Below the pieces are notes generated by a model that saw only the letters and a list, made by a program, of their open reading frames with translations, did not search any database and was not told where the DNA came from. DNA of 44,980 nt, taken from contig SKHI01000010.1 of the NCBI GenBank assembly GCA_007117065.1, forward strand, positions 1 through 44,980, read 5' to 3'. The position numbers and the translations under genes are program-made. This DNA comes from Candidatus Woesearchaeota archaeon (GTDB lineage: Archaea; Nanobdellota; Nanobdellia; Woesearchaeales; SKIA01). Below, piece after piece: positions 1 to 44,980 of this stretch. Positions within the stretch are counted from its first letter, which is position 1. Every line of letters begins with the position of its first letter.

Positions 1-306
1 ATATCCTTCTACTCTGTCATACTGAAACCATCCGACTTGATTTCCCTCTCCGAAAATAATTATTCTTGCATCTCGTTCTGTTATTTTAAAAAAAATGTTT
101 GTTCCGTTTCTGTCACCTGGGCATTCATTGTTGAGCAATAGACTTCCTCCTCCGCAAACAATTAAGTCTATACGCTGTTGTATTTCTTCAAGAGTATTAT
201 TTGGAGGATTTACTGCAGCGTATAAATCCATTACCACGACGAGGGATATGATCATAAGTGCTACAAACGCAAAGAGATGAAGCAATATGGATTCTCCATC
301 AGCCAT
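1..306 (-). CDS. Hypothetical secreted/membrane protein, truncated at its 3' end by the window edge (>=102 aa); last visible gene of the pilin-like operon
   Basis: Absent from the ORF track because there is no stop in the window. My reverse-complement translation from ATG 306-304 stays open to position 1: MADGESILLHLFAFVALMIISLVVVMDLYAAVNPPNNTLEEIQQRIDLIVCGGGSLLLNNECPGDRNG... It has a short polar N-terminus, then a ~22 aa hydrophobic helix. The start overlaps the upstream stop (299-301) by 8 nt. Confidence 0.5.
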   Translation of the reverse strand, partial: MADGESILLHLFAFVALMIISLVVVMDLYAAVNPPNNTLEEIQQRIDLIVCGGGSLLLNNECPGDRNGTNIFFKITERDARIIIFGEGNQVGWFQYDRVEGY

Positions 307-520
307 CTTCGCAACACACCCATCCTTCTCCGCAAAGAGTTTCGTCTATTCGTTCTGAACAGCCAAATGCTAATTCTACACACGTACCTCCGCGTATCTG
401 ACATTCTGCCTGTTGCCCTATCCCAGGCAGTGTTGAGACGCTCTCTTGTATATTCTGTATAACAATAAATCCTATTACTATAACAAGAAGTCCAAGAACT
501 ATAGCAACCCATTTTTCCAT
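299..520 (-). CDS. Small membrane-anchored six-cysteine protein (73 aa)
   Basis: ORF track. N-terminal hydrophobic helix MEKWVAIVLGLLVIVIGFIVI, then CQIRGGTCVELAFGCSERIDETLCGEGWVCC (C-x6-C-x6-C-x8-C-x5-CC). Co-directional in the operon, with a GGAG about 18 nt upstream. Confidence 0.6.
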   Translation of the reverse strand: MEKWVAIVLGLLVIVIGFIVIQNIQESVSTLPGIGQQAECQIRGGTCVELAFGCSERIDETLCGEGWVCCEDG

Positions 521-557
521 ATGTTTTTTGAGCAGTTCTCCTTTTTTAGTGTTTTCT

Positions 558-806
558 TTATTGGGCTGCTTCTCTCATGCAACAGTATCCTGTTTCACAT
601 GTTCCTATTCGTATATGCAGTAGGTTTCGTTGAGCGCACGGCTGATCGCTACAAAACCCTCCTTGGTTTTCACAATCACGAACTGTTTGTCTTCCATCAG
701 TAAATATGCCTGTAAAAAAAACGATGGATAAAATGAGTACAAGCATGCCTAACGCTATTGTTACCAGCATCGTAGTAGTTAATTCTGCACGTCTATTGTC
801 TAACAT
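558..806 (-). CDS. Prepilin-like mini-protein with C-terminal six-Cys domain (82 aa from internal ATG; the ORF track extends to 869)
   Basis: ATG at 806-804 gives MLDNRRAELTTTMLVTIALGMLVLIL: a basic N-terminus, A then E, then a hydrophobic helix. This start cuts the overlap with the upstream gene from 77 to 14 nt. The C-terminus is CENQGGFCSDQPCAQRNLLHIRIGTCETGYCC (C-x6-C-x4-C-x12-C-x4-CC). Confidence 0.55.
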   Translation of the reverse strand: MLDNRRAELTTTMLVTIALGMLVLILSIVFFTGIFTDGRQTVRDCENQGGFCSDQPCAQRNLLHIRIGTCETGYCCMREAAQ

Positions 807-1038
807 AACAACGGTAGCCCTCTTGACAACCTGTGGCGTCCGGAACTTCAGTGTATGATCCTGCAGCATCCATTGGTGGTTGCATCATACATTGTCCTCC
901 CATAACAGGACATGAACGAAGTCCCTCATTGATGTCTCCACCAGAACCCACTACGAGGATTGCTATAATTACAAGAACCAGGAGTGCTATTGCTGCTATA
1001 ATAACAAGATTTAATCCCATACTTTGTGCATGTTTCAT
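793..1038 (-). CDS. Prepilin-like mini-protein, four-Cys variant (81 aa)
   Basis: MKHAQSMGLNLVIIAAIALLVLVIIAILVV is class III signal-like. The C-terminus is CPVMGGQC...CQEGYRC. The N-terminal helix closely resembles that of 1040-1327. Confidence 0.65.
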   Translation of the reverse strand: MKHAQSMGLNLVIIAAIALLVLVIIAILVVGSGGDINEGLRSCPVMGGQCMMQPPMDAAGSYTEVPDATGCQEGYRCYVRQ

Positions 1039-1039
1039 G

Positions 1040-1327
1040 TTAAAATAATCGGGTACAACAGGTAAGAGGATTGTTTGAACTGCTCTGAGAACAACTACGA
1101 GGATTATTAGAAGTCATTCCTTCAGGACACAACTCGCCCTGAGGAACACAAGCATAATCAATCCATTCACGACCCTCCTGCCAAGATTCACAATGATTGA
1201 CTCCTACGTTTATTCCTTGTCCAGAATTCAGTACTAGAGCGATAAGAATAACCATGATAACCAATGCAATGGCAGCAATTATGATGACATTTAAACTCAT
1301 TCCCTGAGCTTTCTTATTTAACAACAT
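1040..1327 (-). CDS. Prepilin-like mini-protein with six-Cys domain (95 aa)
   Basis: MLLNKKAQGMSLNVIIIAAIALVIMVILIALVL has KKA then Q, then a hydrophobic helix. The C-terminus is C-x13-C-x6-C-x11-C-x10-CC. Confidence 0.65.
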   Translation of the reverse strand: MLLNKKAQGMSLNVIIIAAIALVIMVILIALVLNSGQGINVGVNHCESWQEGREWIDYACVPQGELCPEGMTSNNPRSCSQSSSNNPLTCCTRLF

Positions 1328-1358
1328 ACTTTATTTTTGAGGATAATAGTATTTAAAC

Positions 1359-1511
1359 CTAACTAAAAAGTTCTCGTATTCTATACAAAAGACTTCCTTC
1401 TGTCTGAATAGCTATTTGAGAATACATCACATAAATAAGAACGAGTGCAAGAAGTGCTCCAAGCGCCCAGGCAACTATTTTTTCCATTTCTATTGACGCT
1501 GTTTTGTTCAT
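1359..1511 (-). CDS. Micro-membrane protein (50 aa), below the ORF-track size cutoff
   Basis: Hand translation: MNKTASIEMEKIVAWALGALLALVLIYVMYSQIAIQTEGSLLYRIRELFS. ATGA overlap with the upstream stop (1508-1511). Single TM helix. The internal MEKIVAW resembles the MEKWVAI start of 299-520. Confidence 0.4.
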   Translation of the reverse strand: MNKTASIEMEKIVAWALGALLALVLIYVMYSQIAIQTEGSLLYRIRELFS

Positions 1512-1675
1512 GAACAGCCTCTTATGAGCCCGTATGTTCGCTCACATATGTTACCGTCGCCGGAGAAAAATCCGTCTCCAAAAAATACTACGTATGCACT
1601 TACCATAATAAGAAGAAAAATAACTACGATAAGAGTGGTTACCAGCGCACTTACTTCCATTCCTTTTTTGTTCAT
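1508..1675 (-). CDS. Prepilin-like micro-protein (55 aa; the ORF track extends to 1696)
   Basis: ATG 1675-1673 forms an ATGA overlap with the stop of 1672-2478. MNKKGMEVSALVTTLIVVIFLLIMV is class III-like. Two C-terminal Cys (C-x9-C). Confidence 0.55.
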   Translation of the reverse strand: MNKKGMEVSALVTTLIVVIFLLIMVSAYVVFFGDGFFSGDGNICERTYGLIRGCS

Positions 1676-2478
1676 TGAGGCCTCACAATTGTACATCCTG
1701 CATCCAGTAATTCTTGTTCGGAGTACGGCCTTATAATTGTTGTGCTTAGAGAGTTCGTATCTGGTCTATATACAATCGCCCCTACATATCCTGCTACACT
1801 GAGCACGGTAACGGCTACCCGCGCCTTTGGAAATACTCGCGCAATTTGCATACTACGCCCTAACACTAAACGTACAGTTCCTGAAGCGTATCCAGTTACT
1901 GCACCAGCTACTGCTGAGTCTGTGCTACTGCGTAATAAATTGCTCATAAATGAGTGATCTACCGTTTTATCTTGTATGTGAATTATTGCCACGCTTTCTT
2001 CAAGAAAGAACTCAAAATCATCATGTGATTCGTCTTCTCCAGGAAGTCGTATTGCTTGTTCGTCCTGTGTGAATCGTGGAATGCGAGATGCCATCTGCGG
2101 TATTTCTCTTGGATCGTTATTCGCGTATAAAGCGCACACATGACAAAATGTTTCGCTTCTTGCATTACCCAAGATGTCTCTTCCTGAAAAAGAGAGTTCA
2201 CACCAGTAGAAGTCTGCTTGTATTTGTGCTGCTACCCGTGCGTTTCTTTCCTCGCTAAAATCTCTAAATCGCGTATCGCATCCTACAAGCGGAGGAAATC
2301 GCCCATCAATAATGGAGTCCATGCGAACTGCCGTCGCGCGTATTTGTACTGAAGCAGCACATTCTTGGTCTGCGCTTTGATTCATTGCTGTATTCGTAAA
2401 ATATGCCAGGCCCAAGACAATAAATAATGAAAGCAAACTTATGATGATAACTACAAGTTGGGTTATGGTAAGTTTCAT
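1672..2478 (-). CDS. Pilin-like secreted protein (268 aa), paralog of 2480-3298
   Basis: The track start at 2490 is TTG. ATG 2478 lies 1 nt after the upstream stop. N-terminus MKLTITQLVVIIISLLSLFIVLGLAYF. Shares YWCELSFSGRDIL...TFCHVCALY with the neighbour's ECWDLFLEGSKDIL...TCFICAELF. Confidence 0.7.
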   Translation of the reverse strand: MKLTITQLVVIIISLLSLFIVLGLAYFTNTAMNQSADQECAASVQIRATAVRMDSIIDGRFPPLVGCDTRFRDFSEERNARVAAQIQADFYWCELSFSGRDILGNARSETFCHVCALYANNDPREIPQMASRIPRFTQDEQAIRLPGEDESHDDFEFFLEESVAIIHIQDKTVDHSFMSNLLRSSTDSAVAGAVTGYASGTVRLVLGRSMQIARVFPKARVAVTVLSVAGYVGAIVYRPDTNSLSTTIIRPYSEQELLDAGCTIVRPQ

Positions 2479-2479
2479 G

Positions 2480-3298
2480 TTAGTTGACAAGTATGTTGCA
2501 GGAACTTCCTAAATGCGTTACTGGAATAATATCTACATATTGACAGGTGTTACCTCGTACCCACGACATACCGCTTCCTCTGCGTATAAATGTTATCGCG
2601 TAATTTTCTGACGCGTCCAACTGTGTTATCATATTCATATATTTAGGAAGATTTGAATCGCAATTTCCATATGTAGATTGCGTATTAAATAAGAATTCTT
2701 CGTATGTACCTCGTACTCCGAGAAGCGGCACTCGTTGTTGCAAGCTAGCCGATAGATCTATCGATACAGGATTACTCGCACTAAAGAATAGTTCTGCGCA
2801 AATAAAACATGTTGAGGCGCGACCAAAGAGATTTCCTGAGTCCAGTATATCTTTTGAACCTTCCAAAAATAAATCCCAACATTCAGCCAATTCGTGTACT
2901 AACGCATTTGACATACGCTCAGAAAAATCTGTTTGAGATGGGTTGAGCGTCCTAAAGGCCATATTTCCTTGTTCGTTTATAATTGGAAAAGAATAATCGC
3001 TCGTTCTTGACTCTTTACCAAAAAAAGACGCGTATACTTCTCTCGCCTCTGAATCTTCTACGAGAAGTATTTTTCTTGGACAATAAATTTCAAATGGATT
3101 CAACCAAGTTCCTGTTCCAAGTATAGGTGATAAACGCTCTCCAAAGAGTTTAAGTTGTATGTTGAGTTGACAAGCTGATTTTGCTGACTGCGCTGTGGCA
3201 CTCAGAGAAGTTACTCCGATGATAAAAAGAATAAGAATTACAGAGAGAAGAAAAAGTGTAAGGGTTGCTACTTTTTGTGTAACAAGTCCTTTTTTCAT
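2480..3298 (-). CDS. Pilin-like secreted protein (272 aa), paralog of 1672-2478
   Basis: MKKGLVTQKVATLTLFLLSVILILFIIGV. AGGAGGT Shine-Dalgarno at 3307-3313, 8 nt upstream of the ATG. ATGA overlap with the upstream micro-ORF. Confidence 0.75.
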   Translation of the reverse strand: MKKGLVTQKVATLTLFLLSVILILFIIGVTSLSATAQSAKSACQLNIQLKLFGERLSPILGTGTWLNPFEIYCPRKILLVEDSEAREVYASFFGKESRTSDYSFPIINEQGNMAFRTLNPSQTDFSERMSNALVHELAECWDLFLEGSKDILDSGNLFGRASTCFICAELFFSASNPVSIDLSASLQQRVPLLGVRGTYEEFLFNTQSTYGNCDSNLPKYMNMITQLDASENYAITFIRRGSGMSWVRGNTCQYVDIIPVTHLGSSCNILVN

Positions 3299-3402
3299 GA
3301 GAACATACCTCCTATACGCGTTTGTATGAATAGTGTTACGAGTATAATCACCAGTAAAACGAGCGTGAGCATAATAACTGTATTCATCATTTCTTGAGAC
3401 AT
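3295..3402 (-). CDS. Micro-membrane protein (35 aa), below the ORF-track size cutoff
   Basis: Hand translation: MSQEMMNTVIMLTLVLLVIILVTLFIQTRIGGMFS. Its stop forms ATGA with the next start (3295-3298). One TM helix. Confidence 0.35.
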   Translation of the reverse strand: MSQEMMNTVIMLTLVLLVIILVTLFIQTRIGGMFS

Positions 3403-3433
3403 AGAACAGTTCTGTACTGCATCCCTTTTAAGT

Positions 3434-3943
3434 TTATTGTGGATTGCAGAGGAAAAGAACTATTTCTACATTCCCCCCTCCTATTCCTTTTGAGAGAAGG
3501 ACTCTTCCTGCACGCGAGGTATCTTGTAAATGAATATCACATATTCCGCGAGTTGCCAACTCATTACATGCGGGGCCGCCAAAGATATCATCACATACTT
3601 CTCTTCGTATACTTAAAAAATATGTGGTTCCATGAAATTCGTCTATTGAACGCTCGAGCGCTTCTATAAACGCATTCCCATACAGATCGTTCTCACATCC
3701 GCCCATATTTCTGTTGGTCGCTTTCCAAATAAAATAATCACCTATACTGTGTCTTATACATTCATGATGAGTTGTTTTTATCCACGCATTGAGGACGTTT
3801 TGTGCGAATTGATCGTTTATGAATCGTTGTGTAGGATCCATTGTGGGTTGTTGTGTATTAAGGCTGAGAAAAAAGAATATCATTACTGTTATGAGCACCA
3901 TTGCTATGGCGAGTCCGAGTATTTCAAATTGTCCTTTTCTCAT
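3434..3943 (-). CDS. Archaeal type IV pilin-like protein (169 aa)
   Basis: MRKGQFEILGLAIAMVLITVMIFFFLSL: RKG then Q, then a hydrophobic helix, a canonical class III signal pattern. Six Cys in the mature part. ATGA overlap at 3940-3943. Confidence 0.75.
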   Translation of the reverse strand: MRKGQFEILGLAIAMVLITVMIFFFLSLNTQQPTMDPTQRFINDQFAQNVLNAWIKTTHHECIRHSIGDYFIWKATNRNMGGCENDLYGNAFIEALERSIDEFHGTTYFLSIRREVCDDIFGGPACNELATRGICDIHLQDTSRAGRVLLSKGIGGGNVEIVLFLCNPQ

Positions 3944-4476
3944 GTTCGAGTCTCCTGTGTTAGTATCAGCATTGCAAATGCGTGTGTTCGATGGATGGGA
4001 TCATAAAGGGTTATTGGAATACTTATTTGTTGGGTTGAGATAGGATTTTCTGATACGAAATCAAATAAGGTAATTTGATTTCCTACTGGGTGGATTACCT
4101 CAATTGTTGCTTTATAGTTTGCTCTTCGTTCAGCAAAGAATTTGTTTGTAAAATACGCTCGTTCTTGGGCAGTACCTTCTATTATCGACGCAAGTGCTCG
4201 CGCTCTGTACTCGTCTATACAGCTTAGCTCTCTTCTTGAGTCTATTGAACACTCTAATTCTGGAAGATTCATGATAACACGTCCTATTTCTAAGAGTTCC
4301 ATTCTGTTCATTCCTGCAAGCACTCCCTGTTCTGACTGAGCGGATCCTGTAGCATACCAATACAAACCAAATATCATGATAATTAAAAAGATAATAAGTA
4401 CTGCTACTATTTCTCCAAGCTGTATTTGTGCTTTAGTAGATTGACGCACAGCGATCCCCTCGTAATAGTCGTTCAT
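3940..4476 (-). CDS. Pilin-like protein (178 aa)
   Basis: ...STKAQIQLGEIVAVLIIFLIIMIFGLYWY. ATG 4476 overlaps the upstream gene by 44 nt. An in-frame GTG at 4449 would give MRQSTKAQ... and a 17 nt overlap, so the start is uncertain. Confidence 0.7.
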   Translation of the reverse strand: MNDYYEGIAVRQSTKAQIQLGEIVAVLIIFLIIMIFGLYWYATGSAQSEQGVLAGMNRMELLEIGRVIMNLPELECSIDSRRELSCIDEYRARALASIIEGTAQERAYFTNKFFAERRANYKATIEVIHPVGNQITLFDFVSENPISTQQISIPITLYDPIHRTHAFAMLILTQETRT

Positions 4477-5473
4477 TTAATTCTCGTACAGCAGAAACAC
4501 GCGCATATAGTTCTGAAAAATCGTATAAAGCGACAGCACTAGAGTCTAAAGTCATGCTTGTACGAAGATTTTCCATTCTGTTAACAAGATAGTTGTCAGT
4601 ACATGAAGAATCAGATTGTGAGGCCAAGTACGATTGTGTTAAAAAACTCATCCGTAATTCTTGTATAAACGCTTGTCTTTGTATTGCTGTTGTGAGTTTG
4701 TGTTGCATACAGTTCGCTCTTGCTGTCTCTGCCTGCCAAAGAAGTGCAAAAAGCATGCCCTCACCTACATAATGATATCCTCCTCGCCACTCTCCTTCTT
4801 CAAAAAAAGATATTTCTCCTCGCTCGAGAATGTTATTCTCATACCGTACGTGTATGTATTGCACTCCTGGTCGCGCGGTAATAGAGACAGGAGCACTATT
4901 TCCCATTGTTACATGGCGGATAGTGCTAAACGTGCGCGTATTGTCTGGAATCACTTCCACGACAAGTCGTTCATCCTGTATCTCTTGAGGAATCGCATCT
5001 AAGAATCGTTGCCTATTTTGTGCAGCAAGATTGTTAGTAGGCACTACGAGTAATTCTTGCGGGTTTGTTACGAGAAGAACATTTCCGATAGTAAACGGTG
5101 TTTGTATTCCTTTACTAAAGAGAATGAGTCTTCCTGTTTCCATGTCTCTTCCTGCTACGAGTTCTGTCTCTAAACTTCTTGTATAAGAGCCTATTTGTAA
5201 TTGACTCAGAAGAAGCACGGTATTTCCTTCGCGTATTGCTTCACACGTAAGACGTATATTTGTTTGAGGGATGTTTGTTGCAAGTGACGAGTCTGGACTT
5301 GCTTGTTGCGCAGAAAGTATCGTATTTACTTGCTCCAGAGCATTTCGTTCTAGTCGTTCTTGCGCCGCGTTTGCTTGTCCGCTTGCTATCATAAAGAATA
5401 TTGTAAGAAGCATTCCTCCAGCAAAGAGTATAAACATCCATACAAATACGAGTGCCATTGCTTTTTTGTTCAT
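4433..5473 (-). CDS. Pilin-like/N-terminally anchored secreted protein (346 aa)
   Basis: MNKKAMALVFVWMFILFAGGMLLTIFFMI. ATGA overlap at 5470-5473. I recognise no family in the mature domain. Confidence 0.75.
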   Translation of the reverse strand: MNKKAMALVFVWMFILFAGGMLLTIFFMIASGQANAAQERLERNALEQVNTILSAQQASPDSSLATNIPQTNIRLTCEAIREGNTVLLLSQLQIGSYTRSLETELVAGRDMETGRLILFSKGIQTPFTIGNVLLVTNPQELLVVPTNNLAAQNRQRFLDAIPQEIQDERLVVEVIPDNTRTFSTIRHVTMGNSAPVSITARPGVQYIHVRYENNILERGEISFFEEGEWRGGYHYVGEGMLFALLWQAETARANCMQHKLTTAIQRQAFIQELRMSFLTQSYLASQSDSSCTDNYLVNRMENLRTSMTLDSSAVALYDFSELYARVSAVRELNERLLRGDRCASIY

Positions 5474-6021
5474 GGCGCTTCAAGTACTCTTGTTGTTTGT
5501 CCTTGACCTTGTAATCGTACTCGTATGTTTCCTCTTTGCGCATCTACACACAGTATGCTATCCGCAGCTGTTTGTATGGGTGCTGATTCTGTACTAAAAC
5601 GCTCTATTGGCTCTACAATTCCTGTTGTGGTTACAGTCCATACATTTGTTTGATCTCCTCGGAGCTCTTGCGTGTTCGTTTGTATGCTTGAGATAATAAT
5701 ATTTTGTGTAGTCTGTCTAACCGTTCCAGAAAAAGAAGTAGGACCAAGACCTTGATTATCTGTAAGAATGTTTCTTCCTGCAAAACAGACTTGTTCTACT
5801 TCACATGGAACGCCCAGTTGTACCACTGTGCTTGTTCCTATTCCTCTATTTCGTTGTATTTCGTTAAGCAGTTGTGTTCCGAATTGTATTCTTTGTGTAT
5901 CGCATCTTCTTTCGTTAAGGTTTTGTAATTCTGAGTAGCCAAAAAGAAGCACTAGTCCAATGATAATAAGGCCTATTACGAACACAAGTATTTGCATGAT
6001 GAGTTGTGCTTTTTTGTTCAT
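5470..6021 (-). CDS. Archaeal type IV pilin-like protein (183 aa)
   Basis: MNKKAQLIMQILVFVIGLIIIGLVLLFGY: KKA then Q, then a hydrophobic helix. The start lies 5 nt after the stop of the 1198 aa gene. Confidence 0.75.
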   Translation of the reverse strand: MNKKAQLIMQILVFVIGLIIIGLVLLFGYSELQNLNERRCDTQRIQFGTQLLNEIQRNRGIGTSTVVQLGVPCEVEQVCFAGRNILTDNQGLGPTSFSGTVRQTTQNIIISSIQTNTQELRGDQTNVWTVTTTGIVEPIERFSTESAPIQTAADSILCVDAQRGNIRVRLQGQGQTTRVLEAP

Positions 6022-6026
6022 GGTAC

Positions 6027-9000
6027 TTATTCGAACTCTTTTACGAGCTGTTCTCGTTTCGATTTTCGCTCCTCTTCTCGTTTCTTTTTTGCTTCTTCGC
6101 GTAGTTTTGATGTTGCTAAATCAATTTCTGGTTCTGTTTTTTGTTGCTGTAAGATAGTTGATTGTTGTGTTGGTTGATAGGTAGTTTGTGGCGGTCTAAA
6201 AGAGGTTCTACTCGTACTCTCTTGTTGTTTTTCATAATAGATGTATCCTCCTCCACCTGAAATTAAAAGTAAGCCTAAGATTATGAATATGAGTGGGAAT
6301 ACCGAGCGTGATTCTTGTATAGGGAATGGTTCGTCTAATCTTGGCTGTTGTAAAGGCCTATCTGTACAGGTTCCTGTTGAACAAATAAGACTCCCTTGAC
6401 AATCAGAGTCAGTTCTACATCCTTGTCCTTGTGCACACGCGTTTGGACAGCTTCCACCACAATCAATGCCTGTTTCATCACCATTACGGATACCGTCTGT
6501 ACACGATGGCTCTGCACATATCCCTCCTCTACAGCTTCCTGAGGCACAGTCAAAATTGGTAACGCACTTCTTTCCTACTTCACATTTTGGACAGAATGCT
6601 CCTCCACAATCTATATCTGTTTGTCCTTGATTTTGTTCTCCGTTAGAACAAAGTTGTTGTTGATGCTCCAAGTCGCTTCCTATTGGAGGACATGCTGGAC
6701 AACTTCCGCCGCAGTCGACACCTGTTTCATCAGCGTCCTGTATTCCGTTTGAACAATGTGAGAGATATTCTGGTATCGTCACCCGTATCTCTTGCTGTGC
6801 AATATTTCCAGCATGATCGCTTACTTCAACACAAATTCTACTCGTCTCCGTTATCGTAAAGCGCTCTCCAAATCGTGTCATGCTATCCTCTGCTGCCGGA
6901 AATGTGTGCTCACTATACTCGCACGCTGCGTTTGGAGCGACTATTCCTTTTCTGTATGTGCTCGCGCAAGATATGTCGTCTTGACAAATTACTTGCAACG
7001 TTTTTGACTGCACTGTCTCATTTATTGTGTGTAGTCGCGCTATAGGTGGTACCGTATCACAGGAACCTGTTTCTCTTGATTGTGCTCGAACAGATATAAC
7101 TTTAGGTCCTGCTTTGTTATTATTTTTATCAATTGCCCATATGCGTAGCTCGTATTCTTCTCCAGAGACGAGTTCTAGGGATGTTAATGTGTGTGGAAGG
7201 CTTTGTACAGTATAATTTATTCCTATGAATTGAATAATTATTTCTTCAATGTTGTTTGGAATGTTATCTGTTACAAGAGCGCTTACTGTATAACTGGTTA
7301 ATCCACAGGTAAGTTGTTCTCCGTTGAACTCTATTGTCGGAGGAGTTATATCTACTATGAAGTTTTGTTCTTGTGAGGTGGTTTCTTTTGCTAAATATTC
7401 TTCTCTACACTCTGGCGTTATCTCCTCTCCACAGAATTCTATAAAGCAACTGTCTGGAGGATTTTCTCCTCTACAGGGATTTGGAGGACATGCTTCACAG
7501 AGTGTTTCTCGTTCTGAGCAAACGAATACGAAATCATAGACTCCTTCTGAAAATATTTGAGTGGCTCTATGAGTAAATCCTGTCTGAGAAAAAAGAGGTA
7601 TCTCAGTATTTGAAAAGACTGCTCTACAGTTTGCTGGTCTTGTCGTGTCTGCACGTAAGGTTACTTGTCTTTCTTCAACGATTGTTTCTAAAGGAATTAT
7701 TTGATTTGTTACCGGATATTCTGCGTGTACAGTTATTTGATTAGTTGCTTTTCTTTGGTGCGGATTCTCACATGTTATTGTTATTGTTTTCCCGTTTGGC
7801 GGGATGGAAAATTCTATTTCTGCTGTTCGTGCAAGTGGCGTTCTTCCCTGTGCTGATTCTCCTTCATAACACTCCACATATTGATCTGCTTCTATTAAAA
7901 TTGTTGAGTGAGGATTTTGTAATGAGGTTACTATTGCAGGGTTTGCGCTAAGAGTGAATGTGGGTTCTGGTAAATCATATAGTATTCGTAAATTTTTTGT
8001 TGTTGATTGATCAGTAAAGTCTGTACAGGTTACTGAGAAATACGTTGTTTCTCCTCGTTGTATTCCTATCAATTCTATGGCTTCATGAAGAGTGTGCCTG
8101 ATTGCTACTTGATTTGGAGTAAATTGTATTTCCGGGTTTTGAGTAAGAACACAGTTGGAAGGAAATTGTGTTTGTAATGCAAGAGTAAATGGTTCTACAG
8201 CGACGCCGTTTCTTGGAGAGACTATTGATATGTCTTGCGGACGAGGATATGCGCACGCCTCAGAATTCGGCGCTTGTATGACAGTCTGCATAGGATTTCC
8301 TACCACTCCAAGTTCGTTTATTGCACGTACATGAAGTGTTTGCCCTTGAAGACCAATTGGGTGTCTTATGGGCTCTCCTGTATACGCTCGAAGCGCTTCT
8401 TGTTGTACTGCTCCTGCTTGTATATACTGTATAAGAAGGTATCTTGTGTTCTGTGGAGATTGAGCTGTAATAACAGTAGTATCTTGACAACTGTACGCTT
8501 GTACGCTTTGTAATTCCAGCGGCGTCTGTTGCACGCGTACAGGATGAGGTATAGTTATTGTCTCCTCACCATACACACATGTAACGCGTATATTGTTTGT
8601 TGTTCCTGTAAGCACGAGTGCTTGTTGATGTAACGTTTGTTGTTGTAATGCTCCAAGACGTTGTTCACCTTGTTGATCATGTGTACAACGCGCAGGTTTA
8701 TTTGTTTGTACAATGAGTTGATAACTAAACGTCTGTGTTATATCAGGACTTAATATACGCATAGTAAATGGTGTTGATTGAGGGTGTGTTGCTACAATGT
8801 ACTCTCTTCTGGGAAGAATTGTTCCGTGTGCGTTCGTACATACAAGCGCAATTGTTGTTCCTCCTTGTGCACTAAATGTATGCGTATTTCTGTCTATGCT
8901 GTGTTGATTGGTTCCTTCCACACGACAGGTGCTTTGTTGTTCTGTTTGTATTGTTATTGTAGTATGTTCTTGGGGTAGACTTATGGGAGGCCACTGTGTG

Positions 9001-9623
9001 ATGTGTGCGCTTGTGAGAGCTATTTGTTCTTGTTCAGACCAGCCTATTTGCGCAATACGAAGACCAGGTATATCCTCACAACGCAAATCTACATAAAAGA
9101 GTTCTCCTCGTATCAGGGGAAACATATTTGAAAAGTCCGGTACTGAGTGTGCACGGTGATTGTTATCTGATACGAGTCTATTCCAGGAGTTAATGTCGTT
9201 TGGTGAATGCGGTCTCCAGTAACAGCGAGTACTTATTGCAGTAGACACTTCTAAAGAATACGAACCTGCTCTACTCATTCCTCCTTGTGATGGCTCTACG
9301 AGTGTTATTTGTGGTTGCGATACAGTAATGAACAGCTCGTGGACTGCAGGGTTATTTAGTTGATCCGCTGCTTGTAGGAGATATCGATGTGTTCCGTAGA
9401 GAAGGAGTATTTGTTGCATGGATACAGTATTTTCTTGTGCAGTTACTTGTGGGAAAAATACTCCTGGGTGTTGATATAGTATTGCTTGCGGGTTCATTAT
9501 TGTCTCTTGATAGTCCGCTCGTATCGTATTATGTGGTTCTATGGGAAGTATTTCTATTGCCAGTGCTGATTGTACGAACACAAAAAAAAGGCATATGGAT
9601 ATACTTATTCGTAAGAGGTTCAT
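6027..9623 (-). CDS. Giant type I membrane surface protein (1198 aa): Sec signal, tandem Ig-like modules, Cys-rich repeats, TM helix, K/E-rich tail
   Basis: Signal MNLLRISISICLFFVFVQSALA. At least six ~90-100 aa modules each have a Cys pair (e.g. TITIQTEQQSTCRVEG...TIALVCTN; TLALQTQFPSNCVLTQ...YFSVTCTD). D-x-AGN/KNNN strand motifs. C-terminal TM VFPLIFIILGLLLISGGGGYIYY (6234-6302) and tail ...LREEAKKKREEERKSKREQLVKEFE. Confidence 0.9.
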   Translation of the reverse strand: MNLLRISISICLFFVFVQSALAIEILPIEPHNTIRADYQETIMNPQAILYQHPGVFFPQVTAQENTVSMQQILLLYGTHRYLLQAADQLNNPAVHELFITVSQPQITLVEPSQGGMSRAGSYSLEVSTAISTRCYWRPHSPNDINSWNRLVSDNNHRAHSVPDFSNMFPLIRGELFYVDLRCEDIPGLRIAQIGWSEQEQIALTSAHITQWPPISLPQEHTTITIQTEQQSTCRVEGTNQHSIDRNTHTFSAQGGTTIALVCTNAHGTILPRREYIVATHPQSTPFTMRILSPDITQTFSYQLIVQTNKPARCTHDQQGEQRLGALQQQTLHQQALVLTGTTNNIRVTCVYGEETITIPHPVRVQQTPLELQSVQAYSCQDTTVITAQSPQNTRYLLIQYIQAGAVQQEALRAYTGEPIRHPIGLQGQTLHVRAINELGVVGNPMQTVIQAPNSEACAYPRPQDISIVSPRNGVAVEPFTLALQTQFPSNCVLTQNPEIQFTPNQVAIRHTLHEAIELIGIQRGETTYFSVTCTDFTDQSTTKNLRILYDLPEPTFTLSANPAIVTSLQNPHSTILIEADQYVECYEGESAQGRTPLARTAEIEFSIPPNGKTITITCENPHQRKATNQITVHAEYPVTNQIIPLETIVEERQVTLRADTTRPANCRAVFSNTEIPLFSQTGFTHRATQIFSEGVYDFVFVCSERETLCEACPPNPCRGENPPDSCFIEFCGEEITPECREEYLAKETTSQEQNFIVDITPPTIEFNGEQLTCGLTSYTVSALVTDNIPNNIEEIIIQFIGINYTVQSLPHTLTSLELVSGEEYELRIWAIDKNNNKAGPKVISVRAQSRETGSCDTVPPIARLHTINETVQSKTLQVICQDDISCASTYRKGIVAPNAACEYSEHTFPAAEDSMTRFGERFTITETSRICVEVSDHAGNIAQQEIRVTIPEYLSHCSNGIQDADETGVDCGGSCPACPPIGSDLEHQQQLCSNGEQNQGQTDIDCGGAFCPKCEVGKKCVTNFDCASGSCRGGICAEPSCTDGIRNGDETGIDCGGSCPNACAQGQGCRTDSDCQGSLICSTGTCTDRPLQQPRLDEPFPIQESRSVFPLIFIILGLLLISGGGGYIYYEKQQESTSRTSFRPPQTTYQPTQQSTILQQQKTEPEIDLATSKLREEAKKKREEERKSKREQLVKEFE
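6360..6758 (-). repeat. Three tandem protein-level Cys-rich repeats, C-x-[ND]-G-x-[QR]-[DN]-x-x-[EQ]-T-x-[VI]-D-C-G-G-x(1,2)-C; the last two are followed by C-x4-DC-x-SG-x-C-x2-G-x-C modules
   Basis: HCSNGIQDADETGVDCGGSCPACP / LCSNGEQNQGQTDIDCGGAFCPKCEVGKKCVTNFDCASGSCRGGICAEP / SCTDGIRNGDETGIDCGGSCPNACAQGQGCRTDSDCQGSLICSTGTCTD. Coordinates were counted back from the stop codon. Confidence 0.8.
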
Positions 9624-12553
9624 TCTGCGCTAAACTCCGGCCGTTCTGGTCCTGTAAAGTCTTCCTCAATACGAGTAAGAGTGAGCGGTGTCGCTTGAAG
9701 TCCGTTTACATCCACACAGATAAATCTTGTTTGCCCGCTTCCTGTAAGCAGCTGGTTTTGTGCAGTGAGTGTTTCTCCGTTCATGGTTATTCGCTCTACA
9801 GGCGCTGTGAATGTTCCTGGTGTTTCTTCATCTCCATGAACAGGAGTTTTTCTACAACGCACAGATATTGATAACCCTTCTTCAGGTACTGCTACTGTTT
9901 GGCTTTGCGTAATGAGTGTTTCTTGTCCGTCTAGAATTGTTGTTATTTCTATTCTTGGCGGTTGCGCGTCTACTGCAAAAGTGATATCTGGTCCTCTTGC
10001 TGCTTCTGTTCCGAAGAAACATCGCGTAGGATAACGATAAAACCCTGACTCAGTAATTGTCTTTGTTCGCGTATATGCTTGCCACGGTCCTGAATATCCG
10101 TTAATAATAATGTTTTGCGGTTGTCCAGTTGGTTGCATAGTAATCCATTCGGTTCCATCTCTGTATTGACAAATTCCTTCCAGTTCCCCTCCTACTGCCT
10201 TATGTATTCCTAGCGTTCTTGTTCCGGGAGGATATGCGGGGTTTGTCAGGAATGGTAAGCTTCTTTGCACGCGTGCGTCAAGATGTATGGTTACTGGAAG
10301 GTCTTTACGAATGGTCGTTGTACCTTGTTTACAAATTACTTCATATGAATATGTTCCTTCTTGATGGGTGTTTATGAATTGGAATCGGTCATTACTTGTT
10401 CCTGCGTGCATTGTTGTTCCTGATAGTTTTAGTTCACAAAATGCTCTTCTATTTGTTTGCCATGAAATACGTATTTGGCTACTATTAGCCCATGGATAAT
10501 TTTGTATTACTTCATAATTGGGCTCTTCTATAAACAGTAATCCTTCAGGAATCAGCAAGGTTACCTCTCGTACTTCTTCTCTGTTATCATTCATATCTTG
10601 GCTAAAGTATCGTAAACAATATTCTCCAGGTTCTGTTATATCTGAAAGATTAAATATTCCTCTACTTCGGTCTACCAATCCTGTGCTTTCAAACTCATCA
10701 TGTTCTAATCCCTCACATCTTTGTTCGTACACTCGAGCATATGTTCGAAATACTTGGACGTTATCTGTTGCTGCGAAGCGAATGATTGGTTGTACACTTT
10801 CTATTGCGTTCGTGTTTGTGAGAAGTGTTGTTTGCGGGTTTTGAAAATCAGTGAGTCGTGCTCGAGTTTGACTAAGACCCGATGGATCTGCTCGACAAAC
10901 ATTGTTACTCCAGATACACTTTGGAAGGTCAAACCGATTCTGGCTTTCTCGTATGGGTATGTTTGTTCTTCTATCCAGTTGAAATGGTGTTCCTCCGTGA
11001 CAAGCATCAGGTGTTTCGAATTGGTCGCAGAAAAGCATGTCGTTTCTGTTTCGACATCTATTATCAAGCCACATACATTGTTCTCCTAGAGAGTCGCATG
11101 TTTGTTCTGAATATGCTTGACTACACTGTATGAGTTCCGGTCTGGAGCTGACACAGAAATCTACTTCATTATTCCACTCGCAACCATGTCGTACTAAGCA
11201 TGGATTGTTATCGCATGCTCGTTGAGAATTGTACGTGCTACAACTCGTTACTTGTGAGCAGCTGTTATATTCTTGAAGTATCGTTGTGGTAAAGTCAAGG
11301 TAACAGAGTCCAAAGCGCTCCTGACCAATTTGAAAACGTTCTAATTCGCTACAGAGAACTGATTCATGTTCAGTATTTCCTATAGTAAAGCTGATTCTAT
11401 TTTCACTTACTTCTCCAAAACTTTGGTGTGCTTTATTACAATCTGAACAGGGTACTTCGTTTACGCAGAGTGCGCGAACATCTCCTGCTTCACTCGCTGT
11501 AACGCACTTTAATCCAGTTCCACAAGATATTTCTTGGGCAATGTTTTGTAGGTTACAGTTTATTGCAAGATTTGCGTTTTGACAGTACGCCACTACTCCG
11601 TCCGTACATGCAGCATCTCCTGGGTTGAATGTTCTTTGGATGGTTCTTACTTGTTCTTGACCAGAAATACTATAGGTTACAGAAAGGATTACTTCGTACT
11701 CTGTTTCAGCATTAAAGTTCTCTACAACAATAGTGTCACTCATTGCTCCAGGAGTGAATGCGTATACCCCTGGAATAAACAAGGAGATAGACTGTATTTC
11801 TAAGGCACATGTTTGGGGTATAGTATAGGTTATATTTGCATGCGGGAAACCATGAACATTGCGTACTGTCAGTCCAAGTTGTGGTATCTGCTCACATTCT
11901 GTTTCGGTGCACGATTGTTCTTGCGGATTACAGGTTCCTGGTTCGTAATCATTAACAGGGTCGTATAGGCATGTACATGCCGGCGTGCACTGTTGTGTTC
12001 TTCCAGTCGGAGCTTGCGGACAATGAGTTATATCCGTGCCGTCACAGATAATGCCTTGGTCTGGGTATGCTATGCCGTCTCCACACAACTCTCCTATATC
12101 TCCTGGTGGCGGTGTTGGTGTTGTTGGACAGGTTGTTCCTTCAACGATGCTTCCCATACAACAAACAAATCCCGAAGTAATAACTTCCATTCCACACAAA
12201 CAGTTTGTTCCTCCTTCAGAACAATTAGGTATTGCTGGTGGTGGTGGACAATCATCTTCTCCAAATTCGCCTGCTACACTATTACAAAACGCTCGTGTCA
12301 CATCAAGTATAGTCTCCCCGGTTCCCAGGGTGCAACACCCTTCTGTACAAAGATTGATTCCTTCCTCTTGTCCAGGGCCGTAATAAATACCTCCTTGCTC
12401 GGCACATACCTCTTGGCCAATGTTTTCTATACATGCTCCTTCTACAATACAGTAGCTTGGAAGGATGATTATTTGTTCATCGAGCGCAGTTACAAAAGAG
12501 GGTGCTAGTAGGAGCATTATTGCCAGCACCCATAGTATTTTTGTGTGTATCAT
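9620..12553 (-). CDS. Large Cys-rich secreted protein (977 aa)
   Basis: Signal MIHTKILWVLAIMLLLAPSFVTALD. The N-terminal ~220 aa are very Cys-dense (CC, CLCG, VCCMG) with a PTTPTPPP linker. The C-terminal third has Cys-paired Ig-like modules like those of the 1198 aa neighbour (FCELKLSG...YEVICKQG; ICQYRDG...PTRCFFG). ATGA overlaps at both ends. Confidence 0.9.
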   Translation of the reverse strand: MIHTKILWVLAIMLLLAPSFVTALDEQIIILPSYCIVEGACIENIGQEVCAEQGGIYYGPGQEEGINLCTEGCCTLGTGETILDVTRAFCNSVAGEFGEDDCPPPPAIPNCSEGGTNCLCGMEVITSGFVCCMGSIVEGTTCPTTPTPPPGDIGELCGDGIAYPDQGIICDGTDITHCPQAPTGRTQQCTPACTCLYDPVNDYEPGTCNPQEQSCTETECEQIPQLGLTVRNVHGFPHANITYTIPQTCALEIQSISLFIPGVYAFTPGAMSDTIVVENFNAETEYEVILSVTYSISGQEQVRTIQRTFNPGDAACTDGVVAYCQNANLAINCNLQNIAQEISCGTGLKCVTASEAGDVRALCVNEVPCSDCNKAHQSFGEVSENRISFTIGNTEHESVLCSELERFQIGQERFGLCYLDFTTTILQEYNSCSQVTSCSTYNSQRACDNNPCLVRHGCEWNNEVDFCVSSRPELIQCSQAYSEQTCDSLGEQCMWLDNRCRNRNDMLFCDQFETPDACHGGTPFQLDRRTNIPIRESQNRFDLPKCIWSNNVCRADPSGLSQTRARLTDFQNPQTTLLTNTNAIESVQPIIRFAATDNVQVFRTYARVYEQRCEGLEHDEFESTGLVDRSRGIFNLSDITEPGEYCLRYFSQDMNDNREEVREVTLLIPEGLLFIEEPNYEVIQNYPWANSSQIRISWQTNRRAFCELKLSGTTMHAGTSNDRFQFINTHQEGTYSYEVICKQGTTTIRKDLPVTIHLDARVQRSLPFLTNPAYPPGTRTLGIHKAVGGELEGICQYRDGTEWITMQPTGQPQNIIINGYSGPWQAYTRTKTITESGFYRYPTRCFFGTEAARGPDITFAVDAQPPRIEITTILDGQETLITQSQTVAVPEEGLSISVRCRKTPVHGDEETPGTFTAPVERITMNGETLTAQNQLLTGSGQTRFICVDVNGLQATPLTLTRIEEDFTGPERPEFSAE

Positions 12554-13584
12554 GGTAACGATGTTGAGCAGCTTAAACTGAACCTTGTTTCTATACCGTG
12601 TAGGTCTTTTATAGTTATCGGATTATAAGACTCGCAATGATTTGGTCCTGCGTTTTCATTCACCCTAAATGCGTATCTATTTTCTGTCAGGTGTGAAAAA
12701 TATTGTTTTTCTCCGATTGTTGAGGAAACAAATAGTTCATCTCCATCTAGTGAGATGAGAGTCACTGTGCATCCATCAACACAACTTATTAGTCCATTAG
12801 GAGATACTATGTCATTGTCTTCGTTTACGATAAGTATTCCTCTATTTGCGAGACGTATTGTGGTAACGTGTTCTCCTGCTACAACTACTGAGTATCTTTT
12901 TGTTCCGTCTGACTCATTTCCTATATAACTAAATTCGGTCGTTCTACATTGATCACAGCCTTGCAATGCTATTGATCTTGTCTCATTTAGGAAGTGAGAA
13001 GTGTTTGTGAGTTCTTGCTGTAGGAGTGCGCGAATTCCTGCCCACGCGCTAAATAAGTGCGTTTGTTCTGTTCGCGTTATATCATTCCAGCGCACTAATA
13101 TGCTATCTCGCTGTATGATTACTTCTGGCAAAGAGCTTATTTCGGTGCATCTCTGCATGTGGTCGCGTATTGCGGCTTGCATGCTTGTTTGTATGCTTGG
13201 TTGATTGGCTGTTTCTATACCATAATTCATTATTCCGCAGCTCGCCAGGGGTACGCTTTGTAAAGCGTTTGCTCCTGTTTTTGAACAGAGTGGAACAAAA
13301 TTTCCTCTCCCCATAATATATATTTCTGAATCTTCAATATACTTTGTTGGGATATGCGCTCCTCGTGCATCAGTGGTAATCACTCCTTCATCTCGTAATG
13401 AAGCTAGTGCTTGCTGCGTGCTTGCTGCAAGACAGCTTCGAAGAAAATTTTCTTCAAGACCGGCTATCTCTACCGGAGCAGTTTCTTCTTGTCTCGACTC
13501 AGATACAATAAGTATGAGTACGGATACAGACAGTAAGAGTGTTAAGCCGATGATGAGAAACATGCTTATTTGTGCTCGTCTCAT
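12550..13584 (-). CDS. Archaeal type IV pilin-like protein with large head domain (344 aa)
   Basis: MRRAQISMFLIIGLTLLLSVSVLILIV closely resembles the class III signal consensus (R-G/A-Q-I-S-hydrophobic). ATGA overlaps at both ends. Confidence 0.8.
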   Translation of the reverse strand: MRRAQISMFLIIGLTLLLSVSVLILIVSESRQEETAPVEIAGLEENFLRSCLAASTQQALASLRDEGVITTDARGAHIPTKYIEDSEIYIMGRGNFVPLCSKTGANALQSVPLASCGIMNYGIETANQPSIQTSMQAAIRDHMQRCTEISSLPEVIIQRDSILVRWNDITRTEQTHLFSAWAGIRALLQQELTNTSHFLNETRSIALQGCDQCRTTEFSYIGNESDGTKRYSVVVAGEHVTTIRLANRGILIVNEDNDIVSPNGLISCVDGCTVTLISLDGDELFVSSTIGEKQYFSHLTENRYAFRVNENAGPNHCESYNPITIKDLHGIETRFSLSCSTSLP

Positions 13585-14765
13585 CTTGTTGTTCTATCCT
13601 GTATAATCCGGGACCACTCACGCGCAGAATAACAAAGTGGTTCTTCTTGTACACCAATTATTTCTTTTCCTTGTGGACAGAGCGAACCCGCTACGAAATC
13701 AACAGAAGCAATATTTGTTGTTGAACTCCCTATCATGCTTCTTCGTTGTTCAATAAAGAACTGTCCTGCTGCTGTAGAGGAAACTTCTGCGTTTGACCGA
13801 CCAAATAATCCACCAAGCCAACTCCAAGCTCGTCGCACCCCCGTACCTCCTAAGTGATCCGCATTCGTGTATATGATTGCTCTTGGTGAACTGCTTTCAG
13901 CAAAAGATAATTCCGCTTCCTTGAGATATGGAAATGACCTTCCCAGATCCACAGATTGATTTATGAAATCATCATAGTCTATTGGCGCGTTGGGATGCAT
14001 TATTCTTATTTGGTCAAAAAGATCTTGTCCAGAGGCATCTTCTTGTAAGAATGCACCTATAAGTATTCTTCCCGACTGTTGGAACGTAAGCTGGCAATAC
14101 CCTTGACTATCCGCATCAGGTCTATTTATAGAATCTGTAATATCAGTGCTACAATGCAATGTGAACGGAGTGTTTTCAGCAACATTACCGAGACGAAGAA
14201 TTTCATTCGCTAGAGGAATTAATTTACTACCCCAAGTTGCGCTCGTAGCTCCTTCTTCAAGGACGCAAAGATAGTCAGACTGTACAGTGCCTACAGGAAC
14301 ACACCCTGTTGTTACTGCGCACAAGTGTGCTGGACAATGCGAAGTACGTAGACTTGGAGGAGGACGTAATTTTTCTGTTGCGCGAACTACTTCCCCATCA
14401 TGGCAAGCAAATCGTTCATAATTAACACCTGCCGCAGTTCCATTCATAATAAGGGTTTCGACATCACTTCTCCAAACCCATGAATCTTCATAATATACGC
14501 ATGTACGAGTTGAACCAGCAGCTAGTTCTGTACATACAGAATTTTGTTGAATAAAATTATCATCTACATCCCAGATGGTTCCACACAGATGCACTATTCC
14601 ATCAACAAGAAGTCCGCTTGCTGTTGTATTACCTCCTGGAGGGTGCATTCCAGTCAGATTATTCGTTTGGGGAATAGGCGGAAACTGTAGCGCGAAAACA
14701 GATCCTACAAAAAAAATACTTAACAAAAGTATTGTGCTTATTCGGAGAAAAATCGTTTGGTTCAT
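13581..14765 (-). CDS. Secreted hypothetical protein (394 aa)
   Basis: Sec-type signal MNQTIFLRISTILLLSIFFVGSVFALQ. Multiple Cys. ATGA overlaps at both ends. No family recognised. Confidence 0.8.
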   Translation of the reverse strand: MNQTIFLRISTILLLSIFFVGSVFALQFPPIPQTNNLTGMHPPGGNTTASGLLVDGIVHLCGTIWDVDDNFIQQNSVCTELAAGSTRTCVYYEDSWVWRSDVETLIMNGTAAGVNYERFACHDGEVVRATEKLRPPPSLRTSHCPAHLCAVTTGCVPVGTVQSDYLCVLEEGATSATWGSKLIPLANEILRLGNVAENTPFTLHCSTDITDSINRPDADSQGYCQLTFQQSGRILIGAFLQEDASGQDLFDQIRIMHPNAPIDYDDFINQSVDLGRSFPYLKEAELSFAESSSPRAIIYTNADHLGGTGVRRAWSWLGGLFGRSNAEVSSTAAGQFFIEQRRSMIGSSTTNIASVDFVAGSLCPQGKEIIGVQEEPLCYSAREWSRIIQDRTTR

Positions 14766-16705
14766 TCTTGAATCACCCCTGTTCGTGAGCGAGTTTCCAT
14801 AGGTATTGGTGTTTCTTGATTAAAAATAAACTGCCCATTAACACATGCTGAAGTTCCGCTTGGATCAATCCAATTAGAACTAAAAGAACAACATCGTTCT
14901 GTCAAATACCCTGCTCCATCTTCACCACAGAACCTTAGTGGACTCTCGCTCCACGTATTATCCAGCTCGCAGTAGAGACCATATTCTTTGTTGAAGCCAC
15001 AACCATCTGAATTTGATTCAGTACACGTAATACATTCCGCCCACTGTATGTCACCTGTTACAGGTTCTGAGTAGCAGATATTTCTTCCCACGTATAAGTA
15101 GCTTCTCTCCGAGAGATCCGGAGGATTTTCACAAATAAGCCATTTATTCGCATGAATATAAGGATGAATGATAACTTCTTCTGTCGAATATCCGTATTCG
15201 TTCCAGTTGTGACCTTTCGGTGGTTTTAGTTTATTGTTTTGACAATAATATCGTTGTGTTGGGTGCGGTTTATTGTCAAACGCAGATCCTTCTGTACAAC
15301 AGTAGTTTGAATCATCATCGGGTAATCGTTCGCCATCTAAACCATTTAGCGTACACGATACTGGCTTCCTATCCTTCCATATGTACTTACCAACATCAGT
15401 CAGAGAACAAACACGCACGTCCCCTGTATCTGTTGTTACCACACTATTAAATGTCTTAGCAGAACAACAATCCTGGTGCGATTGAATAGCATTGCCAAGC
15501 CAGTCTGTTTGTAAATAGGGATGGTTCTTGCAAGCCCATTCATTCTTTTCATCTTCATTTTTCACTAAATCAAACGCCACAGGCCCATACACATTTATAA
15601 TATCAAATGCCTCTGACAAAAGCATATTTGCTGTGCTTCCCGGTCGAACTGGCCGAACAGTTATGTCAATATTACCGCCTCTGTTTCCATCACGCAACAT
15701 AAACATCGATAAGAAGTACCATCCTTGTCTTAGCTCCTCTGGTGGAGGAAGTTGCAGATTACTGTTTCCTGACCGTAAATTGTCATCTGAATACCACGAA
15801 GATGGTATTCCGGCTCCGTCAGGCATCGTAGATGCTTTACGTTGAAAATCCCACTCCTGAGAAACATCCACATAAAATAGTTGTGCAGCATATTTTCCAT
15901 AATTAGACTCTATTCGTATATTAAACGGATTCACTGTTGGGTCCTCCAAGTAGAACCATGTGGAAAACGATTGCTGTGAAGGACGAGGATTTGTGTTCAC
16001 CTTTGGATGGGTTCGAAGATTAGTGGCGATATTCATTAGCTCTGTCGAGGAGCTATTCAATATTAAAATAGAATCATCGCTTCGTGAAATACCAATGTGA
16101 TTAGTATTTTTATGTTCTCGCCAGACCCACAAACCACCCATCCCAGAGCGAGGAGTTAGACTTTGATCATCATCACAAATAACATTACGACTCGTTTCTA
16201 TAACTCTATTCCCACAAAGACAAAAATCGCTCCCTCCATCTCTCCAAGAAGGCATAAAACTCACTATTATTGGACACATGGGCGGCTGCATCGTCCCTAT
16301 TCCTTCGTAAGGGTTATATTTCCTATTACCGCGCCTGTGTTCCTCCAGTATTTGTTGAGCATTCCAACTCGCGACTGCTCCAGAGCCATTATATTGACTA
16401 TGTCGAGGATCAATGGAACGTTCACCTTGATTATTAGAATAATCAACAAGCTCCATAGATTCACAACTATCTAAAGGTAGTGTTTCGGATCGCGCTCTGG
16501 CCTGACCACTTCCACCAATTGGTCTTGACCGTCTAAAACTTATACACGTTCCGAATTCAGGAATGTTTGTTTCAGACAACAATGGAAAACCAGTAATCTC
16601 ACTGTACAACTCAAAAACATCCCTATTCGAAGCTTCTGCTTGTGCAGGTATAAGAAGAAGTATTGCTATCGATAACAAAAGAAAAACGAGTAATCGCGCG
16701 TTCAT
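14762..16705 (-). CDS. Secreted Cys-rich hypothetical protein (647 aa), first gene of the operon
   Basis: Signal MNARLLVFLLLSIAILLLIPAQAEA. Cys-rich N- and C-terminal thirds flank a Cys-poor central region. TATA box 21-30 nt upstream of the ATG. Confidence 0.85.
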   Translation of the reverse strand: MNARLLVFLLLSIAILLLIPAQAEASNRDVFELYSEITGFPLLSETNIPEFGTCISFRRSRPIGGSGQARARSETLPLDSCESMELVDYSNNQGERSIDPRHSQYNGSGAVASWNAQQILEEHRRGNRKYNPYEGIGTMQPPMCPIIVSFMPSWRDGGSDFCLCGNRVIETSRNVICDDDQSLTPRSGMGGLWVWREHKNTNHIGISRSDDSILILNSSSTELMNIATNLRTHPKVNTNPRPSQQSFSTWFYLEDPTVNPFNIRIESNYGKYAAQLFYVDVSQEWDFQRKASTMPDGAGIPSSWYSDDNLRSGNSNLQLPPPEELRQGWYFLSMFMLRDGNRGGNIDITVRPVRPGSTANMLLSEAFDIINVYGPVAFDLVKNEDEKNEWACKNHPYLQTDWLGNAIQSHQDCCSAKTFNSVVTTDTGDVRVCSLTDVGKYIWKDRKPVSCTLNGLDGERLPDDDSNYCCTEGSAFDNKPHPTQRYYCQNNKLKPPKGHNWNEYGYSTEEVIIHPYIHANKWLICENPPDLSERSYLYVGRNICYSEPVTGDIQWAECITCTESNSDGCGFNKEYGLYCELDNTWSESPLRFCGEDGAGYLTERCCSFSSNWIDPSGTSACVNGQFIFNQETPIPMETRSRTGVIQE

Positions 16706-16725
16706 ATGCTACATATCAAGAATAT

Positions 16726-16735
16726 TATTTATAAA
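16726..16735 (-). promoter_or_regulatory. TATA box (TTTATAAATA on the minus strand) of the pilin-like mega-operon; purine-rich BRE-like stretch just upstream
   Basis: Lies 21-30 nt upstream of ATG 16705 in the only intergenic gap (16706-16754). The spacing implies a leaderless or near-leaderless transcript. Confidence 0.5.
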
Positions 16736-16754
16736 CATTTGTTTTTTTTCGCTT

Positions 16755-17291
16755 TTAGCGAATAATTCTGCGTATTCCTTCTGCAACGTATTCTTCTGAG
16801 TACCGTACTGCTGCTTGTTGCAAAAGTGTATCAAATACTATATTGTTTTTTGCAAGTATCTTGTCTTGCACTCCCATTGCCATCCAGAATGCGCGTAGTT
16901 GTTTCTCGTTTAGTAAGTCTCGTTCTTGTTTTGCTCCTGTTACAAAAAGTAATGGAACATTTTTTTTGTGCGCGATGCGTATTACTTGCAGGAGTCTTCC
17001 CAGAACTTCATGTGGATTTGTTGCTTCGCGCACTTCTGCATACGGTATGACATATACTTTTTGTGTGAGGAGGTCAAATATCTGCTGATTCGGTCCTCCT
17101 CTGTGATGAAAGAAATCTTTTTTTGCTTTGCTCACACCCCAGATACCATCTATATGTTCTTCTGCTCTGTCATAGTCTGTGCTAAATACCAGTAGTTTTT
17201 CTGGTATGCTTTGTTTGTGTATGAGCGCTACTTCTTCGCCTATAATGTATGTTTTGTAGTCTGCTCTTGGAAGGTAGCTTATGTCTTTCAT
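16755..17291 (-). CDS. Possible RNase P protein component 3 (Rpp30/Rnp3)-like protein (178 aa)
   Basis: The C-terminal pattern RLLQVIRIAHKKNVPLLFVTGAKQERDLLNEKQLRAFWMAMGV matches my recollection of archaeal Rpp30 (R..L....I.L..KY.V....[ST][SG]A....D.R.P.DL......G). It is shorter than typical Rpp30, and this is from memory only. Confidence 0.45.
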   Translation of the reverse strand: MKDISYLPRADYKTYIIGEEVALIHKQSIPEKLLVFSTDYDRAEEHIDGIWGVSKAKKDFFHHRGGPNQQIFDLLTQKVYVIPYAEVREATNPHEVLGRLLQVIRIAHKKNVPLLFVTGAKQERDLLNEKQLRAFWMAMGVQDKILAKNNIVFDTLLQQAAVRYSEEYVAEGIRRIIR

Positions 17292-17322
17292 GCAAACAGT
17301 TATATAGTTATCATTAAAAAAT

Positions 17323-18459
17323 ATGTGTATGTATTTTGTACAGTGGTTATCCAGACAGAACAGTATCGTTGAAGTCTATATTGCGCTCACACTCTATGGT
17401 ATTGGTCTGTCCTTGGTCGGTATTTTCATTCCTATTTATCTCATCTCCCTTGGTTTTTCGTTACAGGAAGCATTGCTCTACATTCTCATTAATAAAGTTG
17501 TTTTACTATTTGCCATCCCGTTTACTTCTTGGCTTCAGGGAAATATTGGTTTGCAAGCGACCACTCTTATTCGCATTCCTTTTTTTCTCACCAGTTTTAT
17601 TGGTTTGCTTTTGCTTCCTTCCCATCCCTGGTTGTTTTGGGTCTCTGCTGTGGCAGGAGGTTTAGCTCTTATTCTGTTCTGGCTTCCTATTCAATTATTT
17701 TTCTTTCACTCGACAGAACATGCGAAACGTGGTTCTCAAGTAGGATTGTATTTTAGCATCCCTGCATTGTTTAAGGCGTCTGCTCCTGCTATTGGAGGGT
17801 TTATTGCTGTTTCTTTTGGTTTTGATGTACTGCTTCTTATCGGTTTATTTATCGTAGTTCTCTCTACAGTTCCTTTATTTCTTTCTTCTACTAAAAAAAT
17901 AGCGTCTTCTTTTCGTCTTCAAGATCTTTTTCGTGAGCGCGATCATTCGTTTGTTGCAATGACTGTCAGTGATGGTTTTGAGTATGTCGCCTCTGCTATT
18001 CTGTTTCCTCTTCTGATTTTTTTTGTTCTTGAGTCCGTTGATAGTGTCGGTTTGATTAAATCTTTAGGCATGGTGGTTTTTGGAGTTGCTTCTTTTTTTG
18101 TAGGAAAACAACTTGATGGTACCAGTCGTAAACGCACCTATGCAATCAGTGCATTCTTGTTTGCCTGTTCGTTGTTCTTACGGCCATTCCTCTCCACTCC
18201 TCTTGAATTTAGTCTTGTTATCATATTAGGCGGTCTTGCGTTTGCGTGTTATAAACCAAGTTACGAAACGATTATTCTTTCTAAAGCACATCACCGTGAC
18301 GATTCTGATACGTTTCTTGTTGCTCGTGAAGTGTTACTTAATTTTTCTCGCTCCGTGCTGTTGGCGATAGTGATTATTGTTCCGTTTGTATGGGGTTTTT
18401 TCCTTGCAGGAATCGCTCTACTCATATCATCTTTTGTTGTGTATAGGACGACCTCATGA
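17323..18459 (+). CDS. MFS-type multi-pass membrane transporter (378 aa)
   Basis: About 12 hydrophobic segments with a two-halves layout. The start could be ATG 17329 (TATATAG at 17301-17307). Confidence 0.55.
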   Translation: MCMYFVQWLSRQNSIVEVYIALTLYGIGLSLVGIFIPIYLISLGFSLQEALLYILINKVVLLFAIPFTSWLQGNIGLQATTLIRIPFFLTSFIGLLLLPSHPWLFWVSAVAGGLALILFWLPIQLFFFHSTEHAKRGSQVGLYFSIPALFKASAPAIGGFIAVSFGFDVLLLIGLFIVVLSTVPLFLSSTKKIASSFRLQDLFRERDHSFVAMTVSDGFEYVASAILFPLLIFFVLESVDSVGLIKSLGMVVFGVASFFVGKQLDGTSRKRTYAISAFLFACSLFLRPFLSTPLEFSLVIILGGLAFACYKPSYETIILSKAHHRDDSDTFLVAREVLLNFSRSVLLAIVIIVPFVWGFFLAGIALLISSFVVYRTTS

Positions 18460-19311
18460 ACCAATTGTTATAAGAGTGCATGCTCTACACAGTTCGTTAC
18501 TAGCCGGCATTCCACAGCGCCTACAGAAGTGTTGTTCGCATCGTTTATGTTCTTCGCGCACATAATGTTTGTTCAAAAAAGCAGTCACAATATTTTTTTT
18601 TGTTCCGGGTTGTTTTCTTTCAAGTTCGTTTAGTTCTTCTCCAACTCTCCATCGAAAGCTCTTGACTACGTTTGGGCACTCGCTAAAATTAGTTGTTATT
18701 TGTTTCAGTAAACAGTATGCGCGTATTTCTTTTTCTGGTATCAGATAAAATGGTTTAATGCGCGCGGCTATTCCTTGTTGTGCGGGCGTTTTAGGTCCTA
18801 TGCGTGAGAGGAGTTGTCTTTGGTTACGTAAAATATTCATAAGAATAGTTTGTGCTTCGTCGTCAAGGTTGTGTCCGGTTGCGATGAGGTCGTACTTTGT
18901 GCTATATTGCAGTAATGCTTTTCTTCGCAAAACTCCGCAGGTACTGCACGGGTGTGTCGGATTAAGTTCATCCAGTGATTTGCTTCCCAAGTCTGCAAAG
19001 CTCACTATGCGAAGAGGAATACTTTTTTCGGTACAGTACGCTTGTAAATCACGTATTGAGGTGTCCCTATACCCTGCTATTCCTTCATCTACGCAAAGAG
19101 CTTCTACTGGGTATTGTGTATGCAGCACCTCTAGGAGTGCAAGACTATCTTTTCCTCCGCTTGCTGCTACGCAGAGCGTCTGACCTTCTTGTATGAGATT
19201 GAACTCTTTTATTGTTTCATGCGCAGTTTTCTCAAAAAGCTCTACAAAGTGATTTTTACATCTTGGAGGAGTGTTCATCACTGCTTTTTCTGTACAGTAC
19301 GCGCATTGCAT
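18454..19311 (-). CDS. ttuA: TtuA/NcsA-family tRNA 2-thiolation PP-loop ATPase
   Basis: PP-loop CVAASGGKDS. N-terminal CxxC and C-terminal CRRC...CRAC zinc-finger pairs. GHNLDDEAQT motif. Confidence 0.8.
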   Translation of the reverse strand: MQCAYCTEKAVMNTPPRCKNHFVELFEKTAHETIKEFNLIQEGQTLCVAASGGKDSLALLEVLHTQYPVEALCVDEGIAGYRDTSIRDLQAYCTEKSIPLRIVSFADLGSKSLDELNPTHPCSTCGVLRRKALLQYSTKYDLIATGHNLDDEAQTILMNILRNQRQLLSRIGPKTPAQQGIAARIKPFYLIPEKEIRAYCLLKQITTNFSECPNVVKSFRWRVGEELNELERKQPGTKKNIVTAFLNKHYVREEHKRCEQHFCRRCGMPASNELCRACTLITIGS

Positions 19312-19344
19312 ACCTGTAGAATACAGTCCCCATTTATAAGGTGT

Positions 19345-19380
19345 AAGAAAAAGAAAAGAAAAATATTTTTGTTCAGAAAA
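19345..19380 (-). terminator. Oligo-T rich tract downstream of the DUF305 gene (minus-strand TTTT...TTTTTCTTTTCTTTTTCTT)
   Basis: Archaeal terminators are typically T-runs. The tract starts directly after the stop at 19381. Confidence 0.35.
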
Positions 19381-20013
19381 CTATTGCAAAAGAAGTTGTT
19401 GCATGAGTGCTATTTCTGCTTCTTGCACACGTATTATTTCTTCTGCAAATGCGCGCACTTCTTCTCGAACGTCAGGTAGCTCAAACAAACTTTCTGCCAT
19501 TAAGACTGCCATTTCGTGATGAATTATCATTCCATGCAAGTACGCATTATCTCTTTCAACACCCTCTAGTAATTCAAGATTCGGCATCATTTCCTGATAG
19601 TTCGTCTCTTCAAGACCATCGTACCATTCATTTAGCCAGCCAGTCATAACTTGTATTTCTTCTTCCTGTGCAGAGATTATTTCTGCCGCAAGACGCCAAA
19701 GAGCATCGTTTTGTGTGCTTGCCAGAATGATACGCGAAGTGTCAATTGCTTCTTGATGGTGCGGTATCATTTCTCTAATAAACTCTTCCTCGCTTGTTAC
19801 AACATGTAAGTGTTGTTGGTGATGCATATCATGAATGTCATGTGCTTCTCCTGGCTCATACCCATCACAATCCCCCATCAAAGTACCATCAGGCATGGTG
19901 TGACAGGGCATCCCTGTTAAAGCACGTTCCTCTCCTGTTGAACCCGTCTCATCTGTTGTAGCGCACGCAGTTAAAAGAACAGCGATACAAAGCACCAATA
20001 CTATGTATTTCAT
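19381..20013 (-). CDS. DUF305-family lipoprotein (four-helix-bundle, metal-related)
   Basis: Lipobox LLTAC in MKYIVLVLCIAVLLTACATT. Duplicated MIPHHQEAI / MIIHHEMAV motifs typical of DUF305. Confidence 0.75.
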   Translation of the reverse strand: MKYIVLVLCIAVLLTACATTDETGSTGEERALTGMPCHTMPDGTLMGDCDGYEPGEAHDIHDMHHQQHLHVVTSEEEFIREMIPHHQEAIDTSRIILASTQNDALWRLAAEIISAQEEEIQVMTGWLNEWYDGLEETNYQEMMPNLELLEGVERDNAYLHGMIIHHEMAVLMAESLFELPDVREEVRAFAEEIIRVQEAEIALMQQLLLQ

Positions 20014-20035
20014 GTAATTTCATAATATGAAACAA

Positions 20036-20045
20036 TATTTAAATA
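20036..20045. promoter_or_regulatory. Perfectly palindromic TATA box TATTTAAATA shared by divergent genes
   Basis: 23 nt from ATG 20013 (minus) and 24 nt from ATG 20069 (plus). Flanked by the 10 nt direct repeat TGAAACAATA at 20028-20037 and 20050-20059. Confidence 0.5.
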
Positions 20046-20068
20046 GTTGTGAAACAATACAGTTTTGT

Positions 20069-20548
20069 ATGAACGCTAAATTACTTCAATTGCCTATTTC
20101 TTTTGGCGTGCTCCTCATTGCCATATTTTTGTCAATACTTACACACAGCTCACACACAAATAACAGTTATATTTTGAATGTTCTTGCAGAATACCACGTA
20201 TTTATTATGTTATTTCTTGTTTTTGTAAGTGTTCTTTTTGGCTTTGTTTGGTCTCAGATACTCTATCAACAAATTAGCATACATAAAAATAAAAACAAAA
20301 ATTTACTCACTCTTGTAAAAGAATTAATGAGTTCTGACGAGCGTTTGGTTATCGAATTACTTGTTAAAAAATCAACAGTTATGCAAAGCGAGTTATCTCA
20401 GTACGATAATATAACTCGAGTACGCGCACATAGAGTTGTTTCTTCTTTGGTATCAAGAGGAATAATCGATAAAAGAAAGGTTGGTAAGCAAGTTCAATTA
20501 TTCCTATCCCCCCGTATAGAAGTATTGTTTAGCTCCAAGGCAGCTTAA
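20069..20548 (+). CDS. Membrane-anchored winged-helix (MarR/TrmB-like) transcriptional regulator (159 aa; the ORF track starts at 20027)
   Basis: Two N-terminal TM helices. C-terminal LVIELLVKKSTVMQSELSQYDNITRVRAHRVVSSLVSRGIIDKRKVGKQV fits a wHTH pattern. The 20069 start is favoured because the TATA box would otherwise lie inside the coding region. Confidence 0.5.
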   Translation: MNAKLLQLPISFGVLLIAIFLSILTHSSHTNNSYILNVLAEYHVFIMLFLVFVSVLFGFVWSQILYQQISIHKNKNKNLLTLVKELMSSDERLVIELLVKKSTVMQSELSQYDNITRVRAHRVVSSLVSRGIIDKRKVGKQVQLFLSPRIEVLFSSKAA

Positions 20549-20591
20549 AGATATCAACTGTATTTATTAACAAGTGCGAATATAGATTGGT

Positions 20592-22526
20592 ATGAAATAC
20601 GTCCCTGTGTTTGTTCTCATCGCTGTTCTCTTCTCTGGTTGCGCTCTTTTTTCTTCTGATAGTTCCAGTATTCAGTCATTTTCTTCTCTTCAGGAATTTG
20701 AAGCATTTATCTCCTCTGAAAACCCTATTCTTTTTCGCGAGGACAGATTGTTTGAATCACTCTCTTCTTCTGCACCCAGCACGATAAGTGGTCTTGATAC
20801 GAGCGGAACAAATGTTCAGGTGGCAGGTGTTGATGAGGCAGATATCGTAAAGGTTGTAAACGATTTGGTATTTACAGTTACAGATAATACTCTTTTTGTT
20901 ATTCGTGCGTATCCTGGTGATGACGCCGTCGTTCTCAGTCGCACTTCGATAAATGGTTCTGGTTTAGGGTTGTTTGTTGATGATAATATTGTTGTTGTTC
21001 TTTCCTCCTCTCGAGGAACTTCTTCCTTTGGTCGTCGTTGGTTTTCTGAAAGTATTTCTGTAGAATTTTTTGACAGTAGTTCTCCTTCTGAACTGACTCG
21101 TATTGATTCGTTTTTATTTAGTGGATCCTACGTTGATGCACGCCTCTTAAACGGGGTATTATATCTTATTGAGCAATCTTGGCCTTCTGCTTCATCTTCT
21201 CTTCCTGTACATATGCATGGTGCCCGTGAGTTTTCTCTTTCTCCTCGATCAATCTCTTATCTTCCCATCGAGTACTCTTCTCATGTCCTCTCTTCCGTGC
21301 ACGCTATTTCTCTTTCTGATCGCGATATTCATTCTCTTGGTGTGCTAACCCCTAACACTCCTGTTGTGTACATGTCCCATGATAATTTGTTCTTAGTGTC
21401 CGCAGAGCACATAAATCAATGGGATGTACAGACTGAGGAGACTATTTCTGTGGTTGAACCATTACTTTCTTCTCAGCAGCGTAGTCTTGTTCGGCGTATT
21501 CGTGCGGTTGATTCAGATATTTTTTCTGATCAAGAAAAAACGCAGCGAGTGGCTATGGTCATGGAGCAGTACCTAAGCTCTCTTTCAGAAACTCAAGAAG
21601 AAGAAATTCGTGACCGTATCGAGAGTCGTACGAAAGAACGTATGCTAAAAAAAGAGTTTTTTGATTCAAGTCATATCGTACGCGTTTCTCTCTCCCCTCT
21701 TTCCGTTGATGCTTCAGGAGTGGTTCCTGGTACTGTGAATAATCAGTTTTCTCTTGATGAACAGGACGGCGTTTTACGCATTACTACAACTACACAGAGA
21801 ATGTGGTTTTCTGGTGAAACACTTCGTGAGTCTGAGAATCATGTTTTCACTCTTGATAGTTCCCTTTCTGTTCTTGATAGTCTTATGGGCCTTGCTCCTA
21901 CTGAGCGTATTTTCTCTGCGCGGTATACTCCGCAACGATTATATCTTGTTACCTTTGATATTGTTGATCCGTTTTTTGTCATCGACCTTTCTTCTCCACG
22001 AGATATACGTCTTCTTGGGGAGCTGAAAATTGAAGGTTTTAGTCGATACCTTCATCCTCTTGATGAAAATACTGTTATTGGTTTTGGTCGTGATGCAAAT
22101 GAATTTGGTGCCCCTCTAGGTCTAAAAATAAGTTTATTTGATGTCCGTGATGTTCACAATCCTGTCGAAACTGCATCTTGGATAAGTGATCGTGGTGTCT
22201 TTAGTTCTGCTGAGTTTGAGCATCACGCGTTTTTATTCAACAAGGAACGCGAACTACTTGTAATTCCTGCTTCCAGTCATCGTCCAAGAGACGACTCATA
22301 TGTTGGCGCCTTTGTTTTTCACATTGATTCTCAGAATATTTCTTTGCGAGGATTAATTGATCATTCTGCTGGTGGGTGGCATCCTGTTCAAAGAAGTTTT
22401 TTTATTGAAGAGTTACTCTATACGAAAAGCCCGTATTTGTTACGCATACATCAGTTGTCCGAGTTATCGTCCGTGCATGATTTGCAACTAGCTCCTCTTG
22501 CTCAAACAGACATTCCTCTCTATTAG
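20592..22526 (+). CDS. Secreted lipoprotein with beta-propeller domain (Pfam Beta_propel/PF09826-like)
   Basis: Lipobox LFSGC. TNVQVAGVDEADIVK matches the N-terminal signature I recall for this family. Ser-rich. Confidence 0.7.
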   Translation: MKYVPVFVLIAVLFSGCALFSSDSSSIQSFSSLQEFEAFISSENPILFREDRLFESLSSSAPSTISGLDTSGTNVQVAGVDEADIVKVVNDLVFTVTDNTLFVIRAYPGDDAVVLSRTSINGSGLGLFVDDNIVVVLSSSRGTSSFGRRWFSESISVEFFDSSSPSELTRIDSFLFSGSYVDARLLNGVLYLIEQSWPSASSSLPVHMHGAREFSLSPRSISYLPIEYSSHVLSSVHAISLSDRDIHSLGVLTPNTPVVYMSHDNLFLVSAEHINQWDVQTEETISVVEPLLSSQQRSLVRRIRAVDSDIFSDQEKTQRVAMVMEQYLSSLSETQEEEIRDRIESRTKERMLKKEFFDSSHIVRVSLSPLSVDASGVVPGTVNNQFSLDEQDGVLRITTTTQRMWFSGETLRESENHVFTLDSSLSVLDSLMGLAPTERIFSARYTPQRLYLVTFDIVDPFFVIDLSSPRDIRLLGELKIEGFSRYLHPLDENTVIGFGRDANEFGAPLGLKISLFDVRDVHNPVETASWISDRGVFSSAEFEHHAFLFNKERELLVIPASSHRPRDDSYVGAFVFHIDSQNISLRGLIDHSAGGWHPVQRSFFIEELLYTKSPYLLRIHQLSELSSVHDLQLAPLAQTDIPLY

Positions 22527-22567
22527 AAGACGTTAATCAGTCCGGCAGTAATCGCAGGTGTTCTTGT

Positions 22568-22762
22568 CTACCCACCGCTCACTACGGTAAGTAGTTTTAT
22601 TTCATTTGTATTTGTGAGTTCTTCGTCCTCCGTCACGAGTTCACCGTCTTTAAGTATTAAAACGGTTTGCGGGTTTATCTTAAGGAGTGTGCAGAGTTGC
22701 TCTGCTGTTCCCTTAAAATCAATTGTTTTGTTTTCATTTGTTCGTTCTATAAATATCTGCAT
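22568..22762 (-). CDS. ThiS/MoaD-family ubiquitin-like sulfur carrier / SAMP-like protein (64 aa, C-terminal GG)
   Basis: Ends ...LLTVVSGG then stop. Beta-grasp-like pattern (KINPQTVLILKDGELV). Own TATA box (22781-22791) 19-29 nt upstream. Confidence 0.7.
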   Translation of the reverse strand: MQIFIERTNENKTIDFKGTAEQLCTLLKINPQTVLILKDGELVTEDEELTNTNEIKLLTVVSGG

Positions 22763-22802
22763 AGAGAGTGTATACTGATCTTTTTTATATTGCTTCTTAT
22801 TC

Positions 22803-24005
22803 CTACCAATGAAAACGTCTTCTCGTTTTCTTTAGAGAGATGGTGGGAAAGTATTTTTTTCTTGGTAAGTATTCTTTTTGTAGATAGGCGTATGTGACAA
22901 GAAGCAGCACTCCTCCTATAAAGAGCACCCCTCGTATTCCTATCTGCGTCTCCAGAAGTAGCCCTGCAAGTATTGGACTTATTACCCAACCAAGAGCTGC
23001 TGCTGTTGAAAGACTTTTTGTGTATTGTTTTATAGTGTGTTCTGGTGTTGTTTCTTCTACGTGTGTCTGTATTGCAGGACTTATCATGCTGTCAGTTGCC
23101 ACATATATTGCATAGAGTATTCCTATGAGTACAAAGCTCCCAAAGGGAAGTAGTGTTGCTACTATTGCTGCGACGAGAAGTGCTGCAAGGAGTACTTGTT
23201 CTGAATGGTTTTGTTCGAGTAACAGTTTTGTTACATACATGCTTCCTATTCCTGCAAGCACTCCTATGGCAAAGAGAATTCCAATTTCTCGCACCCCATA
23301 TCCCAACTCCAATATGAGAAGTGGAATAATGAAGTCTCGCACAGCCCAGTATCCGTGTAATACGATGGTAAGTATGGTGAGCCCTTTATGCTGCGTCTCA
23401 AAAAGAGTTTCTATTCGTTTTAACAAATTATTTTTTGTTGGTTTATAGTATTCTTGTTGTTGTGCAGGAAGGCGTAAGCTGATAAATCCTGCAAGTAAAT
23501 AGCTTAATCCTGCAAGAATATATCCGTGTGTAACTACAGTTTTTGCGATGTATCCTGTAAGCAAGTATCCTACAATTCCGCCAATAAGAGCAGTTACGCC
23601 TATTCCAAGAAGGAGGGTGTCTTTTATTTTTGAAAAACTAAACGATTCTTCTATATCCGCTAGTATTGTTGAAAAGCTGACAGGTATAAGAAGAAGGAGA
23701 ATTGTTTTTATAATAAGATAATAGGGCGTTAGTTGTATGTTTGCAGCATATATTGCTGTTGTTCCCAGGAGCATGCTTGTCCAAATAAGAAATGTTTTTT
23801 TACCTATTTTTTTGGGTATTTGATGCACATTTGGTGCAAATAATAAATATCCTATTGCTCCTGTTCCAAGTATTATTCCCATTAATACATAGTTTGTCTG
23901 CGATATGTGTTTGAGAAATACTGTTTCTATTGTTGCAATACTTGCTGTTGCGAGTGCGTAGAAGAAGGTTATTGCAAAGAGCGTTTTGGGAGGTGTTTTT
24001 TTCAT
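22803..24005 (-). CDS. MFS-type transporter (400 aa)
   Basis: About 12 TM segments. ATGA overlap (24002-24005) with the upstream metalloprotease gene. Confidence 0.55.
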   Translation of the reverse strand: MKKTPPKTLFAITFFYALATASIATIETVFLKHISQTNYVLMGIILGTGAIGYLLFAPNVHQIPKKIGKKTFLIWTSMLLGTTAIYAANIQLTPYYLIIKTILLLLIPVSFSTILADIEESFSFSKIKDTLLLGIGVTALIGGIVGYLLTGYIAKTVVTHGYILAGLSYLLAGFISLRLPAQQQEYYKPTKNNLLKRIETLFETQHKGLTILTIVLHGYWAVRDFIIPLLILELGYGVREIGILFAIGVLAGIGSMYVTKLLLEQNHSEQVLLAALLVAAIVATLLPFGSFVLIGILYAIYVATDSMISPAIQTHVEETTPEHTIKQYTKSLSTAAALGWVISPILAGLLLETQIGIRGVLFIGGVLLLVTYAYLQKEYLPRKKYFPTISLKKTRRRFHW

Positions 24006-25423
24006 TGGTATTCTGTTTCCTCTTTATTTGGGAGCACTGTCGTCACGAGCATTCCTATTGTGAAGAAGATAACATACAGAGTTATAGGCATATTAATAAA
24101 TTGTTGTATTGCCGCCCATTGCAGTAAAGGTATGAGAAGGCCTCCTGCAATGAGTACCGTGTATGGATAGGTGTATTCTTTATACATGGTGTATGTATAA
24201 TGCCATCGAATAAGTGCTCCGTAAATAATTCCTGTAAAGAAAAAAAGAAGTATTGCTGGAAGTGTTGCCAGTACAAGAAGAGGAATGAGGACGAGCACAG
24301 TAATTGTGTATGTGCTAAGAAAAAAAATGTGTATCTGCACGTGTGAAAACCACTTTTTACTCGCGTATGGATGATCTGTAAGTGTGGTTATTGCGTTTGC
24401 ACTAATGATAAAGGCACTAAATAAGAGTGCAAGCATATTCATTGGATTGAGTGGTTGCTGTATGAGATCATACCCTACTGTCGCAAAAATAGGGTAGAGA
24501 TATACGATGAGCACAGTGAGTCCCACAAAGAATCCGATAAATAAGAGTGGAACTGCGCTTCGTAACACCGGATCAGGGTTTTTTTGTTTGCAGAATATAC
24601 AGAGTTGTTTGGGCATTTCTCGAAGAGTGCGCAGTATATCAACTCCTGTTTTGTTATTTGCTATTTTTATTATGTCTGCTTCAGGATGTGGGATGAATTG
24701 TGAGAGAATGTTGAGAAGTGCAAGTAAGGCGATAAATTGTGCAAATGAACTCTGTGTATACGCATACACGGTGAGTGCTATACTTAGTACGAGAAAAACG
24801 GCAAATATTCCTGCCAAGTAGACTATTGTTTGGGTTTGTAGTCTGAGAAGATGGATATTCTGTATGTTTGCTCGTATACGCAGATAAAACCATCTCTTTT
24901 GCAATTGCAGAGCAGTTGTGTGTTTTGTTGTTGCCATTGCGAGATAATGTCCTAGTTCATGTATTGCCTGTATAAGAAAAAGAGCGAATATTGTTACCGG
25001 AAGAAGTATTGCATAATTTGTTGTAAAAAAAAACCAAGTATATGTTGGTGTGAATTGTTGTTGGGCAAGGAAATATGCTCCAAGAAAGAAAATTGTTGCA
25101 TAAAGAGTAAGAACTATTGGATGCTTTGCCCATTTTGCTTGTGTGTGCTTAAAGATATCTGCTAGATGTTTTTTTGGATTTATCTTTTGTTTTCCAAGCG
25201 AGTATATGAGTCCGTGCTCTCCTAGGTAGCGCACGAATTCATCAATATCATACTGCAAATATTTTTTTTTTGTTTGCTCTACTGAATGCTTCTGGAGGTA
25301 TTCAATTATTTCTTTTCCTTCTTGCTCAATTATTGCGGTGCTTGCCGTTGGTTCATGAGATACTACGTAATCTGTGCCTCTTCGATAAAAAGAAAGTTTA
25401 TGAAAGTGTACACGTGTAACCAT
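24002..25423 (-). CDS. Polytopic membrane zinc metalloprotease (HExxH, M50/site-2-protease-like) with a cytosolic PqqD/RRE-like N-terminal domain
   Basis: HELGH at aa 155-159 at the edge of a TM helix. About 8 or more TM segments. The N-terminal ~75 aa (…YRRGTDYVVSHEPTASTAIIEQEGKEIIEYLQKHSVEQTKKKYLQYDIDEFVRYLGEHGLI) has a PqqD-like pattern. Confidence 0.5.
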   Translation of the reverse strand: MVTRVHFHKLSFYRRGTDYVVSHEPTASTAIIEQEGKEIIEYLQKHSVEQTKKKYLQYDIDEFVRYLGEHGLIYSLGKQKINPKKHLADIFKHTQAKWAKHPIVLTLYATIFFLGAYFLAQQQFTPTYTWFFFTTNYAILLPVTIFALFLIQAIHELGHYLAMATTKHTTALQLQKRWFYLRIRANIQNIHLLRLQTQTIVYLAGIFAVFLVLSIALTVYAYTQSSFAQFIALLALLNILSQFIPHPEADIIKIANNKTGVDILRTLREMPKQLCIFCKQKNPDPVLRSAVPLLFIGFFVGLTVLIVYLYPIFATVGYDLIQQPLNPMNMLALLFSAFIISANAITTLTDHPYASKKWFSHVQIHIFFLSTYTITVLVLIPLLVLATLPAILLFFFTGIIYGALIRWHYTYTMYKEYTYPYTVLIAGGLLIPLLQWAAIQQFINMPITLYVIFFTIGMLVTTVLPNKEETEYQ

Positions 25424-25529
25424 GAGAATGGATGATACTTCGCTCTTAAAAAGAGTGTTGATAACTCTATAAAGTGGTTACAAAGCAAAAAAAGAAAAAT
25501 ATATAAATAATAACTACATAGTGGTGAAT

Positions 25530-26048
25530 ATGAGCGAGGCATATGAAAAAGCTGTTGATAAACTAAAAATCCAAGGCAAACTAACTCAAGAGCAACTAGC
25601 ACATCTTAACGAAATTTATGGCCGCATTCCTACAAATGCGTGGAGAGACCTTGGAAACAGACCGTATGCAACCACAATTAAGGAACTTACAGAAATAGTT
25701 GAAAGAACGCCTCCGAAAAAAAGGCAAGATACAACACATATACTAAGCAAATATCAAGCAATTCTAAAAACTGACGGAAGACCTATTCTTGATATGTTCA
25801 AATGGTCTGAAATTGGCAACATAAAGCGTGAAGCCAAGTATGCGATCGTATTTCAATTCATTAAACCTCAGATCTCTGAAGACGGCGAATATATTATGAC
25901 TACAGTTGATAAACGTGGACGTGTACTAAAGAGTGAACAAGTAGATCTTACAGAGGAACAAAACGAAATCACAAAATACGACACAGTAGGGAGTGCAAAT
26001 TCTTCAGGAGAGATAGTAAGCAGATATCAGTTCAAAAAAATATCATAA
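25530..26048 (+). CDS. Hypothetical soluble protein (172 aa)
   Basis: The track start at 25521 is GTG. ATG 25530 lies 21-30 nt downstream of TATATAAATA (25500-25509). No family recognised. Confidence 0.6.
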   Translation: MSEAYEKAVDKLKIQGKLTQEQLAHLNEIYGRIPTNAWRDLGNRPYATTIKELTEIVERTPPKKRQDTTHILSKYQAILKTDGRPILDMFKWSEIGNIKREAKYAIVFQFIKPQISEDGEYIMTTVDKRGRVLKSEQVDLTEEQNEITKYDTVGSANSSGEIVSRYQFKKIS

Positions 26049-26189
26049 GTCTCTTCGACGAGATTTGCATCTCTGAGAGCAATATTTTACTGCCTCGAAG
26101 TCTTTCCACTTTTTTCTTTGTGTAAACAATCTGCTACATACCACACACGTTTTTGCTTCCTTGTATGCACCCCGATCATATATTTTCAT
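26043..26189 (-). CDS. DUF2256-like zinc-ribbon protein (48 aa), missing from the ORF track
   Basis: Hand translation: MKIYDRGAYKEAKTCVVCSRLFTQRKKWKDFEAVKYCSQRCKSRRRDL. This matches the DUF2256 signature as I recall it (C-x2-C-x-R-x-F-x2-RKKW...VKYCS-x-RC). A TATA region (26209-26224) lies 20-35 nt upstream. The 3' end overlaps the convergent gene by 6 nt. Confidence 0.65.
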   Translation of the reverse strand: MKIYDRGAYKEAKTCVVCSRLFTQRKKWKDFEAVKYCSQRCKSRRRDL

Positions 26190-26237
26190 ATACAGAAAAA
26201 CGATAAACTCTTTAAATAAATAGCACTCACGTCTATC

Positions 26238-27638
26238 ATGGATGAAGAAATAACAGGAATTAATAGGGAGCTGTATGATACACCAAGTAAATTAGAGTAC
26301 ATCTATAAGGCTCCTGAAGGATTAACTGAAGATATTATTAGAAAAATTTCTTCTGATAACAACGAGCCTGAATGGATGCTTACCTTGCGCTTAGAAGCAT
26401 TCGAATTGTTCAAGAAAGCACCTATGCCTACTTGGGGGCCTGATCTCAGTGAATTAGACTTAGATAAAATTATTTATTATCAACATCCTGATGCACCTTA
26501 TAATCAAAAAAATTGGGATGATGTTCCTGATAACGTTAAAGAAACATTTGAGAAACTTGGAATTCCTGAGGCTGAACGTAAAGCTCTTGCTGGAGCGGGT
26601 GCGCAAATGGAAAGTAAGATGGCGTATCATAATCTCAAAGAAGAGTGGGAGTCTCAAGGAGTTATTTTTCTTGACATGGACGAAGCGCTCAAACTCCACC
26701 CAGAATTAGTAAAACAATACTTTAGTAAAGTTGTTCCGATTAACGACCATAAATTCGCTTCATTACATTATGCTGTCTGGTCTGGAGGAACATTCCTCTA
26801 TATTCCAAAGGGCGTTCATGTGAGTCAACCGGTGCAAGCATACTTTCGCATGAATAGTATGCGTGGAGGACAGTTTGAGCACACTCTCATTGTCGTTGAA
26901 GAAGACGCTCATGGTTCATACTATGAAGGCTGTTCTGCGCCAAAATATGATGATAAGAGCTTACACGCTGGTTGTGTAGAAGTATTTGTAAAAAAGAATT
27001 CTCGCTTCCGATACTCTTCTGTAGAAAATTGGAGCTCTAACACGTATAATTTGAATACCAAAAGAGGTATCGTGTATAAAGACGCCACCCTTGAATGGGT
27101 TGGTGGAAACCTCGGATCTGGTTGTACTATGCTTTATCCCTGCTCCCTATTAGTAGCTGAGGGAGCACGAGCTGAGCACTTAGCTATTGCTTTTGCGACC
27201 AAAGGACAGAACCAAGATACTGGTGCAAAAGTATATCATAATGCGCCAAGAACCACTTCGCGCATTGTTTCTAAATCAATTGCGATTCAGGGAGGCATTA
27301 CTGCGTATCGCGGACTATTGCGTATTGCCAAAGGAGCTAAAGGCGCTAAATCCAATGTTGAGTGTGACGCCCTCATGATTGATAACATTTCTCAATCGAA
27401 TACCTATCCATACATTGATATTCAAGAACAAGATGTTGATGTCGGTCACGAAGCTACTGTTGGACGCATTTCTGATGAACAAATATTCTATCTCATGAGC
27501 AGAGGTATTTCTGAAGAAGATGCGGTTGCTATGCTCGTAAATGGGTTTATGGAGCCCATCACTAAAGAGCTTCCTATAGAGTATGCTGCTGAGATGAACA
27601 AGCTCATTGCTCTCGAAATGGAAGGAAGTATTGGATAG
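26238..27638 (+). CDS. sufB: Fe-S cluster assembly protein SufB
   Basis: Full-length SufB-like sequence, including YYEGCSAP, the conserved C-terminal beta-helix region and ...GRISDEQIFYLMSRGISEEDA. Confidence 0.93.
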   Translation: MDEEITGINRELYDTPSKLEYIYKAPEGLTEDIIRKISSDNNEPEWMLTLRLEAFELFKKAPMPTWGPDLSELDLDKIIYYQHPDAPYNQKNWDDVPDNVKETFEKLGIPEAERKALAGAGAQMESKMAYHNLKEEWESQGVIFLDMDEALKLHPELVKQYFSKVVPINDHKFASLHYAVWSGGTFLYIPKGVHVSQPVQAYFRMNSMRGGQFEHTLIVVEEDAHGSYYEGCSAPKYDDKSLHAGCVEVFVKKNSRFRYSSVENWSSNTYNLNTKRGIVYKDATLEWVGGNLGSGCTMLYPCSLLVAEGARAEHLAIAFATKGQNQDTGAKVYHNAPRTTSRIVSKSIAIQGGITAYRGLLRIAKGAKGAKSNVECDALMIDNISQSNTYPYIDIQEQDVDVGHEATVGRISDEQIFYLMSRGISEEDAVAMLVNGFMEPITKELPIEYAAEMNKLIALEMEGSIG

Positions 27639-27648
27639 AAAAACTGCG

Positions 27649-28950
27649 TTATAAGGTAAATAATTGTCTAAATTCTTTATTCACGTATGCAAACGTTCTC
27701 TGTGCGCCTATTTTTTCAATATCTTTTTTATCAGTAATCTTTTTATGAATTGCATGCACAGAATGTCGAGAAAGAGGACCATTATCCATAACATTTTGTT
27801 TTATTACATCATGTAGGACCTGTAGTTCCATGCTGGACCGTGGCGTAATTATATCCAGCCAATATCCAGAGAGAAGAATTGATTTATCCGGCTTGTATCC
27901 GTCATCCGCTCTTCGTATGTCTTCATTTACTCGTGAAATGAATTGAGAGGCATATTTCTTTTTCTGAGCAGCCGTTAATCGTGTAAACTCATCGTTAGAT
28001 AAAAGAATGCCTTTTGGATCCGCTCGAATTTCGCAGTTCTTAAAATAAGATTGCTCTTGATCTATAATTTCATTGTAAACATCATATATTCTGGCGATGT
28101 TTGGAACAGTTATGGTAGCAGCCACTAAATCTGTTGGGAATCGTTCATATAATCCTACAGCATATTTCGCTACTTTTGTAGCAGTTGAGCCTAATTTTTT
28201 TGTTCGCATACTCAGTTTTTCTCGAGGCAATTTCTGATTAGTTTCATAAAATTCTACAGTATTAATAGTTGCAATGAACTCGTATACATCTGGTTGGGAT
28301 GAAAATTCTTGAGGTAACCAAATACTTGGATTTATTTTAATGAGCTGTTGATATTCAGCATCAGATAGGTATTCATCTGTGTTAATGATATGCTGCTTAA
28401 CTTTTGGCATACGCTTTTCTAATAAGTTATAAAAAGAACTCTTTCTTAATAGTTTATCCGGATTGTCAAATGCCTTTTTTCGGGCATCTTCTATACTACA
28501 ATCTTGTATACGGTACATATTTCCAAAAGTGGTGCGATTTCTATCAGCTTTCAACCAATCATCTACTGTCTCGGAGAATATAGCTAGTTCATCAACTCCT
28601 TTCTCTTGGTAGTATACTGTAAAAGAATGTTTAACACGCCTAATATCGCAATTCTTAGACAAATAGTTTATTCTGCGCTCCATAAAATGAGCTGCCATTG
28701 TATCCAGATGTTGCTTATAGAGCGCTAATATGTGCGGATTAAACGTACTTTCATTAAACATTTCTTTGAATTGATCAAAAACTAATTCATCCAACCCTTT
28801 TTGTGCGTACAAAGGAGTTGAAGAATCAAGTTTACGAACAACTATAGAACGTTCATATTTCTGATTCTCCTTAGCAATTGCCCGAGTAGATATATCATGC
28901 ATGTCCGAGAAGACAGATACTAATTCGTTAATTTGATTTGATGAAAGCAC
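27649..28950 (-). CDS. Orphan 433 aa protein; C-terminal half resembles a divergent RelA/SpoT-homolog (RSH) synthetase nucleotidyltransferase domain
   Basis: R249-x-K-x3-S-x3-K259 (RTKKLGSTATK; compare RelA GRAKHIYSIWRK). DLVAATITVPNIARIYDVYNEII compares with Rel DLLAIRVIVNSIKDCYAVLGII, with R replaced by T. GYWLDII...MELQVLH compares with GYQSLH...EVQIRT. The start codon is GTG, and the next ATG is at 28902. Comparison sequences are from memory. Confidence 0.4.
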   Translation of the reverse strand: MLSSNQINELVSVFSDMHDISTRAIAKENQKYERSIVVRKLDSSTPLYAQKGLDELVFDQFKEMFNESTFNPHILALYKQHLDTMAAHFMERRINYLSKNCDIRRVKHSFTVYYQEKGVDELAIFSETVDDWLKADRNRTTFGNMYRIQDCSIEDARKKAFDNPDKLLRKSSFYNLLEKRMPKVKQHIINTDEYLSDAEYQQLIKINPSIWLPQEFSSQPDVYEFIATINTVEFYETNQKLPREKLSMRTKKLGSTATKVAKYAVGLYERFPTDLVAATITVPNIARIYDVYNEIIDQEQSYFKNCEIRADPKGILLSNDEFTRLTAAQKKKYASQFISRVNEDIRRADDGYKPDKSILLSGYWLDIITPRSSMELQVLHDVIKQNVMDNGPLSRHSVHAIHKKITDKKDIEKIGAQRTFAYVNKEFRQLFTL

Positions 28951-29063
28951 ATAATAAAATAGTCGAGAACAGTTATAAACCTTACTGAATAGTAGTTAAA
29001 AATAATTATCTACTATATAGACGAGAAAATAAATTTATAAATGAATACGATATTCTAAATAAA

Positions 29064-29414
29064 ATGCTTAAAAGAGATGAAAAATTTATTTTAAAGGGAA
29101 TACCTGCTGATCGGACATATTCTAGATATGTGGATCCAGAAAGAGGTGTCTCCGTCATAGCACTTATGCTAGGTGACGAGTCAATACAAATATCATCTAT
29201 CACAGGAAAAGAGCTTGACTCGAGGTCCAAGCTAGAATATATCTGCGATATATTTAAACAATCTGGCGCAGAAAATGTCGGAATACATCCAACTGGAATT
29301 CAATACCTATATCTAGAAGCAGGATTAGAATTTGATCCAACAGAAAGCAATCATTTACCTAAAAAAAATGTTGTGGAAGCTATTGATAACTACCTAAATA
29401 ATAACTATAAGTAG
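29064..29414 (+). CDS. Hypothetical protein (116 aa), divergent from the 433 aa gene
   Basis: ORF track. TTTATAAA (29034-29041) lies 23-30 nt upstream. No family recognised. Confidence 0.55.
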   Translation: MLKRDEKFILKGIPADRTYSRYVDPERGVSVIALMLGDESIQISSITGKELDSRSKLEYICDIFKQSGAENVGIHPTGIQYLYLEAGLEFDPTESNHLPKKNVVEAIDNYLNNNYK

Positions 29415-29567
29415 CAATATAGATAAACACTCGGAAATTATTCGAAACAGCAATAAATCGTAAATAATTATTGTTATCTAAATATAGAATAGTCCTAAAG
29501 GACTGTTGCAAAAAAACCCGCTCCCAACACCAAAACAGTTAAAAGCCCACGCACATAGTTATGTGCG

Positions 29568-30266
29568 ATGGATGTTGATGCTCTTAATCAAAGCGTAGTA
29601 AACACTACCACTGAGGTTGTTTCCCAAGTAGATGTTAGTACCGCCCTTACGCTATTTTTTACCGTTGTAATTCCTGAAGTGTTTTCTCGCTTCTTCCTTC
29701 TCGTTAGCGCCCCCATACTCTACCCTATTATGTGGTGGTTGCTGATTCATCTTGTCATAACCTTTTTTCTTTTTGAATTCTATTTTGAGCGTCACGAGGA
29801 TGAAGATCTTGGATGGACTGCTGCTCTGGCCAATAGCGTGGTTATGATGTTTATTAGTATGGAGTTGTTACGAGACATTTATGGACATGATAAAACTCCT
29901 TTTGCCATCATCCTGCAATTAGGAAGAGATTACTTTTCTCTTGGTTTGTTCTCTGAGCAAATGATTATGGTTTCTCTCATTCTCCTTCTTGGTATTGCTG
30001 GAGTGGGTACTGCTATCATTAATTATTACCATGTTCTTCCTCGAAGTCTCGCATTCCTCGTTAGTGGCCACAAAACAGTTAATCTTCTTGCATATTTCCT
30101 TATCGTGGTTACCTATCGATATAAGTACGAGAATCCTGTTCCTCTTGATATAATTACATTTATCGCTCTTGGCTTGTTTGGCCTACTCATGTGGAGCATT
30201 ATCTTACTCCTGACAAGAAAGAGAAAAAGCGCGCACCCCCATCGTTCTCGAAAAAACATTTTTTAA
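29568..30266 (+). CDS. Polytopic membrane protein (232 aa), hypothetical
   Basis: About 6 hydrophobic segments. Basic C-terminal tail. Lies directly upstream of sufD on the same strand. Confidence 0.65.
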   Translation: MDVDALNQSVVNTTTEVVSQVDVSTALTLFFTVVIPEVFSRFFLLVSAPILYPIMWWLLIHLVITFFLFEFYFERHEDEDLGWTAALANSVVMMFISMELLRDIYGHDKTPFAIILQLGRDYFSLGLFSEQMIMVSLILLLGIAGVGTAIINYYHVLPRSLAFLVSGHKTVNLLAYFLIVVTYRYKYENPVPLDIITFIALGLFGLLMWSIILLLTRKRKSAHPHRSRKNIF

Positions 30267-30310
30267 AGAGAAATCGATGGACTCTTAAAGGAGAAAATAT
30301 TCGCATATTT

Positions 30311-31363
30311 ATGAATGCAAAGGAACTGTTTGAAAAAGAGAAAAGATTTGATATCTCGTATGGACTTGCTACCAGAATTAACACCCAAAGTATCACTTGG
30401 GACGCTCCAATAATACAACCAAACGTTTCTGTCTCGATTGGTAAAGAATGTTTTTTTGAAGAGAGCATCTCAGAAAAACCATTTTTACGCACGAAGCCTG
30501 ATACACAAGATAAGGCAAGTTTATATCATGGCGCTTTTGAATCATATAGATATCGCATAGTCATCCCAAAACATTCTGAAAAAACAGTTATTGTTCATCA
30601 GACACATGAGGGAAGTTCAGCTGGAAGCATTCTTATTGATGCACAAGAAGGTTCTCAAGCACACATTATCATTGTACAAAAAGGGATTGCGCCTGTGCAT
30701 AGCTGTGTTCTTGAAGTTCAAGCAAAAGACCGAAGCAAGGTGCAGTGCGCCATCATACAAGATCTTTCTCAGGAATCAAATGATTTTATTCGATGTCATG
30801 CAGAAGCGAATACAGAAGCGAAAATTGATTGGTTTATTTGTACTCGCGGATCAAGCATTAGTAGAGCAAATGTTACAAACAATTTACTTGGTGAAGAGAG
30901 CCATGTTCGCAGTTACGGAATTTTTTTAGGAGATAATAATCAACAATTTGATCTGAGTGCAAAAAGCATGCACAAAGGAAATAGAAGCATTAGTGACATG
31001 CATACGAAAGGAGTGTTGCGGGGGAAAAGCAAAAGCATCTACACTGGTTTAATAGATATTGACGAACAAGCGTACGGATGTAATGGATATCAGAAAGAAC
31101 ATGCACTCCTTCTTTCGCCAACAGCAGTGGCTGATGCCATCCCTAATTTACAAATACGAAATAATGATGTAAAGTGTAGTCATGGAGCAACCATTGGTCG
31201 TATTGATGAAGAACAACTTTTCTATCTTACAAGCAGAGGCGTTACGCAAAAAGAAGCAATACAGTTACTCGTGCAAGGATTCGTCCGCCCTCTTGTTTCC
31301 TCTCTTAACTGGCCTGCACTTGATACATACATTGAACCTATTGTTGAGGATTTTTCTTTATGA
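30311..31363 (+). CDS. sufD: Fe-S cluster assembly protein SufD (350 aa; the ORF track starts at 30191)
   Basis: C-terminal LLLSPTAVADAIPNLQIRNNDVKCSHGATIGRIDEEQLFYLTSRGVTQKEAIQLLVQGF is characteristic of SufD. I rejected the upstream extension because it overlaps the preceding gene and is basic, low-complexity sequence. Confidence 0.88.
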   Translation: MNAKELFEKEKRFDISYGLATRINTQSITWDAPIIQPNVSVSIGKECFFEESISEKPFLRTKPDTQDKASLYHGAFESYRYRIVIPKHSEKTVIVHQTHEGSSAGSILIDAQEGSQAHIIIVQKGIAPVHSCVLEVQAKDRSKVQCAIIQDLSQESNDFIRCHAEANTEAKIDWFICTRGSSISRANVTNNLLGEESHVRSYGIFLGDNNQQFDLSAKSMHKGNRSISDMHTKGVLRGKSKSIYTGLIDIDEQAYGCNGYQKEHALLLSPTAVADAIPNLQIRNNDVKCSHGATIGRIDEEQLFYLTSRGVTQKEAIQLLVQGFVRPLVSSLNWPALDTYIEPIVEDFSL

Positions 31364-32511
31364 GAGAGGAGTTTCCTATTCTTCATGAGATAGTGTATCT
31401 CGATAGCGCAGCTACCACGCAAAAGCCCACATCAGTCATAAAAAGTATCGAACAAGCCTATAAAAGAAGTGCAAATGTACATCGTTCAGCGCACCGTCTT
31501 GCCAGAGAAAACACTGCTTCCTTTGAAGATGCAAGAAATACTGTTGCTTCATTTATTGGTTGTAACCGAGAAGAAGTCGTATTTACTTCTGGCACCACAC
31601 ATGGAATAAATCTTATTGCACAAACAATACCGCTTACACCCAAGTCAATAATTATTTGCTCTGAGTTAGAACATCATGCAAATTTTGTTATCTGGCAACA
31701 AAGAGCAAAACAAGTGGGTTGCACTATTAAATATATTCGAGTAAAAAATAATGGTCTTGACTACGAACATGCAAAGGAACTAATTTCTCAAGGCTGTTCT
31801 GTTCTTGCAATAACGCATCTTAGTAATGTTACAGGAGCAGTTACTGATGTTACGTTGCTTTCGTCTCTTGTAAAAAAGCAAGGCGGACTTGTGATTGTTG
31901 ATGGTGCACAGGCAGTTGCGCATCTTCCAGTTAACGTCCATGATTTAGGTATTGACGCATATGCGTTTGGCGCACACAAGCTCTACGGCCCAACAGGTAT
32001 TGGCGCGCTCTTTATTCGTTCTTCATTAGCAAAAACCCTTCCTCCTTTCTTGTATGGTGGAGAGATGATTGAGCATGTATCAGTAACTGAAACAACGTTT
32101 GCTCAACCACCGAGTCGTTTTGAGGCAGGAACTCCTGCTATTGTTCAAAGTATTGGATTTAAAGCAGCCATTGACTGGTTTACAAAAAATTATTCTCATT
32201 CTCGCGAGCAAGAAATATATGCGTATGTAAAAAAAATGCTTTCCACTCTTCCAAAGATACGTATATTTACTCATCCGACGAGTATTGCATGTCTCTCATT
32301 TGTTATTGAAGGAGTGCATGTTGATGATATATGTGCATTTCTTGACTCGCAAAACATTGCTATTCGAAGCGGACATCATTGTACGCAACCCCTTCATACT
32401 TCTCTTGGCATCCCTTCTTCATTACGAGTAAGTCTTGGTATTTACTCTACAAAAGAAGATATTGATGCATGCTTTTTAGCATTACAAGAGGCAATACAGG
32501 TGTTATCATGA
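31360..32511 (+). CDS. sufS: Cysteine desulfurase, SufS/class V aminotransferase
   Basis: LDSAATTQKP, the PLP-lysine motif HKLYGPTGIGALF and the catalytic-Cys motif RSGHHCTQP. ATGA overlaps with sufD and sufC. Confidence 0.9.
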   Translation: MREEFPILHEIVYLDSAATTQKPTSVIKSIEQAYKRSANVHRSAHRLARENTASFEDARNTVASFIGCNREEVVFTSGTTHGINLIAQTIPLTPKSIIICSELEHHANFVIWQQRAKQVGCTIKYIRVKNNGLDYEHAKELISQGCSVLAITHLSNVTGAVTDVTLLSSLVKKQGGLVIVDGAQAVAHLPVNVHDLGIDAYAFGAHKLYGPTGIGALFIRSSLAKTLPPFLYGGEMIEHVSVTETTFAQPPSRFEAGTPAIVQSIGFKAAIDWFTKNYSHSREQEIYAYVKKMLSTLPKIRIFTHPTSIACLSFVIEGVHVDDICAFLDSQNIAIRSGHHCTQPLHTSLGIPSSLRVSLGIYSTKEDIDACFLALQEAIQVLS

Positions 32512-33245
32512 GTTTAGAAATTAAGAATTTGCACGTGCGTATAGATGATGAAAAAGATATTTTAAAAGGCGTTGATTTGGCTATTAAACCAGGCGAAATT
32601 GTTGCTTTAATGGGACCAAACGGTTCTGGTAAAAGCACATTAGCATATAGTCTTATGGGCCATCCTAAGTACATGGTTGTTGATGGCTCTGCGTTATTAG
32701 ATGGTACTGAGCTTTTCGACCTTGAACCAAATGAACGCGCACAAAACGGATTATTCTTATCCTTTCAGTATCCATCTACAGTTACTGGTGTTCGTTTTAG
32801 CGACTTATTACGTGCCGCATACAACGCTGTTTCTGAAGAAAAACTAAGTGTTCCAAAGTTCCGTAAACTGCTGCGTGAAGAAATGGATGCGTTACACATG
32901 GATTATTCTTTTGCACAAAGATACGTGAATGATGGATGGAGTGGTGGTGAGAAAAAACGTGGTGAAATTCTTCAGCTACGTATTCTTCGGCCAAAGATAG
33001 CTATTCTTGATGAGACTGACAGCGGACTTGATATTGATGCCATTCGTATTGTTTCGCAAGGAGTAAATGATGCTCGAAAAGATAATCCCGACATGGGCGT
33101 ATTAATAATCACGCATTACAAACGAATTCTTGAGTACATACATCCGAATCGAGTTGTTGTTCTAGTTGATGGTCGCATCGTACAGCAAGGCGGTCCTGAA
33201 TTGGTTGATAAATTAGAATCTCAAGGATACGATTGGATTCGTTAA
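32508..33245 (+). CDS. sufC: Fe-S cluster assembly ATPase SufC (245 aa; the ORF track starts at 32469)
   Basis: Walker A GPNGSGKST, ABC signature WSGGEKKR, Walker B ILDETDSGLD. ATG 32508 forms ATGA with the sufS stop. Confidence 0.93.
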   Translation: MSLEIKNLHVRIDDEKDILKGVDLAIKPGEIVALMGPNGSGKSTLAYSLMGHPKYMVVDGSALLDGTELFDLEPNERAQNGLFLSFQYPSTVTGVRFSDLLRAAYNAVSEEKLSVPKFRKLLREEMDALHMDYSFAQRYVNDGWSGGEKKRGEILQLRILRPKIAILDETDSGLDIDAIRIVSQGVNDARKDNPDMGVLIITHYKRILEYIHPNRVVVLVDGRIVQQGGPELVDKLESQGYDWIR

Positions 33246-33811
33246 TAGTATCCTTCTTGTTGAATAGGTTTTTTTCTATTTATTTTAATGAGAACAAGAA
33301 CAAGGATAAGTATTAAGAGGCTTATTCCTGCAAGTAATAAGTATCGTGTGAGCGACGATCTCTGCGGTATTGCTATGAAGGGATCCTGTTCTGTTTCAAA
33401 GGCACTCTGGTGTTGTGCTTCAGGCGTACAATCTTGTGGGCAACTCAAAACTTCCATTGGGTCGCATCGTCCATCCCCGCAATATGCGCGGATTTGTCTT
33501 ATGTGCAAAGTTTCTCCTTGAGGATTTACAAGCGCTATTGTGTTTGCTAATGCTAATTTAGGAATGGTAACCCACATATCCGTAACAAGCGATTGTGTGT
33601 TGTCCTCAAATGTTATTGTTGGGTCAAAAAAATATGTTCCTAAAAGAAGTTGCCCATCATACAATTGAAGTTTCCAATCGCCTGCTGTTCGTATTGGAGT
33701 TGGTCCTGTTTGTTCTTCATACCCTTGTATTATCTGTTGTTCGATATCTACGTGCACGACTATTTGTGATGCTAAAAAAATACACATTACTAAAATGAGC
33801 ATTCTTCTCAT
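33242..33811 (-). CDS. Surface protein with N-terminal signal, CGDGRC-x-Cys motif and C-terminal TM anchor (189 aa)
   Basis: MRRMLILVMCIFLASQIVV; YCGDGRCDPMEVLSCPQDC; TM LLLAGISLLILILVLVLI and basic tail. ATGA overlap with the upstream giant gene. Its stop overlaps the convergent sufC stop. Confidence 0.75.
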   Translation of the reverse strand: MRRMLILVMCIFLASQIVVHVDIEQQIIQGYEEQTGPTPIRTAGDWKLQLYDGQLLLGTYFFDPTITFEDNTQSLVTDMWVTIPKLALANTIALVNPQGETLHIRQIRAYCGDGRCDPMEVLSCPQDCTPEAQHQSAFETEQDPFIAIPQRSSLTRYLLLAGISLLILILVLVLIKINRKKPIQQEGYY

Positions 33812-36800
33812 GTTTCCACCCCAAAGTATGTGTTTATTCTTGCTTGTTGCGGTATGCTAAAGAGTAACACGAAATCAGTTGAACGAGAGTTTGCTGGTGC
33901 AGTCACTGTATTTCTTTCTTCTGGCAGATCAAATTGTGCAAATGCGATACTTCTTAGGGCGTGAAGAGATATACAGCGCTCTACCCCTCGACATCCTGTG
34001 TAACTTACATAGCCATTTCCTGCAAAAGTAAGCGATCGATACTCTGCTTCAGAAAGAACTATGTACATGGTTGAATGAGATACACGATCTATTAGACTAA
34101 GGGCTCTTGTGTTTATCTGTGGTTGCACATCAAGTCCCCTTGACTGAACTATTGGTGCTGCTGATAGTGTAGAATAAATTGCTATTCGATCACGATGATT
34201 TGGCATGTTCGGTATGGTAAGTATTTCTCGAGAGACAGTATCTGCTAATTCTCTAAAACGAACTACTGGTAAACCATCGTTAACGAATGTAATAATGAGT
34301 GTTGGATGTATTGTAACATTTGAGGGAAACACGTGATCAATTATTGATTTCCCATCTCGTGCAGAATGAATTGCTTGTATCTGTTCTCTTGCTTCTTCAA
34401 TTTGACACGCTTCTATAATGAGATTTGCTTGTCTTTGCTCGCTGGGATTTCGAGAAAAAGGTACTTGATTATTATGTATGAACGTGAGTATTTCTTCACA
34501 AATATTTGGTTGATCAAATAATCGCACAGCTGTTCGTAAACCAAGTCGCATGAATTGCGGAGACATCCCATCCAGGCGAAGATCCTTAAGAAGCTGTGTT
34601 GCGTCTTCGAGCTCTCCTTGAAGAATGTTGAATTGTATCTCAACTATTCTTTTCTTTTGATCTTCTAACGGTGTAAGATTAAACCGACCACTATCCTTAA
34701 GAAGCGCACGTATTACTTGCGTCTCATACTGTCCTGTTGGAAACAGATCTCCTGTCTCTGCAAACCTGTATGCTGCTAAGAGAAGATCCCTTACCGTAAC
34801 TTCTGGAGTGAATCTCATAGCGCTAGAAAGTATTTGTCTTGTTTGCTCTAGGGGTTGCGTTGCAGTTAATTCTCTGCGCTCTACACGTAACGTACAGTAC
34901 TGTGTTGATTGTAATAGTTTTACTGATTGGCTATCAACAAGCAGGTATGAAGTGCAAGCTCGAAGCGTGTTTCCTTGATTATCTAAATGTTCTTTAAGTT
35001 CTTGCATTTGCGACTCCGTATTTGAGCTCCATAAAAATTCAGCACTTGGACTAAGAATTATTTCTACATCTATTTTTTTCTGATCGCTTATACGTTCTAT
35101 CAATGTGGTTATCTCTTCATCACTAAATCCTTGGCTAAATAGAGTCCATCTCTGTTCAATTTCCTCTCTCAATGAAGAAGGAGGTTTAAAGAAGGGTATT
35201 GTGCCGGTAAAGGTGTCTGGAATAATGTATATTGCGGATGAAAGTCTTCCAGGAAGTGTTTGAGATTCATATAGCAATACATGTCGTAAGCCTGAATCTC
35301 TGAGGTTATTACGCATTATTCGTTCAATTGAGTCCTCTCGTAATTGGTTAACTCGAGGAATATTTGGCGCTACATGAAACACCCAATACCCGTTCAAGCC
35401 AGGCGTGTTTTCAGTTTCCTGAATGAATGATCGAATTGCTTGTTGCGCATTTGGAGGTATTCTTGGGTTCGTAGCGTCTGAGGCGTAACAGAGTTTAAGA
35501 TAATCTCTATTTCGTCCACACTCATCATTATTTTCTAGTTGTGGCCTTGCAGGGACTTGCGGTGTCGAAGCAACAGGAGGAGTGGTTGGAGTTGGTGGTG
35601 GAGTCTGTGGGCGCCTCTGTTGCTCAAGCCAGTAGACTAAATTTGCCGGAATAATAACATCGCGTACATTATGCGCGCTTGGATTAGCTCGAACTTCTAG
35701 TAAATAATCAAGTCCTTCAACAAAATCTTTTGAACTCAAACTACGCAATATTCTATCAAGACCGCTCGAAACAGATGAACCGCTATCAACTGATCCCCAC
35801 CAAAGTGTTCTTTGTTCCCAACGTTGCCAAACAAAATTGTATCTTATACGCCTACTCAGACCATATTGTGAGGGATCGATCTTTATTTCGGGACTCTGAC
35901 CGCCAAACTCTGAAAAATCATATGTTCCATCTTCATTAGGCGGGATAAATCCTGGACTAGACGGACTTGGCGATTCTGACGGAATATTCTGTGAAGCACG
36001 ATACTCCTCAAGATATTCAGAATTATCTAAATTCAATGGAATTTCAAATGTATGCCCTGCTAGTTGTTGACTTCTCAAGTGTAAAAAGTAACCCACCCCT
36101 GTTCTGAAATTAGTAGAGTGCTCTTGATACAATCGAGATGATATTTCAACGTGAGTGAGAGGTACTTGATTAGTTTGAGCAAGAGAAACCCAACCAAATC
36201 CTTCTCGCAGATTATAACGCCAATTACCTCGAACAAAGGCATAATTAACAGAATTATAATTAACAGAATGTACAGGACCTGACTGTATATAATTTATTCG
36301 TAATCGCACTATAGTATTGTCTTCAACACGAATATACCTATTAACAAAAGAATCGAATTCTTCATTTGCATATACTGCTTCAATATTTTCAGAATTAACC
36401 AGATACGCTATACCTTCTTTAAAATCAAGATTTTGAAGCGGACGAACACTTTGAGGTGAAATGGGCCTAATGTTTGTAAATACATAACCTGTTTTTAATT
36501 GCCAACTTGAATCTGAAAAATCGTATCTGATCTCCATCGTACTAATAGAAGCAACAAATATTATAGGACTTTTTCCTGTATATCCAGTAAAATCGTGCTG
36601 GCCAGTCAATACAGCACTAGTTGACTCAAGAAAGAAAAAGCCCGGAGGCAGATCAACACCTGATGAATGAGGAGAATCAAGATAATCCATTATTGCTGGT
36701 GGTAATTGAATTTGGAATGTCGGATTATTTTGCTGATAAACAGTTACGAAGTATTGGTATCCTCGCACCCTATTTTCAGGTTCTTGCAGGAGGTAAGATT

Positions 36801-37020
36801 TAAAGCCCGTATGTCCTTGATGAACGGGTGTGCTTTGTTCAAGAGTAACCCATCCTGTACCATCATTATACTGCCATCGTTGTAAAAATCCATATTGTGC
36901 TGTTTGAGGGTCTTGTCCTGGAAGATTAACTGTTACAGTAACTATTTCATCTGCTGCTGGAACTGCATAAACAATTGGAATACATATGAGTAAGAAGAAA
37001 AGTGTTAATATACGCAACAT
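33808..37020 (-). CDS. Large secreted protein (~1070 aa; the ORF track extends to 37179)
   Basis: The internal ATG 37020 gives the signal peptide MLRILTLFFLLICIPIVYAVPA. The 53 aa extension overlaps the upstream mini-pilin gene. The N-terminal half is an internally duplicated module pair, followed by a Pro/Thr linker (QTPPPTPTTPPVASTPQVPARPQ) and a ~550 aa C-terminal region. Confidence 0.85.
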   Translation of the reverse strand: MLRILTLFFLLICIPIVYAVPAADEIVTVTVNLPGQDPQTAQYGFLQRWQYNDGTGWVTLEQSTPVHQGHTGFKSYLLQEPENRVRGYQYFVTVYQQNNPTFQIQLPPAIMDYLDSPHSSGVDLPPGFFFLESTSAVLTGQHDFTGYTGKSPIIFVASISTMEIRYDFSDSSWQLKTGYVFTNIRPISPQSVRPLQNLDFKEGIAYLVNSENIEAVYANEEFDSFVNRYIRVEDNTIVRLRINYIQSGPVHSVNYNSVNYAFVRGNWRYNLREGFGWVSLAQTNQVPLTHVEISSRLYQEHSTNFRTGVGYFLHLRSQQLAGHTFEIPLNLDNSEYLEEYRASQNIPSESPSPSSPGFIPPNEDGTYDFSEFGGQSPEIKIDPSQYGLSRRIRYNFVWQRWEQRTLWWGSVDSGSSVSSGLDRILRSLSSKDFVEGLDYLLEVRANPSAHNVRDVIIPANLVYWLEQQRRPQTPPPTPTTPPVASTPQVPARPQLENNDECGRNRDYLKLCYASDATNPRIPPNAQQAIRSFIQETENTPGLNGYWVFHVAPNIPRVNQLREDSIERIMRNNLRDSGLRHVLLYESQTLPGRLSSAIYIIPDTFTGTIPFFKPPSSLREEIEQRWTLFSQGFSDEEITTLIERISDQKKIDVEIILSPSAEFLWSSNTESQMQELKEHLDNQGNTLRACTSYLLVDSQSVKLLQSTQYCTLRVERRELTATQPLEQTRQILSSAMRFTPEVTVRDLLLAAYRFAETGDLFPTGQYETQVIRALLKDSGRFNLTPLEDQKKRIVEIQFNILQGELEDATQLLKDLRLDGMSPQFMRLGLRTAVRLFDQPNICEEILTFIHNNQVPFSRNPSEQRQANLIIEACQIEEAREQIQAIHSARDGKSIIDHVFPSNVTIHPTLIITFVNDGLPVVRFRELADTVSREILTIPNMPNHRDRIAIYSTLSAAPIVQSRGLDVQPQINTRALSLIDRVSHSTMYIVLSEAEYRSLTFAGNGYVSYTGCRGVERCISLHALRSIAFAQFDLPEERNTVTAPANSRSTDFVLLFSIPQQARINTYFGVET

Positions 37021-37301
37021 GCCGATCCTCCTAGGGCGAAGTTGAGTCCTGCCCAATTTGTTCCTGATATTCGTTCTGTTGTTTGCTCCATGGTGCAGCT
37101 TCCTAAGCCCATAACACGTCCACCACCCTCTATACAGCTTGTTCGAAGTGTACAAACACCGCCGTAGGTATCCGTGCATTGGCTCAATCCATCTTCAGCT
37201 TGATTTACTTGCGATACAAGAAGGACTGCAAGTGAAATAAGAACAAGCAATCCCAAGGCAATAACAATCACTACACCTATTGCGATTTCTGCTTTTTTCA
37301 T
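37005..37301 (-). CDS. Prepilin-like mini-protein with six-Cys domain (98 aa), paralog of the 299-1327 set
   Basis: MKKAEIAIGVVIVIALGLLVLISLAVLLV. CTDTYGGVCTLRTSC...C...CC ending ...SACCVY. Confidence 0.7.
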   Translation of the reverse strand: MKKAEIAIGVVIVIALGLLVLISLAVLLVSQVNQAEDGLSQCTDTYGGVCTLRTSCIEGGGRVMGLGSCTMEQTTERISGTNWAGLNFALGGSACCVY

Positions 37302-37316
37302 TTATAAGATATATCG

Positions 37317-37333
37317 CATATAACCCTTTAAAA
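37317..37333 (-). promoter_or_regulatory. TATA-like region for the second pilin/giant-protein operon
   Basis: Minus-strand TTTTAAAG (37326-37333) lies 25-32 nt upstream of ATG 37301, and TTATATGC lies 16-23 nt upstream. Confidence 0.4.
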
Positions 37334-37522
37334 GCTTATTTATCCATCAGCGAACATGAATGAACTCCACATGAAATAAAGGGGTGTGTATCTTCATTAA
37401 ATTTGTTTTAAACAAAGCAATCAATCTCAAGAACAGTTCCAAAGGAAATGTAGCTATTAAAAGCTGTTTTCCTATTCCTTTAGAGAAACACCTACAAATT
37501 ACTCTTATTTAAAAACAAAGCA

Positions 37523-37555
37523 TTTATAAAAAAACGAGTTTATAAGTATTTATAA
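37523..37555 (+). promoter_or_regulatory. Three TTTATAA heptamers upstream of tbp
   Basis: TTTATAA at 37523-37529, 37539-37545 and 37549-37555. Candidate tbp starts are ATG 37561 and ATG 37579. Confidence 0.45.
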
Positions 37556-37560
37556 ATAAC

Positions 37561-38145
37561 ATGGGGGTTATTACACACATGACAGTAAAAAAAGGAAAGG
37601 GAAAATATAAAGACGTAGAGGTCGAAATAGTTAATATCGTAGTAAGTACGAGCATGGATACGCCTGTACCGCTTGAAAAAATGGCTGCAACCCTTTCTAA
37701 CACAGAGTATAATCCTGAACAATTCCCCGGACTCGTTATTCGTATAAAAGAACCTAAAACAAGCGCACTCATTTTTAGTAGTGGAAATGTCGTCTGTACC
37801 GGTGCTCGAAACATGCAAGAAGTTGACCGCGCCATTCAAGAAATCATCAAAAGCCTTGCTAAAATAGCTGTAAAGGTAACAGTCGTACCTCAAATCACAG
37901 TTCAAAACATTGTAGCAAGCGGAAGTATTGGTATGAAGCTTAATCTAAATGTTCTTGCCATGCGGCTAGAAAACACTGAATACGAGCCTGAGCAATTCCC
38001 TGGATTAGTATATAAGCTTAATGAAGCAAAGGCAACATTTCTCTTGTTTAGTAATGGAAAAGTTGTCTGCACTGGCACAAAGAGCGAATCTGAAGTGGAC
38101 AAAGCAATGGAGCTCCTTGTTGATCGTCTTGAAGAATTCAAATAG
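37561..38145 (+). CDS. tbp: TATA-box binding protein
   Basis: Two direct repeats, each with ...NTEY(N/E)PEQFPGLV...(F/L)SSG/SNGK(V)VCTG... Typical archaeal length. Alternative start at 37579. Confidence 0.96.
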   Translation: MGVITHMTVKKGKGKYKDVEVEIVNIVVSTSMDTPVPLEKMAATLSNTEYNPEQFPGLVIRIKEPKTSALIFSSGNVVCTGARNMQEVDRAIQEIIKSLAKIAVKVTVVPQITVQNIVASGSIGMKLNLNVLAMRLENTEYEPEQFPGLVYKLNEAKATFLLFSNGKVVCTGTKSESEVDKAMELLVDRLEEFK

Positions 38146-38216
38146 TTCCATATGCAATACGTGCACAGGACTTATTTACCAGAATAGTATTTAAGTAATA
38201 AGTACCTTCTTAGAGT

Positions 38217-40247
38217 ATGTCTGAACTTCTTGATGCATCAACACAAATAGAATTGTTTAAAGAATTTTATCAGCTCGCGCTTCACACGGAACTGTTAGAA
38301 AACATTCGACAAGGAAAAAAAGCTCTTGTTGCTTCTTTTGATGCACTTGCTAAATTTAATCCCGAAATTGCTGAATTACTTCTTGAGGAACCAGAAAACA
38401 CCTTAAAAGCAGCTAGTATCGCTATAGAACAACTCGAGGGTGTGCGTGATTTTCACGTTCGTTTCAAAAATCTTCCTGAAAGCCAACATATTGCCATCAG
38501 AAATCTTCGTTCCACACACCTTGCAAAATTTGTTCAAATAACAGGCATTGTGCGTCAAAAAACAGATGTTCGTCCGCAAGTGACTACGGCACGATTTGAG
38601 TGTCCGAGTTGTGGAAACATTATTAGTGTACTTCAGTTAGATACAAAGTTTAGAGAACCAAGTGGATGTGGACAGTGTGGTCGTAAGGGAAAATTTCGAC
38701 TCTTAAGCAAGGAACTCGTTGATGCACAAAAAATTGTTCTTGAAGAAGCACCCGATGCTCTTGACGGAGGAGAACAACCAAAAAGACTAAACATTTTCTT
38801 GTATAGAGACCTCGTAGCCCCCATTACAGATAGACGAACGAATCCAGGAAGTAAGGTGGGAATTACTGGATACTTGAAAGAAGTACCCATAAGTCTTCCT
38901 ACGGGTGGCCAGAGTATTCGTTTTGATCTTGTGCTAGAGAGTAATTTTATAGAACCTGTTGAAGAAGATTATAGCCAGATTAACATAACTCCAGAAGAAG
39001 AAGAAGAAATTCATACCATTGCAAAACAACCTGATGCTTTTGATCGATTAAAAACAAGTCTTGCACCAAGTATTTATGGACATGATAGAATAAAAGAAGC
39101 TATGATATTACAACTCCTTGGAGGGGTGAAAAAGAAGCGTGCTGATGGCGTTATTACGCGTGGAGATATGCATATTCTTCTTGTAGGAGACCCTGGTTCA
39201 GGAAAAAGTCAACTTCTTAAGCGCGCAACCAAAGTAGCTCCAAAAAGTAGATTTGTAAGTGGAAAAGGAGCTAGTGGTGCGGGTTTAACTGCTTCTGTGG
39301 TAAAAGATGAATTCATGCGCGGTTGGGCGTTAGAAGCAGGAGCTCTTGTTCTTGCAAATAAAGGATTTTGTTTTATTGACGAGCTTGATAAAATGAGTCC
39401 AGAGGATAGAAGTGCGTTTCACGAAGCTTTAGAACAACAAACAGTAACTATTAGTAAAGCAAACATTCAAGCAACCTTACGATGTGAAACAGTCGTCCTT
39501 GCCGCAGCTAATCCTAAATTCGGTCGTTTTGACCCATACGAGTTGCTTGCTAAACAGATAGAGCTTCCAAGCACCCTTATTAACCGTTTTGACCTTATTT
39601 TTCCTGTCAGAGATCTCCCTGGCGAAGAAAAAGATAGGAAAATGGCTCATTTTATTCTTCGCATTCATCAAACAGGAGATATTCATGATGTTCCCATTGA
39701 GACTGAATTACTCAGAAAATATGTGAGTTATGCGCGTGGAAGAGTATTTCCTAAGCTTTCAGAGGACGCACTTAATGAAATAGAAAATTTCTATGTTGAA
39801 ATGAGAAACTCCGGCAGTGGAGAAGAGGGTATTAGTGCCATTCCCATTAGTGCGCGTCAATTAGAAGCGCTTATTCGTTTATCTGAAGCAAGTGCCCGTA
39901 GTAGATTAAGTACTGTAGTTACAAAAGATGATGCAAAAAAAGCAATCAGTCTTGTAATGCACTGTCTAGAACAGTTAGGTGTTGATCCTGATACGGGTAA
40001 AATGGACATTGACCGATTAACCACTGGAGTTACTGCTTCTACACGTAATCAAGTACATATGATTAAAAAGATTATTAAGGAATTAAGCGAGTTAACTGGT
40101 GAAACACTCGTTTCAGAAGAAGATATTATCGCCAAGGCAGTTGAAAGCGGTATTTCTGAAGAAAAAGTTGAAGAAGTTATTGAAAAATTAAATCGATTAG
40201 GCGATATTTTCAGACCTAAACCTGGATTTTATAGTATTATGAAATAA
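38217..40247 (+). CDS. mcm: MCM replicative helicase
   Basis: N-terminal C4 zinc finger (CPSCG...CGQCG), Walker A GDPGSGKS, Walker B FIDELDKM, arginine finger region SARQLEALIRLSEA and a C-terminal winged helix. Confidence 0.96.
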   Translation: MSELLDASTQIELFKEFYQLALHTELLENIRQGKKALVASFDALAKFNPEIAELLLEEPENTLKAASIAIEQLEGVRDFHVRFKNLPESQHIAIRNLRSTHLAKFVQITGIVRQKTDVRPQVTTARFECPSCGNIISVLQLDTKFREPSGCGQCGRKGKFRLLSKELVDAQKIVLEEAPDALDGGEQPKRLNIFLYRDLVAPITDRRTNPGSKVGITGYLKEVPISLPTGGQSIRFDLVLESNFIEPVEEDYSQINITPEEEEEIHTIAKQPDAFDRLKTSLAPSIYGHDRIKEAMILQLLGGVKKKRADGVITRGDMHILLVGDPGSGKSQLLKRATKVAPKSRFVSGKGASGAGLTASVVKDEFMRGWALEAGALVLANKGFCFIDELDKMSPEDRSAFHEALEQQTVTISKANIQATLRCETVVLAAANPKFGRFDPYELLAKQIELPSTLINRFDLIFPVRDLPGEEKDRKMAHFILRIHQTGDIHDVPIETELLRKYVSYARGRVFPKLSEDALNEIENFYVEMRNSGSGEEGISAIPISARQLEALIRLSEASARSRLSTVVTKDDAKKAISLVMHCLEQLGVDPDTGKMDIDRLTTGVTASTRNQVHMIKKIIKELSELTGETLVSEEDIIAKAVESGISEEKVEEVIEKLNRLGDIFRPKPGFYSIMK

Positions 40248-40277
40248 TCTTAAAAGCTAGTATTTCTTCCCTCTCAC

Positions 40278-40871
40278 ATGCGACAAGTTGCCGTTCCTAT
40301 TTATGTAAAAGAACTCCTTGAAGGAGGGTATGAAGAAAAAGAAGGTTGGGAGCCTAACATACTCGTTTGTGCTCGTGGAAGACTGTCTCGAATTAATTCT
40401 ATTGGAACATTATTGCGTGTTAATAATCAACTCGTTTTAGATGATGGAACAGGCGTAATTTCTTTACGCACATATGATACTATTCCTGGAATGAATATTC
40501 CTTCAGGAAGCATTGTACAGGTTATTGGAAGGCCTCGGAAATATCAAGAAGAGTTATTTGTTGTCGCTGAAATTATTCGTGAGATACACCCGTTATGGGC
40601 TTTACTTCGAAAAAGAGCGTTAGGCGAGATAAAATCATTCTCATATACTGCTCCTGTTCAGGAAGAAGAAGTTCAGGAAGAAGAATTTATGGATAATAAA
40701 GCAGAGCACATCATTTCTGTAATTAACTCTCTTGATTCTGGTGATGGTGCTGGGGTAGATCTTGTTATTGAACGGTCTGGATTAGGAGAAATTGCTGAAG
40801 ATATCATTGATCAACTCTTACTTGATGGAGAAATTTTCGAAATCAAACCTGGAATTGTAAAAGTTCTATAA
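40278..40871 (+). CDS. OB-fold nucleic-acid-binding protein (RPA32/RPA-associated-like) with acidic linker and C-terminal winged-helix-like region
   Basis: INSIGTLLRVNNQLVLDDGTGVISLRTYD...GSIVQVIGRPRKYQEELFVVAEII fits an OB-fold pattern. Its position directly after mcm is suggestive. Confidence 0.45.
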   Translation: MRQVAVPIYVKELLEGGYEEKEGWEPNILVCARGRLSRINSIGTLLRVNNQLVLDDGTGVISLRTYDTIPGMNIPSGSIVQVIGRPRKYQEELFVVAEIIREIHPLWALLRKRALGEIKSFSYTAPVQEEEVQEEEFMDNKAEHIISVINSLDSGDGAGVDLVIERSGLGEIAEDIIDQLLLDGEIFEIKPGIVKVL

Positions 40872-40877
40872 AGAAAT

Positions 40878-40885
40878 AAAAAAAA
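40878..40885 (-). terminator. T8 tract about 30 nt downstream of the lipoprotein gene stop
   Basis: A8 on the plus strand is T8 on the minus strand. It lies in the convergent gap 40872-40915. A CTAAAG/CTTTAG inverted repeat is adjacent. Confidence 0.3.
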
Positions 40886-40915
40886 TATTTACCAAACTAA
40901 AGTATCTGTACGTCT

Positions 40916-41686
40916 TTAGTTTTTCATTTCTTCATCATACGAATATGAAGAATTTGATGGCGGGTTTGCAGTATCTCCAGGACTTGGATTTGGTACAAAT
41001 TCATCATCAAATGATGGCGGAATTTCTCCAGTTGTTCCTGGTGCTGCAGGTGAACCTGGTAATGCAAGAAGGTTTCCATCAGGTGCACAGATGTGTGTTC
41101 CTTGTCGGTTCACTTCTCCAACTGCGAGACAGAATCCATCTGCGTCACAACCTTTTTCACATGTTGGTGTGATGATGGTAAATTGTTGTATTTGCCATCT
41201 TCCTTGGTGACAATCCCATGCGTTTGCTCGAAGAGTACATGTGTATGTCAAAACGTAGTTGTTCTCAACTACTTCTTCGTTTGAAGCTCGACGTACATCT
41301 GCTAGTCTTACTGGTACTTCAGCAGTTGCTGAGTCTCGTAGCCAGTTTCCTCCAAGTGTTTGTCCTTGCATGTTAAAAGAGTTCCATCTTCCTCCACCAA
41401 GACTCACGTAACCTCTGTTAAAGATTGCTGTGTCTTGATTTGATACAAAGAGTACTTCGTATTCTGTTCCGATAAGTTGGTTTTGTCTTTCAAATACAAG
41501 CGGGTTTGGAAGAACGGTCATAACATTTCGGCTTGAAAACCAATTTGCTAGTTGTGTTCCAGTCGCTTGACCAAGAATATCTGCTTGCACAGATTCTCCT
41601 GGTAACGGTGGCTCATCTGGTAATGTTTGAGTACATGCACTTAAGAGCATGAGCCCAACAATCCCGATTACTATGAAGTGTTTCAT
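40916..41686 (-). CDS. Secreted lipoprotein, hypothetical (256 aa)
   Basis: Lipobox LLSAC in MKHFIVIGIVGLMLLSACTQ. Pro-rich C-terminus. AAAGGAA upstream suggests co-transcription with 41712-42209. Confidence 0.7.
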   Translation of the reverse strand: MKHFIVIGIVGLMLLSACTQTLPDEPPLPGESVQADILGQATGTQLANWFSSRNVMTVLPNPLVFERQNQLIGTEYEVLFVSNQDTAIFNRGYVSLGGGRWNSFNMQGQTLGGNWLRDSATAEVPVRLADVRRASNEEVVENNYVLTYTCTLRANAWDCHQGRWQIQQFTIITPTCEKGCDADGFCLAVGEVNRQGTHICAPDGNLLALPGSPAAPGTTGEIPPSFDDEFVPNPSPGDTANPPSNSSYSYDEEMKN

Positions 41687-41711
41687 ACCGCTTCTGCGTA
41701 AGTATTCCTTT

Positions 41712-42209
41712 TTATGTGTTTCGATTAACTATTTTTTCTACTTCATCCCATCCTTCCTCTTTTTCTATATGAAGAGAAGGTATTTTTTCTTCATGAGAGA
41801 TGGTTGGTTGTTTGGATGTTTTTTTCATCGAATGAAGTTCTTTTTGTATCTCAGACACTTCTATCGACAACCTTTGTGTAGAAGAAAGTATTTGTCTTAC
41901 ATACCACAATAAGAACATTTGCAAACAAAAAAGTAGTAACATAAATACAGAAGATGCGACTACAAATGTTTTTGATTGTGTTGGCACGTGCTGTATGCCA
42001 TCCTCCTGGCGTAATTGTTCTTGTGAAAGAAGATCGTTTATTGTTTCTTCCTCGTTTTCTTGGATTATTTCTTCATTGGGGGTTGTTATTTGTGTCTGTG
42101 TTTGATCTGAACCTCCTGGGCTGGCAGGTGTTAGCGGTGGAGGAGGTGGAAGAGCATGGACTGTAGAAAGAAAGAGTAATCCTAAAAGAATGAATGCTAC
42201 AAATCTCAT
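41712..42209 (-). CDS. Type I membrane protein, hypothetical (165 aa)
   Basis: Signal MRFVAFILLGLLFLSTVHA, PPPPP stretch, central TM FVVASSVFMLLLFCLQMFLLWYV. TATA-like box 18-29 nt upstream. Confidence 0.65.
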   Translation of the reverse strand: MRFVAFILLGLLFLSTVHALPPPPPLTPASPGGSDQTQTQITTPNEEIIQENEEETINDLLSQEQLRQEDGIQHVPTQSKTFVVASSVFMLLLFCLQMFLLWYVRQILSSTQRLSIEVSEIQKELHSMKKTSKQPTISHEEKIPSLHIEKEEGWDEVEKIVNRNT

Positions 42210-42239
42210 ACGAAGTATACATATTCTTTTCTTAAAAAG

Positions 42240-43088
42240 CTATAGGTAAAAGTAAGGCGTTATCCACACTTCAATAATTGCTCCAAGAAGTAATAGTAAA
42301 ACCGCAAGTAAAAGCAGTTTCGTAATGTCCATTACTAATACCGAATATTTATCTGAAGAAAAATGATTTCTGAGAACGCCCACACTAATAATTCCTCCCG
42401 CAAGACCAGCGAGGAGATATGCAAGTATTTCCAATATTCCATGCAAGCCATATCTTAGCAGTATAGTGTATGCACTTAATGCAAAATATTGTGTTACTGT
42501 TTCTACACCAGTAATAGCACCTAGTTGTGTTCGAACAGTATTACCAATTGCAAGAGCGATAACGCTTGCATTCCATGTTAAAATAAATATTGCTCCTGCT
42601 CCATATAAAAAACTAAATAATACACAGAGTATAAGTACTCGAAGATTATTAAAGAATATTTTTTGAAACCAATCCCCTCCCGTCATCTGCCCTGTTATTG
42701 TTTTATTTGGATTGATCTGTGCATACGTGTCTATCTGTGCTTCGAAAAGTGTTTGTAGATATATTTCAGGAGTGAAAAGAAAAAATAACGTGTACGCCAT
42801 CATTATTCCAAAAAATAACCATAAATAAACCTGAATAGCCTTGCTATGTTCTTTCCAAAGAGTCTGTTGGGGGAGTTGTACGTCCTTTTCTTCTTCGTAT
42901 TTTATAAGCGTGTACAAAAAAGGTATGGATGCTGCGCTGATAAAAAACACCGATACAATGCTTGCGTACTGAGGAAAGACCCACCATGCAAGAAGTATTC
43001 CTACGATTCCATATATTAGGCCGTGGATAAAAATTTTTTTCGGATTTATTTCTGCCTCGTAGGGCTTTATCAGCGTTTCAAGAACCAT
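42240..43088 (-). CDS. SpoIIM/DUF95-like polytopic membrane protein (282 aa; the ORF track extends to 43238)
   Basis: IFFNNLRVLILCVLFSFLYGAGAIFILTWNASVIALAIG is typical of the SpoIIM family. ATG 43088 lies 21-30 nt downstream of a TATA-like box (43109-43118). Confidence 0.6.
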   Translation of the reverse strand: MVLETLIKPYEAEINPKKIFIHGLIYGIVGILLAWWVFPQYASIVSVFFISAASIPFLYTLIKYEEEKDVQLPQQTLWKEHSKAIQVYLWLFFGIMMAYTLFFLFTPEIYLQTLFEAQIDTYAQINPNKTITGQMTGGDWFQKIFFNNLRVLILCVLFSFLYGAGAIFILTWNASVIALAIGNTVRTQLGAITGVETVTQYFALSAYTILLRYGLHGILEILAYLLAGLAGGIISVGVLRNHFSSDKYSVLVMDITKLLLLAVLLLLLGAIIEVWITPYFYL

Positions 43089-43154
43089 TAAGTTATTTTG
43101 TGCAAACACCTTTTTATGCGTAACGTATTTAAAATATACCTGGTGCCTAATAGT

Positions 43155-43607
43155 ATGTTTATTAGAGTTAAAAGGATTAAAAAATATCTGTACGCGTATC
43201 TTGTTAAAAATCTTTGGGATTCGGGTTCTGCAAGACAAAAAGTAGTTTCATATCTCGGACGTGTGTATGAAATACAAACACCTCAAGAAAAAAAATCATA
43301 CGAACAAATACTTGTACAACAAGTAATTCAAGAAATATGCTTATACGAATGTTCCCTTCATCCACATATAGAAATAAATTTCAATACATGTTCTGTTACT
43401 ATAGAAAAAAAAGATGTTATTATCAAATTGAATCAAGGATTTCTTTGTACACATACTCTAACTGAATTAAAAAAAGCACTCGTAATTGATGATGAACAAC
43501 GACCTGGTTTAGCACTCGCTGAAGCAATAACGCGTGCAGGTTTACGTGTTGACCAAAAAACATTTATTAAGCTTTATGTTTCTAGAAAAGAATGTTTCTT
43601 GCATTAA
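43155..43607 (+). CDS. Hypothetical protein (150 aa; the ORF track starts at 43098)
   Basis: ATG 43155 lies 17-30 nt downstream of GTATTTAAAATATA. N-terminus MFIRVKRIKKYLYAYLVKNLWDSGSARQKVVSYLGRV. Confidence 0.55.
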   Translation: MFIRVKRIKKYLYAYLVKNLWDSGSARQKVVSYLGRVYEIQTPQEKKSYEQILVQQVIQEICLYECSLHPHIEINFNTCSVTIEKKDVIIKLNQGFLCTHTLTELKKALVIDDEQRPGLALAEAITRAGLRVDQKTFIKLYVSRKECFLH

Positions 43608-43861
43608 CCCTTCTTGATTTTTTTGTACTATTGCTTCTCATAGCACAATTGTTCTTTCCTGTTAATTACTTACTTATGCTGTATGCTGCTGGGTATTTGT
43701 TACTAAAAGTTATTGTGTTTTATGATTGGATGAGTATTGTGGATGCTTCTTTAGGCCTGTGGATACTGTTTCTGGCAGTTGGAATAACATACCCGACAAT
43801 ATCATACATATATATGTTCTGGCTGGGGTATAAAATAACCTTTACACTTATCACTCTTTAA
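43592..43861 (+). CDS. Small membrane protein (89 aa, ~3 TM)
   Basis: ORF track. Strongly hydrophobic. Overlaps both neighbours by 11-16 nt. Confidence 0.45.
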   Translation: MFLALTLLDFFVLLLLIAQLFFPVNYLLMLYAAGYLLLKVIVFYDWMSIVDASLGLWILFLAVGITYPTISYIYMFWLGYKITFTLITL

Positions 43862-44600
43862 ACAAAGAAAAGAGTAGGGTAATTATTCCTGCTAAAAGCA
43901 ACGATGCGACCAGTCCTCCTGTGGTAAGCAGTTGAATTAAGAATCCATATATAAGTATAAAGGATAACAAGAAAACCCAAAGAATAAGTGAATAACGTAT
44001 AATATAGAGTCCATCACTAGGAATAATATCAGATTGTATTTTGTTAAAGAAGCGTAATTTAAGTACTGCAATGAATTCTATGGGAATAAGACCATAAACT
44101 GCGTGTACCAGAGCCCCATAAATTACTGTCATAAACGGCTCATATTGAGTAACTTCGTAGAGTATTCGTAAAACAGATATTGCAAGTACCGAACCAATTA
44201 TTCCTGCTGTAGCAATATACGCTTGTTGTGAGGGGTTATCATATCTAAATTTTTTTGACAATCGTTTTTTTGGTATAGCGTCTAATTGAAGTTGATTAGG
44301 GGTGATAAAGGGAATTCTTCCAAATGCGTAAAAAGTAATAATGATGCTTGCTATGAGCCCTCCTTTAAAAAGCTGTATTCTTGCTGCATATCCAAGATAT
44401 TCAGCTGTTATTTTGTGCCCTAACTCGTGCATGAAAACAACAAAAAATATACTTATAAAGAAAAAAATACCAAAACTCAATACAATAGAAACAGATATTT
44501 CTTTTCTAAATAATTCTACAAAAATAAGAAAGATAGTAACTACTCCTGCAAGAATAGCTATTGCACTCCATTCATCCGTATCAAAAGTAAATTGTTTCAT
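43851..44600 (-). CDS. Membrane zinc metalloprotease, M50/site-2-protease-like (249 aa)
   Basis: HELGH motif (VFMHELGHKITAEYLG) in a TM context. About 6 TM segments. ATGA overlap with the upstream TraB-like gene. Confidence 0.6.
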   Translation of the reverse strand: MKQFTFDTDEWSAIAILAGVVTIFLIFVELFRKEISVSIVLSFGIFFFISIFFVVFMHELGHKITAEYLGYAARIQLFKGGLIASIIITFYAFGRIPFITPNQLQLDAIPKKRLSKKFRYDNPSQQAYIATAGIIGSVLAISVLRILYEVTQYEPFMTVIYGALVHAVYGLIPIEFIAVLKLRFFNKIQSDIIPSDGLYIIRYSLILWVFLLSFILIYGFLIQLLTTGGLVASLLLAGIITLLFSLFKE

Positions 44601-44980
44601 ATGACCTTTATCTCTATATCTTTCTTTTTTAATTCTTCTGTCATCCCAGGTACATGACCGGCACCAACGATTACGAATATTGATTTATCTGGAAAGTGAT
44701 TGTAGAGCTGTACTATTTGTTTTACCATATAGATATTTCGTTCATGAATTAAAACTGAATATAGTTTGGGTAGATGTTGCTGAACTAAAAAAAGTATGTT
44801 TTCTAATTGTTCTTGAGAAGGTATTTCTGCAGGATTGAACCTGAGATGTTTAGCGTTCTTTGCAAATCGAAAAAGTGCAGGAACGAGTGAAAAGCGAAGT
44901 ACAGCATTCATTTTTTTTAATGTTGTGTGTATTGGTTGATCGATGAGAGCAAGCATTTTTTTCTGCTCAGCAGCCATTTG
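44597..44980 (-). CDS. TraB/PrgY-family protein, C-terminal part (the N-terminus lies beyond the window)
   Basis: LIHERNIYMVKQI and VIVGAGHVPGM match TraB-family motifs (ERD..M; GAGH). The frame stays open to the window edge. Confidence 0.55.
   Translation of the reverse strand, partial: QMAAEQKKMLALIDQPIHTTLKKMNAVLRFSLVPALFRFAKNAKHLRFNPAEIPSQEQLENILFLVQQHLPKLYSVLIHERNIYMVKQIVQLYNHFPDKSIFVIVGAGHVPGMTEELKKKDIEIKVI

Follow-up and report, generated by a model that had tools for sequence, protein, structure and literature searches.

A gene cluster conserved across Woesearchaeota encodes prepilin-like, giant cysteine-rich and murein-hydrolase proteins and looks like equipment to grip and breach bacteria

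What might an archaeon build from a long chain of genes for prepilin-like and giant cysteine-rich proteins that has no assembly machinery beside it? The window, the whole 44,980-nt stretch analysed here, is contig SKHI01000010.1, and its organism, taken from the DNA to be a DPANN-like archaeon, belongs to Woesearchaeota. All open reading frames of the chain lie on the minus strand, as do all features given below, and they run unbroken from position 16705 to position 1. Nine junctions are 4-nt ATGA stop/start overlaps (14762, 13581, 12550, 9620, 5470, 3940, 3295, 1672 and 1508); the one at 3295 belongs to a 35-aa micro-ORF (3295-3402) conserved in six lineages. The other intergenic gaps measure 1-37 nt, in keeping with the limit of 37 nt given before. 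The contig end falls inside the cluster, and a contig 99.93% identical over 11.3 kb supplied five more genes beyond position 1 (g204, g252, g150, g181 and g733; L001 11022-15604). The first of these is present in the window as the 5' part (1..306) of a 204-aa N-terminally anchored protein truncated by the contig end. The full cluster comprises 23 genes over ~21 kb; the earlier figures of at least 19 genes and at least 16.7 kb were correct as lower bounds, and the cluster runs past the contig end. The original observation of the sequence-only reading (the gene chain, its overlaps and the lack of local machinery) was confirmed, and its interpretation as a whole was partly supported. SufBCDS, TBP and MCM were also identified in the window, by eye only.

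The cluster had been described as one transcription unit behind a single TATA box. The coding strand has three TATA-like boxes, and each precedes an ATG by exactly 30 nt; matches in 17.4 kb numbered only four. P1 (TTTATAAA; 16728..16735), the box already claimed, precedes g647, the first gene of the cluster. P2 (CTTAAAAG; 3425..3432) precedes g35, and a similar box was found in six lineages. P3 (TTTAAATA; 1350..1357) precedes g95 and is conserved in seven lineages. Because there are three promoter-like boxes, and two of them (P2 and P3) are conserved in orthologous loci, the description as one transcription unit does not hold.

All 23 products carry a hydrophobic segment at the N terminus. A [KR][GA] motif stands directly before this segment in 13 of them, which agrees with the 12-14 prepilin-like products counted earlier, and judged by their sequences ~18 cluster proteins appear to have prepilin-type (class III-like) N termini. 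Among homologues of the small pilin-like proteins, [KR][GA] precedes the helix in 138/145; in the other families, across 79 Woesearchaeal loci, it does so in 71-95% of those members that have a hydrophobic segment. Conservation of the [KR][GA]-Gln motif and of buried Glu residues extends phylum-wide. The class III (prepilin) reading is supported because this signature, with its Gln at +1, recurs across the 79 loci and is not confined to one sequence. It also agrees with EppA-type Methanococcus pilins, whose leader ends in Gly ahead of a +1 Gln and in which a Glu is conserved (PMC3875500). MNKKA followed by a transmembrane (TM) helix equally resembles an uncleaved signal anchor.

The small pilin-like proteins lie directly behind P3. 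The gene for the candidate major subunit, g95 (1040..1327), encodes an invariant helix followed by a variable 6-Cys knob, and its AF2 model (pLDDT 81) consists of a 35-residue helix and a small knob. Its family forms 3157 clusters at 50% identity, every one of ~80-100 aa. Sequence identity among orthologues is 82% over the helix and 39% over the head, a difference that suggests helix-helix packing in a polymer. Two paralogous small Cys-knob pilin-like genes follow, g81 (793..1038) and g103 (558..806; the 82-aa form, RRA/ELTT), and then g73 (299..520), which encodes a small TM and Cys-knob protein lacking the [KR][GA] motif.

Upstream of these genes are four mid-size pilin-like core families: g183 (5470..6021; MNKKA/QLIM; 54 loci), g346 (4433..5473; MNKKA/MALV; 53 loci), g178 (3940..4476; STKA/QIQLGE) and g169 (3434..3943; MRKG/QFEILGLAI). 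Gln occupies +1 in 77% of the motif-bearing g183 homologues. The corresponding value is 93% for g178 (45 motif-bearing homologues, with Glu at +6 in 90%) and 92% for g169 (41 homologues, with Glu at +3 in 92%). The pilin fold of the mid-size proteins is putative only, because the sole AF2 model of one of them, that of g346, is unreliable (pLDDT 47). Between g169 and the small pilins lie g35 (3295..3402), a conserved 35-aa single-TM micro-protein whose counterparts in L084, L088 and L090 are called as genes; two core families with an N-terminal anchor, g272a (2480..3298; 272 aa, 45 loci) and g272b (1672..2478; 268 aa, 51 loci); g62 (1508..1675), a 55-aa pilin-like micro-protein (MNKKG/MEV); and g50 (1359..1511), a 50-aa TM micro-protein.

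The four large proteins reported as interleaved with the pilin-like ones do have Sec-like N termini, but they are grouped at the 5' end of the cluster. They are the secreted proteins g647 (14762..16705; 647 aa, 24 Cys), g394 (13581..14765; 394 aa, 12 Cys) and the adhesin-like g977 (9620..12553; 977 aa, 56 Cys), and the giant g1198 (6027..9623; 1198 aa). The last of these combines an Ig-like region and three repeats of the Cys-rich pattern 'C.NG..D..ETG.DCGG.C' with a C-terminal TM anchor and a Lys/Glu-rich tail. Ig-like matches of the giant partners, among them the group of g977, are weak. The pilin-like g344 (12550..13584; 344 aa, MRRA/QISMF, 10 Cys) lies next to them. Within the 647-394-344-977-1198 block, the g647 protein has no Pfam match and no homologue in any of the 79 Woesearchaeal loci compared, and is clade-specific on this sequence comparison; g394 is 26% identical to a 547-aa protein of L085, g344 has orthologues in L083 and L085, g977 has homologues in 16 loci and g1198 in 41/79.

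The core layout, from a giant protein through four mid-size pilin-like proteins to small Cys-knob pilins, was colinear in 52/52 informative Woesearchaeal loci, defined as species genomes whose upstream flank covers 6 kb or more; local profiles placed g183, g346, g178, g169 and the small pilin in this order in all 52. The arrangement, previously called unusual, is not a single-genome oddity. One-to-one colinear orthologues occur in seven lineages at 22-56% identity, and in these seven closely related lineages every covered downstream flank has the same chromosomal neighbour, an RPA-like OB-fold gene. One genome with the cluster, OY970338.1, is complete.

Those ORFs of the 45-kb window that were scanned with Pfam included no T2SE-type ATPase, PilC/FlaJ or A24/FlaK/PibD, in agreement with the sequence-only reading. 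Nor did an ATPase, platform or prepilin peptidase occur at a distance of up to 10 kb from the small-pilin gene in any of 79 genomes (1.2 Mb in total). This lack had been taken as unusual; it is not, because pilin genes of Methanococcus and Haloferax are likewise located away from their machinery (PMC3875500). No in-window cluster product matched Pfam or NCBIfam, in line with the earlier failure to name a family for the mature domains. Pilin models of both databases had no matches among the cluster products, including Class_IIIsignal, which had been proposed as a check, and DUF361. The PDB gave neither a sequence nor a fold match.

The most informative gene is g733, which lies beyond position 1 and was outside the view of the sequence-only reading. 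This last gene of the cluster encodes a 733-aa protein with a prepilin-like N terminus and three peptidoglycan-hydrolase-type domains, all above Pfam cut-offs: Peptidase_M23 (2.9e-13), Glyco_hydro_108 (3e-20) and PG_binding_3 (1.9e-7). A hydrolase of this kind suggests that bacteria are the target. In the g733 clade the M23 HxH motif reads H-x-D, and the catalytic Glu of GH108 is lost in one lineage. The 125-aa N-terminal carrier module is present in 41 loci, and the C-terminal domains that it bears vary by lineage (M23+GH108, M23+SLT, SLT, SLT+M15_4, M15_4+Amidase_3, M23 alone or amidase_2-like). SLT proteins of 981-1180 aa close the cluster in L091, L092, L093, L118 and L167. Several carriers have no recognisable wall hydrolase, including the unlabelled ones of L122, L157 and L146, and that of L109 has a phosphatase-like domain. 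We also checked 103 further downstream N-terminally anchored ORFs for Pfam domains. Murein hydrolases made up the majority of the recognised domains (Amidase_3 five times, Amidase_2 four times, Muramidase twice, 3D, M15/VanY, NLPC_P60 and Glucosaminidase); the remainder were amino-acid permeases, CBM9, Sortilin/BNR, fn3 and Metallophos.

A surface appendage for attachment, as proposed from the sequence, remains the best reading. We suggest that the cluster encodes the structural parts of a type-IV-filament-like appendage directed at bacterial murein whose assembly machine is encoded elsewhere, and we give this account roughly even chances of being right. The apparatus would be a cell-surface one conserved across Woesearchaeota. 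Its main filament subunits would probably be the small helix-plus-Cys-knob proteins with their own promoter, and the mid-size proteins would serve as 'minor pilin'-like parts. The giant Cys-rich Ig-like proteins would be of adhesin type, with one anchored to the membrane of the archaeon, and the terminal prepilin-like carrier would display peptidoglycan-cutting enzymes, here an M23 endopeptidase and a GH108 muramidase with PG_binding_3. Subunits would be inserted in the membrane by the N-terminal helix and trimmed by a putative prepilin peptidase; a putative type-IV-filament ATPase and platform, whose genes would lie in another part of the genome, would then build a pilus or pseudopilus, whose tip and accessory proteins may bind a bacterial cell and open its murein wall locally. 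Counting against this account are the lack of nearby machinery, the lack of a pilin model or fold match, the anchor-like N termini, the carriers without a hydrolase and the altered catalytic residues.

Several of these points would fit a possible, though rather unlikely, arrangement without any filament, in which the N termini are uncleaved signal anchors and a giant C-terminally anchored protein and its N-anchored partners form a membrane-tethered ectoprotein complex, holding adhesins and wall hydrolases where the cell touches bacteria or their debris. A TM helix preceded by basic residues suits a type II anchor, g1198 is itself membrane-anchored, the three machinery genes are missing near the cluster in the window and in 79 related loci, and neither a pilin family nor a pilin fold was matched. 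However, an anchor does not need the invariant small residue at -1, the Gln at +1 and the in-helix Glu that are found phylum-wide, the contrast between helix and head in the small subunit suggests polymer packing, and separation of pilin genes from machinery is normal in archaea. It is improbable that a short T2S-like pseudopilus, with no stable organelle, expels the giants and the hydrolase as diffusible bacteriolytic weapons or necromass-feeding enzymes. Many minor-pilin-like proteins do accompany secreted giants and a hydrolase, and archaeal peptidoglycan hydrolases able to kill bacteria are documented (PMC12352652). Yet the hydrolase looks like a built-in subunit rather than cargo, because a prepilin-like helix and the conserved carrier module are part of it; moreover, g1198 retains its membrane anchor and no secretion ATPase was found nearby.

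The hydrolase could also open a murein-like wall of the archaeon itself for passage of the appendage, as LytF, VirB1 and the gonococcal M23 protease do in bacteria for their pili and secretion systems. Wall hydrolases are common in bacterial pilus and secretion loci, as far as the available parts of the sources go, but no archaeon is known to make murein, and SLT, GH108 and MurNAc-L-Ala amidases are murein-specific catalytic domains. The Woesearchaeota literature, in the portions accessible to us, regards such enzymes as bacteria-directed (PMC8204110, PMC9723730), and we consider this explanation very improbable. An integrated virus or mobile element, with a lysin and fibre-like giants mistaken for cellular genes, is close to refuted. 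The hydrolase domains do resemble phage endolysins (phrog_315, 6e-27) and are ~30% identical to lysins from proteobacteria-infecting phages, but no other product matched a functionally annotated PHROG family, there was no capsid, terminase or integrase among the products scanned, the RPA-like neighbour is constant in the seven lineages where the flank is covered and the core is conserved phylum-wide.

Among known systems, the appendage proposed here can be compared with the Epd pilus genes of Methanococcus maripaludis, the archaeal type IV filament 'system 1', which has been reported in DPANN (bioRxiv 10.64898/2026.04.22.720090). Epd likewise combines several minor pilins with accessory and adhesin-like proteins and a very small major pilin, its leaders end in Gly or Ala ahead of a +1 Gln, a Glu is conserved as well (PMC3875500), and its ATPase and platform lie at a separate locus (PMC3875500; bioRxiv 10.64898/2026.04.22.720090). 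Unlike Epd, the cluster has no DUF361 or Class_IIIsignal match and no EppA-type peptidase, has about twice as many genes, bears a 6-Cys knob on its small subunits and includes giant Cys-rich proteins and a peptidoglycan hydrolase. The type IV pilus loci of Thermoproteales (Makarova et al. 2016) also pair a C-terminally TM-anchored large protein with a secreted adhesin-like one, together with many diverse small 'minor pilins' and conserved cysteines in nearly all components (PMC4858521). By contrast, those loci are defined by an adjoining ATPase and PilC-like gene, neither of which lies near the cluster in 79 genomes; they lack a wall hydrolase and share no detectable sequence homology with it. 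Saccharibacteria (CPR), ultrasmall episymbionts, find and hold their bacterial host by type IV pili, according to the available parts of two reports (PMC9894109, PMC11623550); these are bacterial pili with complete recognisable machinery and no homology with the cluster.

In bacterial minor-pilin/PilY1 tip complexes and modular pilins such as Streptococcus sanguinis PilB, as far as the accessible text describes them, a pilin-type N terminus similarly displays a functional module and a minor-pilin set carries a non-pilin adhesin (PMC8179133). Here the host is archaeal, the carrier pilin fold is putative and the displayed modules are murein hydrolases swapped between lineages, an architecture that the available sections of that survey, its dataset aside, do not mention. 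Finally, large secreted SLT proteins of Woesearchaeota and Pacearchaeota have been interpreted as pointing to attachment to bacteria or an attack on them (Castelle et al. 2021, PMC8204110; Vigneron et al. 2022, PMC9723730). These lytic transglycosylases come from the same phylum as the cluster and have SLT domains, and the cluster-end proteins of L091, L092, L093, L118 and L167 are probably of this type. The parts of both papers open to us neither assign the enzymes to a gene cluster nor use the words 'pili' or 'pilin', whereas the enzyme described here is encoded by the final gene of a conserved pilin-like cluster and, in the clade of the window, has M23 and GH108 instead of SLT.

Every gene from 16705 down to position 1 lies on the minus strand, as the sequence-only reading had described, and all nine of the ATGA stop/start overlaps that it listed are present, with 1–37-nt gaps or short overlaps at the remaining junctions of the cluster. 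One of the nine belongs to g35 (3295–3402, minus strand), a micro-ORF of 35 aa with a single TM; it overlaps the gene that follows and is kept in six lineages. The window is the whole 44,980-bp contig, and its end falls inside the cluster. We found that an ENA contig (L001), which is 99.93% identical to the window across 11,327 bp, continues beyond position 1 with five further same-strand genes: g204, g252, g150, g181 and the 733-aa g733. Because L001 supplies these genes, the cluster comprises 23 genes over about 21 kb, with a peptidoglycan hydrolase as the last of them. The gene directly downstream of the cluster encodes an RPA-like OB-fold protein. The window contig is archaeal and carries TBP, MCM and SUF operon genes, recognized by eye, and its MCM gene best matched Woesearchaeota MAGs, with 75% identity to the isolate Bin_55.

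A hydrophobic segment opens all 23 products. In 13 of the 23, [KR][GA] stands right before this segment, which gives the class III arrangement of a basic leader ending in Gly or Ala followed by about 20 hydrophobic residues. The motif is retained in orthologues: among homologues with a hydrophobic segment, 71–95%, depending on the family, have a basic residue at −2 and Gly or Ala at −1. Motif-bearing homologues have Gln at +1 in 66–93% of cases over seven families (92–93% in g178 and g169), as well as a buried Glu at +6 in g178 and +3 in g169 (90–92%); the small pilins have no such Glu. The proteins of 647, 394, 977 and 1198 aa have Sec-like N-termini, and the 1198-aa protein (g1198) also carries a C-terminal membrane anchor plus a Lys/Glu-rich tail. 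Curated models of pilins and class III signals, PF04021 among them, matched none of the products at E ≤ 0.1 (Pfam) or E ≤ 1 (NCBIfam), and DUF361 gave no match in Pfam. No cluster product within the window matched any Pfam or NCBIfam family. Searching the PDB with g1198, with g977 and with profiles of g169, g178 and g183 returned only noise, and an AF2 model of g346 built from four sequences was too unreliable to use (pLDDT 47). The interpretation of these proteins as prepilins is thus upheld by the motif, the +1 Gln and the buried Glu, all conserved at the sequence level, but not by any match to a curated pilin model or solved structure. Prepilin-type N-termini on the cluster products are, on this conservation, well supported.

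The small subunit g95 (1040–1327) displays the pattern of type IV filament (TFF) pilins, in which the N-terminal helix is conserved and the exposed head varies: mean pairwise identity among its orthologues (n = 14) was 82% for the helix versus 39% for the head. An AF2 model (pLDDT 81) predicts a 35-residue helix (residues 9–43) plus a small β, disulphide knob, and a Foldseek search with this model against the PDB found nothing with E below 2. A small-subunit profile retrieved 3157 clusters at 50% identity from 1.84 billion representative proteins, all of about 80–100 aa; the family pattern is M-x-K-K-[GA]-Q-G-[IL]-S-x-N-V-I-I-I-A-A-I-A-L..., followed by a six-Cys head. A disulphide-knot head on the small subunits is likely. 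Pilin models matched 2 of 58 small-pilin relatives, weakly (Flp1_like). We also observed weak defensin-like Pfam matches in the small-pilin heads (alignment A7), with AtDEF-like in 10 of 58 (best 1.5e-5) and Defensin_beta in 4, and the top small Foldseek match was a coral SCRiP peptide, which was not significant. A defensin-like reading of the head, for which the weak Pfam matches were the sole basis, was not adopted.

A second mini-cluster occupies 33242–37301 on the minus strand. It contains a 98-aa small Cys-knob pilin-like gene (37005–37301), which is a paralogue of the cluster genes g81 and g103, a 1123-aa ORF (33808–37179) and a 189-aa protein (33242–33811) that combines a signal with a C-terminal TM. 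The true start of the 1123-aa ORF is probably an internal signal peptide beginning MLRILTLFF...; its product had no Pfam match, and in other genomes the surroundings of the main cluster contained no homologue of it. Elsewhere in the window, we noted a secreted Beta_propel (PF09826) protein of 644 aa and two membrane proteins with weak Peptidase_M50 matches (site-2 protease-like, HELGH), at 20592–22526, 24002–25423 and 43851–44600, respectively.

The sequence-only reading had placed a single TATA box upstream of the gene run. We found three TATA-like boxes, each exactly 30 nt 5′ of an ATG on the minus strand: before g647 (16735–16728), before g35 (3432–3425; conserved in six lineages) and before g95 (1357–1350; conserved in seven lineages). 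The pattern occurs just four times in 17.4 kb of coding strand, and the three occurrences 30 nt before an ATG fall in the larger intergenic gaps. The proteins of the seven lineages that share the g95 box are just ~50% identical, and the conservation of this box indicates that the small subunit genes have a conserved promoter of their own. The three boxes predict leaderless starts some 30 nt downstream of each.

To determine how widely the cluster is conserved, we searched a collection of 5.8 billion proteins, which yielded three homologues of g346 (34–40% identity) and thirteen of g95, on contigs that keep the same order gene for gene at 22–56% identity. In close relatives with the downstream flank covered, the cluster closes with an M23-containing hydrolase, and the RPA-like gene comes next. 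Neither GTDB genomes nor JGI metagenomes gave a match in pattern-based scans with the g346 and g733 alignments, and a genome scan with the g1198 alignment caught on its Cys-rich repeat, returning mostly Myxococcota with no upstream context. The apparent rarity of the cluster proved to be an artefact of sensitivity, as local profiles on loci anchored on the small pilin found the families in at least 53 genomes, including Bin_55. Anchoring on the small-subunit family gave 79 loci, almost all from Woesearchaeota or Nanoarchaeota MAGs, and orthogroup profiles detected g183 in 54 of these, g346 in 53, g178 in 56, g169 in 58, g272a in 45, g272b in 51 and g1198 in 41. The order g183 < g346 < g178 < g169 < small pilin holds in all 52 loci with sufficient upstream flank. 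Of the block of 647, 394, 344, 977 and 1198 aa that the earlier reading had singled out, g1198 recurs in 41 of the 79 loci, and the 5′-most genes g647, g394 and g344 are confined to this clade. The entire cluster is present in Bin_55 (MAG JBJKRI01), the nearest GTDB relative, and the core is present, at 1.333–1.353 Mb, in OY970338.1, which is a complete Woesearchaeal chromosome.

Many MAGs titled 'uncultured Methanosarcinales archaeon' (loci L005, L008, L093, L095, L100 and many others) combine Woesearchaeota-like MCM genes with the Woesearchaeal cluster, and the 'Methanosarcinales' labels of these cluster-bearing MAGs are probably wrong. One cluster-bearing lineage (L089; Logan SRR7943839) comes from Lake Solenoe (Novosibirsk region); the sampling there took in sediment and a floating cyanobacterial community (PMC7807203). 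The C-terminal repeats of g1198 (6354–6755) follow a Cys-rich pattern, 'C.NG..D..ETG.DCGG.C', a module common to hundreds of proteins. This repeat has no Pfam model match; tblastn confirmed 539 stretches of it in GTDB genomes, mostly in Myxococcota and Saprospiraceae, with one example each in MAGs of Saccharibacteria and Altiarchaeota.

The terminal hydrolase g733 (L001 13403–15604; N terminus MRKGAAGILMPIF...) contains three Pfam domains: Peptidase_M23 (residues 171–248; 50.2 bits versus a cut-off of 28.7), Glyco_hydro_108 (residues 353–437; 73 bits versus 21.2) and PG_binding_3 (residues 441–516; 31.6 bits versus 24.6), the latter two of which identify it as a GH108 protein with a PG_binding_3 domain. 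In four orthologues the HxxxD motif of M23 is invariant, and an invariant H-L-D stands in place of HxH. The GH108 catalytic Glu, in an N-terminal EGG-type motif, is present in three of the four and lost in L083. These two changes leave the activity of each g733 domain uncertain.

The ~125 N-terminal residues of g733 form a carrier module, with a class-III-like leader, a helix and a conserved 'IG..Q' region, that scored strongly in 41 loci and bears varying C-terminal domains. These are M23+GH108+PG_binding_3 in this clade, M23+SLT in Bin_55, SLT in seven loci (L091, L092, L093, L118, L138, L167 and L169), SLT+M15_4 in L115, M15_4+Amidase_3 in L096, M23 alone in L110, L120 and L125, and an amidase_2-like domain in L099, the last recognized from PDB searches and phage tblastn. 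In L122, L157 and other carriers, neither of these searches gave a domain label. A carrier in L109 (17822–19981) has a purple-acid-phosphatase-like domain and not a murein hydrolase, and in L167 (14498–18040) a TPM domain lies beside the SLT domain. Murein hydrolases also made up the majority of the Pfam domains found in 103 other downstream N-terminally anchored ORFs (Amidase_3 five times, Amidase_2 four times, Muramidase twice, and 3D, M15/VanY, NLPC_P60 and Glucosaminidase); the non-murein matches were two amino-acid permeases, CBM9, Sortilin/BNR, fn3 and Metallophos. A viral origin of the cluster was considered and rejected; in PHROGs, only the hydrolase matched.

As the sequence-only reading had stated, the window is without recognizable assembly genes: the remaining ORFs scanned in its 45 kb gave no match to families of pilus ATPases, platform proteins or prepilin peptidases. 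Nor did any such gene appear in the 79 related loci, which covered up to 20 kb each and 1.2 Mb in total and were also scanned for ATPase and peptidase motifs. The surprise expressed at this absence was unwarranted: in Methanococcus and Haloferax, pilin genes lie away from the ATPase and platform genes (PMC3875500). A presenilin/signal-peptide-peptidase homologue adjoins the cluster on the minus strand in L119 (11586–12548) and L117 (11525–12487), and only in these two loci. With eight TMs, YD and GGGD motifs and a match to PDB 4hyc (E 3e-5), it is a GxGD aspartyl protease and not a prepilin peptidase, and it is the sole GxGD protein found near the cluster.

The cluster in the window belongs to a phylum-wide Woesearchaeal type that joins pilin-like subunits, giant adhesin-like proteins and interchangeable murein hydrolases. 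It is colinear, contains pilin-like genes and was present in every informative genome examined. We infer that it is a type-IV-filament structural cluster, the products of which would assemble into a filament directed at a bacterial target. A further, tentative proposal, which we think somewhat unlikely, is that Woesearchaeota may carry a dedicated TFF-like organelle for attacking another domain of life, one that would attach to bacteria and penetrate their walls by displaying interchangeable murein hydrolases and giant adhesins at its tip or base. If so, this would be the first described molecular apparatus for archaeon-on-bacterium parasitism or predation, and the hydrolase domain type might predict host wall chemistry. 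To our knowledge, the Woesearchaeota have no cultured member and no known hosts. Earlier scattered reports of murein-degrading enzymes in Woesearchaeota are now tied to a single conserved gene cluster, which provides concrete, testable candidates for Woesearchaeal contact with bacteria: filament subunits, murein enzymes and a marker cluster for co-occurrence and host prediction. Also defined here are more than ten families of proteins, widespread in Woesearchaeota, for which Pfam and NCBIfam have no model.

Several elements of this cluster have counterparts in known systems. Archaeal T4P loci are known that combine many minor pilins with a large protein anchored at its C terminus and a secreted, adhesin-like one, and that have conserved cysteines (PMC4858521); bacteria are known to have modular pilins that display functional domains (PMC8179133); and a TFF 'system 1' has been reported from DPANN (bioRxiv 10.64898/2026.04.22.720090). 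In other archaea, peptidoglycan hydrolases have been shown to kill bacteria (PMC12352652). In an incomplete coverage of the literature, we found no report of murein hydrolases as the closing gene of a conserved pilin-like cluster, which is not proof of novelty. Methanococcus EppA substrates have a Gly-ending leader, a +1 Gln and a conserved Glu, and include a tiny major pilin (PMC3875500). The Woesearchaeal proteins share the +1 Gln with these Epd-type pilins, whereas their Glu lies at +3 (g169) or +6 (g178) rather than +5 and they gave no DUF361 match. Woesearchaeota and Pacearchaeota are reported to encode large lytic transglycosylases, taken as a sign of interaction with bacteria (PMC8204110; PMC9723730). 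The giant proteins of this type (fam00969 of PMC8204110) are large, extracellular and carry SLT, whereas the terminal protein of this clade carries M23+GH108 without SLT. SLT does occupy the same terminal position in L150, L091, L092, L093, L118 and L167, a likeness to fam00969 by domain type alone.

Follow-up and report, generated by a model that had tools for sequence, protein, structure and literature searches.

Five minus-strand genes encode small proteins with a hydrophobic helix and a cysteine-rich head

The window, by which we mean the whole 44,980-nucleotide stretch analyzed, comes from a tiny-celled DPANN archaeon (Woesearchaeota) and contains five open reading frames (ORFs), P1 to P5, all on the minus strand and encoding proteins of 73, 82, 81, 95, and 98 amino acids (aa). 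In the sequences given below, an arrow marks the predicted cleavage point of the leader. P1 (299..520) has the leader MEK, which lacks an [AG] residue, followed by a hydrophobic helix and a six-cysteine head of the pattern C-x6-C-x6-C-x8-C-x5-CC. P2 (558..806), with the leader region RRA↓ELTTT and a helix, carries the head C-x6-C-x4-C-x12-C-x4-CC and is the copy closest to the beta-defensins among the five. P3 (793..1038), which overlaps the start of P2 by 14 nucleotides (nt), is a four-cysteine variant that keeps C1, C2, C4, and C5 and has CY in place of the final CC. P4 (1040..1327) combines the canonical leader KKAQGMSLNVIIIAAIAL with a divergent head, C-x13-C-x6-C-x11-C-x10-CC, and P5 (37005..37301), the first gene of a conserved three-gene module, has the leader region KKA↓EIAIG and the head C-x7-C-x5-C-x12-C-x25-CC. 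The positions and cysteine spacings proposed in the initial annotation were all confirmed on the translations, as were the submotifs CQIRGGTC, CENQGGFC, CPVMGGQC, CTDTYGGVC, and C-x-E/T-G-W/Y. The analysis likewise supports its description of N-terminal hydrophobic helices, C-terminal six-cysteine heads with beta-defensin-like spacing, and one four-cysteine variant. The same four adjacent genes, P1 to P4, are called in two other assemblies of the contig by independent gene callers.

Two more mini-genes lie next to this row on the minus strand. One (1508..1675), missed by the gene callers, encodes 55 aa with the N terminus MNKKG↓MEVSALV, a helix, and a two-cysteine tail, and it has an ATGA start/stop overlap at both ends. 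The other (1359..1511), which the gene callers did report, encodes 50 aa with a hydrophobic helix and no cysteine head; a 46-aa gene resembling it is found in locus L086. As for the helices of P3 and P4, earlier described as near-identical, they share 21 of 38 residues (55%), so that wording was overstated; the companion observation of codon differences was correct, with 13 of the 21 identical residues encoded by differing codons. The mature cysteine domains of P1 to P5 had no detectable mutual similarity in pairwise phmmer comparisons (at most 10 bits). The idea that the five heads are recognizably homologous by themselves was therefore dropped in favor of family-profile evidence, and it is the wider family profile, not pairwise similarity, that ties them together.

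The proteins belong to a large family of Woesearchaeota and Nanoarchaeota

An exhaustive search with a profile of the five paralogs retrieved 2409 protein clusters at an E value of ≤1e-3, and nearly all of the best 150 of these are 75 to 100 aa long. The claim of a real paralogous family of 70- to 100-aa proteins is supported. Six cysteines follow the helix in 132 of the 145 top small matches, with CC as the last pair in all but one of them (131 of 132). The consensus reads MKKAQG-[IL]-S-[IL]-N (alternatively KK[AG]↓[DE]-L-S-I-N), a hydrophobic helix of ~22 residues, a short Gly-rich linker of ~10 residues, and a head of 35 to 45 residues, C-x6-C-x3-6-C-x10-12-C-x5-CC, with six invariant cysteines and a GG turn in C-x3-GG-x-C. 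All named members are labeled "hypothetical protein" and come from metagenome-assembled genomes (MAGs) of Woesearchaeota or Nanoarchaeota; the family is seen so far only in these DPANN lineages, and no member was annotated before. Word-index homolog searches with P2 and with a neighboring 272-aa protein returned only the query itself; only synteny (MCM/TBP loci and the hydrolase homolog P0004) and the exhaustive profile search led to the family. When the window proteins and their operon neighbors were scanned against Pfam and NCBIfam, the hydrolase described below was the only one assigned to a family, and searches of the literature on defensins in DPANN, Woesearchaeota, or Nanoarchaeota yielded no relevant report.

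Every paralog type has its own orthologs in other genomes, in agreement with the proposal that these are old duplicates. In the P1 ortholog (L085, 189-398; phmmer, 51 bits) the helix is almost unchanged and none of the six cysteines is missing, and the truncated P2 ortholog (L085, 3-146) also retains the six; P0113 is a further member of the P2 subfamily. The P4 orthologs P0012, P0017, P0022, and P0124 have similar cysteine spacing. P5 has syntenic orthologs in L005 and in L088 (P0136), with a similar module in L096, and the L005 copy, from a genome of ~60% GC with the same synteny, retains six cysteines (59 bits). The loss of cysteines in orthologs that would have spoken against the family was looked for, and the orthologs of P1, P2, and P5 keep all six. 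Small ORFs such as these might be chance or misannotated reading frames, given that they are short, that they are covered by no Pfam or NCBIfam family, and that P2 found only itself in word-index searches. This explanation has a practically negligible probability: it is already refuted by the conservation of the cysteines across genomes that differ in GC content, and the homologs in the thousands, the operonic start/stop overlaps, and the concordant independent gene calls also argue against it.

The genes lie among pilin-like proteins, giant surface proteins, and peptidoglycan hydrolases

The operon that holds P1 to P4 runs on the minus strand and starts (12550..16705) with a 344-aa pilin-like protein (MRRA↓QISMF) and secreted cysteine-rich proteins of 394 and 647 aa. 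Two giant cysteine-rich secreted proteins of 1198 and 977 aa follow (6027..12553), the former of which repeats the motif D-x-x-E-T-G-x-DCGG-x-C-P-x-C and has a C-terminal anchor. These are putative adhesins or a surface scaffold, and their counterparts measure 1326/1962 aa in L094 and 1311 aa in L095. Next come four proteins with class III-like signals (3434..6021; MRKG↓QFEILGL, STKA↓QIQLGEI, MNKKA↓MALVF, and MNKKA↓QLIMQIL), which have no Pfam matches and have analogues in L094, L093, and L086. Also among the conserved operon components is a pair of paralogs, 272 aa each (1672-2490 and 2480-3298); both carry an N-terminal helix and conserved cysteines, and a homolog is present in L086 (3555-4373). 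At the other end of the P1-to-P4 row, the 5' part of the next operon gene (1..308, minus strand), a 204-aa ORF beginning MADGESILLHLFAFVALMII, runs off the window. Farther downstream on the same contig, beyond the window (L003, 10215-14797), are three further helix-bearing proteins and a 733-aa hydrolase, which joins a pilin-like N terminus (MRKG↓AAGIL) to an M23 peptidase, a GH108 lysozyme, and a peptidoglycan (PG)-binding domain.

P5 is followed directly, with a 16-nt overlap, by a gene for a secreted 1070-aa protein with a signal peptide (33808..37020, minus strand); this conserved partner of P5 has its equivalent at the homologous position in L005 (812-aa ORF) and L088 (873 aa). The third gene of the module (33242..33811, minus strand) encodes 189 aa that include a signal peptide at the N terminus, a CGDGRC...CPQDC motif, and a membrane anchor at the C terminus, and has counterparts of 199 aa in L088 and 186 aa in L096. 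Across the loci examined, tandem family members occur in conserved operons that end with peptidoglycan hydrolases (M23 plus GH108 twice, Amidase_2 plus SLT, and a 3D domain), and in one locus DsbA-like genes lie upstream. Overall, the operons hold pilin-like proteins, giant cysteine-rich surface proteins, and peptidoglycan hydrolases.

The N-terminal helix has a plausible, partly atypical prepilin-type leader

The initial annotation regarded P1 to P5 as mini-pilins. Judged from the leader and helix, a pilin identity is plausible. By inspection and regular expressions, the leaders of P2 (RRA↓E), P3 (KHA↓Q), P4 (KKA↓Q), and P5 (KKA↓E) have a basic residue and [GA] at -1, and [KR][GAS] precedes the hydrophobic run by 1 to 6 residues in 139 of 145 members. 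Ahead of the helix, P1 and its ortholog carry just ME[KR]/MDR, and an [AG] site is absent. The FlaFind-type pattern, [KRDE][GA][ALIFQMVED][ILMVTAS]x3, is found in 35 of the 145 members, including P2 and P5, and is absent from P1, P3, and P4. Leader and helix columns carry 2.5 to 3.8 bits, versus 0.6 to 1.3 bits in the non-cysteine columns of the head, a difference that is in part a selection effect, since the helix was itself part of the profile used to rank the matches and so inflates the N-terminal values. More than 10 neighboring proteins, a peptidoglycan hydrolase among them, have a [KR][AG]-Q/E/M plus hydrophobic N terminus, commonly with an early Glu.

What did not hold up is recognition as a pilin by models and by gene context. 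Pfam and NCBIfam models of pilin or archaellin N termini gave no matches in the window proteins and 137 members; this test has little power, since a canonical-looking pilin used as a control (L037, KKGQAAMEFL) likewise went undetected. Neither the whole 45-kb window nor the ±10 kb around any of eight loci (including L086, L088, L092/93, L094, L095, L096, and L003) contained a type IV pilus ATPase, a platform protein of the TadC/FlaJ type, or a prepilin peptidase.

The head resembles the beta-defensin fold

By sequence profile and predicted structure, the closest likeness of the head is to the beta-defensin (trans-defensin) fold, and it has gained more support than the initial annotation expected. 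The beta-defensin framework is approximately C-x(4-8)-C-x(3-5)-C-x(9-13)-C-x(4-7)-CC. P2 (gaps of 6/4/12/4/0) and the family modes (6, 3 to 6, 10 to 12, 5, and 0) fit it; P1 (6/6/8/5) lies slightly beyond these ranges, and P4 and P5 each have one long loop. The six cysteines are invariant in all 75 sequences of the domain alignment. Against PDB sequences, the domain profile matched 29 proteins, all 29 of the beta-defensin fold: the tick carboxypeptidase inhibitor, TCI (4.7e-6), mBD-8 (8.9e-4), crotamine (1.6e-3), and hBD1 (~6e-3), together with big defensin, DLP-1, and helianthamide. With hhalign, the family scored 95.4% against TCI and 80.3% against hBD1. When the non-cysteine residues were shuffled and the cysteine positions kept, the score fell from 24.7 to 4.5 ± 4.2 bits.

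Pfam points in the same direction. Defensin_beta matched 23 of 75 members at an E value of <1 (best, 8.2e-6), Defensin_beta_2 matched 13, and Inhibitor_I68 matched 21, all under its 25-bit cutoff (best, 23.0). One member tested passes the curated Defensin_beta cutoff of 21 bits, with 22.1 bits. P2 falls under it (15.0 bits full-length and 16.7 bits domain only), and P1, P3, P4, and P5 had no Defensin_beta match. Searched alone against PDB sequences, P2 found no defensin, only one chance zinc-finger match. A weak AtDEF-like Pfam match of full-length members was discounted, as it was gone when the cysteine domain alone was scanned. Knottin, EGF, toxin, and cis-defensin folds were rejected given their absence from the profile and fold searches; no knottin structure or sequence appeared among the PDB profile matches or the top Foldseek matches, and Toxin_12 gave weak matches in only 3 of 75 members.

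The AlphaFold2 (AF2) model of the P2 head (pLDDT, 75.6) has a helix and three strands, and its pLDDT rose to 82.1 with a deeper alignment. Foldseek ranked mBD-7, hBD2, hBD1, DLP-1, and mBD-8 best (TM-score normalized by target length, 0.55 to 0.68; root mean square deviation, 2.0 to 2.8 Å). The structural check suggested at the outset gave a divided answer, with beta-defensins at the top of the ranking and no significant match, every E value being at least 1; AF2 could also reproduce a memorized fold from cysteine spacing alone. Regarding connectivity, all 10 four-cysteine members (P3 and nine others) have lost exactly C3 and C6. This joint loss is consistent with a C3-C6 bond, as in the beta-defensin pairing; a predicted C3-C6 bond is thus supported, with C1-C5 and C2-C4 assumed. 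The head carries a mean net charge of -2.7 (window copies, -1 to -6), and only 2.8% of members reach +2 or more. With anionic heads and a long conserved hydrophobic helix as N terminus, the proteins differ from cationic secreted host defense peptides; the charge makes an antimicrobial role less likely, and we down-weighted a cationic one on this count.

Proposed role and alternative explanations

P1 to P5 belong to a large family of ~80-aa cell surface proteins, for which we propose, with about even confidence, that a prepilin-type leader, a pilus-like or anchoring helix, and a defensin-like head serve an antibacterial apparatus. In this view, a PibD/EppA-type peptidase would recognize the leader as a class III (prepilin-type) signal and cleave it behind [AG], and the helix might then either pack in the core of a thin type IV pilus-like fiber or anchor the protein among the operon's pilin-like proteins. 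The three-disulfide head would offer a compact, protease-resistant, mostly anionic outer surface, which hypervariable loops and two to five tandem paralogs may diversify. Together, the mini-proteins, the giant cysteine-rich proteins, and the helix-anchored peptidoglycan hydrolases could form an apparatus for attachment to and attack on bacterial cell walls.

A less probable but still serious alternative is that these are signal-anchored membrane proteins rather than fiber subunits, the helix being a permanent N-terminal transmembrane anchor that places the head under the S-layer. There the head might bind or inhibit in a TCI-like manner, controlling the operon's own metallohydrolases or shielding the cell from them or from host proteases. 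The absence of pilus machinery near every locus examined and the missing peptidase site of P1 would fit such an anchor, as would anionic, non-AMP-like domains, the fact that TCI, the strongest sequence match of the head (E = 4.7e-6; hhalign, 95%), inhibits a protease, and M23 or Amidase_2 zinc hydrolases in the same operons. Yet a plain anchor would not be expected to conserve Q-G-[IL]-S-[IL]-N or [DE]-L-S-I-N right behind KK[AG], the helix is more conserved than is usual for anchors, prepilin-like N termini are common to a dozen co-operonic proteins, and TCI needs a C-terminal tail and two domains, both of which the archaeal proteins lack. If the helix were instead a long cleavable signal peptide, a free knot of ~45 aa could act on bacterial hosts as a secreted effector, whether antimicrobial, binding to the cell wall or lipid II, or inhibiting enzymes. 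We consider this improbable. The beta-defensin-like head, the linkage to genes for peptidoglycan-degrading enzymes, and small residues (G/S) after the helix that could suit signal peptidase are in its favor, but a hydrophobic stretch of ~22 to 25 residues exceeds the usual Sec h-region, no AxA-type site is conserved, a sequence-conserved leader and helix are atypical of signal peptides, and the negative head charge is unlike that of membrane-active defensins.

Under any of these localizations, the likeness to defensins could be superficial, with the cysteine framework and Gly turn converged, a different true structure or connectivity, and a remembered fold copied by AF2. We regard this as unlikely, although the nonsignificant Foldseek values, the failure of P2 alone to find a PDB defensin or to reach the Pfam cutoff, paralog heads sharing at most 10 bits, and a charge opposite to that of defensins all speak for it. 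Against it stand profile matches to a single fold class (29 of 29) to the exclusion of knottin, EGF, toxin, and cis-defensin families, a signal that, by the cysteine-preserving shuffle control, does not come from the cysteine positions alone, the hhalign values of 95% and 80%, a joint C3 and C6 loss that fits beta-defensin pairing, and a pLDDT that climbs to 82 with a deeper alignment. A bolder idea, which we hold to be rather unlikely, is that true homology links the heads to the big and beta-defensins of animals, and that they are mounted on a new kind of minimal disulfide-knotted pilus with peptidoglycan hydrolases and recognize bacterial cell wall components (such as peptidoglycan or lipid II). 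If so, the trans-defensin superfamily would not be an animal invention; it would either be ancient or have passed between animals and DPANN archaea, and the apparatus would be a predatory or parasitic archaeal organelle aimed at bacteria.

More than 2000 clusters with a trans-defensin framework in DPANN would either move the origin of the fold or represent a large independent convergence, and both outcomes bear on the origin of defensin folds. Should these proteins be pilins, their combination of a ~24-residue helix and a 40-residue three-disulfide knob would constitute a pilin architecture that is both new and minimal. An abundant unannotated family of Woesearchaeota and Nanoarchaeota also receives a structural label, and it is tied to the peptidoglycan hydrolase operons used to argue for archaeal attack on bacteria (PMC8204110, PMC9723730). 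The proteins are small, synthesizable targets that make tests of host interaction feasible, and such small, very stable, loop-variable knots may be attractive scaffolds.

Comparison with known systems

The beta-defensins of vertebrates and the big defensins of invertebrates (PF00711, PF13841, and PF14862), ranked first by profile, hhalign, and Foldseek, likewise have a six-cysteine framework that closes with CC and loops of matching length, and the archaeal family parallels them in its predicted short helix and three-stranded sheet and in the joint loss of C3 and C6. The Gly-Gly/G-x-C turn between C1 and C2 of the archaeal heads recurs in hBD1 (CVSSGGQC) and hBD3 (CRVRGGRC); the hBD1 sequence scored 20.0 bits with the domain profile, the same as its PDB entry. 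The animal proteins, however, are cationic and have a eukaryotic signal and propeptide, whereas the archaeal ones are anionic, fused to a pilin-like helix, and encoded in tandem inside surface apparatus operons, with the window copies under the Pfam cutoff. TCI (MEROPS I68; PDB 2k2z/1zlh), the best sequence match of the family profile, is a non-cationic beta-defensin-fold protein that is binding or inhibitory rather than lytic, and its CKGKGGEC...C...CGKGQKCCV aligns with the archaeal consensus CenkGGtC...C...CpegkvCCv. It differs in being a secreted animal protein with no membrane helix, in which two tandem domains are joined by a C-terminal tail that inhibits M14 carboxypeptidases; most archaeal members are single-domain proteins that lack the two domains and inhibitory tail of I68, and only P0007 and P0145 have two domains.

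Very small type IV pilins include the bacterial Flp/Tad pilins, Geobacter PilA-N, and Methanococcus maripaludis EpdE. The archaeal family is like them in its short basic leader, [GA] site, conserved hydrophobic helix, mature size of ~60 to 80 aa, several paralogs per locus, and "minor pilin"-like neighbors. In those pilins the head is absent or minimal and not disulfide bonded, and they are encoded with or served by a pilus ATPase, a platform protein, and a peptidase, whereas the archaeal family has a three-disulfide knot as head, no linked machinery, and no pilin HMM match. In the Sulfolobus bindosome, class III signal peptides are found on non-pilin surface proteins, with sugar-binding cargo and a dedicated Bas assembly system. 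The prepilin-type N termini on surface-mounted proteins are shared, as in the 733-aa M23/GH108 hydrolase, but the cargo of the archaeal operon is peptidoglycan hydrolases rather than sugar-binding proteins with Bas.

Among prokaryotes only cis-defensins have been reported, such as the bacterial xanthusin and actifensin of the cis-defensin (CS-alpha/beta) superfamily, and trans-defensins (alpha-, beta-, theta-, and big) have been described as confined to animals, with occurrences in vertebrates and some invertebrates (PMC11561630). The archaeal proteins share with xanthusin and actifensin a prokaryotic, disulfide-rich, defensin-type character, but their profile matches no cis-defensin structure in the PDB. 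Finally, "Module 98" families found specifically in Woesearchaeota and in Pacearchaeota, as well as large lytic transglycosylase proteins, have been described (Castelle et al. 2021, PMC8204110; Vigneron et al. 2022, PMC9723730). Those reports make no mention of a ~80-aa cysteine knot family, a pilin-like leader, or a defensin resemblance, and the systems they describe share with ours the same lineages, unannotated surface protein operons with murein hydrolases, and an inferred interaction with bacterial cell walls.

Five mini-proteins represent a large family of cysteine-rich archaeal proteins

Translation of the window yielded five minus-strand ORFs, P1 (299-520), P2 (558-806), P3 (793-1038), P4 (1040-1327) and the distant P5 (37005-37301), which the initial annotation had described as mini-pilins with a cysteine-rich head; their coordinates, cysteine spacings and sub-motifs were exactly as listed there. 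Two further public assemblies include this contig, and gene callers found P1 to P4 in both. A word-index search with P2 returned only P2 itself. The profile search that had been proposed was carried out exhaustively with HMMER: a profile built from all five paralogs at full length was compared with clusters at the 50% identity level and retrieved 2409 clusters at E≤1e-3 and 113 at E≤1e-10. Inspection covered the best 150 of the 2409 clusters, which were nearly all full-length matches of 75 to 100 aa; every named family member is a "hypothetical protein" of Woesearchaeota or Nanoarchaeota, from MAGs of groundwater, lake and ocean origin. Six cysteines follow the helix in 132 of the 145 top small hits, with a terminal CC in 131 of these 132. 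The C1-C2 loop (between the first two head cysteines) has 6 residues in 113/145 and C-x3-GG-x-C is present in 112/145; 9/145 are four-Cys variants resembling P3, and 2/145 bear two tandem heads.

Orthologs were found for individual paralogs. The P5 ortholog in L005, a Woesearchaeota MAG of much higher GC, is 97 aa long, exhibits a C-x7-C-x5-C-x12-C-x23-CC pattern and has phmmer scores against P5 of 59 bits at full length and 27 bits when only the heads are compared. On contig L085, a P1 ortholog with a nearly identical helix (C-x6-C-x3-C-x8-C-x5-CC) and a P2 ortholog represented by its 3' end (C-x6-C-x4-C-x11-C-x5-CC) occur in the same order as in the window. All three orthologs keep 6/6 cysteines, which removes the objection that the cysteine positions might not be conserved. 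Since each paralog type has its own orthologs (P0008, P0009, P0011 and P0013 for P3; P0012, P0017, P0022 and P0124 for P4; P0113 for P2; P0136 for P5), the duplicates are old, as initially supposed. The helices of P3 and P4, which had been called near-identical, share only 55% identity (21/38), and 13 of the identical residues use different codons.

The top-scoring match of the archaeal profile was an abalone protein (P0005; Haliotis rufescens XP_048246515.1, "mucin-22-like"), in which a C-x6-C-x5-C-x10-C-x5-CC domain is repeated 19 times in tandem, with mucin-like TTTLATTTL linkers in between. It scored 131.8 bits summed, about 21 bits per repeat, and Pfam does not annotate the repeats as defensin. 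An unrelated small Cys-rich family was observed in another Woesearchaeota (L014, 2065-2888), where two tandem secreted proteins of ~130 to 140 aa have near-identical N-terminal halves (MKIEINI.KKH...NIGWLP.QRIAKS) and differing Cys-rich C-terminal tails.

The host lineage and the P5 module

The window is archaeal and encodes TBP and MCM, the latter with 75% identity to the MCM of L005 and 57 to 64% to those of ~80 other Woesearchaeota and Nanoarchaeota genomes. The MCM gene of a related Woesearchaeota (L088-L091, 5424-9074; 1216 aa) holds an intein (Intein_splicing and LAGLIDADG), which the window MCM (38217-40247, 676 aa) lacks. Mini-proteins of the P5 type are the first gene of a distinct three-gene module, in which a large secreted protein and a C-terminally anchored protein of ~190 aa come next. 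In L005, the P5 ortholog lies beside TBP and MCM and is followed by the large secreted protein, matching the window order, and L088 is a third genome with this arrangement. A cluster of SufB/SufD, cysteine desulfurase and SufC (26238-33245) adjoins the P5 module in the window; the neighborhood of Suf genes, P5 module, TBP and MCM is kept in L005 and L088.

The heads resemble beta-defensins in profile and predicted fold

The heads of P2 and P1 span residues ~37-82 and ~36-73, respectively. In an alignment of 75 family heads (A4), the six cysteines are invariant and one glycine is nearly so. Searched against all PDB sequences, the A4 profile gave 29 matches at E≤10, and 29/29 were beta-defensin-fold proteins. 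Among them were tick carboxypeptidase inhibitor (TCI; E=4.7e-6), mouse beta-defensin 8 (8.9e-4), crotamine (1.6e-3) and human beta-defensin 1 (hBD1; ~6e-3), and further matches included BNBD-12, platypus DLP-1, gallinacin-11, helianthamide, hBD3 and oyster big defensins. When the 75 heads were scanned singly against Pfam, Defensin_beta was matched by 23 (best E=8.2e-6), Inhibitor_I68 by 21 and Defensin_beta_2 by 13, and Myotoxins and Defensin_big were also matched. The 21-bit cut-off of Defensin_beta was passed by one individually tested member (22.1 bits); P2 remained under it at 15 to 16.7 bits.

Profile comparison by hhalign gave probabilities of 95.4% for A4 against the TCI C-domain and 80.3% against hBD1. 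The hBD1 sequence used gave the same score as the PDB entry. As a control, the cysteines were kept fixed and the remaining residues shuffled 300 times. The TCI score fell from 24.7 to 4.5±4.2 bits, with 0/300 shuffles reaching the real score, and the hBD1 score from 20.0 to 3.0±4.2 bits, with 1/300 reaching it. The collapse indicates that the signal is more than cysteine spacing.

AF2 predicted a short helix and three strands for the P2 head, with a pLDDT of 75.6 from the five-paralog alignment; with 75 sequences it was 82.1. The top Foldseek ranks against the PDB were mBD-7, hBD2, hBD1, AvBD11 and hBD4 for one model and DLP-1, hBD1 and mBD-8 for the other, with target-length-normalized TM-scores of 0.55 to 0.68 and rmsd of 2.0 to 2.8 Å; no E value fell below 1, which is to be expected for ~40 residues. 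In 10/10 four-Cys proteins, the two missing cysteines are exactly C3 and C6, with CY replacing CC, a joint absence predicted by a C3-C6 bond.

The N terminus is conserved and pilin-like

The family N-terminal consensus is mmKKAQG-l-S-i-N-VIIIAAIALLVLVILaviF, with a KK[AG]-[DE]-L-S-I-N variant, and [KR][GAS] stands 1 to 6 residues ahead of the hydrophobic run in 139/145 members; the [AG] site is missing from P1 and its ortholog. Leader and helix columns carry 2.5 to 3.8 bits of information versus 0.6 to 1.3 for non-Cys head columns, a contrast inflated in part by selection through the search profile. Archaeal class III signal peptides have a Q-x-S-x-E type motif; the family leader is similar, but has Asn in place of Glu. 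A FlaFind-type pattern fits P2, P5 and 35/145 members. The pilin models of Pfam and NCBIfam did not match any of 137 members, a negative that says little, since the canonical-looking L037 pilin was missed too. We do not rate the family as a proven member of the pilin family.

P1 to P4 lie in an operon ending with a peptidoglycan hydrolase

P1 to P4 belong to a single, very long minus-strand operon, running from 16705 to past position 1 and continuing on L003, the longer ENA contig. Spacing is tight: 1 nt separates the P4 stop from the P3 start, P2 and P3 overlap by 14 nt, and the gene downstream of P1 has a possible ATG start overlapping the P1 stop. P4 is preceded in the row by a minus-strand mini gene of 50 aa without cysteine (1359-1511) and by another of 55 aa with two cysteines (1508-1675, minus strand), beginning MNKKGMEVSALV, which is absent from the gene-caller output of the public assemblies; it has ATGA start/stop overlaps at both ends and appears to be a genuine gene of the operon.

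Most operon products start with a basic leader, [AG], Q/E/M and a hydrophobic stretch (MRKG|QFEILGL, MNKKA|QLIMQIL, MRRA|QISMF), and none matched Pfam except the off-window hydrolase. Upstream on the minus strand are two adjoining 272-aa paralogs (1672-2490 and 2480-3298) with an N-terminal helix and a common conserved-Cys pattern (ADFYWCELSF...TFCHVCA in one, ELAECWDLFLEG...TCFICAE in the other); a word-index search with a 272-aa protein returned the query alone, and a homolog occupies the corresponding position in L086. The operon also encodes two giant Cys-rich secreted proteins, 1198 and 977 aa long (6027-9623 and 9620-12553, minus strand), which lack Pfam matches and have counterparts of 1300 to 1960 aa in related operons. 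The end of the 1198-aa protein comprises several D-x-x-E-T-G-x-DCGG-x-CP-x-C repeats, a transmembrane anchor and a tail rich in Lys and Glu.

The operon closes with a gene (L003 12596-14797, ~2.4 kb past window position 1) for a 733-aa protein in which a prepilin-like N terminus, MRKG|AAGILMPIFTLAMIVL, is fused to Peptidase_M23, GH108 lysozyme and PG_binding_3 domains, all exceeding the Pfam cut-offs. The arrangement suggests a peptidoglycan hydrolase that is mounted in the manner of a pilin. The sole homolog found, P0004 (30% identity), lies downstream of the P1 and P2 orthologs on L085. Tandem family members occur in L086, L094 and L095 (two each) and L092 (three), in operons like that of the window, which likewise encode helix-bearing proteins, giant Cys-rich proteins and relatives of the 272-aa proteins. 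Cell-wall enzymes end such operons in L094 (Amidase_2 and SLT), L095 (a 3D-domain protein) and L085 (M23 and GH108). Just upstream of the three members in L092, two DsbA/thioredoxin-like genes and a Cu-binding MopE-like protein (5987-7560) could be a disulfide-forming system for them.

Proposed role and comparison with known systems

We propose that the mini-proteins would be inserted by Sec and that a prepilin-type peptidase would remove the basic leader at [AG]. The conserved helix might then form the core of a thin type-IV-pilus-like fiber, or an anchor in an assembly with other pilin-like proteins, displaying a compact, three-disulfide, beta-defensin-like head with variable loops. Such an assembly may be part of an apparatus bringing peptidoglycan hydrolases to bacterial cell walls. 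The analysis shows the family and its conservation, the leader motif, the resemblance in fold and the linkage in operons, whereas cleavage, assembly and target are inferred. In Woesearchaeota and Pacearchaeota, a common module of 51 lineage-specific, mostly unannotated families includes large lytic-transglycosylase proteins, and predation on bacteria has been argued from peptidoglycan degradation in these archaea (PMC8204110; PMC9723730).

The loci examined, the window included, revealed no pilus ATPase, platform protein or prepilin peptidase, and it is possible, if somewhat unlikely, that the mini-proteins are plain signal-anchored surface or inhibitor proteins; in favor of this, an inhibitor, TCI, is the best PDB match of the heads, and against it, most operon products share the prepilin-like start. 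We consider it very unlikely that they act as released effector peptides, since the conserved leader and helix are atypical of signal peptides. Wherever the proteins are located, the defensin likeness of the heads could be superficial; given the shuffle control and the paired loss of C3 and C6, this seems unlikely. The fold evidence consists of predictions and short Cys-rich alignments, and we do not rate the family as proven beta-defensins.

Cys-rich components have been noted in archaeal pilus loci of Thermoproteales (PMC4858521), and our literature search found no paper connecting defensins with Woesearchaeota or Nanoarchaeota. The heads are anionic (mean net charge -2.7, at least +2 in only 2.8%, and -1 to -6 in the window copies), which speaks against the role of classical defensins. 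The family would represent a defensin-type knot in another domain of life and in a new architecture.
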